Source: Antechinus flavipes (taxonomy: Eukaryota). Taken from it: a stretch of DNA of 64,000 bases. The stretch spans positions 620,620,001-620,684,000 of the forward strand of contig NC_067400.1 in assembly GCF_016432865.1 (NCBI RefSeq). The letters are read 5' to 3'. Position 1 is the stretch's first letter; each line of letters starts with the position of its first letter. The position numbers and the translations under genes are program-made. Positions 1 to 64,000 of this stretch are shown piece by piece. Under the pieces are notes generated by a model that saw only the letters and a list, made by a program, of their open reading frames with translations, did no database searches and was not told the origin of the DNA.

Positions 1-262
1 TCTAACCTTAACCACTGAATGGGTGTTGCCTCAGTCAAACTGAGAGATTTGTTAAATATTTTAGCTTAAAAAGGCCAATGACTCCTACTGTATCTCAGTC
101 ACCCTGATCTATATTTTACTACTAGGCCCAGACTGCACTGGGGGAGAAGGGAGGCAGGTGACTTTGTGAGCTCACCCTCACATAAATCCAGTTGACTTGC
201 ATGTCATGATATCATCTCCTGGAAGTTATGGTCTTCTTCAAGAACAGAGGACAAACAACAAC
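1..262 (+). mobile_element. Marsupial SINE, 3' portion (WALLSI-like, (CAA)n tail)
   Basis: Resembles a marsupial SINE body as I remember it (aaccactgaatgggtgttgcctcagtcaaactgag...gaggacaaacaacaac). Exact family not determined. Confidence 0.5.
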
Positions 263-1239
263 TATCATTATAATAAAAAACATTTGATGACCGCTTGTTG
301 GAAATTTTAGCTTTAAAACGATACTTTATTGATTTGTTTACAATTCACAGATGTGTTAGAGGACCTCTCTTTTCAGGTGAGCAAATGTGTTAAGGTCCTT
401 TCAAGAATCAAAGCTATCTGATTCTGGGGATGCTCCTATGCCTCCAAATTGATCATTTTCTTATACAATATGAGGAGAAACTCTCAGCTCCTAGATAGTA
501 AAGTGAAAAAAAAAAGACTTAGAAATGATCTGATTTATTACTCCCATTTTGTCAGTGAGAAAATGGAAGCCCATAGACATGAAGAGATTTGTGTGAGGTC
601 ACCAAACTAATTCTGCTCACACAATTAGCTGTGATCCTAGAGCAGGGATTCAAACCTTTTTTCCCAACCTAAGCCTGGTGCTTTCTATTATAACAGTTTC
701 CTCTGATTTCTTCTCTTCCACTTTCTCTTTTACTATGGTTCTTTCTTATTATTTCTGTCTGCAGTTCATAATTGAGGTGACAAATACAGCTTTATACATT
801 ATATTTCACCATTGAAAGAGAGTATTTAAACAGGATAACCAAGGGCAAATACTTAAGGTTTTCTGGAAGAAGCAACTGCATCTAGTTTTAATATTCTTTA
901 CTAAGAACTTGTTTTGGGGGGGGGGAGAAATAGAATGGGATTAAAAGAAGAGAAAACATGATTCCTACTTCCTAGGAGTTTGGAGAATTATTAGTCAGAC
1001 ATTTCACATACAAAAGAGAGAAAGTTGTCTATGAATAGATGTATATATTGAGAGAAGAGAGAGATCACATATGGTGGAGTGGTTAGGGAATGCCTTCATG
1101 GGTTGGGGGATAATTGAGCTGGATATTGAAAGATGGATGGGAGGCTTTAGTCTTTTTTTTTTTTTTTTTAATCAGTGACATGTACAGAACATCTGTAACA
1201 AAGACACTCCATGTTTGCCCTTGAAAATTGGAGTCCATA

Positions 1240-1395
1240 CACATTTAGAAGAATTGTACATTTTATCTATATAGGATTACTTGCTGTGGGGGGTGGGGAG
1301 GAGAAAAATTTGGAATACAAAGTTTTGCAAAGGAGAATGTTCAAAACTATCTTTGCACGTGTTTGGAAAAATAAAATATTATATAGAAAATTTTA
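1240..1395 (+). mobile_element. L1 3'UTR fragment
   Basis: aatttggaatacaaagttttgcaaaggagaatgttcaaaactatctttgcacgtgtttggaaaaataaaa is a typical marsupial L1 3' terminus with polyA signal. Confidence 0.7.
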
Positions 1396-1976
1396 GCCTA
1401 CTCCTTAGGCGCCTCCATTTTTCTCTTCTATACAGGAAGGTCTTACCAAAGTGAATGACATCTACCATGTAATCAGAAGATATAAGATCCTTCTTATTTT
1501 TCTAGTTCAAAATAGATCTGGAATGGAAGTATATTATCTAAAGTAAGTAGAGTCCTTCTATCTCTTACAATTTTCAAATAACACACCCCTAGAATGGTAT
1601 TGAGTTCTGGACACCATTTTTAGGAAGCAAATTGTTAAGAATGAGGAGACTAGATACTATATTATGAGAAATGCCTCTGTATGCTTCTTCTGCTATGCTG
1701 ATTCAAGGGAAGGAAGCTGGAGGATGGGTATATGTTGAATATATGATTTTTTCTTCCTTCTAAAAACTTAGGTTCTGTGATGATGTTTGGGAACCCTGTG
1801 ATAGCTTGAGAGTTAGCCTTTAAGGACATGTAATAACAAATCCTTTTTTACAAATCTCAGACTACATCTCTTAGATCACAACTGTTCATGATATTATCTC
1901 ATTTGCATTGAATGTTTTTTTGTTTTTGTTTTTTAAGGTTCATAGTTTAAAAAAAAGACCTTTTTTAGCCTTTCAC

Positions 1977-2285
1977 TTTATTTTTTATTATTATAGCTTT
2001 TTATTTACAAAACAGATGCACGAATAATTTTTCAGCATTGACCCTTGCAAAACCTTCTCCCCTCCTTCCCTTACCCCCTCCTTTAAGATGGCAAGTAGTC
2101 CAATACATGTTAAATATGTTAAAATATATGTTAAATTCAGTATATGTATACATATTAATTATATATTTACATAGTTATCTTGCACAAGAAAAATCAGATC
2201 TAAAAAGAAAGAAAAAAACAAACCTGAGAAGGAAAACAAAAATGCAAGCACACAATAACAGAAAGAGTGGAAATACATTGCAATG
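1977..2285 (-). mobile_element. L1 3'UTR fragment, same strand as OR-1
   Basis: ttttttattattatagctttttatttacaaaac...agatggcaagtagtccaatacatgttaaa is the reverse complement of a marsupial L1 3' end. Similar to the 48197-48852 insertion. Confidence 0.8.
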
Positions 2286-2409
2286 TTTTTGAAAGTTCCA
2301 GAGCCCATCTTTGGAGCTTGGAGGTATTAGTGTAAAACTGAACTCTCTGTTTCATTATTTTATCAGTAGTCAGACCTTCACCTTTGGGCTTCAGAAAAAG
2401 GATCTCTTC

Positions 2410-3342
2410 TTAGGAGACATTCTTCTCTCCACATAATTTCTGTAAGGCTCCCTTCACATCCTTATTCCGGAGGCTGTAGATAAGGGGATTGAGCATGGGT
2501 GTCACAACACCATACAGCATGGAGATGATTTTGTCCCGGTCCCTGCTAGCCTTGTCTTGCGGCATCATGTACATGGAGATCGCTGTGCCATAGAAGATGA
2601 TTACCACCGTGAGGTGGGAGCTACAAGTAGAGAAAGCCTTCTTCCTACCCTTAGTTGAGTTCATCTTCAGCACAGCCCTGAGGATGCGCCCATAGGAGGC
2701 AAGGATGAAGACAAAGGGTGCTAGTAGGGTAAGGAAACTAGAGGCCATCATAAAATATTCATTGTATCTCAAGTCATTGCATGCTATTTTGATGACAGCC
2801 AAGAGCTCACAGGAGAAGTGGTTGATGACGTGCTGGCCACAGAACTCTAGTGGGGTGGTCAGGGTTGGGATCACAGTGAGGAGAAAGGCTGAGACCCAGG
2901 ACCCTACTGAGAGCTGGATACAGAGCTGGGGACTCATCCTCACTGAGTAGCGTAAAGGGTCACCAATAGCTATACAACGGTCGTAAGCCATGACAGCCAG
3001 CAGGAGACATTCCACAACTCCCAAGTAGAGACCAGCACACATTTGGGTCAAGCACTGACCGAAGGAGATGATGGGGATCCTGACTAAACAGTTAATGATC
3101 ATCTGAGGGACGCTAGCCGAAGTGTAGCAGATGTCCAGGAAGGACAGGTTGCTGAGGAAGAAATACATGGGGGTGTGGAGACGGGAGTCATAATGGATCA
3201 GGAAGAGAATGAGGACATTCCCCAGCAAAGTAACAAGGTAGGACAACAGGAGCAGGCAGAAGAAGATGATCTGAGCCCGGGGGTATTCTGATAGCCCAAT
3301 CAAAATGAAATAGGTCACAGCTGTGTGATTTCTTCCATCCAT
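2410..3342 (-). CDS. OR13H1-like: Olfactory receptor OR-1, class II, family 13 (OR13H-like), 310 aa, intact
   Basis: Single-exon ORF with N-glycosylation site NHT and OR motifs LHTPMYFFLSNLS, MAYDR, KAFSTCSSH, PMLNPLIYSLRNKDV. The subfamily call rests on remembered OR13H1 traits: short TM4, no Cys after VAI/IAI, FYG.AISMYM...D.DK.IS. Confidence 0.95.
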   Translation of the reverse strand: MDGRNHTAVTYFILIGLSEYPRAQIIFFCLLLLSYLVTLLGNVLILFLIHYDSRLHTPMYFFLSNLSFLDICYTSASVPQMIINCLVRIPIISFGQCLTQMCAGLYLGVVECLLLAVMAYDRCIAIGDPLRYSVRMSPQLCIQLSVGSWVSAFLLTVIPTLTTPLEFCGQHVINHFSCELLAVIKIACNDLRYNEYFMMASSFLTLLAPFVFILASYGRILRAVLKMNSTKGRKKAFSTCSSHLTVVIIFYGTAISMYMMPQDKASRDRDKIISMLYGVVTPMLNPLIYSLRNKDVKGALQKLCGEKNVS

Positions 3343-4137
3343 AGCTTTCCTTCTCTAGCTGCCTCAGCAAAGCAGGAGAAACTCGTTGAGTGATAACATC
3401 TTATCTTTTCACGATGGACTTGTTTTCAAAGGTCTTTCATTTCAATATTCTAGTGCCAAATAAGCATGATTTTAAGAAATCTTCCCTGCCTTAAGTTTTC
3501 ACTGGCTGAAATGGGCAAATCAATTAATCACTTTCTGGCGAGGAACCTTTCTGCACTTAGCAAAACTGGTCCTGAGACAACAGCTCCCTGCTCCATTGTT
3601 GGATCTCCAATTGGAAACTTCTTATGCTGCTAGACCCTTCTGGACAATGTATGACAAGGACACCATGGTCAATGACTCATGGTAACCCCTTTGAAATGAT
3701 GAGGTCTTCATGTATGATTAAGAGATGCATCATAATATAACAGAAACATCCCTGGTTCCATGGGAGTAGAGAACTTGTTTTCAAATCTGACCTTTGAAAA
3801 TTAAGCACATTAATCAATGATCATTTTTAAATGTCTACTATGTACCAGGTCTTCTAGGTGCCGAGGCATAAAAACAGCAATGAAACACTCTTATTCGATC
3901 CAGGTGAAGCAAATATTGGCCAATTATGTGACTCTGGACAAGTGACAACTATTCTGCCACTATCAGTAGTCTCAGTTTTTTCTTTTTTTACTTACAACAA
4001 AATAAAGAGGTTGGGTTATATGTTCTTATCATGGGAAGGACACTGGACTGGAATACAGGAGGCTTAATCCCTGGGCTCTCACTTGTGGTCTGGGCTTGGC
4101 TAAAGTACTTCTCTCTTTTAGTTCTGACACTCTATTA

Positions 4138-4372
4138 TCAGTGGATAAGAACTTCTCGTTGGTGTAAGGACCTGGAGTAAGGAAGAGCTGAGTTCAAATT
4201 CAGACTGAGACACTTTCTAGCCATATGACCCTAGGCAAGTCCCTTAAACATTTGTTTGCCTTAGTTTTCTCAAGGGTAAAATGAGCTGAAGAAGGAAATC
4301 TCAAACCACTCCAGTATTTTTGCCAAGAAAACACCTCTGGGTAATTTAGACATGACTGAACAACAACAAAAA
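4138..4372 (+). mobile_element. Mar1-type CORE-SINE
   Basis: tRNA-like head, CORE (gaccctaggcaagtccc...gccttagttttctc) and RTE-like tail (aaaccactccagtatttttgccaagaaaac...ctgaacaacaac). Confidence 0.75.
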
Positions 4373-5389
4373 GTATGACTCACACTCTCCTAGTCCCGAA
4401 GAGGAATCATGGAGAAGGCCATGTGGTAGGTGAGAAAACTTGTTTCTGTTTTTTATTAGTAGTGAAATCTGGCTGCATCAAATATGATTTTTCTCTCGGA
4501 GTTGTCTACAGGATTTTAAAGATCTTGTAGACATGAATATATTATCACTGATATGGTATTACTCAGAATGTTTTTGGTTCTGAAAAGAATTAGAATTAAT
4601 GAGAAACACATGGATTTCAGATAGTTCAATGAACTAGAAGTCATTTAAATTGGATTCTAGCTTAAAAATGATGTGGGATTTTGGAACAATTTCCATCCTC
4701 AGCTCTTTACCTATCAATAAGGTGGTTGAACTAAATGACCAATCAAGATCCTTCCATTTTTGTTTATGATCTTGTAGTCTCTAATTCCGTGAAATCAAAT
4801 AAGATGGAAACACAGATACTTTTATAGCAAACCACATCTGAGAGCAGTGTGAGGAGTATGGGAGTCTAATGGCCAATGGATTTGACTTTAAAAGACATTA
4901 GTTTATTTAGATACAATCATTTATTGGCTAAGTGATTGGCTAAGTGATGTAAGTCTAATTGCTTTACATCTCTGGTCCCCAATTTTCTGATCTTTAAGGC
5001 CAATTATTTGACTTATATAGTAAGGAATCCTCGAATGCTAGTGAAATAGAAAGAGCAATTGGATTTAGAGTAAACAAGTGCCAGTCTCCTTTTTATAATT
5101 GTGATCTGGGCAAATTCCTGTACCTCTTCAAGGCATGATCTCACCTTTGAAATGGGTATAGACTTTAAAATATATAGCAATGCAAGCTGTTTTTACTGGT
5201 GACCCCATAATAGAAGCAAGAACACTGTTCCTCAGTGTTGGGGCCATCCCAAGAGGCCAATGATCTGGATATCATATGAAGTCATCATAGATGTTTATGC
5301 AAATTGAAGATTTGGAGGTTAGCGACTGACTGGTGCTTATACAAAAGCATTAACATAAAAAATAGATGCAAAGGAAGTAGATCACTTAC

Positions 5390-5526
5390 CAGTTAACAGA
5401 TTGTACCTGACAGATAAACGTTGTCATTTATGAGACCCAAAAGCCATTGCTTGGATTTCGTCTCTTTGCTTAGCAGTCAATAAACTGACTCCATCATTTG
5501 GATGGATATTTATGAATAGCTGATGA
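5390..5526 (-). other. Predicted internal non-coding 5'UTR exon of OR-1 (137 nt)
   Basis: Minus strand: ttactttttttttactttttcag| acceptor and CTG|GTAAGT donor, lying between the promoter module and the CDS. No transcript evidence. Confidence 0.5.
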
Positions 5527-7104
5527 CTGAAAAAGTAAAAAAAAAGTAATTTCAAAAGAAGACATTCAGAAACTTTGCTCTGTGCAACCTCTATAATCCC
5601 TCCACCTGAGGGACAAGATGGGAGCTATTTTCCTAGGGAGCCTGGCTCATGATCAAATTATACTTTTCGACTTATTAGTTGAATTCTTTGCTGCACTGAT
5701 TCCTATATTATCAGGAGTTTGAAGAAGATATCACAATCTATTAGAGAGATTCAGGATTCACAGATGAAAAAGAGGAGGGAAGATGTTTCAGAAAGACCAA
5801 GGGATGAAGGATATTGTTCTTGCTCTTTTTCCCAGGAGATCAAAGCATCAAAAATTAGAGGACAATAGATATAGGTGGAACAGACCTTATGGAAGATATA
5901 GTCTATCTCCTTTATTTTATAGATAAAAAGACTCAGGATTGTTAAATGATATTTCTAAGATCCTATAGGTAAGTGGAAGATGAAAGATTGAAATAAAATT
6001 CTACTTACTACAAAGTCAAATCCCTTTCCAGTGTACCATACCCTGTTCTAGAAGGTTAAAGAAACATAAATCAGAAAATTTACCCTTTAAAAAAGAGAAA
6101 GATTTAATTTGTCTCACATCTTTGGTCATATATTCCAAATTTCCACCTATCATGTATTGGTCATGCTTATATCATGTTTGGAACATACTAGTCCAGCATC
6201 TCTGTGGAAAACTCTTGCAATATTTATTACCTTGTGAGGCAATCTATTTAGTTCAGATTACTTAAGAGTCTACTTTTCAATTGAGCCAATATTTCTTTTG
6301 CCATAACAGATCTACTCAAAAGTGGGTAGTTCTTGAGATCTGTTTCTTCCTTTGTAAAGATGGATAATAATAATACTTTTAGTACCTACCTCATAGTGTT
6401 CTTTGAGGATGTGATGAAACAAGATAAATGGTCTGATGTGATTTCCATTTGGATCAATTTCTGGCTCTGGGATCAGTTTATCTGTTCTGTCTCTTTGAGT
6501 TCATGTTTTAGTTTCTTTGACTGGAGGAGACTGGGATAATTATTCTTTGAATTTCTTCTCAGTGATGATCTGTTATCTTTAACTTTCAGGTCCATTTTGC
6601 TTTTGACACTCCTGTCACACCATCTCTTCCCTGAGAAATTCTTCCAGGGTTACCTTTGAAAAGTAACATAAGTAACTCTCTGGCTCTCAGTTTTCATTTC
6701 TACAAAATGATTGTTTCTCCACCAAGCTCTAACATTCTGTATTCAAAAACAATTGGACTCCACCTTTCTGAGTTCTAATCTTTTAATATTCCTAAACCCA
6801 TTTGACCATTTATAATTGATGTTTTTATGAAAAGAGTTCCTTTTCTTCCTATCCCAAGCAGTTATATCTCTCAGTTTGATTCATATATACTCTCTTACTT
6901 ATCTATCTGTCTGTCTGTCTACCTACATATATCTATGTACCTGTTTATCTATTTATTTCCCACTTCCCTTCCAGGTTGTTCCTCTTCCCTCTATCTGTGA
7001 CATACCCATTTGCAAAGAGGAAGGATTCAAGAGGAAGGAAAAGATCGGTTTTCGTATTCTCTTGCTTTCCACAGTTTTATTCAATAAGTCAAGTCTCCAT
7101 GAAG

Positions 7105-7645
7105 ACATACTTAAAACAAATTTTCTCCTTCAAGGATGGATAGCTTATTTCTTCTAGGTGCATCATAGGTGGTTTTTAGGAGATGTCAGGAATTGGTAGG
7201 TTTAGTCTTTCAAAGACAAATAAGTTTTTGAAAATGGGATTCTGAACCAAACCCCCAAATCTTCAAAGCTCTGCCTTTTTTTGTCTCCAGACTCCACTTG
7301 CTAATCTCTGGGCACCCACTCTCCTAGGGAACCTACTTGTATAGAATAGCTGGCATTTATATTGAGCCAAATTTAAAAAGAGAAATATAATGAGACAAGA
7401 TAAAATGAGGCTTCTTCTCTCCTTTTTACTACCAGCAGGAGGCATAGTAGGGGATTCCTGAGGGATTAAGTGCTCATTAAATTCCAAAGTGCTGAGTGTG
7501 ACTTGGGAATCTGGAGTTAACTTTCACACTCATTTGTAGTCATTAGACAAGAACTTTGTAAAGATAAGAGTTTTTTGGATTCATCCAGAAAACAATGATT
7601 CAGCTTCTGGGAAAATACGTGGTAACAGCTGAGGTGGAAGAGAAG
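7105..7645 (-). promoter_or_regulatory. OR-1 promoter and non-coding first exon module
   Basis: Homologous to blocks upstream of the other four ORs. TCATTA at 7474-7479, TAATGA at 7388-7393, O/E-like ttcctgaggga, donor AA|GTATGT at 7105-7110. Confidence 0.7.
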
Positions 7646-8129
7646 GAGCACATCACACAAGAACATTGATATTTTTACTCTAATCAGTCATAGAATATTG
7701 AATGTCAGATTTGGTAAAGTGTTGAGATCAGAGAATGTCACAGCTTGAAAGACTCTTAGAACTAGGAATGTTAGAGCTGGAATTAATACTAGAATCTTGA
7801 TTTCTTGACACCCATTTATATGTTCTTTTCTTTATATTCGCAATATTCTGGACAAGCTCTTACTATTAAAATTATACTTAAGTGCTAAGATTTCTTAGCA
7901 GGGAGTATTTTCCCCTCATTCCTAGATGCCTGTTAGCAAAGGCTTTGATCATAAAATCATAGCAGTATATATTTTAGAATATTTAGACCTGGAAGGAGCC
8001 TTAGAGATTACTGAATCCAATTCACTCATTTTATTGATGAGAAAACTGAGAGTCAGAGGTGTTAACTGATGAGTTGCCCCATAAGTGACAGTTTTAACAT
8101 TCCCTGTTCCAAGGGTCTTTATTCTCATT

Positions 8130-9215
8130 ATCGTTGACACCCTTATATCCCATTTCATTATTCTTCAACAAATTGCCTTCTTTACCATCCCCAATTCTTT
8201 AATTTATCTTCAATCTTCTCTGGTGGCCTGCAAACAAGCCCATGTCTCCTTCCCCTTGAAAATGTTCTCATTTGATCTATCCATCCATGCTATCATTGAG
8301 GTGTCTCCTACCTTGCAAGGCCCATTTGGATGTCTCTACCTCCTATCTTCTCACTCTTTTCTGAATTCTTTACATTCTAGCTTCTGACTTTATAATTCAA
8401 TCAAATGCTACTTTCCCCAAAGTTATTAATAATCTCTTAACTGCCAAATCTAATGATCTTTTCTCAATTTTCATCATTCTTGACCTGATTACAGCCTTTG
8501 ACATTGTCAACCACTCTCTCCCCTCTAGGGTTTTATGACAACATTTTCTGTATTTCTTCCTATTTTTGACTTATATGACTGTTCTTTCTCAGTCTCCTTT
8601 ACTGGATCTCCATCCATATCATATCCACTTATTATGGATGTCCTTCATGGCTCTGCCTTGGATATTTTTCCTTTCTATCTGTATATTATTTCAACTTATC
8701 TGATTAACTATCAAACATTCAGTTTTCATCTTTATGCTGGTGATTCTCAAATCATATAATACAAATTTTATCTCTCTGCTGACCTTTCATCTTGCATCTT
8801 GAACTAAGTTTTAGAGATGTTGAATTGGATGTTATATAGATATCCTAAATTCAACCCATCCAAAGTATTGTCTTTCCCCCCAAACCTTTTATCTTTCATA
8901 ACTTCCCTATTACTGACAAAGGCACTGATCTTTCCTCTTACTCAGATTTACAATCGAAAAGTAACCTTTAATTCCTCACTCATTATAACTTTTTCCTTTT
9001 TCCAATCTTTTGCAAGAGCTGTCTATCTTACATATATCTTATATTTCCTATTCTCCTTTGACACTCCCACAATCAAAATGTATGGTCCTCATCACTTCAT
9101 ATTTTGTCTCCGTTAGATTGTGAGTTCTTTAAGGGACTGTCTTATCTTTTTTTTTTTGTATTTCTAGTACTTAGAAATACAATACAAATAGTAGGCACTT
9201 AAATGTATATTGATT
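8130..9215 (+). mobile_element. L2 LINE (RT C-terminal region to 3' end), degenerate
   Basis: Decayed RT text including tatgctggtgattctcaaatc (YAGDSQI, from YADDSQI) and the L2 tail tagattgtgagttc...agtaggcacttaaatg. Confidence 0.8.
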
Positions 9216-9584
9216 AGCTATGGAATGTATGTCTCTCCTGATATATTAATCCACTGAAAGGGCTGAGGAAAGGTCAGTGTTATGTTTGTGTTTTTCCTTT
9301 ATCCTTGGTGCTGGTATATCCTGAATAATTTGCCTAGTCTAGATGGCTGAGATATCAACCTGTTGTTTGAGGAGAAGATAACAGATTTTCTGTGATAGCC
9401 TAAACTACTGCTCTGAAATAACAATTCTCTGAAATCCTATCTGATCATATACAACCCTAATTATTAGATAAAATTGTTTTTTTTAAATGGTATTCATATT
9501 TTTTTTCTGTTGTTGAAATTTTGAGAATCACCCCTCTTTTATTTCCCTTTGTACTATCAAAATGAAATACAAACATCTCTTCTT

Positions 9585-11850
9585 CTTCTTCTTCCTTTTT
9601 TGTTTTTTAGGTTACACATGTACATTCATTTTTTCCCATATTTCCATATGAGTTGTGTTGGGAGAGAAATATCATAACAAAAGAGGAAAACCAAGAGAGA
9701 AAAAAAGGCACAAGAAAAATTAGTGAAAATAGCATGCTTTAATCTCCATAGTTCTCAGTCTCCATTTGGTTTTTTGAGATCAAGGTCTATCTTAACCTTT
9801 GTTATTGTTGTTGTTGTATTTCTAGTACTTAGAACCATGCAGATCATAGACACTTAAATGTGTATTGACTAGTTATTGATTGTATGTCTCTCCTGGTATG
9901 CATTCAATCTCCACAGTTCTCTCTCTGGATGTGAATGGCATTTTCCATCCAAAGTGAACCAGAATTGCCTCAGATTATTGAATTGCTAAGAAGAGTTAGG
10001 TCTATCATAGTTGATTATCACACAATCTTGTTATTGCTGCGTACAATGTTTGTCTGGTTCTGCTTGCTTCATTCAGCATAAGTTCATGCAAATCTTTTCA
10101 GGCCTTTCTAAAACCAGCCTGTTCATACTTTCTTATAGAACAATAATATTCCATTACATTCATATATCATAACTTTTTCAACCATTCTCCAATTGATGGG
10201 CATCCACTGCTTTTTCAATTCTTTGCCACCAGAAAAAGAGCTGCAAACATTTTTGCACATGTGGGTCCTTTTCCCTCTTTTATGATCTCTTTGGGAGAAA
10301 TACCACCAGTTTTTCTGAATCAAAGAGTATGCACAATTTTATAGCCTTATAGTCATAGTTTCAAATTACTCTCCAGAATGATCGGATCAGTTCACAACTC
10401 CACCAACAATGCAGTAGTATTCCAGTTTTCTCATATCACCCCCAACATCATAACCTTTTTCTGTCATCTTAGCCAACCTGATAGGTATAAGGTAGTTACT
10501 CAGAATTGTTTTAATTTGCATCTCTAATAATAGTGATTTAGAGCATTTTTTCATATGGGCATTTATAGATGACTTCAATTTCTTCATCTAAAAATTGTTC
10601 ATATCCTTTAACCATTTATCAATTGGGGAATGACTTGTATTCTTATAAATTTGACTCAGTTCTCTTTTAGAAATGAAGCCTTTATCAGAAACACTGTTTG
10701 TAAAGATTATTTCCCAGCTTTCTGCTTCCCTTCTACTTTTGGCTGCATTGTTTTGGTTTGTGCAAACCCTTTTTAATTTAATGTAATCAAAATGATTCAT
10801 TTTTTATTTTATAATATTTTCTATTTATTGTTTGGTTACAAATTGCTTTCTCCAAAGATCTGACAGGTAAACTTATGGTATCTATCACTCTTTATGTATC
10901 TATTACTCTTTATGCCTAAATATGGTACCCATTTGAACTTATCTTATAATGGAGTATGAGATGCTGATTTATGTCTACTTTCTGCCATACCATTTTCCAG
11001 AGTTCCTAACAATTTTTGTTAAAGAGTAAGTTCTTATCCCAGAAGCCGCAGTCTTTGGGTTCAAACAATAGATTATTATAGGCATGGATTATTGTGTCTT
11101 ATGTATCTAACCTATCTTATTGATTTACTGCTTTGTTTCTCCACCAGTATCTGGTGTTTTTGATGACTGCTGCTTTATAATAGAGTTTTAGGTCTGGTAT
11201 TTCTAGGCCACTATCTTTTGCATCTTTTTCATTCATTCCCTTGGTATTCTTTATCTTTTTTTTTTTCAGGTGAATTTTGTAATTATTTTTTCTAGCTCTA
11301 TAATTTGTTTTTTTACAATATGATTGGTATAACACTGAATAAGTAGAATAATTCAGGTAGAATTGTATTTTTAATTATATTAAGTTGGTCTATCCATGAA
11401 CAATTGATATTTTTTCAATTGTTTAGCTCAGACTTTTTGTGTAAAGAGCGTTTTGTAATTGTGTTCATGTAGTTCCTGAGTTTGTTGGTCTTGGCAGGTG
11501 GCCTCCCAAATATTTTACATTAGCTACAGTTATTTTAAATGGAATTTCTCCATCTCTTGCTGATGGATTTTATTGGTAATATAATGAAATGATGATGATT
11601 TATGTGAGTTCATTTTACATCTTGCAGCTTTGTGAAAATTGTTAATTATTTCAAGTAGTTTTTTAGTTGGTTCATATCACTAAAGCCAACATTTTAAATA
11701 TGATATTAAATAATAGTGGTGATAATGAGCAACCTTGTTTCACCCTGATCTTATTGGGAATGCTTCTAACTTCTCCCCATTATATATAATGCTTGCTAGA
11801 TGCTGTTTATCATTTTAAGGAAAGCTCCATTTGTTTCCATGCTCTCTAGT
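9585..11850 (-). mobile_element. 5'-truncated L1 (ORF2 C-terminal half plus 3'UTR) inserted at the OR-2 stop codon
   Basis: ORF fragments HMKKCSKSLL.EMQIKT, DYIKLK..CT and PDLKLYYKA.VIK are L1 ORF2. Flanking 15-bp direct repeats at 9570-9584 and 11851-11865 (13/15 identical). Confidence 0.9.
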
Positions 11851-11863
11851 CCAACATCTTTTC

Positions 11864-12796
11864 TTAAGAGTCATTTTTCTCCCCCATTAGTTTCCTCAAG
11901 GCTCCCTTGACATCCTTGTTCCTGAGGCTATAGATGAGGGGGTTGAACATTGGTGGAAGGACACCATACAATATAGAAATGATTTTATCTCGATCCCGGC
12001 TGGTCTTGTCCTGTGGCATCATGTACATGGAGATGGCAGTACCGTAGAAGACAATCACCACAGTGAGGTGGGAACTGCAGGTAGAAAATGCCTTTTTTCG
12101 ACCTTCAGCAGAGCGTATCTTTAACACAGCTCTCAGGATACGGCCATAGGAGACAAGGATGAAGACAAAAGGTGCTAGGAGAGTCAGAGTACTACTGGCC
12201 ATCATAAACAATTCATTCAAATGCAGATCATTGCAAGCAAGCTTAATGACAGCCAAAAGCTCACAGGAGAAATGATTGATGAGGTTGTGGCCACAGAACT
12301 CCAATGGGGTGGTCAGTGTTGGGATTACAGTGAGTAGAAAGGATGACACCCAGGACACAGTTGCAAGCCAGACACAGAGCTGGGGGCTCATTCTCACTGG
12401 GTAGCGTAAAGGGTCACCAATGGCGATGCAACGGTCATAGGCCATGACAGCTAGAAGAAGACATTCTACCACCCCCAAGTAGAGACCAGCACACATCTGG
12501 GCCAAGCACTGGCCCAGGGAGATGGCAGGGATGCTGACTAGGCAATTGATTAGTACTTGAGGGAGACTAGATGAAGTATAACAGATGTCTAGGAAGGATA
12601 GGTTGCTGATAAAGAAATACATTGGAGTGTGTAGGTGGGTATCATAATATATCAAGAGGAGAATGAGGCTGTTCCCCAGCAAAGTCATAAGATAAGATAC
12701 TAGGAGCAGGCAGAAGAAGATGACTTGGGCTTTGGGGTACTCTGAGAGCCCAATCAAGATGAAATAGGTCACAGATGTGTCATTTTTATCATCCAT
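11864..12796 (-). CDS. OR13H1-like: Olfactory receptor OR-2 (OR13H-like), 310 aa, intact
   Basis: All OR motifs present, N-glycosylation site NDT. Splice acceptor ctttccttccccccactttag| 24 nt before the ATG. Confidence 0.95.
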   Translation of the reverse strand: MDDKNDTSVTYFILIGLSEYPKAQVIFFCLLLVSYLMTLLGNSLILLLIYYDTHLHTPMYFFISNLSFLDICYTSSSLPQVLINCLVSIPAISLGQCLAQMCAGLYLGVVECLLLAVMAYDRCIAIGDPLRYPVRMSPQLCVWLATVSWVSSFLLTVIPTLTTPLEFCGHNLINHFSCELLAVIKLACNDLHLNELFMMASSTLTLLAPFVFILVSYGRILRAVLKIRSAEGRKKAFSTCSSHLTVVIVFYGTAISMYMMPQDKTSRDRDKIISILYGVLPPMFNPLIYSLRNKDVKGALRKLMGEKNDS

Positions 12797-12949
12797 AGTC
12801 TTACTCCACTATCTATATCACTAAAGTGGGGGGAAGGAAAGCATTAAATCACAAAATGATACTGACATTTTGAATTTTAGATAACAGAACACTTTGTAAT
12901 ATCTATTTGAACCATTTAATGAGAAATCTCCATAACCACTATTATCACA

Positions 12950-13170
12950 ATAGCTTGCCTTTAAATAGTACTTTGGAGTTTGAAAAAGTTTTGCATATCT
13001 CATTTTGTCCTTCAAACAATGTGAAAGATAAGTTATAATTAATATCCTTAATTTTAAATGAGGAAACTGAGGCTAAGAAAGGTTTATTGACTTGTCCAGG
13101 GTCAACTTGCAACTGACCAAAATAGTTGTTGAACTTGAGATTTCCTGACTTCAAGTCTGCTATTCTATGT
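12950..13170 (-). mobile_element. MIR/CORE-SINE, degenerate
   Basis: aaatgaggaaactgaggctaagaaaggtttattgacttgtccagggtc is the reverse complement of the CORE domain. Confidence 0.65.
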
Positions 13171-13914
13171 CTTGTGTCTCTATGATACATGAACTCTCAG
13201 CACACCATAGTAGACTGTATCCATGAGTTATTGTGAACTGAAATAATCATTAGCTGGTAGCCAACTTCCTGGGGATCATCTTCTCTGAACTTATCTAAGT
13301 AGGCTTAACAATATAGCATTAGCAAGTATATGTTGATGAAGACTTCATAGTTACCTCTATGATACAATTAGACATTCCCTTGAGAGTATGGAAAGCTGAA
13401 TGGTACAACATAGAGAAAATTGGCTATGATGTCAGATAATCAATTTCTAAATCCTTCATATTGATTTAATCAATCAATCAATGCATCCAATAATTATTTC
13501 TTTAATATTTCCTATCTGCTAGCCATTATACTAGATGAAGAGATATAAAAAACAGAAATAAAACAGTTTCTGCCTTCAAGGAGTTTATATTTTACCTGGG
13601 GAAAACAAATATTTAATGTGTGACCTTGGGAAACTTACTTTATCACCATGTGTCATGGTTTGTCGATCTGTAAAATAAAAAAAGTTTGGCATAGATTCTC
13701 TCTTCAGTCTCTTCCATCTCTAATCTTTGAGCTGATAAATTTCATGGGACAAATAATAATAAAAAACTAAATATGGTAATTGCCACTTAGGCAGCCTTTT
13801 ACTGTCTCAGTGCATTGTAGAAACATCAGAGAATGAAGGAAGGATCTCTTGGCATGAAAGTCAGCATACCAGGTTCTGATACTTACCCTGTAAACTTGGG
13901 CAAGGCACTTACTT

Positions 13915-14316
13915 AAAAAAAATACATATTTTTTTTCTCAATAGTATTTTATTTTTCCAAATATGTGTAAAGATAGATTTGAACATTAAATTTTGTACAA
14001 GTTTGTGTTCCAATTTTTTTCTCCCTGTCTTCTTTACCTACCCCTTCTCTAAGACAGCAAGTGATCTGATACAGGTTAAATATGCGCAATCCTTTAAAAG
14101 TATATATATTTAAAGTATATATTCATGGTATTAAATAATAATAATAAAAAAAGACCAAAAGGGGAAAACAACACAAGAAAAGAAGAAAGAAAAAAGAAAT
14201 AAAGTCAAGAAGAAGCAAACTAACAAAAATATGGAAATACTATGATTTGATACACATTTAGTTTCTATAGTTCTCTCTCTGGATACAGTTGGCATTTTTC
14301 ATTCCAAGTCTACTGG
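13915..14316 (-). mobile_element. L1 3'UTR insertion inside a MIR, with target-site duplication
   Basis: L1 3'UTR text flanked by acttgggcaaggcacttactt (13894-13914) and acttgggcaaggcaatttctt (14317-14337). Confidence 0.8.
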
Positions 14317-15976
14317 ACTTGGGCAAGGCAATTTCTTTCTCTGGCCAAGATTGGACTAGATTAGTCCATTCTATCCATTAGTCCATCTGATATCCTATAT
14401 CTGACCTTGCAAGAGCATCATGAGATACATAAGCCAAATATTGTTATCCTTATTATATACCCGAAGAGTTGGAAATAGACTTCGTATAGATATTATTATA
14501 TGGACCAAGCTAGAGAGCTGCTATTGTCTTGGATGCCAATTTTAAATGTCAGCCTCCTCAAAAAGACTCGGCTTAGCCACTGTTGCCTTTTTAATCTTTT
14601 TATACTCTTCACAAACATGTAGAGTAATATCTTCTACTGTAAGACAACAAATTATACATAGGAAAAAATCCTCACTGATTACCTTTAGCTAGGACTTCTG
14701 CCTCAAGGTCAAGGTTACTTCTAGTGAAGTGGAAATGGAATTAGAAGTAGAGCTAGAGAAGTTATGTTGGAGATTTAGTCCTGCTGTTTATTAGTTGGGT
14801 AATCGTAAATCAAGTCAATTACTCTCTCTAAGCCTATTTCCTTATTTCTAGTGGGTACTACTATGTAGGACCATTTAAAAACTCAAATTAGATACTAGAA
14901 ATTAAAATCTACAGAAATATCTCTTATTATATTTTAATTCTGGGCCAGAAATACTTATAACCATTAACACTCAACGTGAGGAGCCATGGCGAGGGCTATG
15001 AAAATGTCAGGTCAAATTTGTCACAAAGCTTTCACTCCCTTTTTGTAGATTCAGTACTAAGTAATAGATTCAGGAAAACAGGAAGAACTTAATAACTATT
15101 GACTGACTAGTGACATTTGGTTATGTTTAATATTGTTCCATGCATATGTAGGATTTTCAAGGCCTGTTGATAATTCAGACATAGTCATTGAGGTCTCGTT
15201 GCTCAGAGGGAGTGTTGTTTCTGAAAAGAAATTCAAGAGATAGGTAGGGATTTTCATGGAGGAGATAATAAATAGAGATATGTATTAGAAGTCATGAGTT
15301 GTATTTAAGCTTTAACTCTGCAATAAATGCAGTGTTCCCTGCGTTAGTGCATTTCACTTCTGAAGATTTAGTTTCCTCATTTGTAGAATGAGGGAGTTGA
15401 TGAAGTGATTGTTGGGATCCCTCACTCCTCTACCAATGATTTTGCAATATGATCCTGCAAACATGGGTTGTGCCTGAAAACCAGGTACTCTAACTCCAAA
15501 ACCAAGATTAGGACAGGAAGCATGAGTAGTGTGGTGGTGTGAAACCATCACTGTATTTGGCTTTCATTTAGATCCTGGTTCTCCCATTTCTTAGCTATAT
15601 GATGTCAGTGTAATCACTCAGAGTCTCTTGCCTATGTTTTTTTCATCTTTAAAGCAAAGGGATTGCACTGATTGATCATAAGGTCCCATTTAAATTTAAC
15701 ATTCTATGACGTAGAAAGAACATTGGACCCAGAGCCAAGAGACCTCTGAGTTCAAGTCATAACTTTCCTACTTAGGAGCTTTGTGGCGAGTCACCACATT
15801 TCCATCAGGAACATTTGCCTCATCTGTAAAATGGATACAAATACAATTACAAAATTTTCCTCATTGGTTTGTTGTGAGAGAAAAAAAATTTTGCAGCACT
15901 TAAAAAATATACAAAAATGTGAACTTATAATAAAACTATTCTTCCCCTAAAGGAACTCCAAGAATATCTATCTTAC

Positions 15977-16083
15977 CTTAATGGGGAGAGCAAGTCCTAT
16001 CCATATCCATGGGCATACTTTGAAGCATCGTTGATGTTTCAGGATACCTCGGAGATTTGGAAGCCACATGATTCTGCATGGTT
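15977..16083 (-). other. Predicted internal 5'UTR exon of OR-2 (107 nt) containing a 33-codon uORF
   Basis: Minus strand: ttttctttgcattgctttgtccctcctatatctttgtctcag| acceptor and AAG|GTAAGA donor. No transcript evidence. Confidence 0.5.
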
Positions 16084-16779
16084 CTGAGACAAAGATATAG
16101 GAGGGACAAAGCAATGCAAAGAAAATCTGTCACTTGCTGGTCAGCCAACTGAGTCTTTTGAGTAAGTTTCTTCCTCATGAGGACCAAAGGGCTCTGTCTG
16201 GCTAGTAGTTACTACCAATCCGAACATGGGTCTTTTTGAAGATCCAGGATGTTATATATGAGACTGGATGAAAGGCAAACATTTGACAAGAATACAAATT
16301 TTAAAAATTACTGATTTTATGTTCCATGATTTAATTATCTTCAGATAACTTTACAAGCATAGAAGAAAGGAGAAATGTATCTCAGCAGCTTGACTTATGA
16401 TTAGGGCATGCTATTTGGCTCCCGATTCCAATTTGTTCTTTGTTATGTTAAGAGGGATTTGGAGAAGATATAGGATATTCAGATTAGGAGTCATTACTGG
16501 ATGCATAGAATTTCATATATGAAGCAAAATAGGGAAGCCACTCTCTGCAGATAAGGGGTATATGTTGTTGATCTTGGTCTATTTCTCTGGAGATGATGTT
16601 ACCAGAAAACATATTATAGGATCTTTGGAAAGTGGAGCGAAAGAAACACGAAGGGTTCATCTAAGTCATCTCCTTCCTTTTACAGATGAGGAAACCACAT
16701 TTCAGAGAGGTTAGTGACTTTATCTAAGGTCACATCAGTAAGCAGATCTGTGCTTCAATTCCTGATTCTTTTACCTTTG

Positions 16780-17025
16780 CTGTTGTTGGGTATTTTCAGT
16801 TGTGTCCAACTCTTCATGACCCCATTTGGGGTTTCTTAGCAAAGATATTAAAGTGCTTTGCCATTTCCTTCTCCAGCTCATTTTACAGATGAGGAAACCA
16901 AGGCAAAAAGTGTTAAGTGATTTTCCCAGGTTCCCAGAGCTATGAAATGCCTGAGGCTGGATTTGAACTCAAGTCTCCCTGATTCCAGGCCTGGCACTCT
17001 ACTCATTGAGACATCCAGCTGCCTC
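16780..17025 (-). mobile_element. Mar1-type CORE-SINE, near full length
   Basis: Reverse complement of tail (tgttgttg...gaccccatttggggtttcttagcaaag), CORE (cagatgaggaaac) and head (ggatttgaactc...ccagctgcctc). Confidence 0.8.
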
Positions 17026-17283
17026 TTCTTTGATCTTTGACTACAAATATGGGACCTTTTTCAGTGTACCTTGCCTTTTTCATAAATTCATAGAATCACA
17101 AACTTGGAATTTCTCCCTTTAAAAGTTTGGGCCATTTATTTTTTTCTCACATGCAGACATAATTTAGAACAGTTTCCACTCATTGTAGAATGATGATACT
17201 AAAAGCAATCTTGAAACATGGTTATTTAGCATCTTCTTGAAAACCTCTAAGGGAACACACATGGTGAGGAAGTCTGCTGCCCA

Positions 17284-17285
<2 letters not shown>

Positions 17286-17320
<35 letters not shown>
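17286..17320. repeat. (TG)n microsatellite
   Basis: About 17 perfect TG units. Confidence 0.95.
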
Positions 17321-17323
<3 letters not shown>

Positions 17324-18590
17324 AATCAGCCAATATCTTTTTTTTCCCTTTAGCATGAAATCAAAATTGATTTCATGTTAAACTTTTGAGAGCCAAAATG
17401 GAGCATAAAGGTCCTATTTTGTAGTCCCTTAATTTTACTGATGAAGAAATGAAGGTTAATAGAAACCCAAAGTGGTAGAACTGGTAGGTATCAGAGCCGA
17501 GTGTGAGGCTCCTTATGCCCAGTGATCCTCCCCCTTCACCAGTTCTTTATTCTTTTCATTGGAGCCACACAGAACAAATCCAATTAGTTTTCTACGAGAC
17601 AGTTCTTTAGATATTAGAAGACTATGAATATGTCCCCAAACTTTCTCTTCTCCAATTCTCCAATTTTTAAAATCAATTCAAATGTTCCTTAGTTTAGAAT
17701 TTTTCTTTTCATCAGACACATTTCTCTCTCTGTCTCTCTCTCTTTTTGTCTTTCTCTCTCTCTCCTCTCCATCTCTCCATTCTCTCCTCCACCCCTTTAC
17801 AGTCCCTTTTGTGTATTTTTTTTTCTCCTTCCCCCTTAAAATGTAAGGTCCTTAAGGATATGGTTGATTTCTTTTTAATTTCTGTGCATCGCCACCACTG
17901 TACAACACTATCACAAGCATTAAATAATGGCATATAATAATCACTTAATAGATACTCATGACTTAATCCTTTTATGAACATACCAGTCTTTTTCATTCTC
18001 AGAAATGTAAATTGATGAATAATATTCTCAAAAAGAATTATATAGGTTTGTCATGAATTAATTAATTCCATTTGATCAGGCAATTAATTCTGCTTGAGGA
18101 AAGTACAATTTGAAGCTAACCAGTAACTTTATGCTTTATAGTCAGTCCTTCAACTTGAATTGACAATACCTCTCTTGATATGTCAATTATATGGTGCTTG
18201 TCAAATGTGGGAGATCGGGGTGGGGCAGTTGAACATAGACCTGTAGCCCTTGGCTGACTATTTTTGATATATAATGCACTAATATCTTATGTTCTTTTTT
18301 CTAATAATGTTCTAAATTCCCTTCCTCTTCTAATATTTTATTCTTTTATGAATAAGAACTCTCTAGGAAGGTATTGCTCTCACTCCAATTCATAGTTTTC
18401 TGTCAAGTATGTATATTAAGTGTCCTCCATGTACTTCTCTCACAAGGCTTTTTCTTCTTGCTCTTTCTATGGTAAGTAATTTGACAGGCCAAAAGACATA
18501 GGAAGAGGCAAAAAGGAGCATGAAATCAATATACTTTCATTATCTTTTACCACTTCCACATCTCCATTCCTTTTCAAGGTTGTCTTGATC

Positions 18591-19095
18591 ACTCACCTCC
18601 AACAGAAATTCCCCTTCAGGCATATCTAGTCCATCTCCCCCAGTGAATCATGGATGCATCATCAGAGCCTGTCATAGGCAAGGAAGTGGATGAAGGTGAA
18701 CCTCAACTTCTAGATAGATTCCCCAAGGCTAAGTTCTTTCTCCCTGTTTTCCTTTAGTTTCTCATCCTGTAACATTTGTAAAGGAATCCTTCTCTAAAGA
18801 GGAGCTAGCACTTCAATTAAGTCAGAGGGAAAGGAGGAAAATAATTGGGGAAGGAGGTAAAATTAGTCTTCAATTCTCTTTTCTTTCTCCAGGGATTCTA
18901 AGAGGAACTCTGAGGGACCAAAGTCTCATTAAAATCAAGAATGTTTTGATTAGCTTGGGAATAAGAAGTAAACTTTCTGACTCACTTAGAGTCTTTGGTG
19001 GAGAAGTTTTGAAAGATGAACTTATTAGACTAACTTATAGAAAAAGTAAGTCAGCTGCTCAGAAAATACCCTCTGACAGCTAAGGTAGGAGAGGA
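18591..19095 (-). promoter_or_regulatory. OR-2 promoter and non-coding first exon module
   Basis: TCATTA at 18926-18931, TAATTG at 18842-18847, O/E-like ctctgaggga, consensus donor GAG|GTGAGT at 18591-18596. Homologous to the other four modules. Confidence 0.75.
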
Positions 19096-19318
19096 GACAA
19101 GAACAGAAAAGAGGAAAGAAGATGAGAAGAAAAGAAAAGAGAGAAGAGGAAGGAAGTGAAAAGGAAAGGTAATGAGAGGAAAGGAAAAGAGAGGAGAGAA
19201 GTCAGAAGAGGAGAGGAAAAGAAAGGAGAAGTTAAAAGAAGAGATGAAAAGAGAGGAAAGAAGAAGAGAGAAGAAGAGAGGAGAGGAAAAGAGAAGAAAA
19301 GAGAGGAAGAGAGGAGAC
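19095..19318. repeat. Purine-rich (GA/GAAAA) low-complexity tract
   Basis: Almost only A and G. Explains the spurious K/E/R-rich and F/L/S-rich ORFs. Confidence 0.9.
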
Positions 19319-20064
19319 AATACTATGTTACAAGACAATAGTTTACCTGTGGGAAAAACTCAATCAGAGAATTTCAAATGAAAGAGACTGTGAGGACACT
19401 TGATATATAAGATATTAGAATTCAAAAGGAGAATAGTTCATAAAATTTAAGATTTAGGATGAACCCTAATTCAAAGTTAATTAGAGTGGGAGGTCCCTTA
19501 GAACATGTCCATACTGGGTGTCACCCCAGAACATGGAATGACAGAGCTTGGAGGGTCCTTGAAACTAAAATGTCAGAGTCTGGAGGAAATTTCAGTTACC
19601 AAATATCGAAAAAGAGAAAAACAATAGAATATGAAATGGGAGCATTGAGAGATACTTTAATAATTGTCTGGTCCATAGTCCCATTCACCAGATGAGGAAC
19701 CAAACGCAGAAAGGAAGAACCTGTTCCAGAGCTCCAAACCCATGGTCTTCTGACTGAGTCCTGATTTCATATCTTTGTACCATACTGACCTTTCCTGGCT
19801 TGCTCCTGGCCATTAAACGCTTAACAAGTGTTATTTTAATTCATATAAAAATCCTGGCAATTTTTCACTTTTGATTTAGTTGGCATAGTGAATAGAATAC
19901 CAGGCCTGAAATCAAGAAGACTTGAGTTCAAATCCAAACTCAGACACTTACTAGCTGGTTGACCCCAGAAAAGTCATATCACCTATTTGTCTCAGTTTTC
20001 TCAGGATTTCCTTGAGATCTTTTGAGTTTAATTAAAAGCAAACAAATACTCTAAAGACATCATT

Positions 20065-21007
20065 AAAGACCTGAAGTCAGAAAGACTCTTTTTCCTGTGT
20101 CTAAATGAGGCTTCAGACACTTACTAGCTCTGTGATCCTGGGCAAATCACTCATCCATGTTTGCCTCAGTTTCTCCATAAGTAAATGAGTGGGAGAAAGA
20201 ATTGGAAAACTGCTCTAGTATTGATGAAGTCCTGAATGGTAGGTGTGTTGGGCAGAGATTCATTGAAAAACTGATAAAGTTTATCTTTGGGAACAGAGAT
20301 CAATTTAAATCCATGATCCCATTCTCTGGAGAGGTCATCCAGTCAGAAATCCAAATTATGTCAACCCTCTGAAGCCCACAGTCTCACTTTGTAATGTCCT
20401 GTCGGAAATCCCAGTTATGCACCTGAGGTTAAAATTTCCCTATAAAATCTACTTATGGCCCATACTACATACTCACTGCCCTCCCTTAGGTCAGTCTGCC
20501 ATGGGCACTCTGTTTTATGGTGTCTTTCCCTTTACCCCTCTCACATGCCACGTGATAGCTCCCCTAACTCCACTATGCTTCTCAGTCCCACTTCTCCTTC
20601 TTATAGCTAACTCACTCTTTTAGGGTGTTAAGTCCCTTTTAGGATTTAGCTACCAGCCAAGGATATGCCCCAACCTCACGAGGTGCTCTGTTTCTACTGG
20701 GTAATTGTGAATTCCACTAAGGAACTTGTCTTTCATAAGCTCTCCCACTCTATTTCATATTTACCATCCCTGGTGTCTGTTGTATCTCTTCATTTTGTCG
20801 GTAACCTTTTCCATAAATAAACCTATCTTTTGCCAAAGAAAATGGCCAAAGTGAATTCTTCATGTGTCAGAACTCCCACACGTGTTATTTCTCCTAAAAC
20901 ATATCATCTCATGCTTAAATAACAACCTTTGCTGCTACATCAGCCACATCAGTATTGGGTTCACAGAGAGTAGGACATGCCCGAAATGTTTGAACAACAA
21001 CAACAAA
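20065..21007 (+). mobile_element. Mar1-type SINE split by the solo LTR (20065-20221 and 20952-21007)
   Basis: SINE reads to ...aactgctctagtat, then resumes gtattgggttcacagagagtaggac...tgaacaacaacaac after the LTR. Confidence 0.75.
20222..20951 (+). mobile_element. Solo LTR, 730 bp, probably ERV1 class
   Basis: TGATG...CATCA terminal inverted repeats, 4-bp TSD GTAT (20218-20221 / 20952-20955), TATAAAA at 20441-20447, AATAAA at 20816-20821. Confidence 0.85.
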
Positions 21008-21039
21008 AGTATAATTTGAAAACTAGCACTCCCACTTTT

Positions 21040-22010
21040 TTATTTATTTTCAGACCTATAATCTTTTGTTTCTCTAGATGAATTTTATTAATTTTTTCTA
21101 ACCTTAAAAGTAATTCTTTGCTATCCTAATTCATTATAGTACTGATAGGTAAGCTAATTTAAATAGTTGGTGATTTTTAATATATACTTTGGGATGGTGA
21201 TGAAAGATTATTATTTCTCAAATTATTTTAGGCTATATTTGTGTAAAGAAGCTCTTTTTTTTTAGTTGTACTCATATAGTTTGTCTATTATCTTAAATGT
21301 AATTTCTCCTTCTATTTCTTACTGTTTTGTTAGTAATGTATAGAAATGCTAATGATTTTATTTTATATGTGGTATCTTTTTCTAGAACTATTATTTCAAT
21401 TAATATTAATTGACTCTGGAGCTCTCTAAGTGTGGGATATCATCTAGAAAAAGGGTTGATTATGTTACTTTTTATTCTATTTTGTTCCCTCCATTTATTT
21501 TCTTGTTGATATAGCTAATTATGAGGAATTATATCAAATAAGAGTGATGACATCTTTACTTTGCTCCTGGTCTTATTGGTGAGGCTTCTACTATATCTCC
21601 ATTGAATATAATGATGTCCCCCGGTTTAAGATACTTAATTTGCTACTAAAAGATTCATCTATACCTAGGTTTTCTAATTTTCTTTAAGAGAAATGATTAT
21701 GATCTTTTATCAAAAGCTTTTACTACATATAATAGAATCATTTTTGCTATTTTTGTTATTAATATGTTCAGTTTTCCTCTTATTGGACTAGCCCATCATT
21801 GATAGTATCAATCCAAACTGTATATGTAGTCTCTGTAATATGATTCTATAACTTTTTTCCAATATTCTATTTAAAATTATTGTACCAATATTAATTGGAA
21901 ATATGAAATATTATATAATATCAAAATCATGTTTGCAACAAAGATGGCATTTCATGGAATCCTTTATTTTCCTATTTGTTCAAATAGTTTGTGTAATTTT
22001 TGAATTAATA
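21040..22010 (-). mobile_element. Old, decayed L1 ORF2 fragment
   Basis: T-rich text resembling the reverse complement of L1 ORF2 (e.g. ctttactttgctcctggtcttattggtgaggcttc, cttttatcaaaagcttttactacat). Confidence 0.6.
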
Positions 22011-22531
22011 AGAGTGAGCATTTATATAGTACTTTAAAATTTAAAAATGTTTTATGTATATCATTTTTAAAAATCTCATAATTCTGAGATTATGTTCCCT
22101 ATATTAAAGATGAGGAAATTGAGGCAGATAGAAAGTTAGATTTTCCCAGGGTCATATCTGAGAAACCCACCAATTTTTAATTTATGTTTTCTTGGTTATT
22201 TTAACCTGTGAAAGTTAAGAAAAATGGGAATTCACCAAAGCACAAATCACCTGAGGATTGAGTTTCTGAAACTCTTCTTCAGACTCAATAAACACCGTGA
22301 TTTCTATGGGACATGTGCAGGCCATGTTTTGGAGGGTTAAACAACACAAGGTATTATCATTTGTAGGGAGACCGGCTGATCTTCCTTGAATTGGTCATAT
22401 GACATATGGATGTAGACTTGAAAATAGGAACTGTGGCCCAAGTCCGTCATTTCTTGCCACTGTTCTGCTATTGATTGCTCTGGATTTTTGCCATTGCAGA
22501 TTTTTTGTAAGGGAATGATGTAAGGGAAAGA

Positions 22532-22901
22532 TTGTTCTTCACTTGTATCCTGCTATTTGTGACCCCATGGACCATAGTGCCATGTCTTTCTTTCTTCTGC
22601 TGTCTCTCAAAGTGTGTCCAATCTCATTTTCATTATTTCCATGACATTCTCTATCCATCTCATCTTTTGCCACCCCCTTCTTCTTTTGCCTTCAATCTTT
22701 CCCAGCATCAGAATGTTTTCCAATGAGTCCCATCTTCTCATTATGTGACCTAAGTATTTAAGCCTCAACTTCAGTATTAGACCTTTTAATCAATTGGGTC
22801 AATTAATTTATTTAAGTGTTGACTGATTTGATTTCCCTGTTGTCCCCTCTTTTGACTCTCAAAAGTCTTTTCCAGCACCACAGTTCAAAAGAGTCGATTC
22901 T
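22532..22901 (-). mobile_element. RTE (BovB-like) LINE 3' fragment
   Basis: ccttcaatctttcccagcatcagaatgttttccaatgagtc...tccagcaccacagttcaaaa matches the reverse complement of the RTE/BovB 3' region as remembered. Confidence 0.8.
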
Positions 22902-23764
22902 AAACCCATTTTCATTTTGCTAAAAGTCATATTTTTAGTGAGCAAAATGTGGTTGAATAGATTTCATTTTGGGGGAAATTTTTGACTGAAAACTTTGTGA
23001 TACTGTGACTTGAAGGCCTGATTTTTAAATTCAATTGATTTTGATATTTGATTTTGATATTTTTCATAGCAGAAAAACAGACCTTAGAAAAATAATTGAC
23101 TACAAATAAGAGAAGTTCATTATAGTTTTTACTAATGTAACTCACATTTTGACAGTTGATCCAAGCATTAAACAAAGAGCAACCCAGAGATGTGGGACTT
23201 CCTTCTGGCTGACATTCCTATTCTTGGCAACTTCTAAGCTTGGAGCATATTTCAGAATTGACTTGAAAGCAAATTTCCCAGAGTTACACTGCTTATTATC
23301 TCGGAGGGAGGGGTATGAGGGTAGAAGGTCAAGCGAACATTAGGCAAAGGAAAGAGGAAGAAATGCCATCAGAAGGAGACATTTGCCATGAGTCATATAA
23401 AGTGAATAGAAAATCAAATTTTTTAATTTTTAAATTTTTTTATTTAGGGAAAAAATAAATTAAAAAAAATCCTGAACATTGCAATCTAGGGCATGAAGAC
23501 AATATCCATTTGAATCAATTCCTGTGTGAGTCTTGTGGTATTATATCTATTTGGCATGAATGTTAGCCTGGTTACCTTCCTTCTTTTCTTCCTAGAAACA
23601 ATAGAATTGATAGTCAATGACTTTCTCATTTTCTCACCCTTGCCTTACCCCTACTGGTTAGATAGTTGTTAAATTAGTTTCTTAAACTTGTTAATGTGAT
23701 TAATTATGATCATTGGAAATAGTAAACTATATTATTATTTAAAACTGACAGTTATAACATAGTG

Positions 23765-24005
23765 GAGGGAGAGAGATGAATAGTGTTGGAGGGGAAAGTA
23801 AAGGAGGAGAAGAAGGAAAGAAGGAGAATTGGAGAGGCAGAAAGAAGGAGAAGAGAGGAGGGCAAAGAGAGAGGGATGGAGGAAAAAGTAAGGGATAGAG
23901 AAGAGAGAGGGAAAAGAAAGTAGAGAGAGAAAAGCAGTTAGGAGGGGAATAGAAAGAGGGAAGCAAAGGGAGACAGAGAGACAGAAATAGAGATTCCTAG
24001 GCAGA
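23765..24005. repeat. Purine-rich low-complexity tract
   Basis: GA-rich run. Source of the spurious 23739-23966 ORF. Confidence 0.85.
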
Positions 24006-24235
24006 GATAAAACTTCCTTTTTCTAGAGGGAAAACCCAAAAGTTTGGTTCAGCAATGGAGATAACTTGGAGATAACTTGGGCAAAGTGGAGTATAACTGG
24101 TAAGTGTGGCAATGAATCTGGATTCCATATGCTCCTAAAATAAAAGCCCGAGCTTGCAATGACAGCCATTAATCAGAGAAGTAAGCCAAGTATATATAAT
24201 TTTTTTTTACATATATACATATTACATATAAAATT

Positions 24236-24277
<42 letters not shown>

Positions 24278-24424
24278 TTTTTCCTGTTGAGATCTATTTT
24301 ATATTTTTGTCACTTTCCTATCAGAGGAAGCAGTGAGTTACTTGAAAGGGGCAGATGCACCTCTGCAGAACAATGGGATGCTGGATAGGTTTCATCCTCA
24401 TAAAGCGGAATGGAAGCCATACTT

Positions 24425-24495
24425 TTAAAGCCTTTTTAATGTTCAGAAGTTTCCCTTTGCCTAATTAGTTCGCTACCGCCACCTGCTGTTGACTC
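24425..24495. promoter_or_regulatory. Candidate CTCF motif plus adjacent homeodomain sites
   Basis: taccgccacctgctgttga (24474-24492) matches the CTCF core. CTTTTTAATG at 24432-24441 and CTAATTAG at 24461-24468. Motif match only. Confidence 0.4.
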
Positions 24496-25011
24496 TTATC
24501 ATGACACAAATTTTCAATCTCTTTCATCAATTATGGAGATGGTGAATTTTCCTGATGTCTAAGGTTTTTGGAAAGAAGCTCCAAGGTCCAATGGTGCTGT
24601 TCCCTATGGATGGAAAGGAGGGCGATGGCAGGATCGAAGTAGGCATGTGGGATCTTCCCTGGTTTCCTGGTGACAGCTTTTATAGTTACTTCTAAGATGT
24701 TTGATGACTTTAGAGCTTTCTTTTGAGCTGAGCTGCTACTCTACAGGAACTTTGTCATTGCCTACTTGGGTTCCAGGTCCTGGTTGTTCTCATTAGTCCC
24801 CATCCATAGGTGCTACTTGCCCCTGCTTCGATTCCTGCCTTCACTGTATCCCTGGTGTTCTGATTCCTCTTAGAGTCTTCCTGAGCCTGACCTAGGCTTT
24901 CTTTACTCTTCTGAGTGTGAGGGAGAGGAGGGCCAGGGTATCTCAGCAGAAAACAGCTAGCCTCCTATCCCAATGATTCCATATTGTGTCCCTTGTCTGT
25001 CCTAAATTACT

Positions 25012-25160
25012 GATCAGTCAATAGGCATTTATTGAGTGCTTATTACATGCTAGAAATTGTCCAAAATGCTAAGGCAGAGAAGGATTAAAAACAATCTCTA
25101 TCTTTAATGATTTCATGCTCTAAAGGGAGAAACAAAAATTAAATAACTAGATACATACAA
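25012..25160 (-). mobile_element. L2 3' end
   Basis: cagtcaataggcatttattgagtgcttattacatgc is the reverse complement of the L2 tail. Confidence 0.65.
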
Positions 25161-26805
25161 ATGTAACCCCTCCAGGTCCAGAAAAAACCCCCAACAATAT
25201 TATACAATCAGCTGCATGTAATGCTGAGTGAAATGTTGTATACTTTCTGTAAATGGCTTGATCCTGTTGTTTGTAGCCAAACTCTGAGAGAGGACCACCA
25301 GGGAAATATTTAAAAGAAATTTTTTAAATGGCACAACCTTTTGAATAGTGGACTGCAGACCTCGAGATACATATTTATATGGGATTCAGGTTCCATTATG
25401 TTCCTTACCTCAAGGGACTGTAGTGATAGAGGCTCTTGAGAATGGACTTCCCGTGAGTGAAATATTTCTCTCCATCCTGATTTTAGATGAGATCTCATTT
25501 TCCTCCCAACTGAAGATCTCATTACCTCTTATTTATTATAGAGTATCCACATTCCAGATAAAATAAATGTGACCTTAGGTCATAAAATAGAGAACAATTA
25601 TAGAGTTAGAATTAACAAGAGTTGGCAGCTGATAGAATAAGTATATTATGGAGACGTGGGTGATTAAAATGATAGGAATGCAATCATTAGGGAAAAAAGA
25701 TGTTTGAAAGAGGGATGTGGATGTGTGTGTCTCTTCAAGAATTAAATTTAATTCTTAATTAAATTTTGAACATGTTTATTTCAGATGTATCTGCCTAGAA
25801 CGGAACCTTCCCAAACTTGTCAACTTCTTGGTGACAGGGGCAGTTTTCCAGTAGAGGTGATGATGAAGGCTAATTTTTCTGGTTTCCTCAATTTTCTCTA
25901 TTTTTACACTCGATACAATAATATGAAATAAAATCCACAACTATTTATAATTTTAGAAACTTTATGATAGCAATATTTCTATCATTCCCTTCATGTCCCC
26001 TTCACTCTCTCTGCACTTATACATGTACACATAAACATGGAGACATACACACACACACACATACACACACACACACACATATATATATTAAAGTCAATAT
26101 GTATGCAATTCCCTTGTTTCTACTTTCTTGAATTTGTGTTATTTCATATATCTTTATAATTTTTATCATGCTGTGCTATTGCATTATATTAATATCCTAG
26201 AATGTATTCAGCTCTACCCCAATCATTATTTATATTGCTTACAGTTTTTATTACTACAAATAATACTACTATAAATATTATTTTATATTTTCCTCATTTA
26301 AAATATTCTTATGGCAGATAATAAGGATATTGTTGGGCCAAAGGATATGATTCATTTTTATGAATGTTGCTCTCTATTAAGTTTCCCCCCAAAAAAGTCT
26401 GAATGAATTTGCAGTGTCTCCAGCAATGAATCAAAGTAACTTTTATTATTGACCTGCCAATATGATTTTGTCACTTTTGTTTGTACATATATATAATGTC
26501 TTTCAATCCCACTACTCTCCTCTGTACAATATAACATCAAAAATAGAAAACCAATAACAAATATTAAGACTTTCTGTGCTGGTCTGTGTGCTATGTCTGA
26601 AAAAGAAACTGGCTAAAACTGTGCCTTTTTCATGTGGATTTATTTAAGGATGGTGTGGTAGTAGACACCAGAAGAAAAATTCCATGGTGGATGGATAGAT
26701 TTTTGGAAAACAAAACCATTTTCTTTCTTTTTTTTTTTAAATAACAGTTTAATAGCCACTCATCTTCTGGACCTTTTAATAAGGAAATCAAATAACTCCT
26801 ATTCC

Positions 26806-27737
26806 TTAGGGATTATTCTTTCCCCTCATTAGTTTCCTGAAAGCCCCCTTCACATCCTTGTTCCGAAGACTGTAGATAAGAGGATTGAGCATGGGGATTA
26901 CAATGCAATACAATATGGAGATGATCTTATCTTCATCTCGGCTGGCTTTGTCCTGGGGCATCATGTACATGGAAATGGCAGTGCCATAGAAGATAACTAC
27001 CACAGTGAGATGGGAGCTGCAGGTGGAGAAGGCTTTCTTCCGTCCATCAGCTGAGCGCATCTTCAACACAATTACCAAGATGCGTGCATAAGAGGCTAGG
27101 ATAAATGTAAAGGGCACCAGAAGAGTTAGGGAACTGACGGCCAATATTAGCAGTTCGTAGAACTTCAGATCATTGCATGCAAGCTTGAGGAGAGCTAAGA
27201 GTTCACAGTAGAAGTGGTTGATAATGTAGTGGCTACAGAAATCTAGTGGCATGGTAAGGACCGGGACCACGGAAAGTAGAAAGGATATGAACCAGAGAAC
27301 CATTGCGAGTTGGACACAAAGCTGAGGTCTCATTTTCACTGCATAGTGCAGGGGGTCACTGATGGCTACAAAGCGATCATAAGCCATGATGGCCAGAAGA
27401 AGGCATTCTACACACCCAAGTAGAGAAGGATACACATTTGTGCCTGGCACTCTTTCAGGGAGATGATGGGAACCTTGACTAAGCAGTTGATGAGCATCTG
27501 AGGCACAATAGTTGATATGAAACAGATGTCCAGGAAGGACAGATTGCTTAGGAAGAAGTACATGGGGGTGTGAAGGTGGGGATCATACTGGATCAGGAGA
27601 AGAATGAGGCTATTTCCCAGCAGATTGACAAGATAGGATCCCAGAAGCAGACAGAAGAAGATGACTTGGGCTGTGGGATAGTCTGAGAGCCCAACCAGAA
27701 TGAAATAGGTCACATCTGTGACATTTCTTCTATCCAT
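26806..27737 (-). pseudogene. OR13H1-like: Olfactory receptor OR-3 (OR13H-like) with a single 1-bp frameshift
   Basis: ATG at 27737 (MDRRNVT). The frame breaks at TTG GGT GTG TAG (stop at 27408-27410) where paralogs read TTG GGG GTG GTA GAA. Span is 932 nt versus 933 in OR-1/2. Both halves are otherwise open with all motifs. Acceptor ttttttttcctttttgttccttcag| 17 nt before the ATG. Could be an assembly error. Confidence 0.88.
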
Positions 27738-27884
27738 AGAATTCTTTTTCCTTACTGAAGGAACAAAAAGGAAAAAAAAGTCACAACAGGTTGAAAAGTA
27801 ATTATAATAAGGTTTTTTTGCATGTATGAAAGACCAGTTTGTATGTATGTGTGTGGGGGAATTTATACCTTTTAGCTCAAAATC

Positions 27885-28773
27885 TTTCCAACAGAATTTA
27901 ATATGCAAAAGATTTATTTGAGGAAGAAATGTATGGATTAGAATGGAGACCCCAAATATGTTAAGCTGAGTCAAGAAGGTGGATGGCAAGAAAGAAATCT
28001 ACTGGCAAAGTAGGACCATAAAGAGATAGTAGAGAGGGCACGAGTGAGATTTAAGATAGTTGTGTTTGATTCCATTCTCAGAGGTCCTTTCTCCTGGTAA
28101 GAGATGAGTAGATATGATCAAAGAATGAGTGTGTAAATAGCATTGTTATCTCACTCTTTTAAGCTTCTTATTTCCAAATATAATTTAACTTGGGGTTTGG
28201 AAAAATAGTTTTAACACATGGTGAAATTTAACTAATAACTATGTTCTGGCGGCTAGGTTATTTGAATGTGGTGGGATGCTACAATTAGTTCAGTGACTAT
28301 TGACATGCCCTTGTGCTTTCTGAGTTCTCTTTTAATGTGGGAGAGCCAGGATGTATCAAAATGGTGGATGAGAACACCATCCTGGATTACAGAGAGATTA
28401 GGGACAACACTGAAAGTGCTTTTCTGACACTATGATCCTACAGAGCTATTTCCCTTCTGTGAGCTTATTCCTCCATTGTAGATGATAGGATAGGGTAGAT
28501 AATAAAAATAATGATTATGGTGATAATTGCAAAGCATTCACTATTTGCGAGATGCTGTGATAAACACTTTATAAACAACATTTATAAACATTGGAAGATA
28601 GTTCTAATATTATTCTCCTTTTAAAAATGGGGAGACTAAGGCAGAAGAGGTCAAATGGCTTACCAGCATTACAAAGCCAATAAACATGTATTTGAACTCA
28701 GGGCTGACTCAATGTCTGGTGCTCTAATGCATTAATCAGCCACCTAGCTGCTCTCTAATATTGATTATCACAA
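27885..28773 (+). repeat. Inverted repeat, left arm (889 bp)
   Basis: Reverse complement of 32669-33558. About 18 differences by hand alignment (~98%). Confidence 0.95.
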
Positions 28774-29479
28774 CCATTGCAACAACACAATTCCCTATAA
28801 AAGTGTGCCCCAAGTCAAGTCCATTGTTGATGCAATGAAAAGCTTACAGAACTTACAGAAAGACCTGGCTTACTCCTAGCCTAATAGCATACTTCCTATA
28901 TAACCCTGAGTCAAGTCCTTGTTCTTTCTCAGACTCAGTTTCCTAACTTATATAATGGGGATATAGTTGTGATCTATCTCATAGAGAATTCACAAAACTC
29001 ACAAATTATGCTAGATCTCATTTTCCTTGTTTGTAAAATGAGTAGGTATAATTAGATGAACTTTGGCATTCCTTCTGGGCTGACAATGATTATGCATTTT
29101 ATAATACTATATAGTAAAATAAAACAAAATTGGAACCCAGCACCAAGTTTATCATAGAAGCAACATGGGCAGAATGATGTAGTGGGAATATTGAATGTTG
29201 TATTTGAGGACCTTTGCGCAAGTTTATCTGTCACATGGTATCAGCAAATACTTCTGTGACTCAGTTTTCTTTTTTGTAAGTCAAAGGTATTGTATTGATT
29301 TCTTTTCAAGATTATAATGTAGAATTTTAATTAGAAAAGTCACAAGATCCAAAAGATATTGGTTTAAGAGCCAGTTAAGAGCATCTTAGGGAAGTTAGTT
29401 CTTTTCTATGAAACTTTTCTTCCTTGAAAACTATGAGTAATTATTTTTTAATTAAAAAAATATTTTCTTCCCTGCAAAG

Positions 29480-29700
29480 TAGGGATGGGCAATGGGATAA
29501 CAGAGAGAGTACTGGGTCTAAAGTCAGGAACACTCATCTTCCTGACTTCAAATCTGGCCTTAGACACTTGTATAACGTTGTATGTCACTTAACTCTGTTT
29601 GTCTCAGTTTCCTCTTTTGTAAAATGAATTGGAGAAGGAAATAGCAAGCTATTCCAATATCTTTGCCAAAAGATCCCCAAATCAGGTCATGAAGAGTCAT
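29480..29700 (+). mobile_element. Mar1-type CORE-SINE
   Basis: aagtcaggaacactcatcttcctgacttcaaatctggcc...gtctcagtttcctc...ggagaaggaaatagcaa...ctttgccaa. Confidence 0.7.
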
Positions 29701-30154
29701 TAAAATCATCAGAAGTATCATCCCTCCATCCTTCCCCTCTCAGCCTCCAGCCCCTTGAGAGTTCACCAAGGATATTTACAGGCTTTGGGGTTACAATTGT
29801 ATAGTACTTGAACCAAAGGCAAAGAAAAGAAATATAAAACAACTATATAATATATTAGCAAACAGATTGACCTTGATAGATGCATCTCCATTCATCTTTC
29901 TGTGTCCACCAAATAGAACATATATTCTTTTGGAAAGAGAGGCTATTTTAAGAGATTTCTGAAAGGGAAATAAGTCATTTAAAAAGGACTTCCCTTCTCC
30001 TAAGTCTCTATGATATATCCATCTTTGCATGAATCTTCAAGGATAGGATGAGATGGGAGAGTGTGGCCAGTCAAACCAACTTATGACGCTCTTATTCAAT
30101 GTATTTTATAAGTCTAATATGTTTTCTTCCCCCTTCTTAATTTAAGAAACATAT

Positions 30155-30306
30155 GAGGGCAGCGAGGTGGTACAGTGGATTGAGTACCAGCCCTGAGGTC
30201 AAGAGGACCTGAGTTTAAATCTGGTCTCAGACACGTGATACTTCTTAGCTGTGTGACCCTGGGCAAGTCACTTAACCCCAATTGCCTCAACAACAACAAC
30301 AAAAAA
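30155..30306 (+). mobile_element. WSINE1-type short SINE
   Basis: gggcagcgaggtggtacagtggattgagtacc...gtgaccctgggcaagtcacttaaccccaattgcctc followed by a (CAA)/A tail. Confidence 0.8.
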
Positions 30307-30820
30307 GAATATTTGCATACCGTTAATGTTATATTCAAAGAATCTTAGCTCTCGATAGCTGAAAGAATTTCCTTTATTGTTTGATGATGTCTGACTATTT
30401 TATAAGCAAAGATCCTGGAGTGCTTAGCCATTTCCTTCTCCAGTGTATCCATATTTTATGGATGAGAAATTGAATCAAACAGGTTAGGTGACTTTGCCGT
30501 GCTCACACAGCTACTTCAGTATCTGATACCAGCCTTAAACCAATCTTCCTGACTCCAGATCCATTGCTCTATCCATTGAAGTTTCCCAATATTACATAGT
30601 TTTTAAGCATCAAAATTGGGACTTAGGACAAAATTTCTAAGATTCCCATGCACTTTCCATGCTAGCAGGTTGTGTGTCTCTCTGTTAGAGTGACACAGAA
30701 AATATCTTGTTCCTCTTCCATGTGCCAGACCTAAAAATATTGTCAAATTGCAATCATGTCCCCTTGATTCAGTCTTTTTTCCATTTATAACATATTCATT
30801 TCTTTTAACAAATCCTACTA

Positions 30821-30821
30821 T

Positions 30822-30855
<34 letters not shown>
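30821..30855. repeat. (TG)n microsatellite
   Basis: Perfect TG run. Confidence 0.95.
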
Positions 30856-30857
<2 letters not shown>

Positions 30858-31179
30858 GACCTTTTACTAGCCTGGTCACCTCATTTTGTTTATGATGTAG
30901 GTTCTCATTGACCCTGTCATTATGGTCACTTCTCTCCCTTGCAAAATGGGAACAATGATCCTTCTAGTAACAATTTCAAAAAGAAGTTGTGCAACTCAAA
31001 AGAAATAATGCATAAAAGTGTTAGAAAAACTTGAGAAGGCTAAATAAATGCCAATTACTTCTCCCCTCATCGTGTAGCCTGGATTCTAATTATAATTCAG
31101 CCCCTCTTTTGTTGTGAAGTCTCAAGTATAGTACTTCTCATTGCTAGACCTTGATTACTTTTATATAAAAGAAGGGCAT

Positions 31180-31450
31180 TGAAAGTCTAGATGCTCTCAA
31201 GTCTATTCTGGTTTTACATTCTGTGTTCTGAGGAATCTTCCCACTGTGACATCTTATGTTTTATCAGCATTCCCAGAACTAATATTTTATGTTCTAAGAT
31301 CATTTCTAGGTCCTATGTTCCTTGTTCCAAAGACCCACTTTAGTCTAACTTCCTGTATTTTCAGATTTCTCTGAACTTTGATATTTTAAAATTCTGTTTT
31401 AGGAGTCTGGATCTGAAGATACTTTCCTCCTTTGACATTTTGTTTTATTT
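31180..31450. repeat. Degenerate ~30-35 bp tandem array (MIR3/L3-tail-like unit)
   Basis: Recurrent ttcc..ct.t.acatt.t.tgttct units. Similar arrays at about 40900-41105, 44085-44285, 54515-54720 and 57685-57885. Confidence 0.55.
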
Positions 31451-31655
31451 AATGAGATCCTTCAAGGAAGTCTAGTTCTCTCCTTCTTTCATGATTTTTT
31501 GTCTCAAATATGCTCTCATTGACTTCCATGTTGCCTCCTCCCATGGTTCCCTCTCATTTCCTATAGAGCATATGAAAGGAGACAATAGGAAAAAAAAATC
31601 AGAAACTGGCATTGAATAAGGAAAAATTCCTTCCCACTTCCACAGTTCCATGAAC

Positions 31656-32165
31656 ACACACCTAGGACAGAGTCTTCTCCGAAGATGTCCAGCTTCTCTC
31701 TCTCCACTGCATCATGGATGGTTTAGGCTGATGCCAAGAACCAATCAGCTTCTGCCAAAGATTAGTTCATTGAACTGGACCTCTAGAGAGGTCACCAAGA
31801 CAAAAATTTCTTTCGAGTCTTTACTTTTCAGTCACTCACACATTCATAGGAACAACCCTTTGTGATAGATAACTGGTCCTTGGATTAAGCCAAACTGAAA
31901 GAAGAAAAATAATTGGAGGAAGTCAAATTGTCCTTCACCTCTGCTCCTTTCTGTCTCTAGGGCCTACAGGAGTAGGCCTCTGTGGGAACACGTGCTCATT
32001 AAAATCAGAAGTTCTGACGGTGGCTGGGGAATCAGGAATAAACTTTCTGACTCACTTAGAATCAGAAAGTTTTTGAATGTTTGATTATTGGAGAAGATAA
32101 AAAAAAACAAACTAATGATTCAGGGGCTGAGAAAACACCTTGTGATAGCTGAGGTGAAAGAGGGG
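31656..32165 (-). promoter_or_regulatory. OR-3 promoter and non-coding first exon module
   Basis: TCATTA at 31996-32001, TAATTG at 31910-31915, O/E-like ctctgtggga, donor TAG|GTGTGT at 31656-31661. Homologous to the other modules. Confidence 0.7.
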
Positions 32166-32469
32166 CCACATTACAAGTACAATTAGTGTATTTATTGGGA
32201 TCATTAATTGATTTTGTGCATAACAGAGTAAATAGATTGCCAGAGTCTGCAGGTCAAGGGAGTAAGGAACAGAAACTCTTATTCATGGAAAGCCTACAGA
32301 CACACACACATAACATATATACACATTGTACATATACACAAACATACACATATATTTATACAAACACATATATGTATATATGTACACACATATGTATAAT
32401 GAATTTAAATCACGTAATGCTCATATTAAGAGAGATTTAAAGGTGTACTAGGGGAAGTTATATACCCTT

Positions 32470-32612
32470 GGGGTAGTTAGATATTACAGTAGATAGAACA
32501 CCAGTTCTAGAGTCAGGAGGCACTGAATTCAAATCCAGCCTCAGTCACTTAATTCTTCCTAAGTGTATGACCTTGTGCAAATTGCTTAACTCCAACTGCC
32601 TAATCAAAAAAA
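32470..32612 (+). mobile_element. WSINE1-type short SINE, diverged
   Basis: ggggtagttagatattacagtagatagaacaccag...gaattcaaatccagcctcag...cttaactccaactgcct followed by an A tail. Confidence 0.7.
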
Positions 32613-32668
32613 GACAGAGAGAGCATACATCCTCAGGATGTCAAAGCTAGTAGTGGATTTACCAGATT

Positions 32669-33558
32669 TTGTGATAATCAATATTAGAGAGCAGCTAGGT
32701 GGCTGATTAATGCATTAGAGCACCAGACCTTGGGTCAGCCCTGAGTTCAAATACATGTTTATTGGCTTTGTAATGTTGGGCAAGCCATTTGACCTCTTCT
32801 GCCTTAGTCTCCCCATTTTTAAAAGGAGAATAATATTAGAACTATCTTCCGATGTTTATAAATGTTGTTTATAAAGTGTTTATCACAGCATCTCGCAAAT
32901 AGTGAATGCTTTGCAATTATCACCATAATCATTATTTTTATTATCTACCCTATCCTATCATCTACAATGGAGGAATAAGCTCACAGAAGGGAAATAGCTC
33001 TGTAGGGTCATAGTGTCAGAAAAGCACTTTCAGTGTTGTCCCTAATCTCTCTGTAATCCAAGATGGTGTTCTCATCTACCATTTTGACACATCCTGGCTC
33101 TCCCACATTAAAAGAGAACTCAGAAAGCACAAGGGCATGTCCATAGTCACTGAACTAATTGTAGTATCCCACCACATTCAAATAACCTAGCCGCCAGAAC
33201 ATAGTTATTAGTTAAATTTCACCATGTGTTAAAACTATTTTTCCAAACCCCAAGTTAAATTATATTTGGAAATAAGAAGCTTAAAAGAGTGAGATAACAA
33301 TGCTATTTACACACTCATTCTTTGATCATATCTACTCATCTCTTACCAGGAGAAAGGACCTCTGAGAATGGAATCAAACACAACTATCTTAAATCTCACT
33401 CATGCCCTCTCTACTATCTCTTTATAGTCCTACTTTGCCAGTTGATTTCTCTCTTGCCATCCACCTTCTTGACTCAGCTTAACACATTTGGGGTCTCCAT
33501 TCTAATCCATACATTTCTTCCTCAAATAAATCTTTTGCATGTTAAATTCTGTTGGAAA
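32669..33558 (-). repeat. Inverted repeat, right arm (890 bp)
   Basis: Reverse complement of 27885-28773. Confidence 0.95.
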
Positions 33559-33782
33559 ACCTTCAGTGCTCCCCTAGCATCCACCATTCAAGAACTTCTC
33601 ATTCTATTCCCTTTAATGTACTGGATGCCAAGGGCCTCCAATATTCATTATAATACATATCCACATCAGTTAATTTTTTTGATTACTCACATCCCAATAT
33701 ATAGATAGTATTCTTTTACAAGTTATATACTTGTGATATTGTAGTAATATCTTATAAACACTACAAAATGTATGAGAGCAAC

Positions 33783-33870
33783 ACAGAGAGAGAGAGAGAG
33801 AGAGAGAAATAAAGAGAAAGAGAAAGAGAATTACACAGAGAGAGACAGAGACAGAGACAGAGACAGAGAA
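33783..33870. repeat. (GA)n/(GAGACA)n compound microsatellite
   Basis: Direct reading. Confidence 0.9.
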
Positions 33871-35869
33871 TTTTGACATTGAAGAAGAGGCAAAATCTTT
33901 GGAGATTAGGTACAAGGTCCAGAGAATAGCTGTTTCATGTTGATAGGAGAACAGTAGAAAATTAGGTGGCAATATACTCTGGTTTCCTGATGGTGGATGG
34001 TCCTCTTCCTGGATTCAAGTTGTCTAAGGCATTGGGTCTTGAGAGTTGGGTTGTAGATCTGAGAAAACTTGAATCTAGGTCCTCATCTTTTAAATAAGGA
34101 TATTGGAGGAAATTGAACCTGGGAAAATTTATAGGAGTTCCTCATTTGGGACTAGATAGGAATATGCTCTATTAGTGATTGAACAAGAGAGGGATTCTTG
34201 AACTACATTGAGCTTTCAGATAAAGAGAATAAGTACTTATGACATTTCAGGAAAAGGTAGAGGAAATTTGAAACAGAATTCAAGGGACATATCCGAAACT
34301 CCAAATTCACTTACATTGCAAGGTCTTCTCTCATAATGTGAATTTATTCCTTTTAGCCAGAGTTACAGATAAGTAAGTACCACTTATATCCTTGTGTGTT
34401 TTCCAATAAACACATATATTTTTAAATGTTTTAACAAATGCTTATAAGCTTACTTAATTTCAACCACATAAACTGACTCAAATGCATTTACTAAATTCTA
34501 CTGGTTCCATATTTATTGAGATGAAGACATGAATCATGGATTTATTATTGAATCATGGGTTTATTATTGACAAATCTCCTCAAAATCTGTCTATCCTCAA
34601 AGAACACATAAGTTACAGAAAAAGTTTAAACTTGAAGTGAGGAGATGAAGTTATGAAAATGGAAAAAGAGAGCAGAGTGTAAAGAGGAAGACAAAATATG
34701 AGCATGGAAAGACAGGAAGTGGGCAAATAAGAAAAGCATTAATAAAAGATAAGTTGGCAAGTGATGAAAAGTATTAGAAAGAGACACTATTTAGTATTTA
34801 AGGGAAAATAAGAAATGTTATTGTCCTTTATAATTGAGGAGGAATAGAATAGCATCACAATGTCAGGATTAAGTACAGTATGACTGTGTTTTATTAAACC
34901 ATGATAAGCTCAGAAAGTTCTATCATAGGTTAGGCATTTATTTAATCCATATGAATATTTGGGAATGAGATGTCTCTAAATTTGCACATTTCATGTTCTT
35001 AGGGAAGACTAAGAGGTAAGGATAGGCAGTGAGAAAAATTAAAAAAGAAATGTACAAAGTTAACAAGTGATTAAGAGTAAGGAAGTAAATAGCAAAAGAA
35101 ATTAAGTGTATATATAGTAACAGGATTTAGTAAAGGAAGCACTGCAATTTGATGTTTCTGGTAAAGCTGTTTAGTTAAAAAGTAAGAAATAATATAAGTC
35201 TAAAAAAAAGTCTGATGGACTCACAGTGGATGATTTACAGGAGATAATGGAAAACATTGTTTTAAAGTGGACAGATATGGGAGGATTGTCATTTCCATCA
35301 CTGGAGGGAATTTGATGATATTTACGATGTCATAGTTACACACACATAAACACATATATACATATATACACACAGAAATGAAGATAATACTAAGTTGTGG
35401 ATGTGAGGTTCATATGGAATGTTGTTTTCATAATTTAAAGCACTTTGTATATTTCAGCTATTACTATGGATGACATTTGTGAGAAGCTGGATCTTAAGAA
35501 GATGGATGATATAGTTTCTTATTTCTCATTGACTGAGAAACCATAGACTCTGGCTTGTCCCTGACAATTTCAGTCGATTCTTTTGCTAGTCTGGATATTC
35601 CTTGCAAATTATAAGGAAACTTTAGTTGAAAGTAGGTAGTGTCCCTTTTGTGGACAGTTTGAATATATCCTATATATTTTTAACTTCAGATTGTAACTAG
35701 ATGAGGAACTGAAAAAAAACACATCAAGGTAACAGCAGAACACTACTAGCTTTTGCACTTATAAGATAGTTTTATCAGTTTTTATTATAACATTTTTAGG
35801 TAAAAATTACATTGTTAGGTAAATTGACAAAAGACAGATTAAAGATAACAGTCAAGATGGCAAGAGTGT

Positions 35870-36185
35870 GATTGATCATTTTGCTTCCCAAAGACTGGTT
35901 AAAGGAGATACATAATATAGAAGATTTAGATAGGATTTTTTTTTTAATTTTTAAAGGCTTGAAAGGCTGAAATGTGAAGGAATGATTAGTCTCCTGTACC
36001 CAAGGAGTAAAAGCCAGAGCAATGGAAATTGCAGAGGTGGATTTCCATGAATGGAATACTTCTTAAAAGTAGAACTATACCTAAATGGGATAAGTTGCCT
36101 TAACAGGAGTTAAGTTTCCTCAAATCTGGATGCCTGTGGAGGGGATTTACAATCTTGTAACAATTAGCTTTGAGGATCTCTGAAG
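35870..36185 (+). mobile_element. CR1/L3 LINE 3' fragment
   Basis: Decayed CR1-like 3' text ending ...tagctttgaggatctctgaag at the duplication breakpoint. Confidence 0.5.
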
Positions 36186-37259
36186 TTTTTGTTTATTTTG
36201 CTTTAATTTTTTTTTACCCCTGGAACACCCTAATTTTGTGAAGAGAATATGGAGGAAATCAGTGGTTTAATAGGATAAGCAAGCTTTTGAAGCATTGATA
36301 TCTTGAGTTCTTAGAAGAAGAGAGCCAACTCTGAGATCTGGAAGCTATCCGAAGTGCTGCTTGAATTATTAAAGGTTTTTGTGTGGAAAGATTGTACATA
36401 AACTTCAAGATTTTCTTTAGTGCTTCTGAGGAATGTGAAAGGAATCAAAGTGCTGAATACAGAAAAGAATCGTGGTTTATTTAGTTGGTCTTTTAAGGAG
36501 GATCCTAAATAATTGTGGGAATTGCTATCTGGCAGATTAATAGTACTGCTGCAGTAATTCTGTGCTTAGCAGGAACCTTTTCGTGCTAGTATCATAGTAA
36601 GGAGTAGAAATGGAGTGGAGAGAAAGATTCATTTAGCACCATGGCTAGAAAAAACAACTAACTAGCTTAATCATAATGTTCATTAGCATATGCAATTATT
36701 AACTAACTTCATTAATTATTCATGTAATTATTAACTAGTTTCATTATTAATTAACTGGTTTTGTTAACATATAAAGTACTTTCAAACCTTAAGGCAATAT
36801 ATATAATATGTATGAACGTATATGTGCAAATAAGTTATCATGATGATTACTGTTATTATTGTTTTTGCTATCATTATTACCAATGGCAACAAATGATCTG
36901 TTTTGCTTTTGTTACTAATTGTGATGGCATTAAGAACATGCAAAGGCAGTGTGTATCAGGAAAGTGTCAAGAAGAAGAGTGGAGATTGTTGCAACCCTTA
37001 ACAGAATGGAACTATTTGGAAGAGTTATTATTTCATAGAAAATGATTTGCATTAGACAATTATAGATTCAAAGGGGAAAGGACCCGAAAAATACAGTTTA
37101 GTGACAATAGTTTCAACTTGGCTCAAAAGTGGTTGTAAAGAACAACATGAAAGAAAAAAAAATAAAGTGTTTTTCAGAATTGTTACTGCATACAATTCAG
37201 TTATTATTGTTATAAATCAGAATAAAATTTCTTCATTTTACATATTATTAAAATGGCAC

Positions 37260-37485
37260 AGAGGAGCTAGGTGGTGCAGTGGATAGCATCCCGGGCCAGG
37301 AGTCAGAAAGACTTATCTTTATGAGTTCAAACCTAGCCTCAGATACTTACTAATTGTGTGACTGCAGACAAGTCTGTTACCCTGTTTGCCTCAGTTTCCT
37401 CATCTGTAAAGTGACTTGGAAAAGGAGATGGCAACCACTCCAGTATCTCTGCCTAGAAAATACCAGAATTGGCCACAACTAAAAC
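37260..37485 (+). mobile_element. Mar1-type CORE-SINE (copy A; paralog at 50874-51100)
   Basis: gaggagctaggtggtgcagtggatagc...gcctcagtttcctcatctgtaaa...ggcaaccactccagtatc. Confidence 0.8.
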
Positions 37486-37899
37486 ATGGACTAAAAAATA
37501 AAAGAAATGGGAATCATAAAGTTTGAATAATTTGTCCAAATTCATACTAGTAATAAGTGACAGAGGAGCAGAAGATGAGTTCAGAGTTCTGTGCACTGAC
37601 TCAGACTACCTCAAGGTGAACTTTTAGACAAGGGAAGATTGTTGTTGAATTAATAGAGATTCTGGAGATGCTCACCTTAATAAGGTGAACTTATATTGAT
37701 GTGAAAAAAGAGTGTTTAGACTTTCTGAGACAATCGAAGTTCCACTTCTAGAAAACAATTATCAAAAATGCTGCCTCATCATTTATTGCCCTAGTGATTA
37801 GTTTTGGAAAAGAAAACTTTTTTTTGGGGGGGGAAGAGGGACTATCAAAGCAACCAATTCTTTCATTTTCCAGTTTTATTAAAAAGTAACCAACCATCT

Positions 37900-38838
37900 C
37901 TACTTCGGAGACATTCTTTCCTCTCCCGTTAATTTCCTTAATGCCATCTTCACATCTTTGTTCCGAAGGCTGTAGATGAGGGGGTTGAGCATAGGTGGAA
38001 GGATACCATACAGCATAGAAATGAGCTTGTCCTGATCCTGGTTGGTCTTGTCCTGGGGAATCATGTACACAGATATCGCTGTGCCATAGAAGATAACTAC
38101 CACTGTTATGTGGGAGCTGCAGGTAGAGAAAGCCTTCTTTCGACCCTCTGCTGAATGCATTTTCAGCACAGCCCCAAGGATGCGCCCATAGGAGGCAAGG
38201 ATGAAGGCAAAGGGTGTGAGGAGAGTCAGGGAACTGGTGGCCATCATCAACCACTCGTAAAACTTCAGATCATTGCAAGCACGCTTGAGGATGGCCAAGA
38301 GTTCGCAAGAAAAGTGATTGATCATGTGATGGCCACAGAACTCCAGTGGCATTGTAAGGGTTGGAACCACAGTCAGAAGAAAGGCTGCCACCCAGGAAAC
38401 CACTGCTAGCTTGACACAGAGCTGGGGACTCATCCTAACTGAGTAGCGTAGTGGGTCGCCAATGGCGATGCAACGATCATAGGCCATGACGGCCAGTAGG
38501 AGGCATTCCACAACCCCAAAATAAAGGCCGGCACACATCTGGGCCATACACTGGCCCAGGGAGATGGAGGGAATCTTGACCAAGCAGTTGATGAGCACCT
38601 GAGGCACACTAGATGAAGTATAGCACATGTCCAGAAAGGATAGATTACTGAGGAAGAAATACATGGGAGTATGGAGGCGGGAATCATAATGGATCAAGAA
38701 GAGAATGAGACTGTTCCCAAGTAATATGATAAGATAGGACATTAAGAGCAAGCAGAAGAAGATGACTTGGGCTCTGGGATACTCTGAGAGTCCAACTAGA
38801 ATAAAATAGGTCACATCTGTTTCGTTTCCTTCATCCAT
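37900..38838 (-). CDS. OR13H1-like: Olfactory receptor OR-4 (OR13H-like), 312 aa, intact
   Basis: All OR motifs present. Start placed at MDEGNET (ATG 38838) by paralog alignment and an acceptor ctgctctgttttcctgcag| 19 nt upstream. The ORF-track extension to 38880 is intronic. Confidence 0.95.
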   Translation of the reverse strand: MDEGNETDVTYFILVGLSEYPRAQVIFFCLLLMSYLIILLGNSLILFLIHYDSRLHTPMYFFLSNLSFLDMCYTSSSVPQVLINCLVKIPSISLGQCMAQMCAGLYFGVVECLLLAVMAYDRCIAIGDPLRYSVRMSPQLCVKLAVVSWVAAFLLTVVPTLTMPLEFCGHHMINHFSCELLAILKRACNDLKFYEWLMMATSSLTLLTPFAFILASYGRILGAVLKMHSAEGRKKAFSTCSSHITVVVIFYGTAISVYMIPQDKTNQDQDKLISMLYGILPPMLNPLIYSLRNKDVKMALRKLTGEERMSPK

Positions 38839-41310
38839 GGCCTTCTCTATTCTCAATCTGCAGGAAAACAGAGCAGTCACATTTTTTCCAAATTATAACT
38901 TTTGACAGATATTTGAATATCAGACCAATGAGCCATTTTGACCAACAACTAAGTATCTATAATTTTATAAAGTCCTCCATAAAAAGGCTTTATGAGATTA
39001 TGAAATAGCAACAGTAATAATAATAATAAAAACACCTACTTTCAATATTTTTGGAATGTAATTTTCTACTTGAAAACTTTCTTGATTTCCTCAAATACTA
39101 CTTTCTTCCTTAAGTGTTGTTTAGACATATCATATTAATTATTACATTATATCACATGTCATATCATATTCTGTTATATGTTATATTATACATGCATACA
39201 TGTACATATTTGCTCTATGGGTATTTAGGTATGTACAAATCTCATTAATTGATTTCTTTTTTTTTTTTCTCTTAGATATTTCCTCATATATCATATATCT
39301 AACTTATTTAGCTCATACCTTAAATCCTTTCCATTTGGTAGGACTCACTATTACTTAAAGTTTACTAACATAGACTTCAAGAGTCCAATATCAACCTTCA
39401 TGTGTTAAGAAATCCACGTGGAACTTTTATGGATATAAGGGATTAAAACAACGAGAGAACCAATTTATATATTCACATATGAAACAACTACAGAGGAGGT
39501 AGAGAAAATATGAAATACTGGCAAGAGGACTGATCTAGAAGTCGAGTCCTAAATGCCAATAAATTTTATTGCTAACTTGTTTATTTTGTCAGTCTGTTGT
39601 TTAGTCATTATGTCTGACTTTTTGTGACTGTATTTGGGGTTTTCTTGGCAAAAATACTGGAGCAATTTGCCATTTTCTTCTCAACTCATTTAATAGTTGA
39701 GGAAAACTGGTAACTCTCTGAGGCCAAATTTGAACTCAGGAAAATGAGACTTCTTAATTCCAGATCTGCTATTCTTATCCACAATGCCAGTTACCCAACC
39801 AACTTAGTATTTACTTAGGAATAAATTTACTTCCATTGGCTAGCAAAAATGGTCTCAGTTTTCAAGCTTAGTAGTGCAGACATAGAATTGTAATAAGAAG
39901 CAATACTTGGCTTAGTGCCCCAGCTCCATCACTTATTAGACATAGAACCTGAAGTCAAATGCCCTCTCACCCTTTCCTTCTTTATCTGTAAAATGTGAAT
40001 AGTAATATGGTCACTACATAATTTGTAGGTTTTGTTGTATATCTGAAAAAGTGATGAACATAAAATGCTATATGAATATGAACTATTACTTTTTGGGAGG
40101 AAAGGAGGCAATTCCATTCAAAGTATGTCCCAAGTGATTACATCATAAGGTAATTGGAATGCCTAACTGATCCCAAAGTATTGGGAAAAAACCCTTTGTC
40201 ATTGGGATTGAAATGGGCCATGCCATCAGGTTTATATCACCTTTATGTAGATACCTTGTTATGTAGAGACTGTTTATTATTTAAAAGAAAATTTGTCTGG
40301 AAGGGTGTGAGTCTGTTTAGGCTGTCATTCACTTGAGTACAGATGGCATCCAAGACAGGAATCACAAGAATTTGATTCTAACTCCAGTTTGACATCAAAG
40401 GGCTAGGGCAATATTTATATAGCACAGCATAGATAGATAGAGAGAGAGAGATAGAGAGATAAATTGGATGGATAGATTCAGATGAAGAGATGTTTATAGA
40501 TATATATTCATATACAGATCTCTATATATCTATATATATCCATCTTTCTTCATATCTCTATATATTTATAGTTATATAGAGAGATAATATTTATATATAG
40601 TGTCTTCCATGTGCCAAGCACTATGTCTTTAAGCCCTTTTTACTAATATAATCTCATTTGATCCTCAAAACCAATTTGAGAATTTATTATTGTTATATTA
40701 TTATTATCATAATTTCATAGACTGAGACAAATAGAGATTAAATGGCCTTGCCCTGGGTTATATAAATATCTGAGCCTGGATTTGAATTCTGGTCTTCCTA
40801 CCTCTAGGTTTAGAGCTTTACTTATAACTAACTCAAACTCATTGTATCATTCAACAAGTTACTCTTTCTTTCTGATTCAGTTTCTTCATCTGTAAACTGA
40901 AGGGGTTGTTCTATATGATTTTAACATGTCTCCTTGTTCTGATTTTTTATGTTTTGATTTCCAACAATCCAGTTAGTTCATATTTCTCTAGTCTAAATTC
41001 TAAATTCGCTTCTATGTTGAACATTCTGCATTTAGGAACTAAATTTCCTTATAGCTCTAACATTTTCTTTTCCATGATCCATTACTTTCCAGTTTTGTCC
41101 TGTGATTGACATTTTGAGGCTTCTGTATTATCCATGGTATTTGTATTCTAGTTATGTTATTCTAAATTACCCTGTAAGTTGTACTATGTCATACTCTGTA
41201 CAAATTTTTTCTTTATATAATTCCAATATGGGTCAATCACTGTATATGTAAAGGTAAAGAGGAAACAAGAAAGGGACAAGAATAATGAAAAAAAAATGGA
41301 AAATTCTTAC

Positions 41311-41345
41311 CAGGAAGAAATAGCAGAGTAATTGATGGGTTCAAC
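41311..41345 (-). other. Predicted 35-nt 5'UTR micro-exon of OR-4
   Basis: cctccttttctctag| acceptor and CTG|GTAAGA donor. Both are retained in copy B. Confidence 0.4.
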
Positions 41346-44300
41346 CTAGAGAAAAGGAGGCCAATTCAAGGGTCTTCCTCAATAAGCATTTGAAAAGCTT
41401 AAAATGAACTAAGCAATTCTTCTGATCAGTGCCTGGACAATAAATATATCACTAAATGAAATCGAGTGGTGTTTCTGAAATATGAGCTTCAAACTAAGTT
41501 CTTTTGACTTCAGATCTTTCATGGAGGCAGAGTTATTTGGAAAGAGCCCAGAATTTGGAGCCATGACATTGGTTTGTCTTCGCTCTGCAATGACATTGGT
41601 TTGTCGTCACCCTCCAATTTCTTAGCAGTTTTATAATTAGTAAGACATTCCTTTTATCTTCTTCAAAAAATGGGGTTGGATTTCATCTCATTGTTAGTGG
41701 AAAAAAGGATTGGACACAGATATAAGGAGACATATGTTCAACTTCCAACTTACAAACTTTATGACAATGCGCAAATCAGTTCAATTTTCTGACACTATTT
41801 CCTCAATCATAAAATAGAAACATTTGTTGCATTCTTTTGTCAATTTGTCATTAAAAACAAAATATTCATTACCTTATTACCCATGTGTTGCATGGACCTC
41901 ATCTAAGGTCATTATGGATTTTGAGAAGATCCAGGCATAGTAATTGCACAGCCATACACTGAACATCCATGGATAGAAGAGGGATTCAGAGGTCAAAGAT
42001 CTCTTATTAGCTAATAGGTTGTCCATAGTTTATCTATATCTTCATCTTTGAAGACCTTCTGATATTCCATTTTTGAATCCTTTAGTCAACCCATAGGAAG
42101 TCATTCTTCATTGAGCAAAGCATTGTCACATCTGGACAGAGATGATGACTTTATAGACTCTTGGAGGAAAATGATTTGTTTTTTGAAAAAATAATTCTAC
42201 CTTTCCCTTCAGAACAATACTGTGTTCTATTAACTCCAAATGGAGAGATAAGTCATTCTAGGCAAGCCAAGGGTTGATATCAACCTTGAAACTCCCTTTG
42301 CAGGAGGTCCTGCCTCTTTGTAATTTGTAGAATCAGAAATTTGGTACCTTTATCTTGAAAAAATATTGCAATGTTGGTTTGCCTCAAAATACTATAGTAT
42401 ATGTATGTATATATATGCACACACACATAAATCTCACATCATTGAAAGGAATGTTAGAAATCAATTGTAGAACTCCAGCTTCCTACCCATTGTAGGTTGT
42501 ATGTTCATGGTATTCCTCACATATTGTCATCCAGGATACTGCATCTTATTTTTCTCTATGTGTCTGCAAAGATGGTGGTCCCTTAGTTCTATAATGAAAT
42601 CTTTCCTCCTTTACATCTCCAAAAATCCTCAGCTGCCTTCTAGACACAGGTCATCTGCTGCCTTTTGCACAAAACTTTCTTCTCCCCAGTTGCTAGATTT
42701 CTCTCCCTAAATCACTTTCTGTGATTTGAATTTGCTTATTTGTATAAAGGCCATATTCTCCCCAAAGAAATAAAAGTCCCTTGAGGTCGGGGACATGGAT
42801 TGCTCATGTCTAACAAAGTTCTTTGCACACAGTAAGAACTTAATTTGTGTTCATTGAAGTGAAATGATATGAATCCACGATCTTCCTAAATACTTTTTCT
42901 GATGAGGGGCTCACTATTTGAAAGGTAGCTAAATTCTCCATCTTAACATTTTATTTTTATAGTGAGTCAATATCTGCTTCTCTATTACTTATAGAGTCAA
43001 AGAATCATAGTATTTCAGAGTGTAAGGGACCTTAGAGGTTTTCTAATGTAGTCACTTCGATTTATAGGTGGGTGAACTGAGCTCCAAAGAGGTCAAGTGA
43101 TTGTTCTGAAATGACAAAGACAGTAAATATTATGGCCAGAACTCAGAGCAAATTTTGAAAGTTCAAGTTCAGTGCTCTTTTCACTATATCATGTTCCTAT
43201 TTTCCTCTTGGATTTACACATATCCTATTTAGATTTCCACATGAGAAACCTTTGGATTTCTGAAAGCAGTGATCATCTCCTTAGCAGTGTTTTCTTTTTC
43301 AAGCTCAATGTCTCCAATTATTCCAATCAATGCCAAATCACTCTGGTTTATTCTCCTGGGAATACTAGCCACAGCTACCAGGATGTGCTACAGCTTTTCT
43401 CTCTCTCTTTCTCTGGGTATAATACAACATGTGACACTAAATCAAAATCATGCACAAATGATAAATAGCACTTTAATTGAAATGTTGAATCTGATATCAG
43501 AAATACCTGAATTCATATATAGCTTCAGATACTCACTAATTGTTTGGTCCTGGAAAAATGACTTAATCTCTCCTTAAAGACTCAGTTTTTTTCATATGTA
43601 AAATAGGGATAATAATAGCACTTACATCCTAGGGTGGTTGTTTTTATATAAAATGAAGTAATACTTTAAGGCATTTTATAAACCTTAAATTATTATTATT
43701 TGTCATTATTATTACTTGTCATGTGCCAGCTTATTTCATTCAGTTAAAAACTTATTTCCCCAGGGAGAAAAACACATTCAAGTTAACCAAAGATTCATTT
43801 AAAGCAGGCAGTCTGAAGCAGGTCCTACCTCCTCAGTGGTATGTTTAGCAATAACATGTTCCTTCTAGAAAGTGAATGCAGGTATTCATGGAGCTGTAGC
43901 TAAATATAAGAAGAACACCAAAAGATAGCATAGTATAAGAGCAAATTTACTGGGATCATTGCCAAGGAATAAATGGCAGTTCTACTCACTATTGGGAGTA
44001 ACCATGAATCCCAGATTGGCTATTAAGACATAAAGGGTATCACTACATTTCTCTTCACTTCCATATTCTAATGTATAAAAGTATGAGGTTGGTCTGAAAG
44101 GACCATTGACGCTCTAAATTCTATGTTCTGTATTCATTCTTGCTCTGACACTCTACATTCTAGGTTAATGAAATTCTCTTAAGTATTAACATTGTATTCT
44201 CTAAAGTATCTCTATATTGTGTTCTAATAAACACATTGTATATGGATATTCTCTTCTAGTTCTGATATTTCATTCTTTTATGAAAATGGATCTAACAAGA

Positions 44301-44455
44301 AAGTTTAGCTTTCTCTTTAATCCATACCTTTTTTCATATTCACAATCCTCTGTGATCCACCTCTCAACATTCTCTTTCATTTCCTTTTTGAAAGTATCAC
44401 TGACTGAACAAATAAAAGGGAATAGAAGAGAAGATATCTCTGGTTTAGCCTCATG

Positions 44456-44935
44456 CCTCACCTTTGTAACTCCACTACCCACTACCCTCAAAAAACTTGT
44501 ACCTAGAATAAGAAATCTGTGGCAATATGGGTAGCTACAAGATGCCAGAAAACAGTGGGTCTCAGTCTCACAAAAGTAAAAAAAATGTTTATAAAACTGG
44601 ATCTTCAGATAGTTCCCCAAGACCAAATTTTAGTCTTTTTCTACCTAACTTTTCCTTTCCAAACAGTACTACTCATCCTATCCACCACACACCACATGCA
44701 CATACAATTTCAGGGAAATCTTTTAGTGATGGAAGACTGGCACCTGGCTGGAACCACTGCAAAAGGAGAAGAATAATTGGGGAAGGAGGCAAAATTGACT
44801 GTCATTTCTCCTCCTTTTTGACTCCAGAGATTTCAGGAAAGGGCTTCCATGGGGCAAAGTGCTCATTAAAATCTAAAGTCTTGAGATTCCCTTGGGAATT
44901 CAGAGCAAACTTTCTAACAGCCATTAGTGGAGTAG
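44456..44935 (-). promoter_or_regulatory. OR-4 promoter and non-coding first exon module
   Basis: TCATTA at 44863-44868, TAATTG at 44774-44779, full EBF palindrome ATTCCCTTGGGAAT at 44886-44899, donor AAG|GTGAGG at 44456-44461. Confidence 0.75.
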
Positions 44936-45202
44936 TTTTGGAAAACGTTATCTGATAAGCTTAACAGAAAAAAAAAAGTAATTCAGCTAAACAGTAAACC
45001 AGAGAAAGCATAGGTTAAAGGTTTGCCCAGAAACACATAGCTAGTAAATGTCTGAAGTTATTTGAAATCAAATCTTTCTGACTTCACATCTGGTACTCTA
45101 CCCACTGCACTGCCTAGATGCTTCTAGTTGATCAATGGTGTTGACCCCTTAAGGCAGCATTTTATTTTTATTATACTTATATTCTTGCATTTGGACCCCA
45201 TC

Positions 45203-45774
45203 AGTTTGTTCCCTGAAAGTGTATAGAATTTTTCATGATGAGTCATTTAGAATTGTCTTATATCATTGTATTGTAGAGAATAGTTAAGTGATTCATAATT
45301 TTCTTTCAATTTGGTTAATCTTTCCTTTGATTTTCAAAATTTTGGTATTTACATTTTTTGAAATTTTAAATTATTTTTTTCTGTTTTTTTTAGTTGCATG
45401 CTTAGTCAATGATCTGCACTTTTCTAATTTTATTGATATAATAATTTAGAGATATAAATTTTCATCTAAATACTGCTTTGGATGCAATGTATAGATTTTT
45501 GTATGTTGCTTCATTGTTGTCATCCTTTAATTAAATCATAGATTGTTTCTTTGACTCATTAATTCTTTAGGATTTGATTATTTGGTTTCCAATCTTTTTA
45601 AATCTATTAATCTAAAATTTATTCATTTTATTGCATAAATTCATTACATTATGATCTGAAAAAAATGCATTTTAATATTTCTGATTTTTTTTATTTTGTT
45701 GTAAGGTTTTATCCCCTAATATATGATCCATTTACAGTCAAGAAAAAGATATACTTCTATTACTAATCAGTTTT

Positions 45775-45817
<43 letters not shown>

Positions 45818-47984
45818 ATCTGTGAGGGAGGAGCTCCAGAAAATGTTGGCACCACCAAAGTAGATGCCTCAAAGATTTATTGCTAGCACCATGAAACAGC
45901 CTGTTTTGCATAGGTTGCACTTTGTTCCATGCCTGATTCCATTATATCTAACTTTTCAAAAATTTCATTTAATTTCTTAGTGTTTCTCTTATTTTATGAC
46001 TAGATTTATCTAGTTCTGAAAGATGGAAGTTGAGTTCTCCCATAAATATAACTATTAACTTTTCCTTTAAAAATTTGAATGCTATGCCATTTTATGCCAT
46101 TTAGTGCATGTATGTTTAATATTTATATTAATTTACTATCTATACTATCCTTTATCAAAATGTAGTTTTCCTACTTATCTTTTAATTAAGACTGTTTTTG
46201 CTGTTCCTTTGTATGAGATCATGATTGTTACCCCCTTATTTTAAGCCTTAGCTGAAGCATAATAAATTCTGTTCCAGCTTCAATTATCTTTACTCTGTGT
46301 GTAGTACTCTGCTTTAAATGCATTTCTTATAAATAGCACATTGTTGGATTCTGTTTCTTAAATCTTGTTATTGGCTTTCATTTTATGAGTGAGTTTATCC
46401 CATTCCCATGCACAATTATAATTACATCTATGTATTTCCCCTCATATTATTTTTTCACTGTTATCCTTCTCCATCTCCCACTTCTGTCTATCTCACTCTC
46501 CTTTACTTCCTCCTTCCCTCTTTCTTTCTTTCTCTCTCTGTCTGTCTCTGTGTCTCTGTCCTATCATTCCTCAAATGTCTGTTTGGGTTCAAGCTATGAG
46601 ATCTCTATCATCCTTTTCTTCCATCACCATTATCCTGAATTTCTTTTAGCCCATTCTTGTCCCATTTCCCTGTACAGTAAGATAGACTTCTCGTTTTGAG
46701 ATAATTCTGATAAGAGTAAGGTTCAAACTTTGATTATCACCCCCTCCATTTTTCCCTCCTTTGTAACAGCTCTTCCTTTCATAACTCTTTTATGTGGGAT
46801 AAGTTTGCTTATTATTCCTCATAATTCTTTCTTTTAGTACATCCCTCTTTCTCACCAATCAATTTTATTATTATTTAAAAATATCATTCCATTAGAGTTA
46901 ATTTATACCCACATCCTCTTGTCTATATATACTCCTGTTAAATGCATAAATAAGGATAAAGTTCCTAGAAGTTACAATTATCATCTTCCCATGTAGGAAT
47001 GTAAACATTTTAGCTTTATTGGTTTCCTTATGATATTGCTCTTTTTTGTTCATAAGGGATGCTTAAAAATCCTATCTCAGTATTTTAGGATGGAGCCAAG
47101 GTGGTGGAGAGCAGACATGTTACCTGTGACTTCCTCTGAGCTTCCCTCAAATTGAGTAGATTTAGCCTCTAAACTGGTTTTGGAGTGACAAAACTCACAA
47201 ATATCTGTAGTACAATAAATTCCAGAAGAAGATACTGTGGAAGAACCTCAGAAAAAGTTTATTTCACTTGGGCAGGGGAAGAGCTGCCAAGCCCAGACCA
47301 GAGAGCAGGAAGATCGGAGTAGGGAGTTAGGGTTGGGAGCCAGGGTGCTGCATCTGTGCAACAGGAATCTACTGAGAGGCTTTTAGGCTATTTTGTCCTG
47401 ATTGCAAGCTGGTAGACACTCAAAAGCAAATACAAAAGGCAAATTGTGAGCCTCTGAGGCCCATAAGAATGTGGGACCTGGCCTTTAAAATCCCCCCAAA
47501 ATTAACCACCAAAATCCTGAAAATCAAAGGTGGAATTGACCAAAATGAAAGAAAATCATTGAACTAATATATATAAAATGAGAAGCTAGTCTTATTTTTA
47601 ATATAATAAATAAATCGATCAATTTGGTTAAAAAGAAAGATCAAATCACCAGTATCAAAAATTAGATGGTTGAAGTGACCACCAATGAAGATAAAATTAA
47701 AGCAATTATTAGAAACACTTTTGCCCAATTATATGCCAATAAATCTAACAATCTAAGAAAAATGAATGAAGCTTGTATCCCAAAATGATCAAAGGAAACC
47801 ATATGTGCAAAAATATTTAAAGCAGCTCTTTTGAGCCCATTTGATATTGGGATTTCCATCTGGGACTGCATATGAATAATTCAACAGGGTACTTAACCAA
47901 GTACCAGCAAAGGGTTTCCCACATTCTCCTTCCAACCAGTTGTCCAACCATACCCTCACACTTCCCCTGCCCACAAGTACACCT

Positions 47985-48028
<44 letters not shown>

Positions 48029-49015
48029 CATCTGTGAGCTAGGAGCTCCAGAAACTGCTGCCACCACCAAGTAGTTGCCTCAAAGATGTATTTCTACCAC
48101 CATGGAACAGCCTGTTTTGCATAGGTTGCACTTTTCTTCATCCCTAAAAAACCTCCCAACTACCCCTGAGACAGACTTTTCTTCCCAATAATGTTATTTT
48201 TTAAAATTATAGCTTTTTATTTACAAGTTATATGCATGGGTAATTTGACAGCATTGACAATTGTCAAACCTTTTATTCCAATTTTTCCCCTCCTTTCTCC
48301 TACTCCCTCCCCTAGATGGCAGGATGACCAGTACATGTTAAATATATTAAAGTATAAATTAAATACAAAATAAGTTTACATGTCCAAACCATTATTTTGC
48401 TGTACAAAAAGAATTGGATTCTGAAACATTGTACAATTAGCCTGTGAAGGAAATAAAAAAAATGCAGACAGGAAAAAACATAGGGATTGGGAATTCATTG
48501 TAATGGTTCTTACATCTTACATCTCCCAGAGTTCTTTTACTGGATATAGCTGATTCAATTCATTCCTGCTCCATTGGAACTGATTTGGTTCATTTCATTA
48601 CTGAAGATGACCAGGTCCATGAAAATTGATCATCATATAGTATTATTGTTGAAGTATATGATGATCTCCTGGTCCTGCTCATTTCACTCAGCATGAGTGC
48701 ATGTAAATCTCTCCAGGACTTTCTGAAATCATCCTGTTGGTCATTTCTTACCGAACAATAATATTCCATAATATTCATATACCACAATTTATTCAGTCAT
48801 TCTCCAATTGATGGGCATCCACTCAGTTTCCAGTTTCTGGCCACTACAAAGATCTTCCCAATAATGTTAGTTGGCTTGAGTCGAAAAATTGTTTCACCTG
48901 AGCTTTTGTTAGTTTTATTGCTCTGGTATTTAATTTGAGGTATGATTTTAGAGTTGTTTACAGAGAATTTAGTAGGAATCAGCTAAGGACTTCTCAGCAC
49001 TGCCATCTGGGCTCT
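45203..49015. mobile_element. L1 mosaic (copy A): ORF2-EN/inter-ORF(-), 5'UTR(+), ORF2 pieces(+), 5'UTR(-)
   Basis: L1 5' start motif ggagccaaggtggtggag at about 47092(+). ORF2 text gcaattattagaaacacttttgcccaattatatgccaataaa(+). Reverse-complement 5' start ...cactgccatctgggctc at about 49000-49015. Confidence 0.65.
48197..48852 (-). mobile_element. Young 5'-truncated L1 (656 bp) present only in copy A
   Basis: Perfect 17-bp TSD tcttcccaataatgtta at 48180-48196 and 48853-48869. Single empty site in copy B at about 61817-61833. Confidence 0.92.
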
Positions 49016-49084
49016 GGAAAAAAAAGTAACTACTGTTTTCAATATAGTTATCCAGTTACTGCTTGAAAAACCTACCACTTCTCA

Positions 49085-49400
49085 AGGCAGCCCATTCAAT
49101 TTAGGAAAAATCCTAATACTAGGAAGGCTTTTGAGCTTAAATTTACATCTTTGAACCTTTGACTTAGTGCTTCTAGTTCTCTTCTTTCTAGATGAAGAAA
49201 ATAGGTCTTTGTCTGTTCCATAGTAATAGCAATTTGGGTATTCTAACACAGCTATCACACCCCACCTGAGTCTTCCTTTTCCTAGGCTAACCATTTCCAA
49301 TTCCTTCAATTGTTTCTTAAAAGGCATGAACTGAAGGACTTTCAAAATAATGATTGCCCTCTAGACACTCTCAGGATTATCAGATTTCATCACTATAATA
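49085..49400 (-). mobile_element. CR1/L3 LINE fragment (copy A; paralog at about 62045-62350)
   Basis: ORF text LKELEMVSLGKGRLR.G.IAV...DLFS...RTRS is the decayed CR1 ORF2 C-terminus. Confidence 0.75.
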
Positions 49401-50873
49401 TATACTTTCTAAAGCTATTTGAATATTTTATGGGAATGCCTATAGAATACATAGTAATTTTTACAATTCTCTATACTTTTCAGCTTTTAGTATTGCTATA
49501 ACTTATATTCGTATGCATTTTAAAAATAAAAATACAAACACCCTTTCTCCATGAACCTTTCCCAAAGCTTTATTTATGGAAGGACCTCTCTTCTATTCCT
49601 GAGAAATCACATAGTAAACTGTTTATACCCATTTTGTGAAGTTTTTGTTTATTTTGTTTTAAGTTTTTTTTTTTTTTACTCCTGGAAGACCTTAATTTTG
49701 TGAATTAAGAGAGATATGGAGGAAATCAGTAATTTAATAGGATAAGCAAAGTTTTGAAGCATTGATATCTTGAGATTTTAGAAGAAGAGAGCCAACTCTG
49801 AGATCTGGAAGCTGTCCAATGTGCTGCTTGAATTATTAAAGGTTTTTGTGTTGAAAGATTGTACATAAACTTCAAGACTTTCTTTAGTGCTTATGAGGAA
49901 TGTGAAAGGAACCAAAGTCTGAATACAGGAAGGAATCATGGTTTATTTAGTTGGTGTTTTAAGGAGGATTCTAAATACTTGTGGAAATTGCTATCTGTCA
50001 GTTTAATAGTACTGCTGCAGTAATTCTGTGCTTAGCAGGAACCTTTTCATGCCAGTTATCATAGTAAGGAGTAGAAATGGAGTGGGGAGAAATAGATTCA
50101 TTCAGCACCATGGCTAGAAAAAACAACTAACTAGCTTAATCAAAATGTTCATTAGCATATGCAATTATTAACTAGTTTTATTAATTATTCATGTAATTAT
50201 TAACTAGTTTCATTATTAACTGGTTTTGTTAACATATAAAGTTCTTTCAAATCTTAAGGCAATATATATATATATATATAATATGTATGAATGTATATGT
50301 GCATATATGTTATCATGATGATTACTGTTATTGTTTTTGCTATCATTATTACCAATGGTAATAAATTATCTGTTTTGCTTTTGTTGTTAATGGTGATGGC
50401 ATTAAGAACATGCAAGGGCAGGGTGTATCAGGAAAGTGTCAGGAAGAAGAGTAGAGATTGTTGCAACCCTTAACAGAATCTTCACTAATGTGAAGCTATT
50501 TGGAAGAGTTATTATTTCACAGAAAATGATTTGCATTAGACAATCATAGATTCAGAGGTGGAAGGACCTGAAAAATACACTTTGGCTAAGTGAGTAAGAA
50601 ACTAAACTTGGAGTGAAGAAGACCTCACTCCAAATTCTATCCTAATCTCATTAGTTTGTTATTCATAATCAAGTCACTTAACTGTATTAAGTTTGTTTCC
50701 TCATCTAAAAATAATTGACAATAGTTTCAACTTGGCTCAAAAGTGGTTGTAAAGAACAACATGAAAGAAAAAAAATAAAGTGTTTTTCAGAATTGTTACT
50801 GCATACAATTCAGTTATTATTGTTATAAATCAGAGTAAAATTTCTTCATTTTACATATTATTAAAATGGCACA

Positions 50874-51100
50874 GAGGAGCTAGGTGGTGCAATGGATAGC
50901 ATCCTGGGCCAGGAGTCAGAAAGACTCATCTTTGTGAGTTCAAACCTAGACTCAGATACTTACTGATTGTGTGACTGCAGGCAAATCTGTCACCCTGTTT
51001 GCCGCAGTTTCCTCATCTGTAAAGTGACTTGGAAAAGAAGATGATGACCACTCCAGTATCTCTGCCTAGAAAATACCAGAATTGGCCACAACTAAAAAAT
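50874..51100 (+). mobile_element. Mar1-type CORE-SINE (copy B)
   Basis: Paralog of 37260-37485. Confidence 0.8.
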
Positions 51101-51495
51101 GGACTAAAAAAATAAATGAGAATCATAAAATTTGGATAACTTGTCCAAATTCATACTAGTAATAAGTGACAGAGGAGCAGGAGATGGATTCAGAGTTCTG
51201 TGCACTGACTCAGACTACCTCAAGGTGAACTTTTAGGCAAGGGAAGATTGTTGTTGAATTAATATTCTGGAGATACTTCCTTAAGCAACTTATGTTGATG
51301 TGAAAAGAGTATTTAGACTTTCTGAGACAATTGAAGTTCCACTTCTAGAAAACAATTATCAAAAATGCTGCCTCATCATTTATTGCCCTAGTGATTAGTT
51401 TTGGAAAAGAAAACTTTTTTTTGGGGGGGAAGGGGGACTATTAAAGCAACCACTTCTTTCATTTTCCAGTTTTGTTAAAAAGTAACCAACCATCT

Positions 51496-52434
51496 CTACT
51501 TTGGAGACATTTTTTCCTCTCCCATTAATTTCCTTAACGCCATCTTCACATCCTTGTTCCGAAGGCTGTAGATGAGGGGGTTGAGCATAGATGGAAGGAT
51601 ACCATACAGCAGAGAAATGAGCTTGTCCTGATCCTGGTTGGTCTTGTCCTGAGGAATCATGTACACAGATATCGCTGTGCCATAGAACATAACTACCACC
51701 GTTATGTGGGAGCTGCAGGTGGAGAAAGCCTTCTTTCGACCCTCTGCTGAATGCATTTTCAGCACAGCCCCAAGGATGCGCCCATAGGAGGCAAGGATGA
51801 AGGCAAAGGGTGCAAGGAGAGTCAGGCAACTGGTGGCCATCGTCAACCACTCATAAAACTTCAGATCATTGCAAGCACGCTTGAGGATGGCCAAGAATTC
51901 GCAAGAAAAGTGATTGATCATGTGATGGCCACAGAACTCCAGTGGCATTGTAAGGGTTGGAACTACAGTCAGAAGAAAGGCTGCCACCCAGGAAACCACT
52001 GCTAGCTTGACACAGAGCTGGGGACTCATCCTAATTGAGTAGCGTAGTGGGTCGCCAATGGCGATGCAACGATCATAGGCCATGACGGCCAGTAGGAGGC
52101 ATTCCACAACCCCAAAATAAAGGCCGGCACACATCTGGGCCAGACATTGGCCCAGGGAGATGGAGGGAATCTTGACCAAGCAGTTGATGAGCATCTGAGG
52201 CACACTAGATGAAGTATAGCACATGTCCAGAAAGGACAGATTACTGAGGAAGAAATACATGGGAGTGTGGAGCCGGGAATCATAGTGGATCAAGAAGAGA
52301 ATGAGGCTGTTTCCAAGTAATATGATAAAATAGGATATTAAGAGCAAGCAGAAGAAGATGACTTGGGCTCTGGGATACTCTGAGAGTCCAACTAGAATAA
52401 AATAGGTCACATCTGTTTCATTTCCTTCATCCAT
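51496..52434 (-). CDS. OR13H1-like: Olfactory receptor OR-5 (OR13H-like), 312 aa, intact
   Basis: 298/312 aa identical to OR-4. ATG at 52434 with acceptor gctcttttttcctgcag| 19 nt upstream. The ORF-track extension to 52548 is intronic. Confidence 0.95.
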   Translation of the reverse strand: MDEGNETDVTYFILVGLSEYPRAQVIFFCLLLISYFIILLGNSLILFLIHYDSRLHTPMYFFLSNLSFLDMCYTSSSVPQMLINCLVKIPSISLGQCLAQMCAGLYFGVVECLLLAVMAYDRCIAIGDPLRYSIRMSPQLCVKLAVVSWVAAFLLTVVPTLTMPLEFCGHHMINHFSCEFLAILKRACNDLKFYEWLTMATSCLTLLAPFAFILASYGRILGAVLKMHSAEGRKKAFSTCSSHITVVVMFYGTAISVYMIPQDKTNQDQDKLISLLYGILPSMLNPLIYSLRNKDVKMALRKLMGEEKMSPK

Positions 52435-54920
52435 GGCCTTCTCTTTTCTCAAACTGCAGGAAAAAAGAGCAATCACATTTTTTTCCAAATTATAACTTTT
52501 GACAGATATTTGAATATCAGACCAATTTGCATGAGCCATTTTGACCAAGAACCAAGAATAACTATGATTTTGTAAAGTCCTTCATAAAAAGGCTTTACGA
52601 GATTATGAAATAGTAACAGTAATAATAATAATAAAAACACCTATTTTCAATATTTTTGGAACATAATTTTCTACTTGAAAACTTTCCTGATTTCCTCAAA
52701 TACTACTTTCTCCCTTAAGTGTTGTTTAGAAATATCATATTAATTATTATATTATATCACATGTCATATGTTCTGTTATATGTTATATTACATATGTATG
52801 CATATACCTATATGATCTATATGTATTTAGGTATGTAAAAATCTCATTGATTGATTTCTTTTTTTTTTTTTTTGCTCTTAGATATTTCCTCATATATCAT
52901 AAATCTAACTTATTATTTACTCATACCTTAAATCCTTTCCATTTGGTAGGACTCACTATTACTTATAGTTCACTAACATAGACTTCAAGAGTCCAATATC
53001 AAACTTCATGGTTTGATAAGAAATCCACATGGAACTTTTATGGAAATAAGAGATTAAAACAATGAGAGAACCAATTTATATATTCATATACTTAACAACT
53101 ATAGAGGAGGTAGAGAAAATACGAAATACTGAGAAGAGTACTGATCTAGAACTCGAATCCCAGATTCCAACAAATTTTGTTGCTAACTTACTTATTTTGT
53201 CAGTCTGTTGTTTAGTCATTATGTCTGACTTTTTGTGACTGTATTTGGGGTTTTCTTGGCAAAAATACTGGAGCAATTTGCCGTTTTCTTCTCAACTCAT
53301 TTAATAATTGAGGAAAGCTGGTAACTCTCTGAGGCCAAATTTGAACTCAGGGAAATGAGACTTCTTAACTCCAAATCTGCTACTCTTATCCACAATGCTA
53401 GCTACCCGACCAACTTAGTATTTACTTAGGAAGAAATTTACTTCTATTGTCTAGAAAAATGGTCTCAGTTTTCAAGCTTAGTTGTGTAGACATAGCATTG
53501 TAAGAAGAAGCAATACTTGGCTTAGTGCTCCAGCTCCATAACTTATTAGACATAGAACCTGAAGTCAAATGCCCTCTCACCCTTTCCTTCTTTATCTGTA
53601 AAATGTGAATAGCAATATGTTCACTATATAACTTGTAGGTTTTGTTGTATATCTGAGTGATGAACATAAAATGCTATATACTTTTTGGGAGGAAAGGAAG
53701 CAATTCCATTCAAAGTATGTCCCATGCGATTACATGGTAAGGTTATTGGAATGCCAAACTGATCACAAAGACTGAAAAAAAAAAGTCCTTTTTTTTGTTA
53801 TTGGGATTGAAATTTGGCTGTAAATGGGCCATGCCATGAGGTTTATATCATCTTTATATAGAGACCTTGTTATTGAGACTGTTTATTATTTATAAGAAGA
53901 TTTGTCTGGAAGAGTGTGAGTCCATTTAGGCCATCATTCACTGGAGTACAGATAGCATCCAAGGCAGGAATCACAAGAATTTGATTCTAACTCCAGTTTG
54001 ACATCAAAGGGGTAGGGGAATATTTATATAGCACAGGACAGATAGATAGATAGATAAATTGAATGGATAGATTCAGATGAATAGATGTTTATAGATATTC
54101 ATATATAGATCTCTCTCTATAGATATCTATATATCCATCTCTATCCATCTCTCTCTATATCCCTATATATCTATAGTTGTATAGATAGAGAGATAATATT
54201 TATATGTAGTATCTCCCATGTGCTGAGTACTATGCCTTTAAGCTCTTTTTACTAATATAATTTCATTTGATCCTTACAACCAACCTGAGAGTTTATTATT
54301 GTTATATTATTATCATAATTTTATTGCCGAGTAGACTAAGACAAATAGAGATTAAATGTCCTTGCCCTGGATTATATAAATATCTGAGCCTGGATTTGAA
54401 TTCTGGTCTTCCTACCTCTGGGTTTGAGCTTTACTTATAACTAACTCAAATTCACTATATCATTCAAGAAATTACTCTCTGTTTCTGACTCAGTTTCTTC
54501 ATCTGTAAACTGATAGGGTTGTTCTATATGATTTTAACATGCCTCATCACTCTGATTTTTTATGTTTTGTTTTCCAACAATCCAGTTAGTTCATATTTCT
54601 CTAGTCTAAATTCTAAATTTGCTTCTATATTGAACATTCTGCATTTAGGAACTAAATTTCCTTATAGCTCTAACATTTTCTTTTCCATGATCCATTACTT
54701 TCCAGTTTTGTCCTGTGATTGACATTTTGAGGCTTCTGTATTATCCATGGTATTTGTATTCTAGATATGTTATTCTAAACTACTCTGTAAGTTGTTCTAT
54801 GTCATACTGTTTACAAATTTTTTCTTTATATAAGTCCAATATGGGTCACTCATTGTATACGTAAACGTAAAGAAGAAACAAGAAAGGGACAATAATAATG
54901 GAAAAAAGGAAAATTCTTAC

Positions 54921-54955
54921 CAGGAAGGAATAGCAGAGTAATTGATAGGGTCAAC
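54921..54955 (-). other. Predicted 35-nt 5'UTR micro-exon of OR-5
   Basis: cctccttttttctag| acceptor and CTG|GTAAGA donor. Paralog of 41311-41345. Confidence 0.4.
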
Positions 54956-57900
54956 CTAGAAAAAAGGAGGCCAATTCAAGGGTCTTCCTCAATAAGCATT
55001 TGAAAAGCTTAAAACGAACTAAGCAATTCTTCTGATCAGTGCCTGGACAATAACTATCTCACTAAATGAAATCGGGTGGTGTTTCTGAAATACGAGCTTC
55101 AAACTAGGTTCTTTTGACTTCAGATCTTTCATGGAGGCAGAGTTGTTTGGAAAGAGTCCAAAATTTGGAGCCATGATATTGGTTTGTCTTCGCTCTGCAA
55201 TTTCTTAGCAGTTTTATAACTAATAAATCATGCCTTTCATCATCTTCAAAAAATGGGATTGTATTTCATCTCATTGTTGGTGAAAAAAAAGATTGGACAC
55301 AGGTATAAGGAGATGTGTGTTCAACTTCCAACTTACAAACTTTATGACAATGCGCAAATTAGTTCAATTTTCTGACACTGTTTCCTCAACCATAAAATAG
55401 GAACATTTGTTGCATTGTTTTCCCATGCCAGATTAAAAACAAAATATTCATTACCTTATTACCCATGTATTACATGGACATCATCTAAGGTCATTATGGA
55501 TTTTGAGAAGATCCAGGCATAGTATTTGTAACTGTACAGTCATACATTGAAAGTCCATGGTTAGAAGAGGGATTCAGAGGTCAAAGATCTCTTATTAGCT
55601 AATAGACTGTCCATAGTTTATATCTTCATCTTTGAAGACCTCCTGATATTCCATTTTTGAATCCTTTAGTCAACCCATAGGAAGTCATTCTTCATTGAGC
55701 AAAGCATTGTCACATTTGGACAGAGATGATGACTTTATAGACTCTTGGGAGGAAAATGACTTTTTTTAAAAAAAATAATTCTACCTTTCCCTTCAGAACA
55801 ATACTGTGTTCTCTTAACTCCAAATGGAGAGATAAGTCATTCTAGGCAAGCCAAGGATTGATATCAACCTTGAAACTCCCTTTGCAGGAGGTCCTGCCTC
55901 TTTGTAATTTGTAGAATCAGAAATTTGGTACCTTTATCTTGAAAAATATTGCAATGTTGGTTTGCCTCAAAATACTATAGTATATGTATGTATGTATACA
56001 TATATGCACACACATATAAATCTCACATCATTGAAAGGAATGTTAGAAATCAATTGTAGAACTCCAGCTTCCTACCCATTGTAGGTTGTATGTTCATGGT
56101 ATTCCTCACATATTATCATCCAGGATACTGCATCTTATTTTTCTCTATGTGTCTGCAAAGATGGTGGTCCCTTAGTTCTATAATGAAATCTTTCCTCCTT
56201 TACATCTCCAAAAATCCTCAGCTGCCTTCTAGGCACAGGTCATCTGCTGCCTCTTGCACAAAATTTTCTTTCTTCTCCCCAGTTGCTAGATTTCTCTCCC
56301 TAAATCACTTTCTTGATTTGAATTTGCTTATTTGTATAAAGGCCATATTCTCCCCAAAGAAATAAAAGTCCCTTGAGGTCGGGGACATGGATTGCTCATG
56401 TCTAATAAAATTCCTTGCACATAGTAGGCACTTAATTTGTGTTCATTGAAGTGAAATGATACGAATCCACGATCTTCCTAAATACTTTTTCTGATGAGGG
56501 GCTCACTATTTGAAAGGTAGCTAAATTCTCCATCTTAACATTTTATTTTTTATAATGAGTCAAAATCTGTTTCCCTATTACTTATAGAATCAAAGGATCA
56601 TAGTATTTCAAAGTTGTAAGGGACCTTAGAGGTTTTCTAATGTAGGCCCTTCGATTTATAGGTGGGTGAACTGAGCTCCAAAGAGGTCAAGTGATTGTTC
56701 TGAAATGACAAAGACAGTAAATATTATGACCAGAACTCAAAGGAAGTTTTGAAAGTTCAAGTTCAGTGCTCTTTTCACTATACCATGTTCCTATTTTCCT
56801 CTTGGATTTACACAAATCCTATTTAGATTTCCACATGAGAAACTTTTGGATTTCTGAAAGCAGTGATCATCTCCTTAGCAGTGTTCTCTTTTTCAAGCCC
56901 AATATCTGCAATTATTTCAATCAATGCCAAATCACTCTGGTTTATTCTCCTGGGAATACTAGCCACAGCTACCAGGATGTGCTACAGCTTTTCTCTCTCT
57001 CTTTCTCTGGGTATATTACAACATGTGACACAATAAATTAAAACATGCACAAATGGTAAATAGCACTTTAATTGAAATGTTGGATCTGATATCAGAAATA
57101 CCTGAGTTCATATATAGCTTCAGATACTCACTAGTTGTTTGGTCCTGGGAAAATGACAATCTCTCTAAGACTCAGTTTTTTTCATATATAAAATAGGGAT
57201 AATAATAACACTTACATCCTAGGGTTGTTGTTTTTATATAAAATGAAGTAATATTTTTAAAGCATTTTCTAAACCTTAAAGCACTATATTCGAATATAAT
57301 TATTATTACTTGTTACGTGCCAGCTTATTTCATTCAGTTAAAAACTTATTTCCCTAGGAGGAAAAATACATTCAAGTTAACCAAAGAATTCATTTAAATC
57401 AGGCAGTCTGAAGCAGGTCCTACCTCCTCAGTGGTACATCTAGAAATAACAGGTTCCTGCCAGAAAGTGAATGCAGCTATTCATGGAACTGTAGCTAAAT
57501 ATAAGAACACCAAGAGATAGCATAGTATAAAAGCAAATTCACTGAATCATTGCTAAGGAATCCTGTTTTTAATGACAGTTCTACTCACTATTGGGAGTAG
57601 CCATGAATCCCAGATTGGCTATTAAGACATAAGGGATATCACTACATTTCTCTTCACTTCCATATTCTAATGTATAAAAGTATGAGGTTGGTCTGAAAGG
57701 GCCATTGAGGCTCTAAATTCTATGTTCTATATTCATTCTTGCTCTGACACTCTATATTCTAGGTTAATGAAATTCTCTTAAGTTCTAACATTATATTCTC
57801 TAAAGTATCTCAATATTGTGTTCTAATAAACACATTGCATATTGATATTTTCTTCTAGTTCTGATATTTCATTCTTTTATGAAAATTGATCTAATAAGAA

Positions 57901-58064
57901 AGTTTAACTTTCTCTTTAATCCATACCTTTTTTTCATATATTTATTCACAATTCTCTGTGATCCACCTCTCAACATTCTCTTTCATTTCCTTTTTGAAAG
58001 TATCACTGACTGAGCAAATAAAAGGGAATAGGAGAGCAGAAGATATCTCTGGTTTAACATGATC

Positions 58065-58545
58065 CCTTACCTTTGTAACTCCAATACCCACTACCCTCAA
58101 AAAACTTGTACCTAGGATAAGAAATCCGTGGCAATATGGGTAGCTACAAGATGCCAGAAAACAATGGGTCTCAGTCTCACAAAAGTAAAAAAAAAGTTTA
58201 TAAAACTGGATCTTCAGACAGTTCCCCAAGACCAAATTTTGTCTTTTTCTACCTAACCTTTCCTTTCTAAACAGCACTACTCATCCTATCCACCACACAC
58301 CACATGCACATACAATTTCAGGGAAATCTTTTAGCGATGGAAGACTGGCATCTGGCTGAAACCACTGCAAAAGGAGAAGAATAATTGGGGAAGGAGGCGA
58401 AATTGACCATCATTTCTCCTCCTTGTTGACTCCGGAGGCTTCAGGAAAGGGCCTCCATGGGGCAAAGTGCTCATTAAAATCTAAAGTCTTGAGATGCCTT
58501 GGGAATTCAGAGCAAACTTTCTAACAGTCATTAGTGGAGTAGTTT
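58065..58545 (-). promoter_or_regulatory. OR-5 promoter and non-coding first exon module
   Basis: TCATTA at 58471-58476, TAATTG at 58382-58387, donor AAG|GTAAGG at 58065-58070. The EBF palindrome is degraded to ATGCCTTGGGAAT. Confidence 0.75.
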
Positions 58546-58804
58546 TGGAAAATGTTGTTATCTGATAAGCTTACAGGAAAAAAAGTAATTCAGCTAAACA
58601 GTAAGCCAGAGTAAGCATAGGTTAAAGGTTTGCCCACATAGCTAGTAAATGTCTGAGGTTAATTGAAGTCAGATCTTTCTGACTTCAATCTGGTACTCTA
58701 CCCACTGCAGTGCCTAGATGCTTCTAGTTGATCAATGGTGTTGACTCCTTAATGCAGCATTTTATTTTTATTATGCTTATATTCTTGCATTTAGACCCCA
58801 TCAA

Positions 58805-59377
58805 TTTGTTCCCTGAAAGTGTATAGAATTTTTCATGATGAGTCATTTAGAATTGTCTTATATCATTGTATTGTAGAGAACGGTCAAGTGATTCACAGTT
58901 TTCTTTCAATTTGGTTAATCTCTCCTTTGATTTTCAAAATTTTGGTATTTATTTTTTTTGGAATTTTAAATTATTTTTTTCTAGGTTTTTTTTTAGTTGC
59001 ATACTTAGTCAATGATCTGCTCTTTTCTTATTTTATTGATATAATAATTTAGAGACATAAATTTTCATCTAAATACTGCTTTGGATGCAATGTATAGATT
59101 TTTATATGTTGCTTCATTGTTGTCATTCTTTAATTAAATCATAGATTATTTCTTTGACTCATTAATTCTTTAGGATTTGACTATTTAGTTTCCATTCTTT
59201 TTAATTCTATTAATCTAAATTTTATTCCTTCTATTGCATAAAATTCATTGCATTATGATCTGAAAAAGATGCATTTAATATTTCTGATTTTTTAATTTTG
59301 TTGTGAGGTTTCATCTCCTAATATATGATCCATGTACAGTCAAGAAAAAGATATATTTCGATTACCAATCAGTTTTC

Positions 59378-59412
<35 letters not shown>

Positions 59413-61617
59413 CATTTGTGAGTGAGAAGCTCCAGAAACTGTTGCCACCACCAAAGTAGCTGCCTCAAAGATTTATTGCTAACACCATGGAACAGCCTCT
59501 TTTGCATAGGTTGCACTTTGTTCCATGCCTGAATTCCATTATATCTAACTTTTCAAAAATTTCATTCAATTTCTTAATGTTTCTCTTATTTTATGACTAG
59601 ATTTATCTAGTTCTGAAAGATGGAAGTTGAGCTCTCTCCCATAAATATAACTATTAACTTTTCCTTTAAAAATGTGAATGCTATGCCATTTTATGACATT
59701 TAGTGCATGTATGTTTAATACTTATATTAATTAACTATCTATACTATCCTTTACCAAAATGTAGTTTTCCTGCTTATCTTTTAATTAAGATTATTTTTGC
59801 TATTCCTTTGCATGAAATCATGATTGTTACCCCCTTATTTTAAACGTTAGCTGAAGCATAATAAATTCTGTTCCAGCATCAATTGTCTTTACTCTGTGTG
59901 TAGTGCTCTGCTTTAAGTGCATTTCTTGTAAATAGCACATTGTTGGATTTTGTTTCTTAAATCTTGTTATTGGCTTTCATTTTATGAGTGAGTTTATCCC
60001 ATTCCCATGCACAATTATAATTACATCTATGTATTTCCCTTCATATTATTTTTTCCCCTGTTATCCTTCTCCATTCAGTTCTGTCTGTCTCATTCTCCTT
60101 TACCTTCCTCTGCCCCTCTTTCTTTCTCTCTCTGTCTGTCTCTGTGTCTCTGTCCTATCACTTCTCAAATGTCTGTTTGGGTTCAGCCTGTAGATCTCCC
60201 TTTATCATCCTTCTCTTCCATCACCACTATCCTGAATTTCTTTTATCCCATTTCTGTCCCATTTCCCTGTACAGTAAAATAGACTTTTAAACCTATCTGA
60301 GTAACAATGGTATTTTCTTTTTGAGATAATTCTGATAAGAGTAAGGTTCAAACTTTGATTATCATCCTCTCCATTTTCCCCTCCTTTGTAGCAGCTCTTC
60401 CTTTCATAATTCTTTTATGTGAGATAATTTTCCTTATTATTCCTCATAATTCTTTCTTTTAGTGCATCCCTCTTTCTCACCAATTAATTTTATTATTATT
60501 ATTTTAAAAAAAAACATCCCATTAATTTATACCCCTATCCTCTTGTCTTTATATACTCCTGTTAACTGCATAAATAAGGGTAAAGTTCCTAGAAGTTATA
60601 CTTATCATCTTCCCATGAAGGAATGTAAACATTTTAGCTTTATTGTTTTCCTTATGATATTGCTCTTTTTTGTTCATAAGGGATGCTTAAAAATTCAATC
60701 TCAGTATTTCAGGATGAAGCCAAGGTGGAGAGCAGACATGTCTCTTGTGACCTCCTCTGAGCTTCCCTCAAATTAAGAGCAGAGTAAGCCTCTAAACTGG
60801 TTTTGGAGTGACAAAACTCACAAATATTTGGAGTACAACAAATTTCCAGAAGAAGATACTGTGGAAGAACCTCATAAAAGGTTTATTTCACTCGGGCAGA
60901 GGAAGAACTGCCAAGGCCAGACCAGAGAGCAGGAAGACTGAAGCAGGGAGCAGGGTTGGGAGCCAGGGTGCTGCATCTGTGCAACAGGAATCTACTGAGA
61001 GGCTCTTAGGCTACTTTGTCCTGGTTGCAAGCCGGTAGTTAGGGAGACACCCAAAAGCAAATACAAAAGGCAAATTGTGAGCCTCTGAGGCCCATAAGAA
61101 TGTGGGACCTGGCCTTTAAAATCCCCCCAAATTAAACACTAAAATCCTGAAAATCAAAGGAGAAATTGACCAAAATGAAAGAAAGTCATTGAACTAATAA
61201 ATAAAATAAGAAGCTAGTCTTATTTTTGATAAAATAAATAAATCATCGATCAATTTGATTAAAAAGAAAGAACATCCAATTTCCAATATCAAAAATTAGA
61301 TCGTTGAAGCAACCACCAATAAAGATAAAATTAAAGCAATTATTAGAAACTCTTTTGCCCAATTGTATGCCAATAAATCTAACAATATAAGAAAAATGAA
61401 TGAAGCTTGTATCCCAAAATGATCAAAGGAAACCATATGTGCAAAAATATTTAAAGCAGCTCTTTTGAGCCCATTTGATACTGGGACTTCCATCTGGGAT
61501 TGCATATGAATAATTCAACAGGGTACTTAACCAAATACCAGCAAAGGCTTTCCCACATTCTTCTTCCAACCAGTTGTCCAACCATACCCTCACACTTTCC
61601 CTGCCCACAAGTACACC

Positions 61618-61664
<47 letters not shown>

Positions 61665-61975
61665 CATCTGTGAGCTAGGAGCTCCAGAAACTGCTGCCAC
61701 CACCAAAGTAGTTGCCTCAAAGATGTATTGCTAGCACCATGAAACAGCCTGTTTTGTATAGGTTGCACTTTTCTCCATCCCTGAAAAACTTCCCAACTGC
61801 CCTTGAGACAGATTTTTCTTCCCAATAATGTTAGTTAGCTTGAGCTGAAAAATTGTTTCACCAGAGCTTTTGTTAATTCTATTGCTCCGGTATTCAATTT
61901 GAGGTATGATTTTAGAGTTGTTTACAGGGAATTTAGTAGAGATAAGCTAAGGATTTCTCAGCACTGCCATCTGGG
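58805..61975. mobile_element. L1 mosaic (copy B)
   Basis: Paralog of 45203-49015 without the young 656-bp L1. Confidence 0.65.
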
Positions 61976-63329
61976 CTCTGAAAAAAAAAGTAACTACTAT
62001 TTTTAATATAGTTATCCAGTTACTGCTTGAAAAACCTACCACTTCTCAAGGCAGCCCATTCAATTTAGGAAAAATCCTAATTATTAAGAAGGCTTTTCCC
62101 ATACATTGAGCTTAACTTTGCATCTTTGAACCTTTGATTTATTACTCCTAGTTTTCTTCTCTCCAGATGAAGAAAATAGGTCTATGTCTGCTCCATAAGA
62201 ACAGCTCTTCAAGTATTCTAACACACCCCACCTGAGTCTTCCTTTTTCCATACTAACCACTTCCAGTTCCTTCAATTGCTACTTAAAGGCCATGAACTTA
62301 AGGACTTTCAAAATTCTTATTGTCCTCTAGACACTTTTAGGATTATCAAATTTCATCACTATAACATATACTTTCTAAAGTTGTTTGAAATTTTATGGGA
62401 ATGCATATATAATACATAGTAATTTTTACAATTCTCTATATTTTTCAGCTCTTAGTATTGCCATCACTTATGTTCTTATGCATTTTAAAAATTCCAATGC
62501 AAACACCCTTTCTCCATGAACCTTCCCCTAAGCTTTGGTTATGGAAGGACCTCTCTTCCATTCCTGAGAAATCACATAATAAACTGTTTATACCCATTTT
62601 GTGAAGTTTTTTTGATTTATTTTTGTTGTCTATGCAAACTACTATTATTTGCAGTTACTTGATCTTTAAAATAGGAATAATGATGATCATATATCCTCCT
62701 TCATAATGTCAGTATGAGGAATCAATGAGATAACATATAGAAAACATTGAAAACATTTCAATATAGTACAAATACCATTATTTTTATTATTGCTATTATT
62801 ATTACTACTGCTATTCTCACCATTCTCATTTCATCTAATGAGGGTTCAGGTAGAAATAGTCCTATTTGCTGTTAATCCTATTTTTTAGTGGTCTTTTAAA
62901 AATGTATTGTAGATTAGTGTATAAATAGGTAACCTGCTTTTGTCTAATATTAGAGAAGAATTGAAATATAAGTTGTTCGTTGGCAAGCAGGCTGAAACTA
63001 TTTCAGAGTAATTCCAGTGGCTAACATCCAGGAATGGCAAGCATTCCTCTTCCTTTATGATTTTTAATTCCCTCTTTTTGGTCTCTCCATTTTATTCCAC
63101 AAATCTTGGGGATTGTGAATATTTGGTATAGTAAAATCTATTAATACTATTTTAAACTATTAATTTCATTATGTTTGAATGATTATAGGCACGAGTTTTG
63201 TTTGTGATACAGATCTGGTTTATTTGTTAAATCTTCAATTCTAAATGGATTTATAGCAGGGTTTTTAATTGATTTGTTTAAAAGGATTGTTTAATTGGTC
63301 ACTCTGCCCCCATTCAATAAAAATCTATT

Positions 63330-63505
63330 ACCTATTACTTCTAAGATAAAATATAAAATCCCTTAACATTTATAGTCTTTCACAATCTGGTCCCTTCCTA
63401 CCTTTCTAGTCTTCTTACATTTTATTCCTCTCTCTCTCTCTCTCTATTATGATCCACCAACATAAGATTCCTTGATTTCCCCCAAACAAGATACTCTATC
63501 TCCCA
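63330..63505 (+). mobile_element. L2 fragment
   Basis: aaaatataaaatcccttaacatttatagtctttcacaatctggtcccttcctacctttctagtcttcttacatt resembles L2 3' sequence. Confidence 0.55.
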
Positions 63506-63509
63506 ATTT

Positions 63510-64000
63510 CTGTGAATTTATTTTTATTTTATTTTTAGTTTTTTATTTTCTCTTTTTTCATTCCTCATTCACCTATTGAGAAGGTGAATAGCATGTTTTA
63601 TTATGAGTCTTTTGGAATTATGCGAATTAGAGTTACTAAGTTGTCTATAGATGATTGTATTTATGTTATTGACATTACCATATAAATTGTTTTTTCTGCT
63701 CATTTCACTTTGTATCAGTTTATAGACGTCTTTCCAGGTTTTTTCTGAAATCATTTTCTTCTTAATTTCTTAGATCACAATAGTATTTTATCACATTCAT
63801 GTGACATAACTTGTTCAACTATTCCATCCTCAAGGGGATGGGCACCCCCTTGGTTTCCTATTTTTTGTTACCACAAAAATGTTGTTCTCCATATTTTTGT
63901 AAATATGGGCATTTTTTTCTTTTTCTTTGATCATTTTGGAGTACAGACCTAGTAATGGTATCAGTGGGTCAAAAGATATGCATGGTAAATAGTTTTTGAG
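63510..64000 (-). mobile_element. L1 3' region, runs off the window end
   Basis: ctgctcatttcactttgtatcag...ttctgaaatc...gacctagtaatggtatcagtgggtcaaa is the reverse complement of the L1 ORF2 end/3'UTR. Confidence 0.75.

What the first reader, a model, noticed from the sequence alone, without database searches (positions are those of the whole stretch)
7105..58545. Five-fold conserved promoter and first-exon module: an OR regulatory grammar readable from paralogs alone
Seen: 4.1-6.1 kb upstream of each ATG lies a homologous block (7105-7645, 18591-19095, 31656-32165, 44456-44935, 58065-58545), while the surrounding introns of OR-1/2/3/4 do not visibly align. Shared order on the plus strand: splice donor; TAATTG (TAATGA in OR-1); O/E-like site; CTCATTAAA; GGGAA-N8-AACTTTC. 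Donors differ but all stay GT: GTATGT, GTGAGT, GTGTGT, GTGAGG, GTAAGG. The minus-strand TTTAATGAG resembles the AACTTTTTAATGA homeodomain core of the mouse H and P elements. Established: OR promoters use Lhx2/Emx2 homeodomain and Olf1/EBF sites. Inference: these are the true promoters. The conserved AACTTTC motif is not explained by either factor; it recalls the AAACTTTTC motif I remember from the class I J element, and may bind a third factor.
Basis: partly seen in the sequence, partly recalled or inferred. Interest (0 to 1): 0.7.

Follow-up and report, generated by a model that had tools for sequence, protein, structure and literature searches.

The report
Conserved smell-receptor promoter module
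Each of five tandem smell-receptor genes of a dasyurid marsupial has, 4-6 kb upstream, the same roughly 500-base non-coding block; its core is also found in koala, Tasmanian devil, rhino, dugong, hyena and alpaca, so it is most likely the genes' promoter plus untranslated first exon, an ordinary kind of element that is unusually old and easy to read.

Summary
Observation confirmed. The window holds five minus-strand OR13H1-like receptor genes. OR-3 is frameshifted, and OR-4/OR-5 are one recent 11-kb duplicate. One homologous block lies upstream of each gene, always on the gene strand, and there are no other copies.

The paralogs are old (dS about 1.0-1.3). Their introns no longer align, yet the 190-bp core keeps 60-73% identity and fixed motif spacing. 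A profile built only from the five window blocks finds the core upstream of orthologous or paralogous genes in six other species, always on the gene strand. It finds nothing in an alligator locus or an otter OR13H1 locus.

The invariant clusters are GAAAGTT, TAAnnAG and the CC of an O/E-like site. Several features fit a promoter plus first exon:
- homeodomain and O/E sites that are not juxtaposed
- a GC peak just downstream of the core
- strong GT donors 380-455 nt further on
- an acceptor 17-24 nt before every ATG

The promoter reading is therefore likely (0.7), not shown.

New detail: eutherian copies carry an exact AAACTTTTC facing GAAAGTTT around a TAATGA. What binds these motifs is unknown.

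The scan had separately noted the inverted repeats around block B3.

The parts
7105..7655 (-). Block B1, upstream of OR-1 (ATG at 3342). Motifs: AAAGTTCTTGTCTAATGACT 7557-7538; GAAAGTT 7525-7519; ATTCCCAAG 7510-7502; TTTAATGAG 7481-7473; O/E-like TCCCTCAGGA 7465-7456; candidate donor GTATGT 7110-7105 (weak).
18591..19110 (-). Block B2, upstream of OR-2 (ATG at 12796). Motifs: AAACTTCTCCACCAAAGACT 19009-18990; GAAAGTT 18977-18971; ATTCCCAAG 18962-18954; TTTAATGAG 18933-18925; O/E-like TCCCTCAGAG 18917-18908 and TCCCTGGAG 18895-18887; CCAATTAT 18848-18841; donor GAG|GTGAGT 18596-18591.
31656..32180 (-). Block B3, upstream of the frameshifted OR-3 (ATG at 27737). Motifs: GAAAGTT 32047-32041; ATTCCCCAG 32032-32024; TTTAATGAG 32003-31995; O/E-like TCCCACAGAG 31987-31978; CCAATTAT 31916-31909; donor TAG|GTGTGT 31661-31656. 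The upstream TAATGA site is deleted.
44456..45010 (-). Block B4, upstream of OR-4 (ATG at 38838). Motifs: AAACTACTCCACTAATGGCT 44938-44919; GAAAGTT 44914-44908; perfect palindromic EBF site ATTCCCAAGGGAAT 44899-44886; TTTAATGAG 44870-44862; CCCCATGGAA 44854-44845; CCAATTAT 44780-44773; donor AAG|GTGAGG 44461-44456.
58065..58620 (-). Block B5, upstream of OR-5 (ATG at 52434). It is a recent duplicate of B4 (94% identical in the core). Motifs: GAAAGTT 58521-58515; TTTAATGAG 58478-58470; CCAATTAT 58388-58381; donor AAG|GTAAGG 58070-58065.
3343..3385 (-). OR-1 candidate 3' splice acceptor: pyrimidine tract plus AG at 3364-3363, 20 nt before the ATG.
12797..12845 (-). OR-2 candidate 3' splice acceptor: CCTTCCCCCCACTTTAG, with AG at 12822-12821, 24 nt before the ATG.
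27738..27780 (-). OR-3 candidate 3' splice acceptor: AG at 27756-27755, 17 nt before the ATG.
38839..38880 (-). OR-4 candidate 3' splice acceptor: TTTTCCTGCAG, with AG at 38859-38858, 19 nt before the ATG.
52435..52476 (-). OR-5 candidate 3' splice acceptor: AG at 52455-52454, 19 nt before the ATG.
11864..12796 (-). OR-2 coding exon (310 aa, intact). It is OR13H1-like: 98% identical to a Sminthopsis protein and 92% to koala.
37900..38838 (-). OR-4 coding exon (312 aa counted from MDEGNETD).
51496..52434 (-). OR-5 coding exon (312 aa). dS to OR-4 is 0.08.
26806..27737 (-). OR-3 coding region, split into two overlapping frames (26806-27450 and 27408-27989). It is a frameshifted pseudogene or an assembly indel.
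2410..3342 (-). OR-1 coding exon (310 aa, intact).

Best explanation
Each block is the proximal promoter and untranslated first exon of the receptor gene downstream of it.

The proposed mechanism (inferred): in a maturing olfactory neuron, homeodomain factors of the Lhx2/Emx2 type bind the TAATGA and CAATTA sites, and Olf/EBF factors bind the TCCC..GG sites of the ~190-bp core. Transcription starts in the GC-richer stretch about 60-150 bp after GAAAGTT. The ~250-350-nt leader is then spliced from a GT donor 380-455 nt after GAAAGTT to the acceptor 17-24 nt before the ATG, which removes a 3.7-5.8-kb intron.

The module was already present upstream of the ancestral OR13H1-like gene before marsupials and eutherians split. 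It was copied with every tandem duplication and kept by selection while the rest of the intron decayed.

Shown here: homology, copy number, strand, selective constraint, motif content, and presence of splice signals. Inferred: the start site, the splicing, and the identity of the binding factors. GAAAGTT and its upstream partner AAACTT(T)TC probably bind a further, unidentified factor.
For: One block per gene. There are exactly five copies, all on the gene strand, 3.8-5.8 kb from the ATG.

Constraint among paralogs. Synonymous divergence is 1.0-1.3 and the introns do not align. The core nevertheless keeps 60-73% identity (JC distance 0.34-0.57) with motif spacing fixed to the base pair.

Constraint across species. 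A profile built from the five window blocks alone finds the element on the gene strand upstream of the ATG in these loci:
- koala, two copies, E about 1e-92
- Tasmanian devil, 8e-78
- dugong, 5e-12
- rhino, 2e-9 and 1.5e-5
- alpaca, 1e-4
- hyena, 5e-4
Marsupial-eutherian dS is 1.4-3.1.

Specificity. Of 151 tiles of 300 bp across the OR-2 and OR-4 units, only the block tile 19050-18751 hits all eutherian copies colinearly. The other hits are multi-copy, on both strands, or compositionally biased.

Motif conservation and content. The invariant columns over 13 sequences fall in GAAAGTT, TAAnnAG and the CC of TCCC. TAATKR sites number 2-4 per marsupial core against 1.06 in background. Near-consensus EBF sites occur in 8 of 13 cores against 0.063 expected.

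Promoter-type layout. The homeodomain and O/E sites are 7 nt apart. That is the promoter-type arrangement, not the juxtaposed enhancer-type arrangement (PMC5608512).

GC peak. GC content peaks 50-100 bp after GAAAGTT in both clades. Mouse OR promoters are described as AT-rich with a GC peak at the start site and an O/E motif within a few hundred bp upstream (PMC12547500).

Splice signals. The best donor within 700 nt lies at +381 to +453 in B2, B3, B4, B5 and koala_a; devil has one at +444, and rhino, hyena and alpaca have CAG|GTGTGT at +391 to +407. Background density of donors that strong is 0.5 per kb per strand. Every ATG is preceded by a pyrimidine tract plus AG, also in the seven other species' genes.
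Against: - No RNA evidence.
- The OR-1 lineage has a weak donor, and its koala ortholog has AT at the aligned position.
- Conservation continues 15-20 nt past the aligned donor (TTCATGGAGG, also present in eutherians). The exon end is therefore not pinned down.
- Against close relatives the block is only slightly better conserved than the intron. In the koala comparison 100-bp bins of the block are 81-88% identical, against about 77% for the intron.
- In four of five eutherian copies the central TAAT is TAAC, which is not a canonical homeodomain core.
- No TATA box is shared between the blocks.
Confidence: 0.7

Rival explanations
1. The block is a conserved gene-proximal regulatory element, such as a per-gene enhancer or an internal or alternative 5' exon with its control region. 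It is not the main start site; transcription begins elsewhere.
For: Homeodomain and O/E sites also mark OR enhancers (PMC12547500). B1-B3 have a pyrimidine tract followed by CAG about 80 bp before the core (CTCTTTCACCTCAG), which could serve as an acceptor for a still more distal exon. No start site was mapped. The distance to the ATG varies from 2.3 to 9.1 kb among species.
Against: There is one copy per gene in a fixed orientation, not one per cluster. The homeodomain and O/E sites are not juxtaposed as in Greek-Island composite motifs. The candidate upstream acceptor is absent in B4/B5, and that stretch is not conserved in eutherians. A strong donor follows at a conserved distance. There is a GC peak right after the motif cluster.
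Confidence: 0.2
2. The similarity is a passive leftover of the tandem duplications, possibly refreshed by gene conversion between paralogs, or it is an old interspersed repeat. It has no function.
For: The whole unit was duplicated, as the 11-kb OR-4/OR-5 copy shows. Old repeats are common in these introns.
Against: With dS of about 1 or more, nothing else in the introns aligns. Recent conversion would leave tracts of very high identity, not 60-73% identity with invariant short motifs. The element sits at the same relative place and strand in eutherians. There is no extra copy in 60.6 kb of the window or in 168 kb of other loci. The block tile does not hit the multi-copy old repeats that other tiles hit.
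Confidence: 0.04
3. The block encodes a conserved structured non-coding RNA or a small peptide rather than acting as DNA.
For: A mechanical 142-aa ORF (44527-44955, + strand) overlaps B4.
Against: Rfam finds nothing in 3400-64000. The ORF is absent from the other blocks. Conservation falls on short motifs known as DNA-binding sites, with indels between them.
Confidence: 0.02

Closest known systems
Mouse class II odorant receptor proximal promoters (M71/Olfr151, MOR23, P3 and the mapped OR promoter sets)
   Same: Both lie a few kb upstream of a single coding exon and are followed by a non-coding leader exon. Both are AT-rich with a local GC rise and carry homeodomain (TAATKR) plus O/E sites within about 200-300 bp. 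In both, the two site types are not juxtaposed (PMC12547500, PMC3247239, PMC5608512).
   Different: Here no start site is mapped. The element is shared by a whole subfamily and is recognisable between marsupials and eutherians. Its best-conserved motif (GAAAGTT) is neither a homeodomain nor an O/E site; a large mouse promoter survey found no common motif beyond those two (PMC3247239).
[quoted passage not shown]
   Same: Marsupial blocks contain TTTTAATGAG, a 10-nt match to x21. The upstream site reads AAACTTTTC-CTC-TAATGACTCT in eutherians and AAACTTCTCCACTAATGACT in marsupials. These are the two halves of the extended site in the same order.
   Different: There is no exact 13-mer anywhere. 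The halves are separated by 4-6 nt. Most eutherian copies have TAAC at the second site.
AAACTTTTC motif of the class I J element
   Same: The exact 9-mer occurs in rhino (two copies), dugong and hyena blocks, and nowhere else in those loci. Its near-complement GAAAGTT(T) is conserved in 12 of 13 blocks. Like the J motif, it sits beside homeodomain and O/E sites.
   Different: These are class II (family 13) genes, and the copies are per-gene elements, not a cluster-wide enhancer. Marsupial copies have AAACTTCTC or AAACTACTC instead of the exact motif. In the J element the motif was not needed for enhancer activity in transgenes, and no binding factor is known (PMC7804114).
Greek Island OR enhancers (Lhx2/Ebf composite motif)
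   Same: Same two factor-site types.
   Different: Greek Islands are intergenic, roughly one per cluster, and have directly abutting Lhx2 and Ebf sites; a 2-bp insert impairs them (PMC5608512). The blocks occur once per gene, with a 7-nt gap between the sites.

Membership tests
OR proximal promoter with non-coding first exon | Lies upstream of an OR coding exon on the same strand, within about 1-10 kb, one per gene | tested here: met
   Five of five genes in the window (3.8-5.8 kb). Also met in koala (two copies), devil, rhino, dugong, hyena and alpaca at 2.3-9.1 kb, always on the gene strand.
OR proximal promoter with non-coding first exon | Homeodomain (TAATKR) and O/E-like sites clustered within a few hundred bp | tested here: met
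   TAATKR: 2-4 sites per 260-bp marsupial core against 1.06 in background. EBF TCCCNNGGGA with at most 1 mismatch: 8 of 13 cores against 0.063 expected. B4 has a perfect ATTCCCAAGGGAAT.
OR proximal promoter with non-coding first exon | AT-rich surroundings with a GC peak at the start site | tested here: met
   GC is 0.54 against about 0.37 in marsupials, and 0.61 against about 0.48 in eutherians, at +50 to +100 after GAAAGTT. This is consistent with a start site there but does not map one.
OR proximal promoter with non-coding first exon | Transcription start site mapped in olfactory epithelium RNA | not testable with these tools
   No RNA run holds the stretch.
OR proximal promoter with non-coding first exon | Leader exon spliced to an acceptor just upstream of the ATG | tested here: inconclusive
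   The signals are present. Donors score 8-12 at +381 to +453 in four of five window blocks, and similar donors occur in devil, koala_a and three eutherians. A pyrimidine tract plus AG lies 17-24 nt before every window ATG. The OR-1 lineage donor is weak or lost. No junction was observed.
OR proximal promoter with non-coding first exon | Sufficient for sparse, neuron-specific expression of a reporter | not testable with these tools
   Needs transgenic animals.
Greek Island / H-, P-, J-type OR enhancer | Intergenic and serving many genes; about one per cluster | tested here: not met
   One copy per gene in a fixed orientation; five in 64 kb.
Greek Island / H-, P-, J-type OR enhancer | Composite motif: Lhx2 and Ebf sites directly juxtaposed | tested here: not met
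   TAATGAG and TCCC are separated by 7 nt in all marsupial blocks. A 2-bp insert already impairs the composite motif (PMC5608512). The published weight matrix itself was not available to score.
Greek Island / H-, P-, J-type OR enhancer | Extended homeodomain site AACTTTTTAATGA | tested here: not met
   No exact match in the window (3401-64000) or in eight loci. Only split or partial versions occur.
Interspersed repeat | Many dispersed copies in both orientations, unrelated to gene position | tested here: not met
   Only the five expected copies in 60.6 kb, and only gene-linked copies in 168 kb of other loci. The block tile does not hit the old multi-copy repeats. A repeat library (Dfam) was not available.
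J-element AAACTTTTC motif carriers | Exact AAACTTTTC conserved across mammals | tested here: inconclusive
   Exact in 4 of 5 eutherian blocks. Absent from all 8 marsupial blocks, which have AAACTTCTC-like variants plus the inverted GAAAGTT(T).

The most novel reading that the evidence does not exclude
GAAAGTT(T) and the facing AAACTT(T)TC, about 32 bp apart around a TAATGA, are binding sites for a third, still unidentified olfactory factor. The same factor would recognise the AAACTTTTC of the class I J element and the AACTTTT half of the extended homeodomain site of the H and P elements. The motif would then be a general, ancient part of receptor-gene control in both classes, not a class I speciality.
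Probability: 0.2. Interest if true: 0.6.

Novelty: new member of a known kind. Interest (0 to 1): 0.4.

Why it matters
Receptor promoters are hard to annotate because each gene is expressed in very few cells, and marsupial receptor genes have no mapped start sites. This case shows that old tandem paralogs alone can reveal the control module. It also gives exact coordinates for five candidate promoters, donors and acceptors that a single RNA experiment could confirm.

The element is recognisable across the marsupial-eutherian split, whereas most non-coding DNA at that distance is unalignable. That makes it a compact natural mutagenesis series: sites deleted in B3, a repeat inserted in koala, TAAT changed to TAAC in eutherians, and O/E sites that move. 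The series shows which positions matter. The most constrained one, GAAAGTT, matches neither of the two established factor-site types (homeodomain, O/E) and resembles a motif whose function in the J element is still open.

Tried and rejected
RNA evidence. The run search found no run on record as RNA; there were four doubtful small-share runs and six DNA holders. I have no transcript data.

Gracilinanus, Monodelphis, Petaurus and Trichosurus loci could not be fetched because the files were too large.

Deeper relatives. A Chinese alligator OR13H1-like locus gave no hit. An otter true-OR13H1 locus (58% protein identity) gave only E 0.013 with the wider profile. The element is therefore either confined to this therian subfamily or too diverged to detect. 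A lone AAACTTTTC 820 bp before the otter ATG has no neighbouring homeodomain or O/E arrangement and is taken as chance.

Close-species footprinting. The dasyurid-koala and rhino-alpaca/hyena/dugong comparisons are too close: introns still align at 65-80%.

Possible second element. A stretch 0.5-1 kb before the OR-2 ATG gave tile hits to rhino and hyena at E about 1.5e-3. With the full query it gave no eutherian hit at E 0.1 or better; the hits that did appear were to repeat-like places. I dropped it.

Other negatives. Rfam found nothing. The Michaloski 2011 and Degl'Innocenti 2016 papers added nothing on this motif or on marsupials.

Not done.

Full report
LAYOUT. The window carries five olfactory receptor genes in tandem on the minus strand:

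| Gene | Coding region | State |
|---|---|---|
| OR-1 | 2410-3342 | intact |
| OR-2 | 11864-12796 | intact |
| OR-3 | ATG at 27737 | split into two overlapping frames; pseudogene or assembly indel |
| OR-4 | 37900-38838 | intact |
| OR-5 | 51496-52434 | intact |

The OR-2 protein is named 'olfactory receptor 13H1-like' by NCBI. It is 98% identical to a Sminthopsis crassicaudata protein, 92% to koala and 72-74% to rhino, dugong, hyena and alpaca proteins. The source is therefore a dasyurid marsupial. By the usual nomenclature, family 13 receptors are class II.

OBSERVATION. MAFFT aligns the five stated blocks in gene orientation (A1).
- Self-BLAST shows that OR-4 and OR-5 sit in one recent segmental duplication (37102-48199 vs 50716-61836, 91.5% over 11.3 kb), so B4 and B5 count once.
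- Among the OR-1, OR-2, OR-3 and OR-4 units the coding exons are 75-80% identical. The only other colinear similarity is the block. The remaining hits match both strands at scattered places and are interspersed repeats.
- A core profile finds exactly five copies in 3401-64000, all on the minus strand.
Spacing is rigid: 44 bp from GAAAGTT to TTTAATGAG, 43 in B5.

IS IT MORE THAN LEFTOVER HOMOLOGY? Nei-Gojobori synonymous divergence:

| Pair | dS |
|---|---|
| OR-2 / OR-4 | 1.0 |
| OR-2 / devil paralog | 1.3 |
| OR-4 / OR-5 | 0.08 |
| OR-2 / koala ortholog | 0.31 |
| marsupial / eutherian | 1.4-3.1 |

At dS of about 1, unconstrained DNA should not align, and the introns do not. The 190-column core nevertheless keeps 60-73% identity between paralogs (JC distance 0.34-0.57). 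That is roughly a third to a half of the synonymous rate.

RELATED LOCI. I fetched 21-kb loci around relatives: koala L001, rhino L002, devil L003, dugong L004, hyena L005, Chinese alligator L006, otter true OR13H1 L007 and alpaca L008. A profile made only from the five window blocks finds the element on the gene strand upstream of the ATG:

| Locus | Position | Distance upstream | E-value |
|---|---|---|---|
| koala | 3583-4004 | 6.0 kb | about 1e-92 |
| koala, next gene | 15468-15987 | about 4.6 kb | about 1e-92 |
| devil | 4341-4846 | 5.2 kb | 8e-78 |
| dugong | 679-943 | 9.1 kb | 5e-12 |
| rhino | 5932-6177 | 3.8 kb | 2e-9 |
| rhino, second copy | 18497-18749 | downstream of the fetched gene | 1.5e-5 |
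| alpaca | 6382-6524 | 3.5 kb | 1e-4 |
| hyena | 7513-7759 | 2.3 kb | 5e-4 |

The alligator and otter loci give no convincing hit. Tiling the OR-2 and OR-4 units in 300-bp pieces against the eutherian flanks shows that only the block tile hits all eutherian copies colinearly. The other hits are multi-copy, on both strands, or compositionally biased.

At shallow depth the contrast is small. Against koala the block is 81-88% identical per 100-bp bin and the intron about 77%. Eutherian introns also still align with one another.

ANATOMY (A5, 13 sequences; upstream part A7; downstream parts A4 and A6). In gene orientation:
1. A loosely conserved, marsupial-only 110-130 bp stretch.
2. AAACTT(C/T)T-CCnC-TAATGACTCT.
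3. GAAAGTT(T).
4. Nine bases later, ATTCCCAAG, an O/E half-site. It is a perfect palindromic EBF site, ATTCCCAAGGGAAT, in B4.
5. ACTTTnGATTTTAATGAG.
6. Seven bases later, an O/E-like site: TCCCnCAGAG in marsupials, TCCCCAGGTG in most eutherians.
7. CCAATTA, which is also a CCAAT box.
8. A GT donor 380-455 nt after GAAAGTT.

Columns invariant in all 13 sequences cluster in AAAGT, TAA..AG and CC.

Natural variation is informative:
- B3 lacks the first TAATGA.
- B4 and B5 have an 8-bp deletion next to it.
- Koala_a has a SINE-like insertion that splits site 2.
- Rhino, hyena and alpaca have TAAC instead of TAAT at site 5.
- Near-consensus EBF sites occur in 8 of 13 cores, but at shifting positions.

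PROMOTER-LIKE FEATURES.
- TAATKR sites are 2-4 per marsupial core against 1.06 in background.
- The homeodomain and O/E sites are not juxtaposed. According to Monahan et al. (PMC5608512) that separates promoters from Greek-Island enhancers.
- GC content peaks 50-100 bp after GAAAGTT in both clades. Mouse OR promoters are described as AT-rich with a GC peak at the start site and an O/E motif within a few hundred bp upstream, and about 300 bp suffices in transgenes (PMC12547500; PMC3247239).

SPLICE SIGNALS. I scored donors with a rough weight matrix typed from the general consensus, so the scores are approximate.
- Koala_a has the same site as B2. Devil has GAG|GTAAGA at +444. Rhino, hyena and alpaca share CAG|GTGTGT at +391 to +407.
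- Donors scoring 8 or more occur at 0.5 per kb per strand in the window.
- B1's donor is weak, and its koala ortholog has AT at the aligned position.
- Every ATG, here and in the seven other species' genes, is preceded by a pyrimidine tract plus AG. In the window these lie 17-24 nt upstream.
- I built no joined exon model.

- The run search found no run on record as RNA.
Protein and locus searches used OR-2. Rfam and the profile scans used 3400/3401-64000.
- One local sandbox script still had the whole window as the BLAST subject for the devil locus. Later scripts worked beside those places.
- None of the fetched contigs was human.

COMPARISON WITH KNOWN ELEMENTS.
AAACTTTTC is the 'class I-specific' J-element motif. 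It is perfectly conserved from platypus to human, yet dispensable for enhancer activity in transgenes. AACTTTTTAATGA is the extended homeodomain site of H, P and the P3 promoter (PMC5638857, PMC7804114). The x21 gene-choice enhancer is ACATAACTTTTTAATGAGTCT.
- The marsupial TTTTAATGAG matches 10 nt of x21.
That is the two halves of the extended site with a 4-nt spacer. It lies about 32 bp before the inverted GAAAGTTT.
- Among the OR13H1-like loci, all exact AAACTTTTC matches lie inside blocks.
- These are resemblances. No binding was tested.

VERDICT. The most likely reading is the subfamily's promoter plus untranslated first exon, older than the marsupial-eutherian split (0.7). A non-start regulatory element is the main rival (0.2). 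As a kind of element it is known. The depth of conservation and the invariant non-homeodomain, non-O/E motif give it moderate interest.

Noticed in passing
window 27885-28773 and 32669-33558: An 890-bp inverted duplication at 98% identity brackets a 3.9-kb segment that contains block B3. B3 currently has the same orientation as the other blocks. The scan already noted this as s1-189952.
   Followed up: partly
window 26806-27989: The OR-3 reading frame is broken near 27430, giving two overlapping ORFs on the minus strand. It is a pseudogene or an assembly indel. Its upstream block B3 still has nearly all motifs.
   Followed up: partly
window 37102-48199 vs 50716-61836: A recent 11.3-kb segmental duplication (91.5% identity; dS of the coding exons 0.08) created OR-4 and OR-5. 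Two further pieces align beside it: 36181-37099 with 49637-50583, and 48853-49660 with 61817-62624.
   Followed up: yes
L001 3441-3582 (koala): A SINE/MIR-like insertion (…TTGAACTCAGGTCCTCCTGACTCCAAGG…) sits inside the koala ortholog of B2, between the AAACTT part and CTAATAACT. It pushes the upstream 90 bp of the block to 3356-3440.
   Followed up: partly
window 44886-44899: B4 has a perfect palindromic EBF/Olf-1 consensus, ATTCCCAAGGGAAT. B5, its recent copy, has already lost one position (…AAGGCA).
   Followed up: yes
L001 about 15985-15995 (koala_b): At the column where seven marsupial blocks have the GT of the candidate donor, the koala ortholog of B1 has AT (TAAATATGT against TAAGTATGT). 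No strong donor lies nearby.
   Followed up: partly
window 44527-44955 (+ strand): A mechanical 142-aa ORF runs antisense through B4. It has no counterpart in the other blocks and is most likely spurious.
   Followed up: partly
L004 about 900-1040 (dugong): A (GA/CAGA)n microsatellite of about 130 bp is inserted in the dugong block between the core and the donor region.
   Followed up: no
window 4171-4335, 16832-17005, 19877-20003, 37322-37464, 50935-51077: Copies of one old interspersed repeat lie in both orientations in several introns. Tiles at 17101-17550, 45601-46050 and 47851-48150 also hit many places in the eutherian loci, which suggests a pan-mammalian repeat, probably MIR-like.
   Followed up: partly
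A4 columns 413-432 and A6 columns 515-545: The stretch just after the aligned donor (GTGTGTTCATGGAGG in marsupials; GTGTGGTCTCTTCATGGAAGG in eutherians) is conserved across both clades. Its role is unknown; it could be a splicing signal or part of the exon.
   Followed up: no
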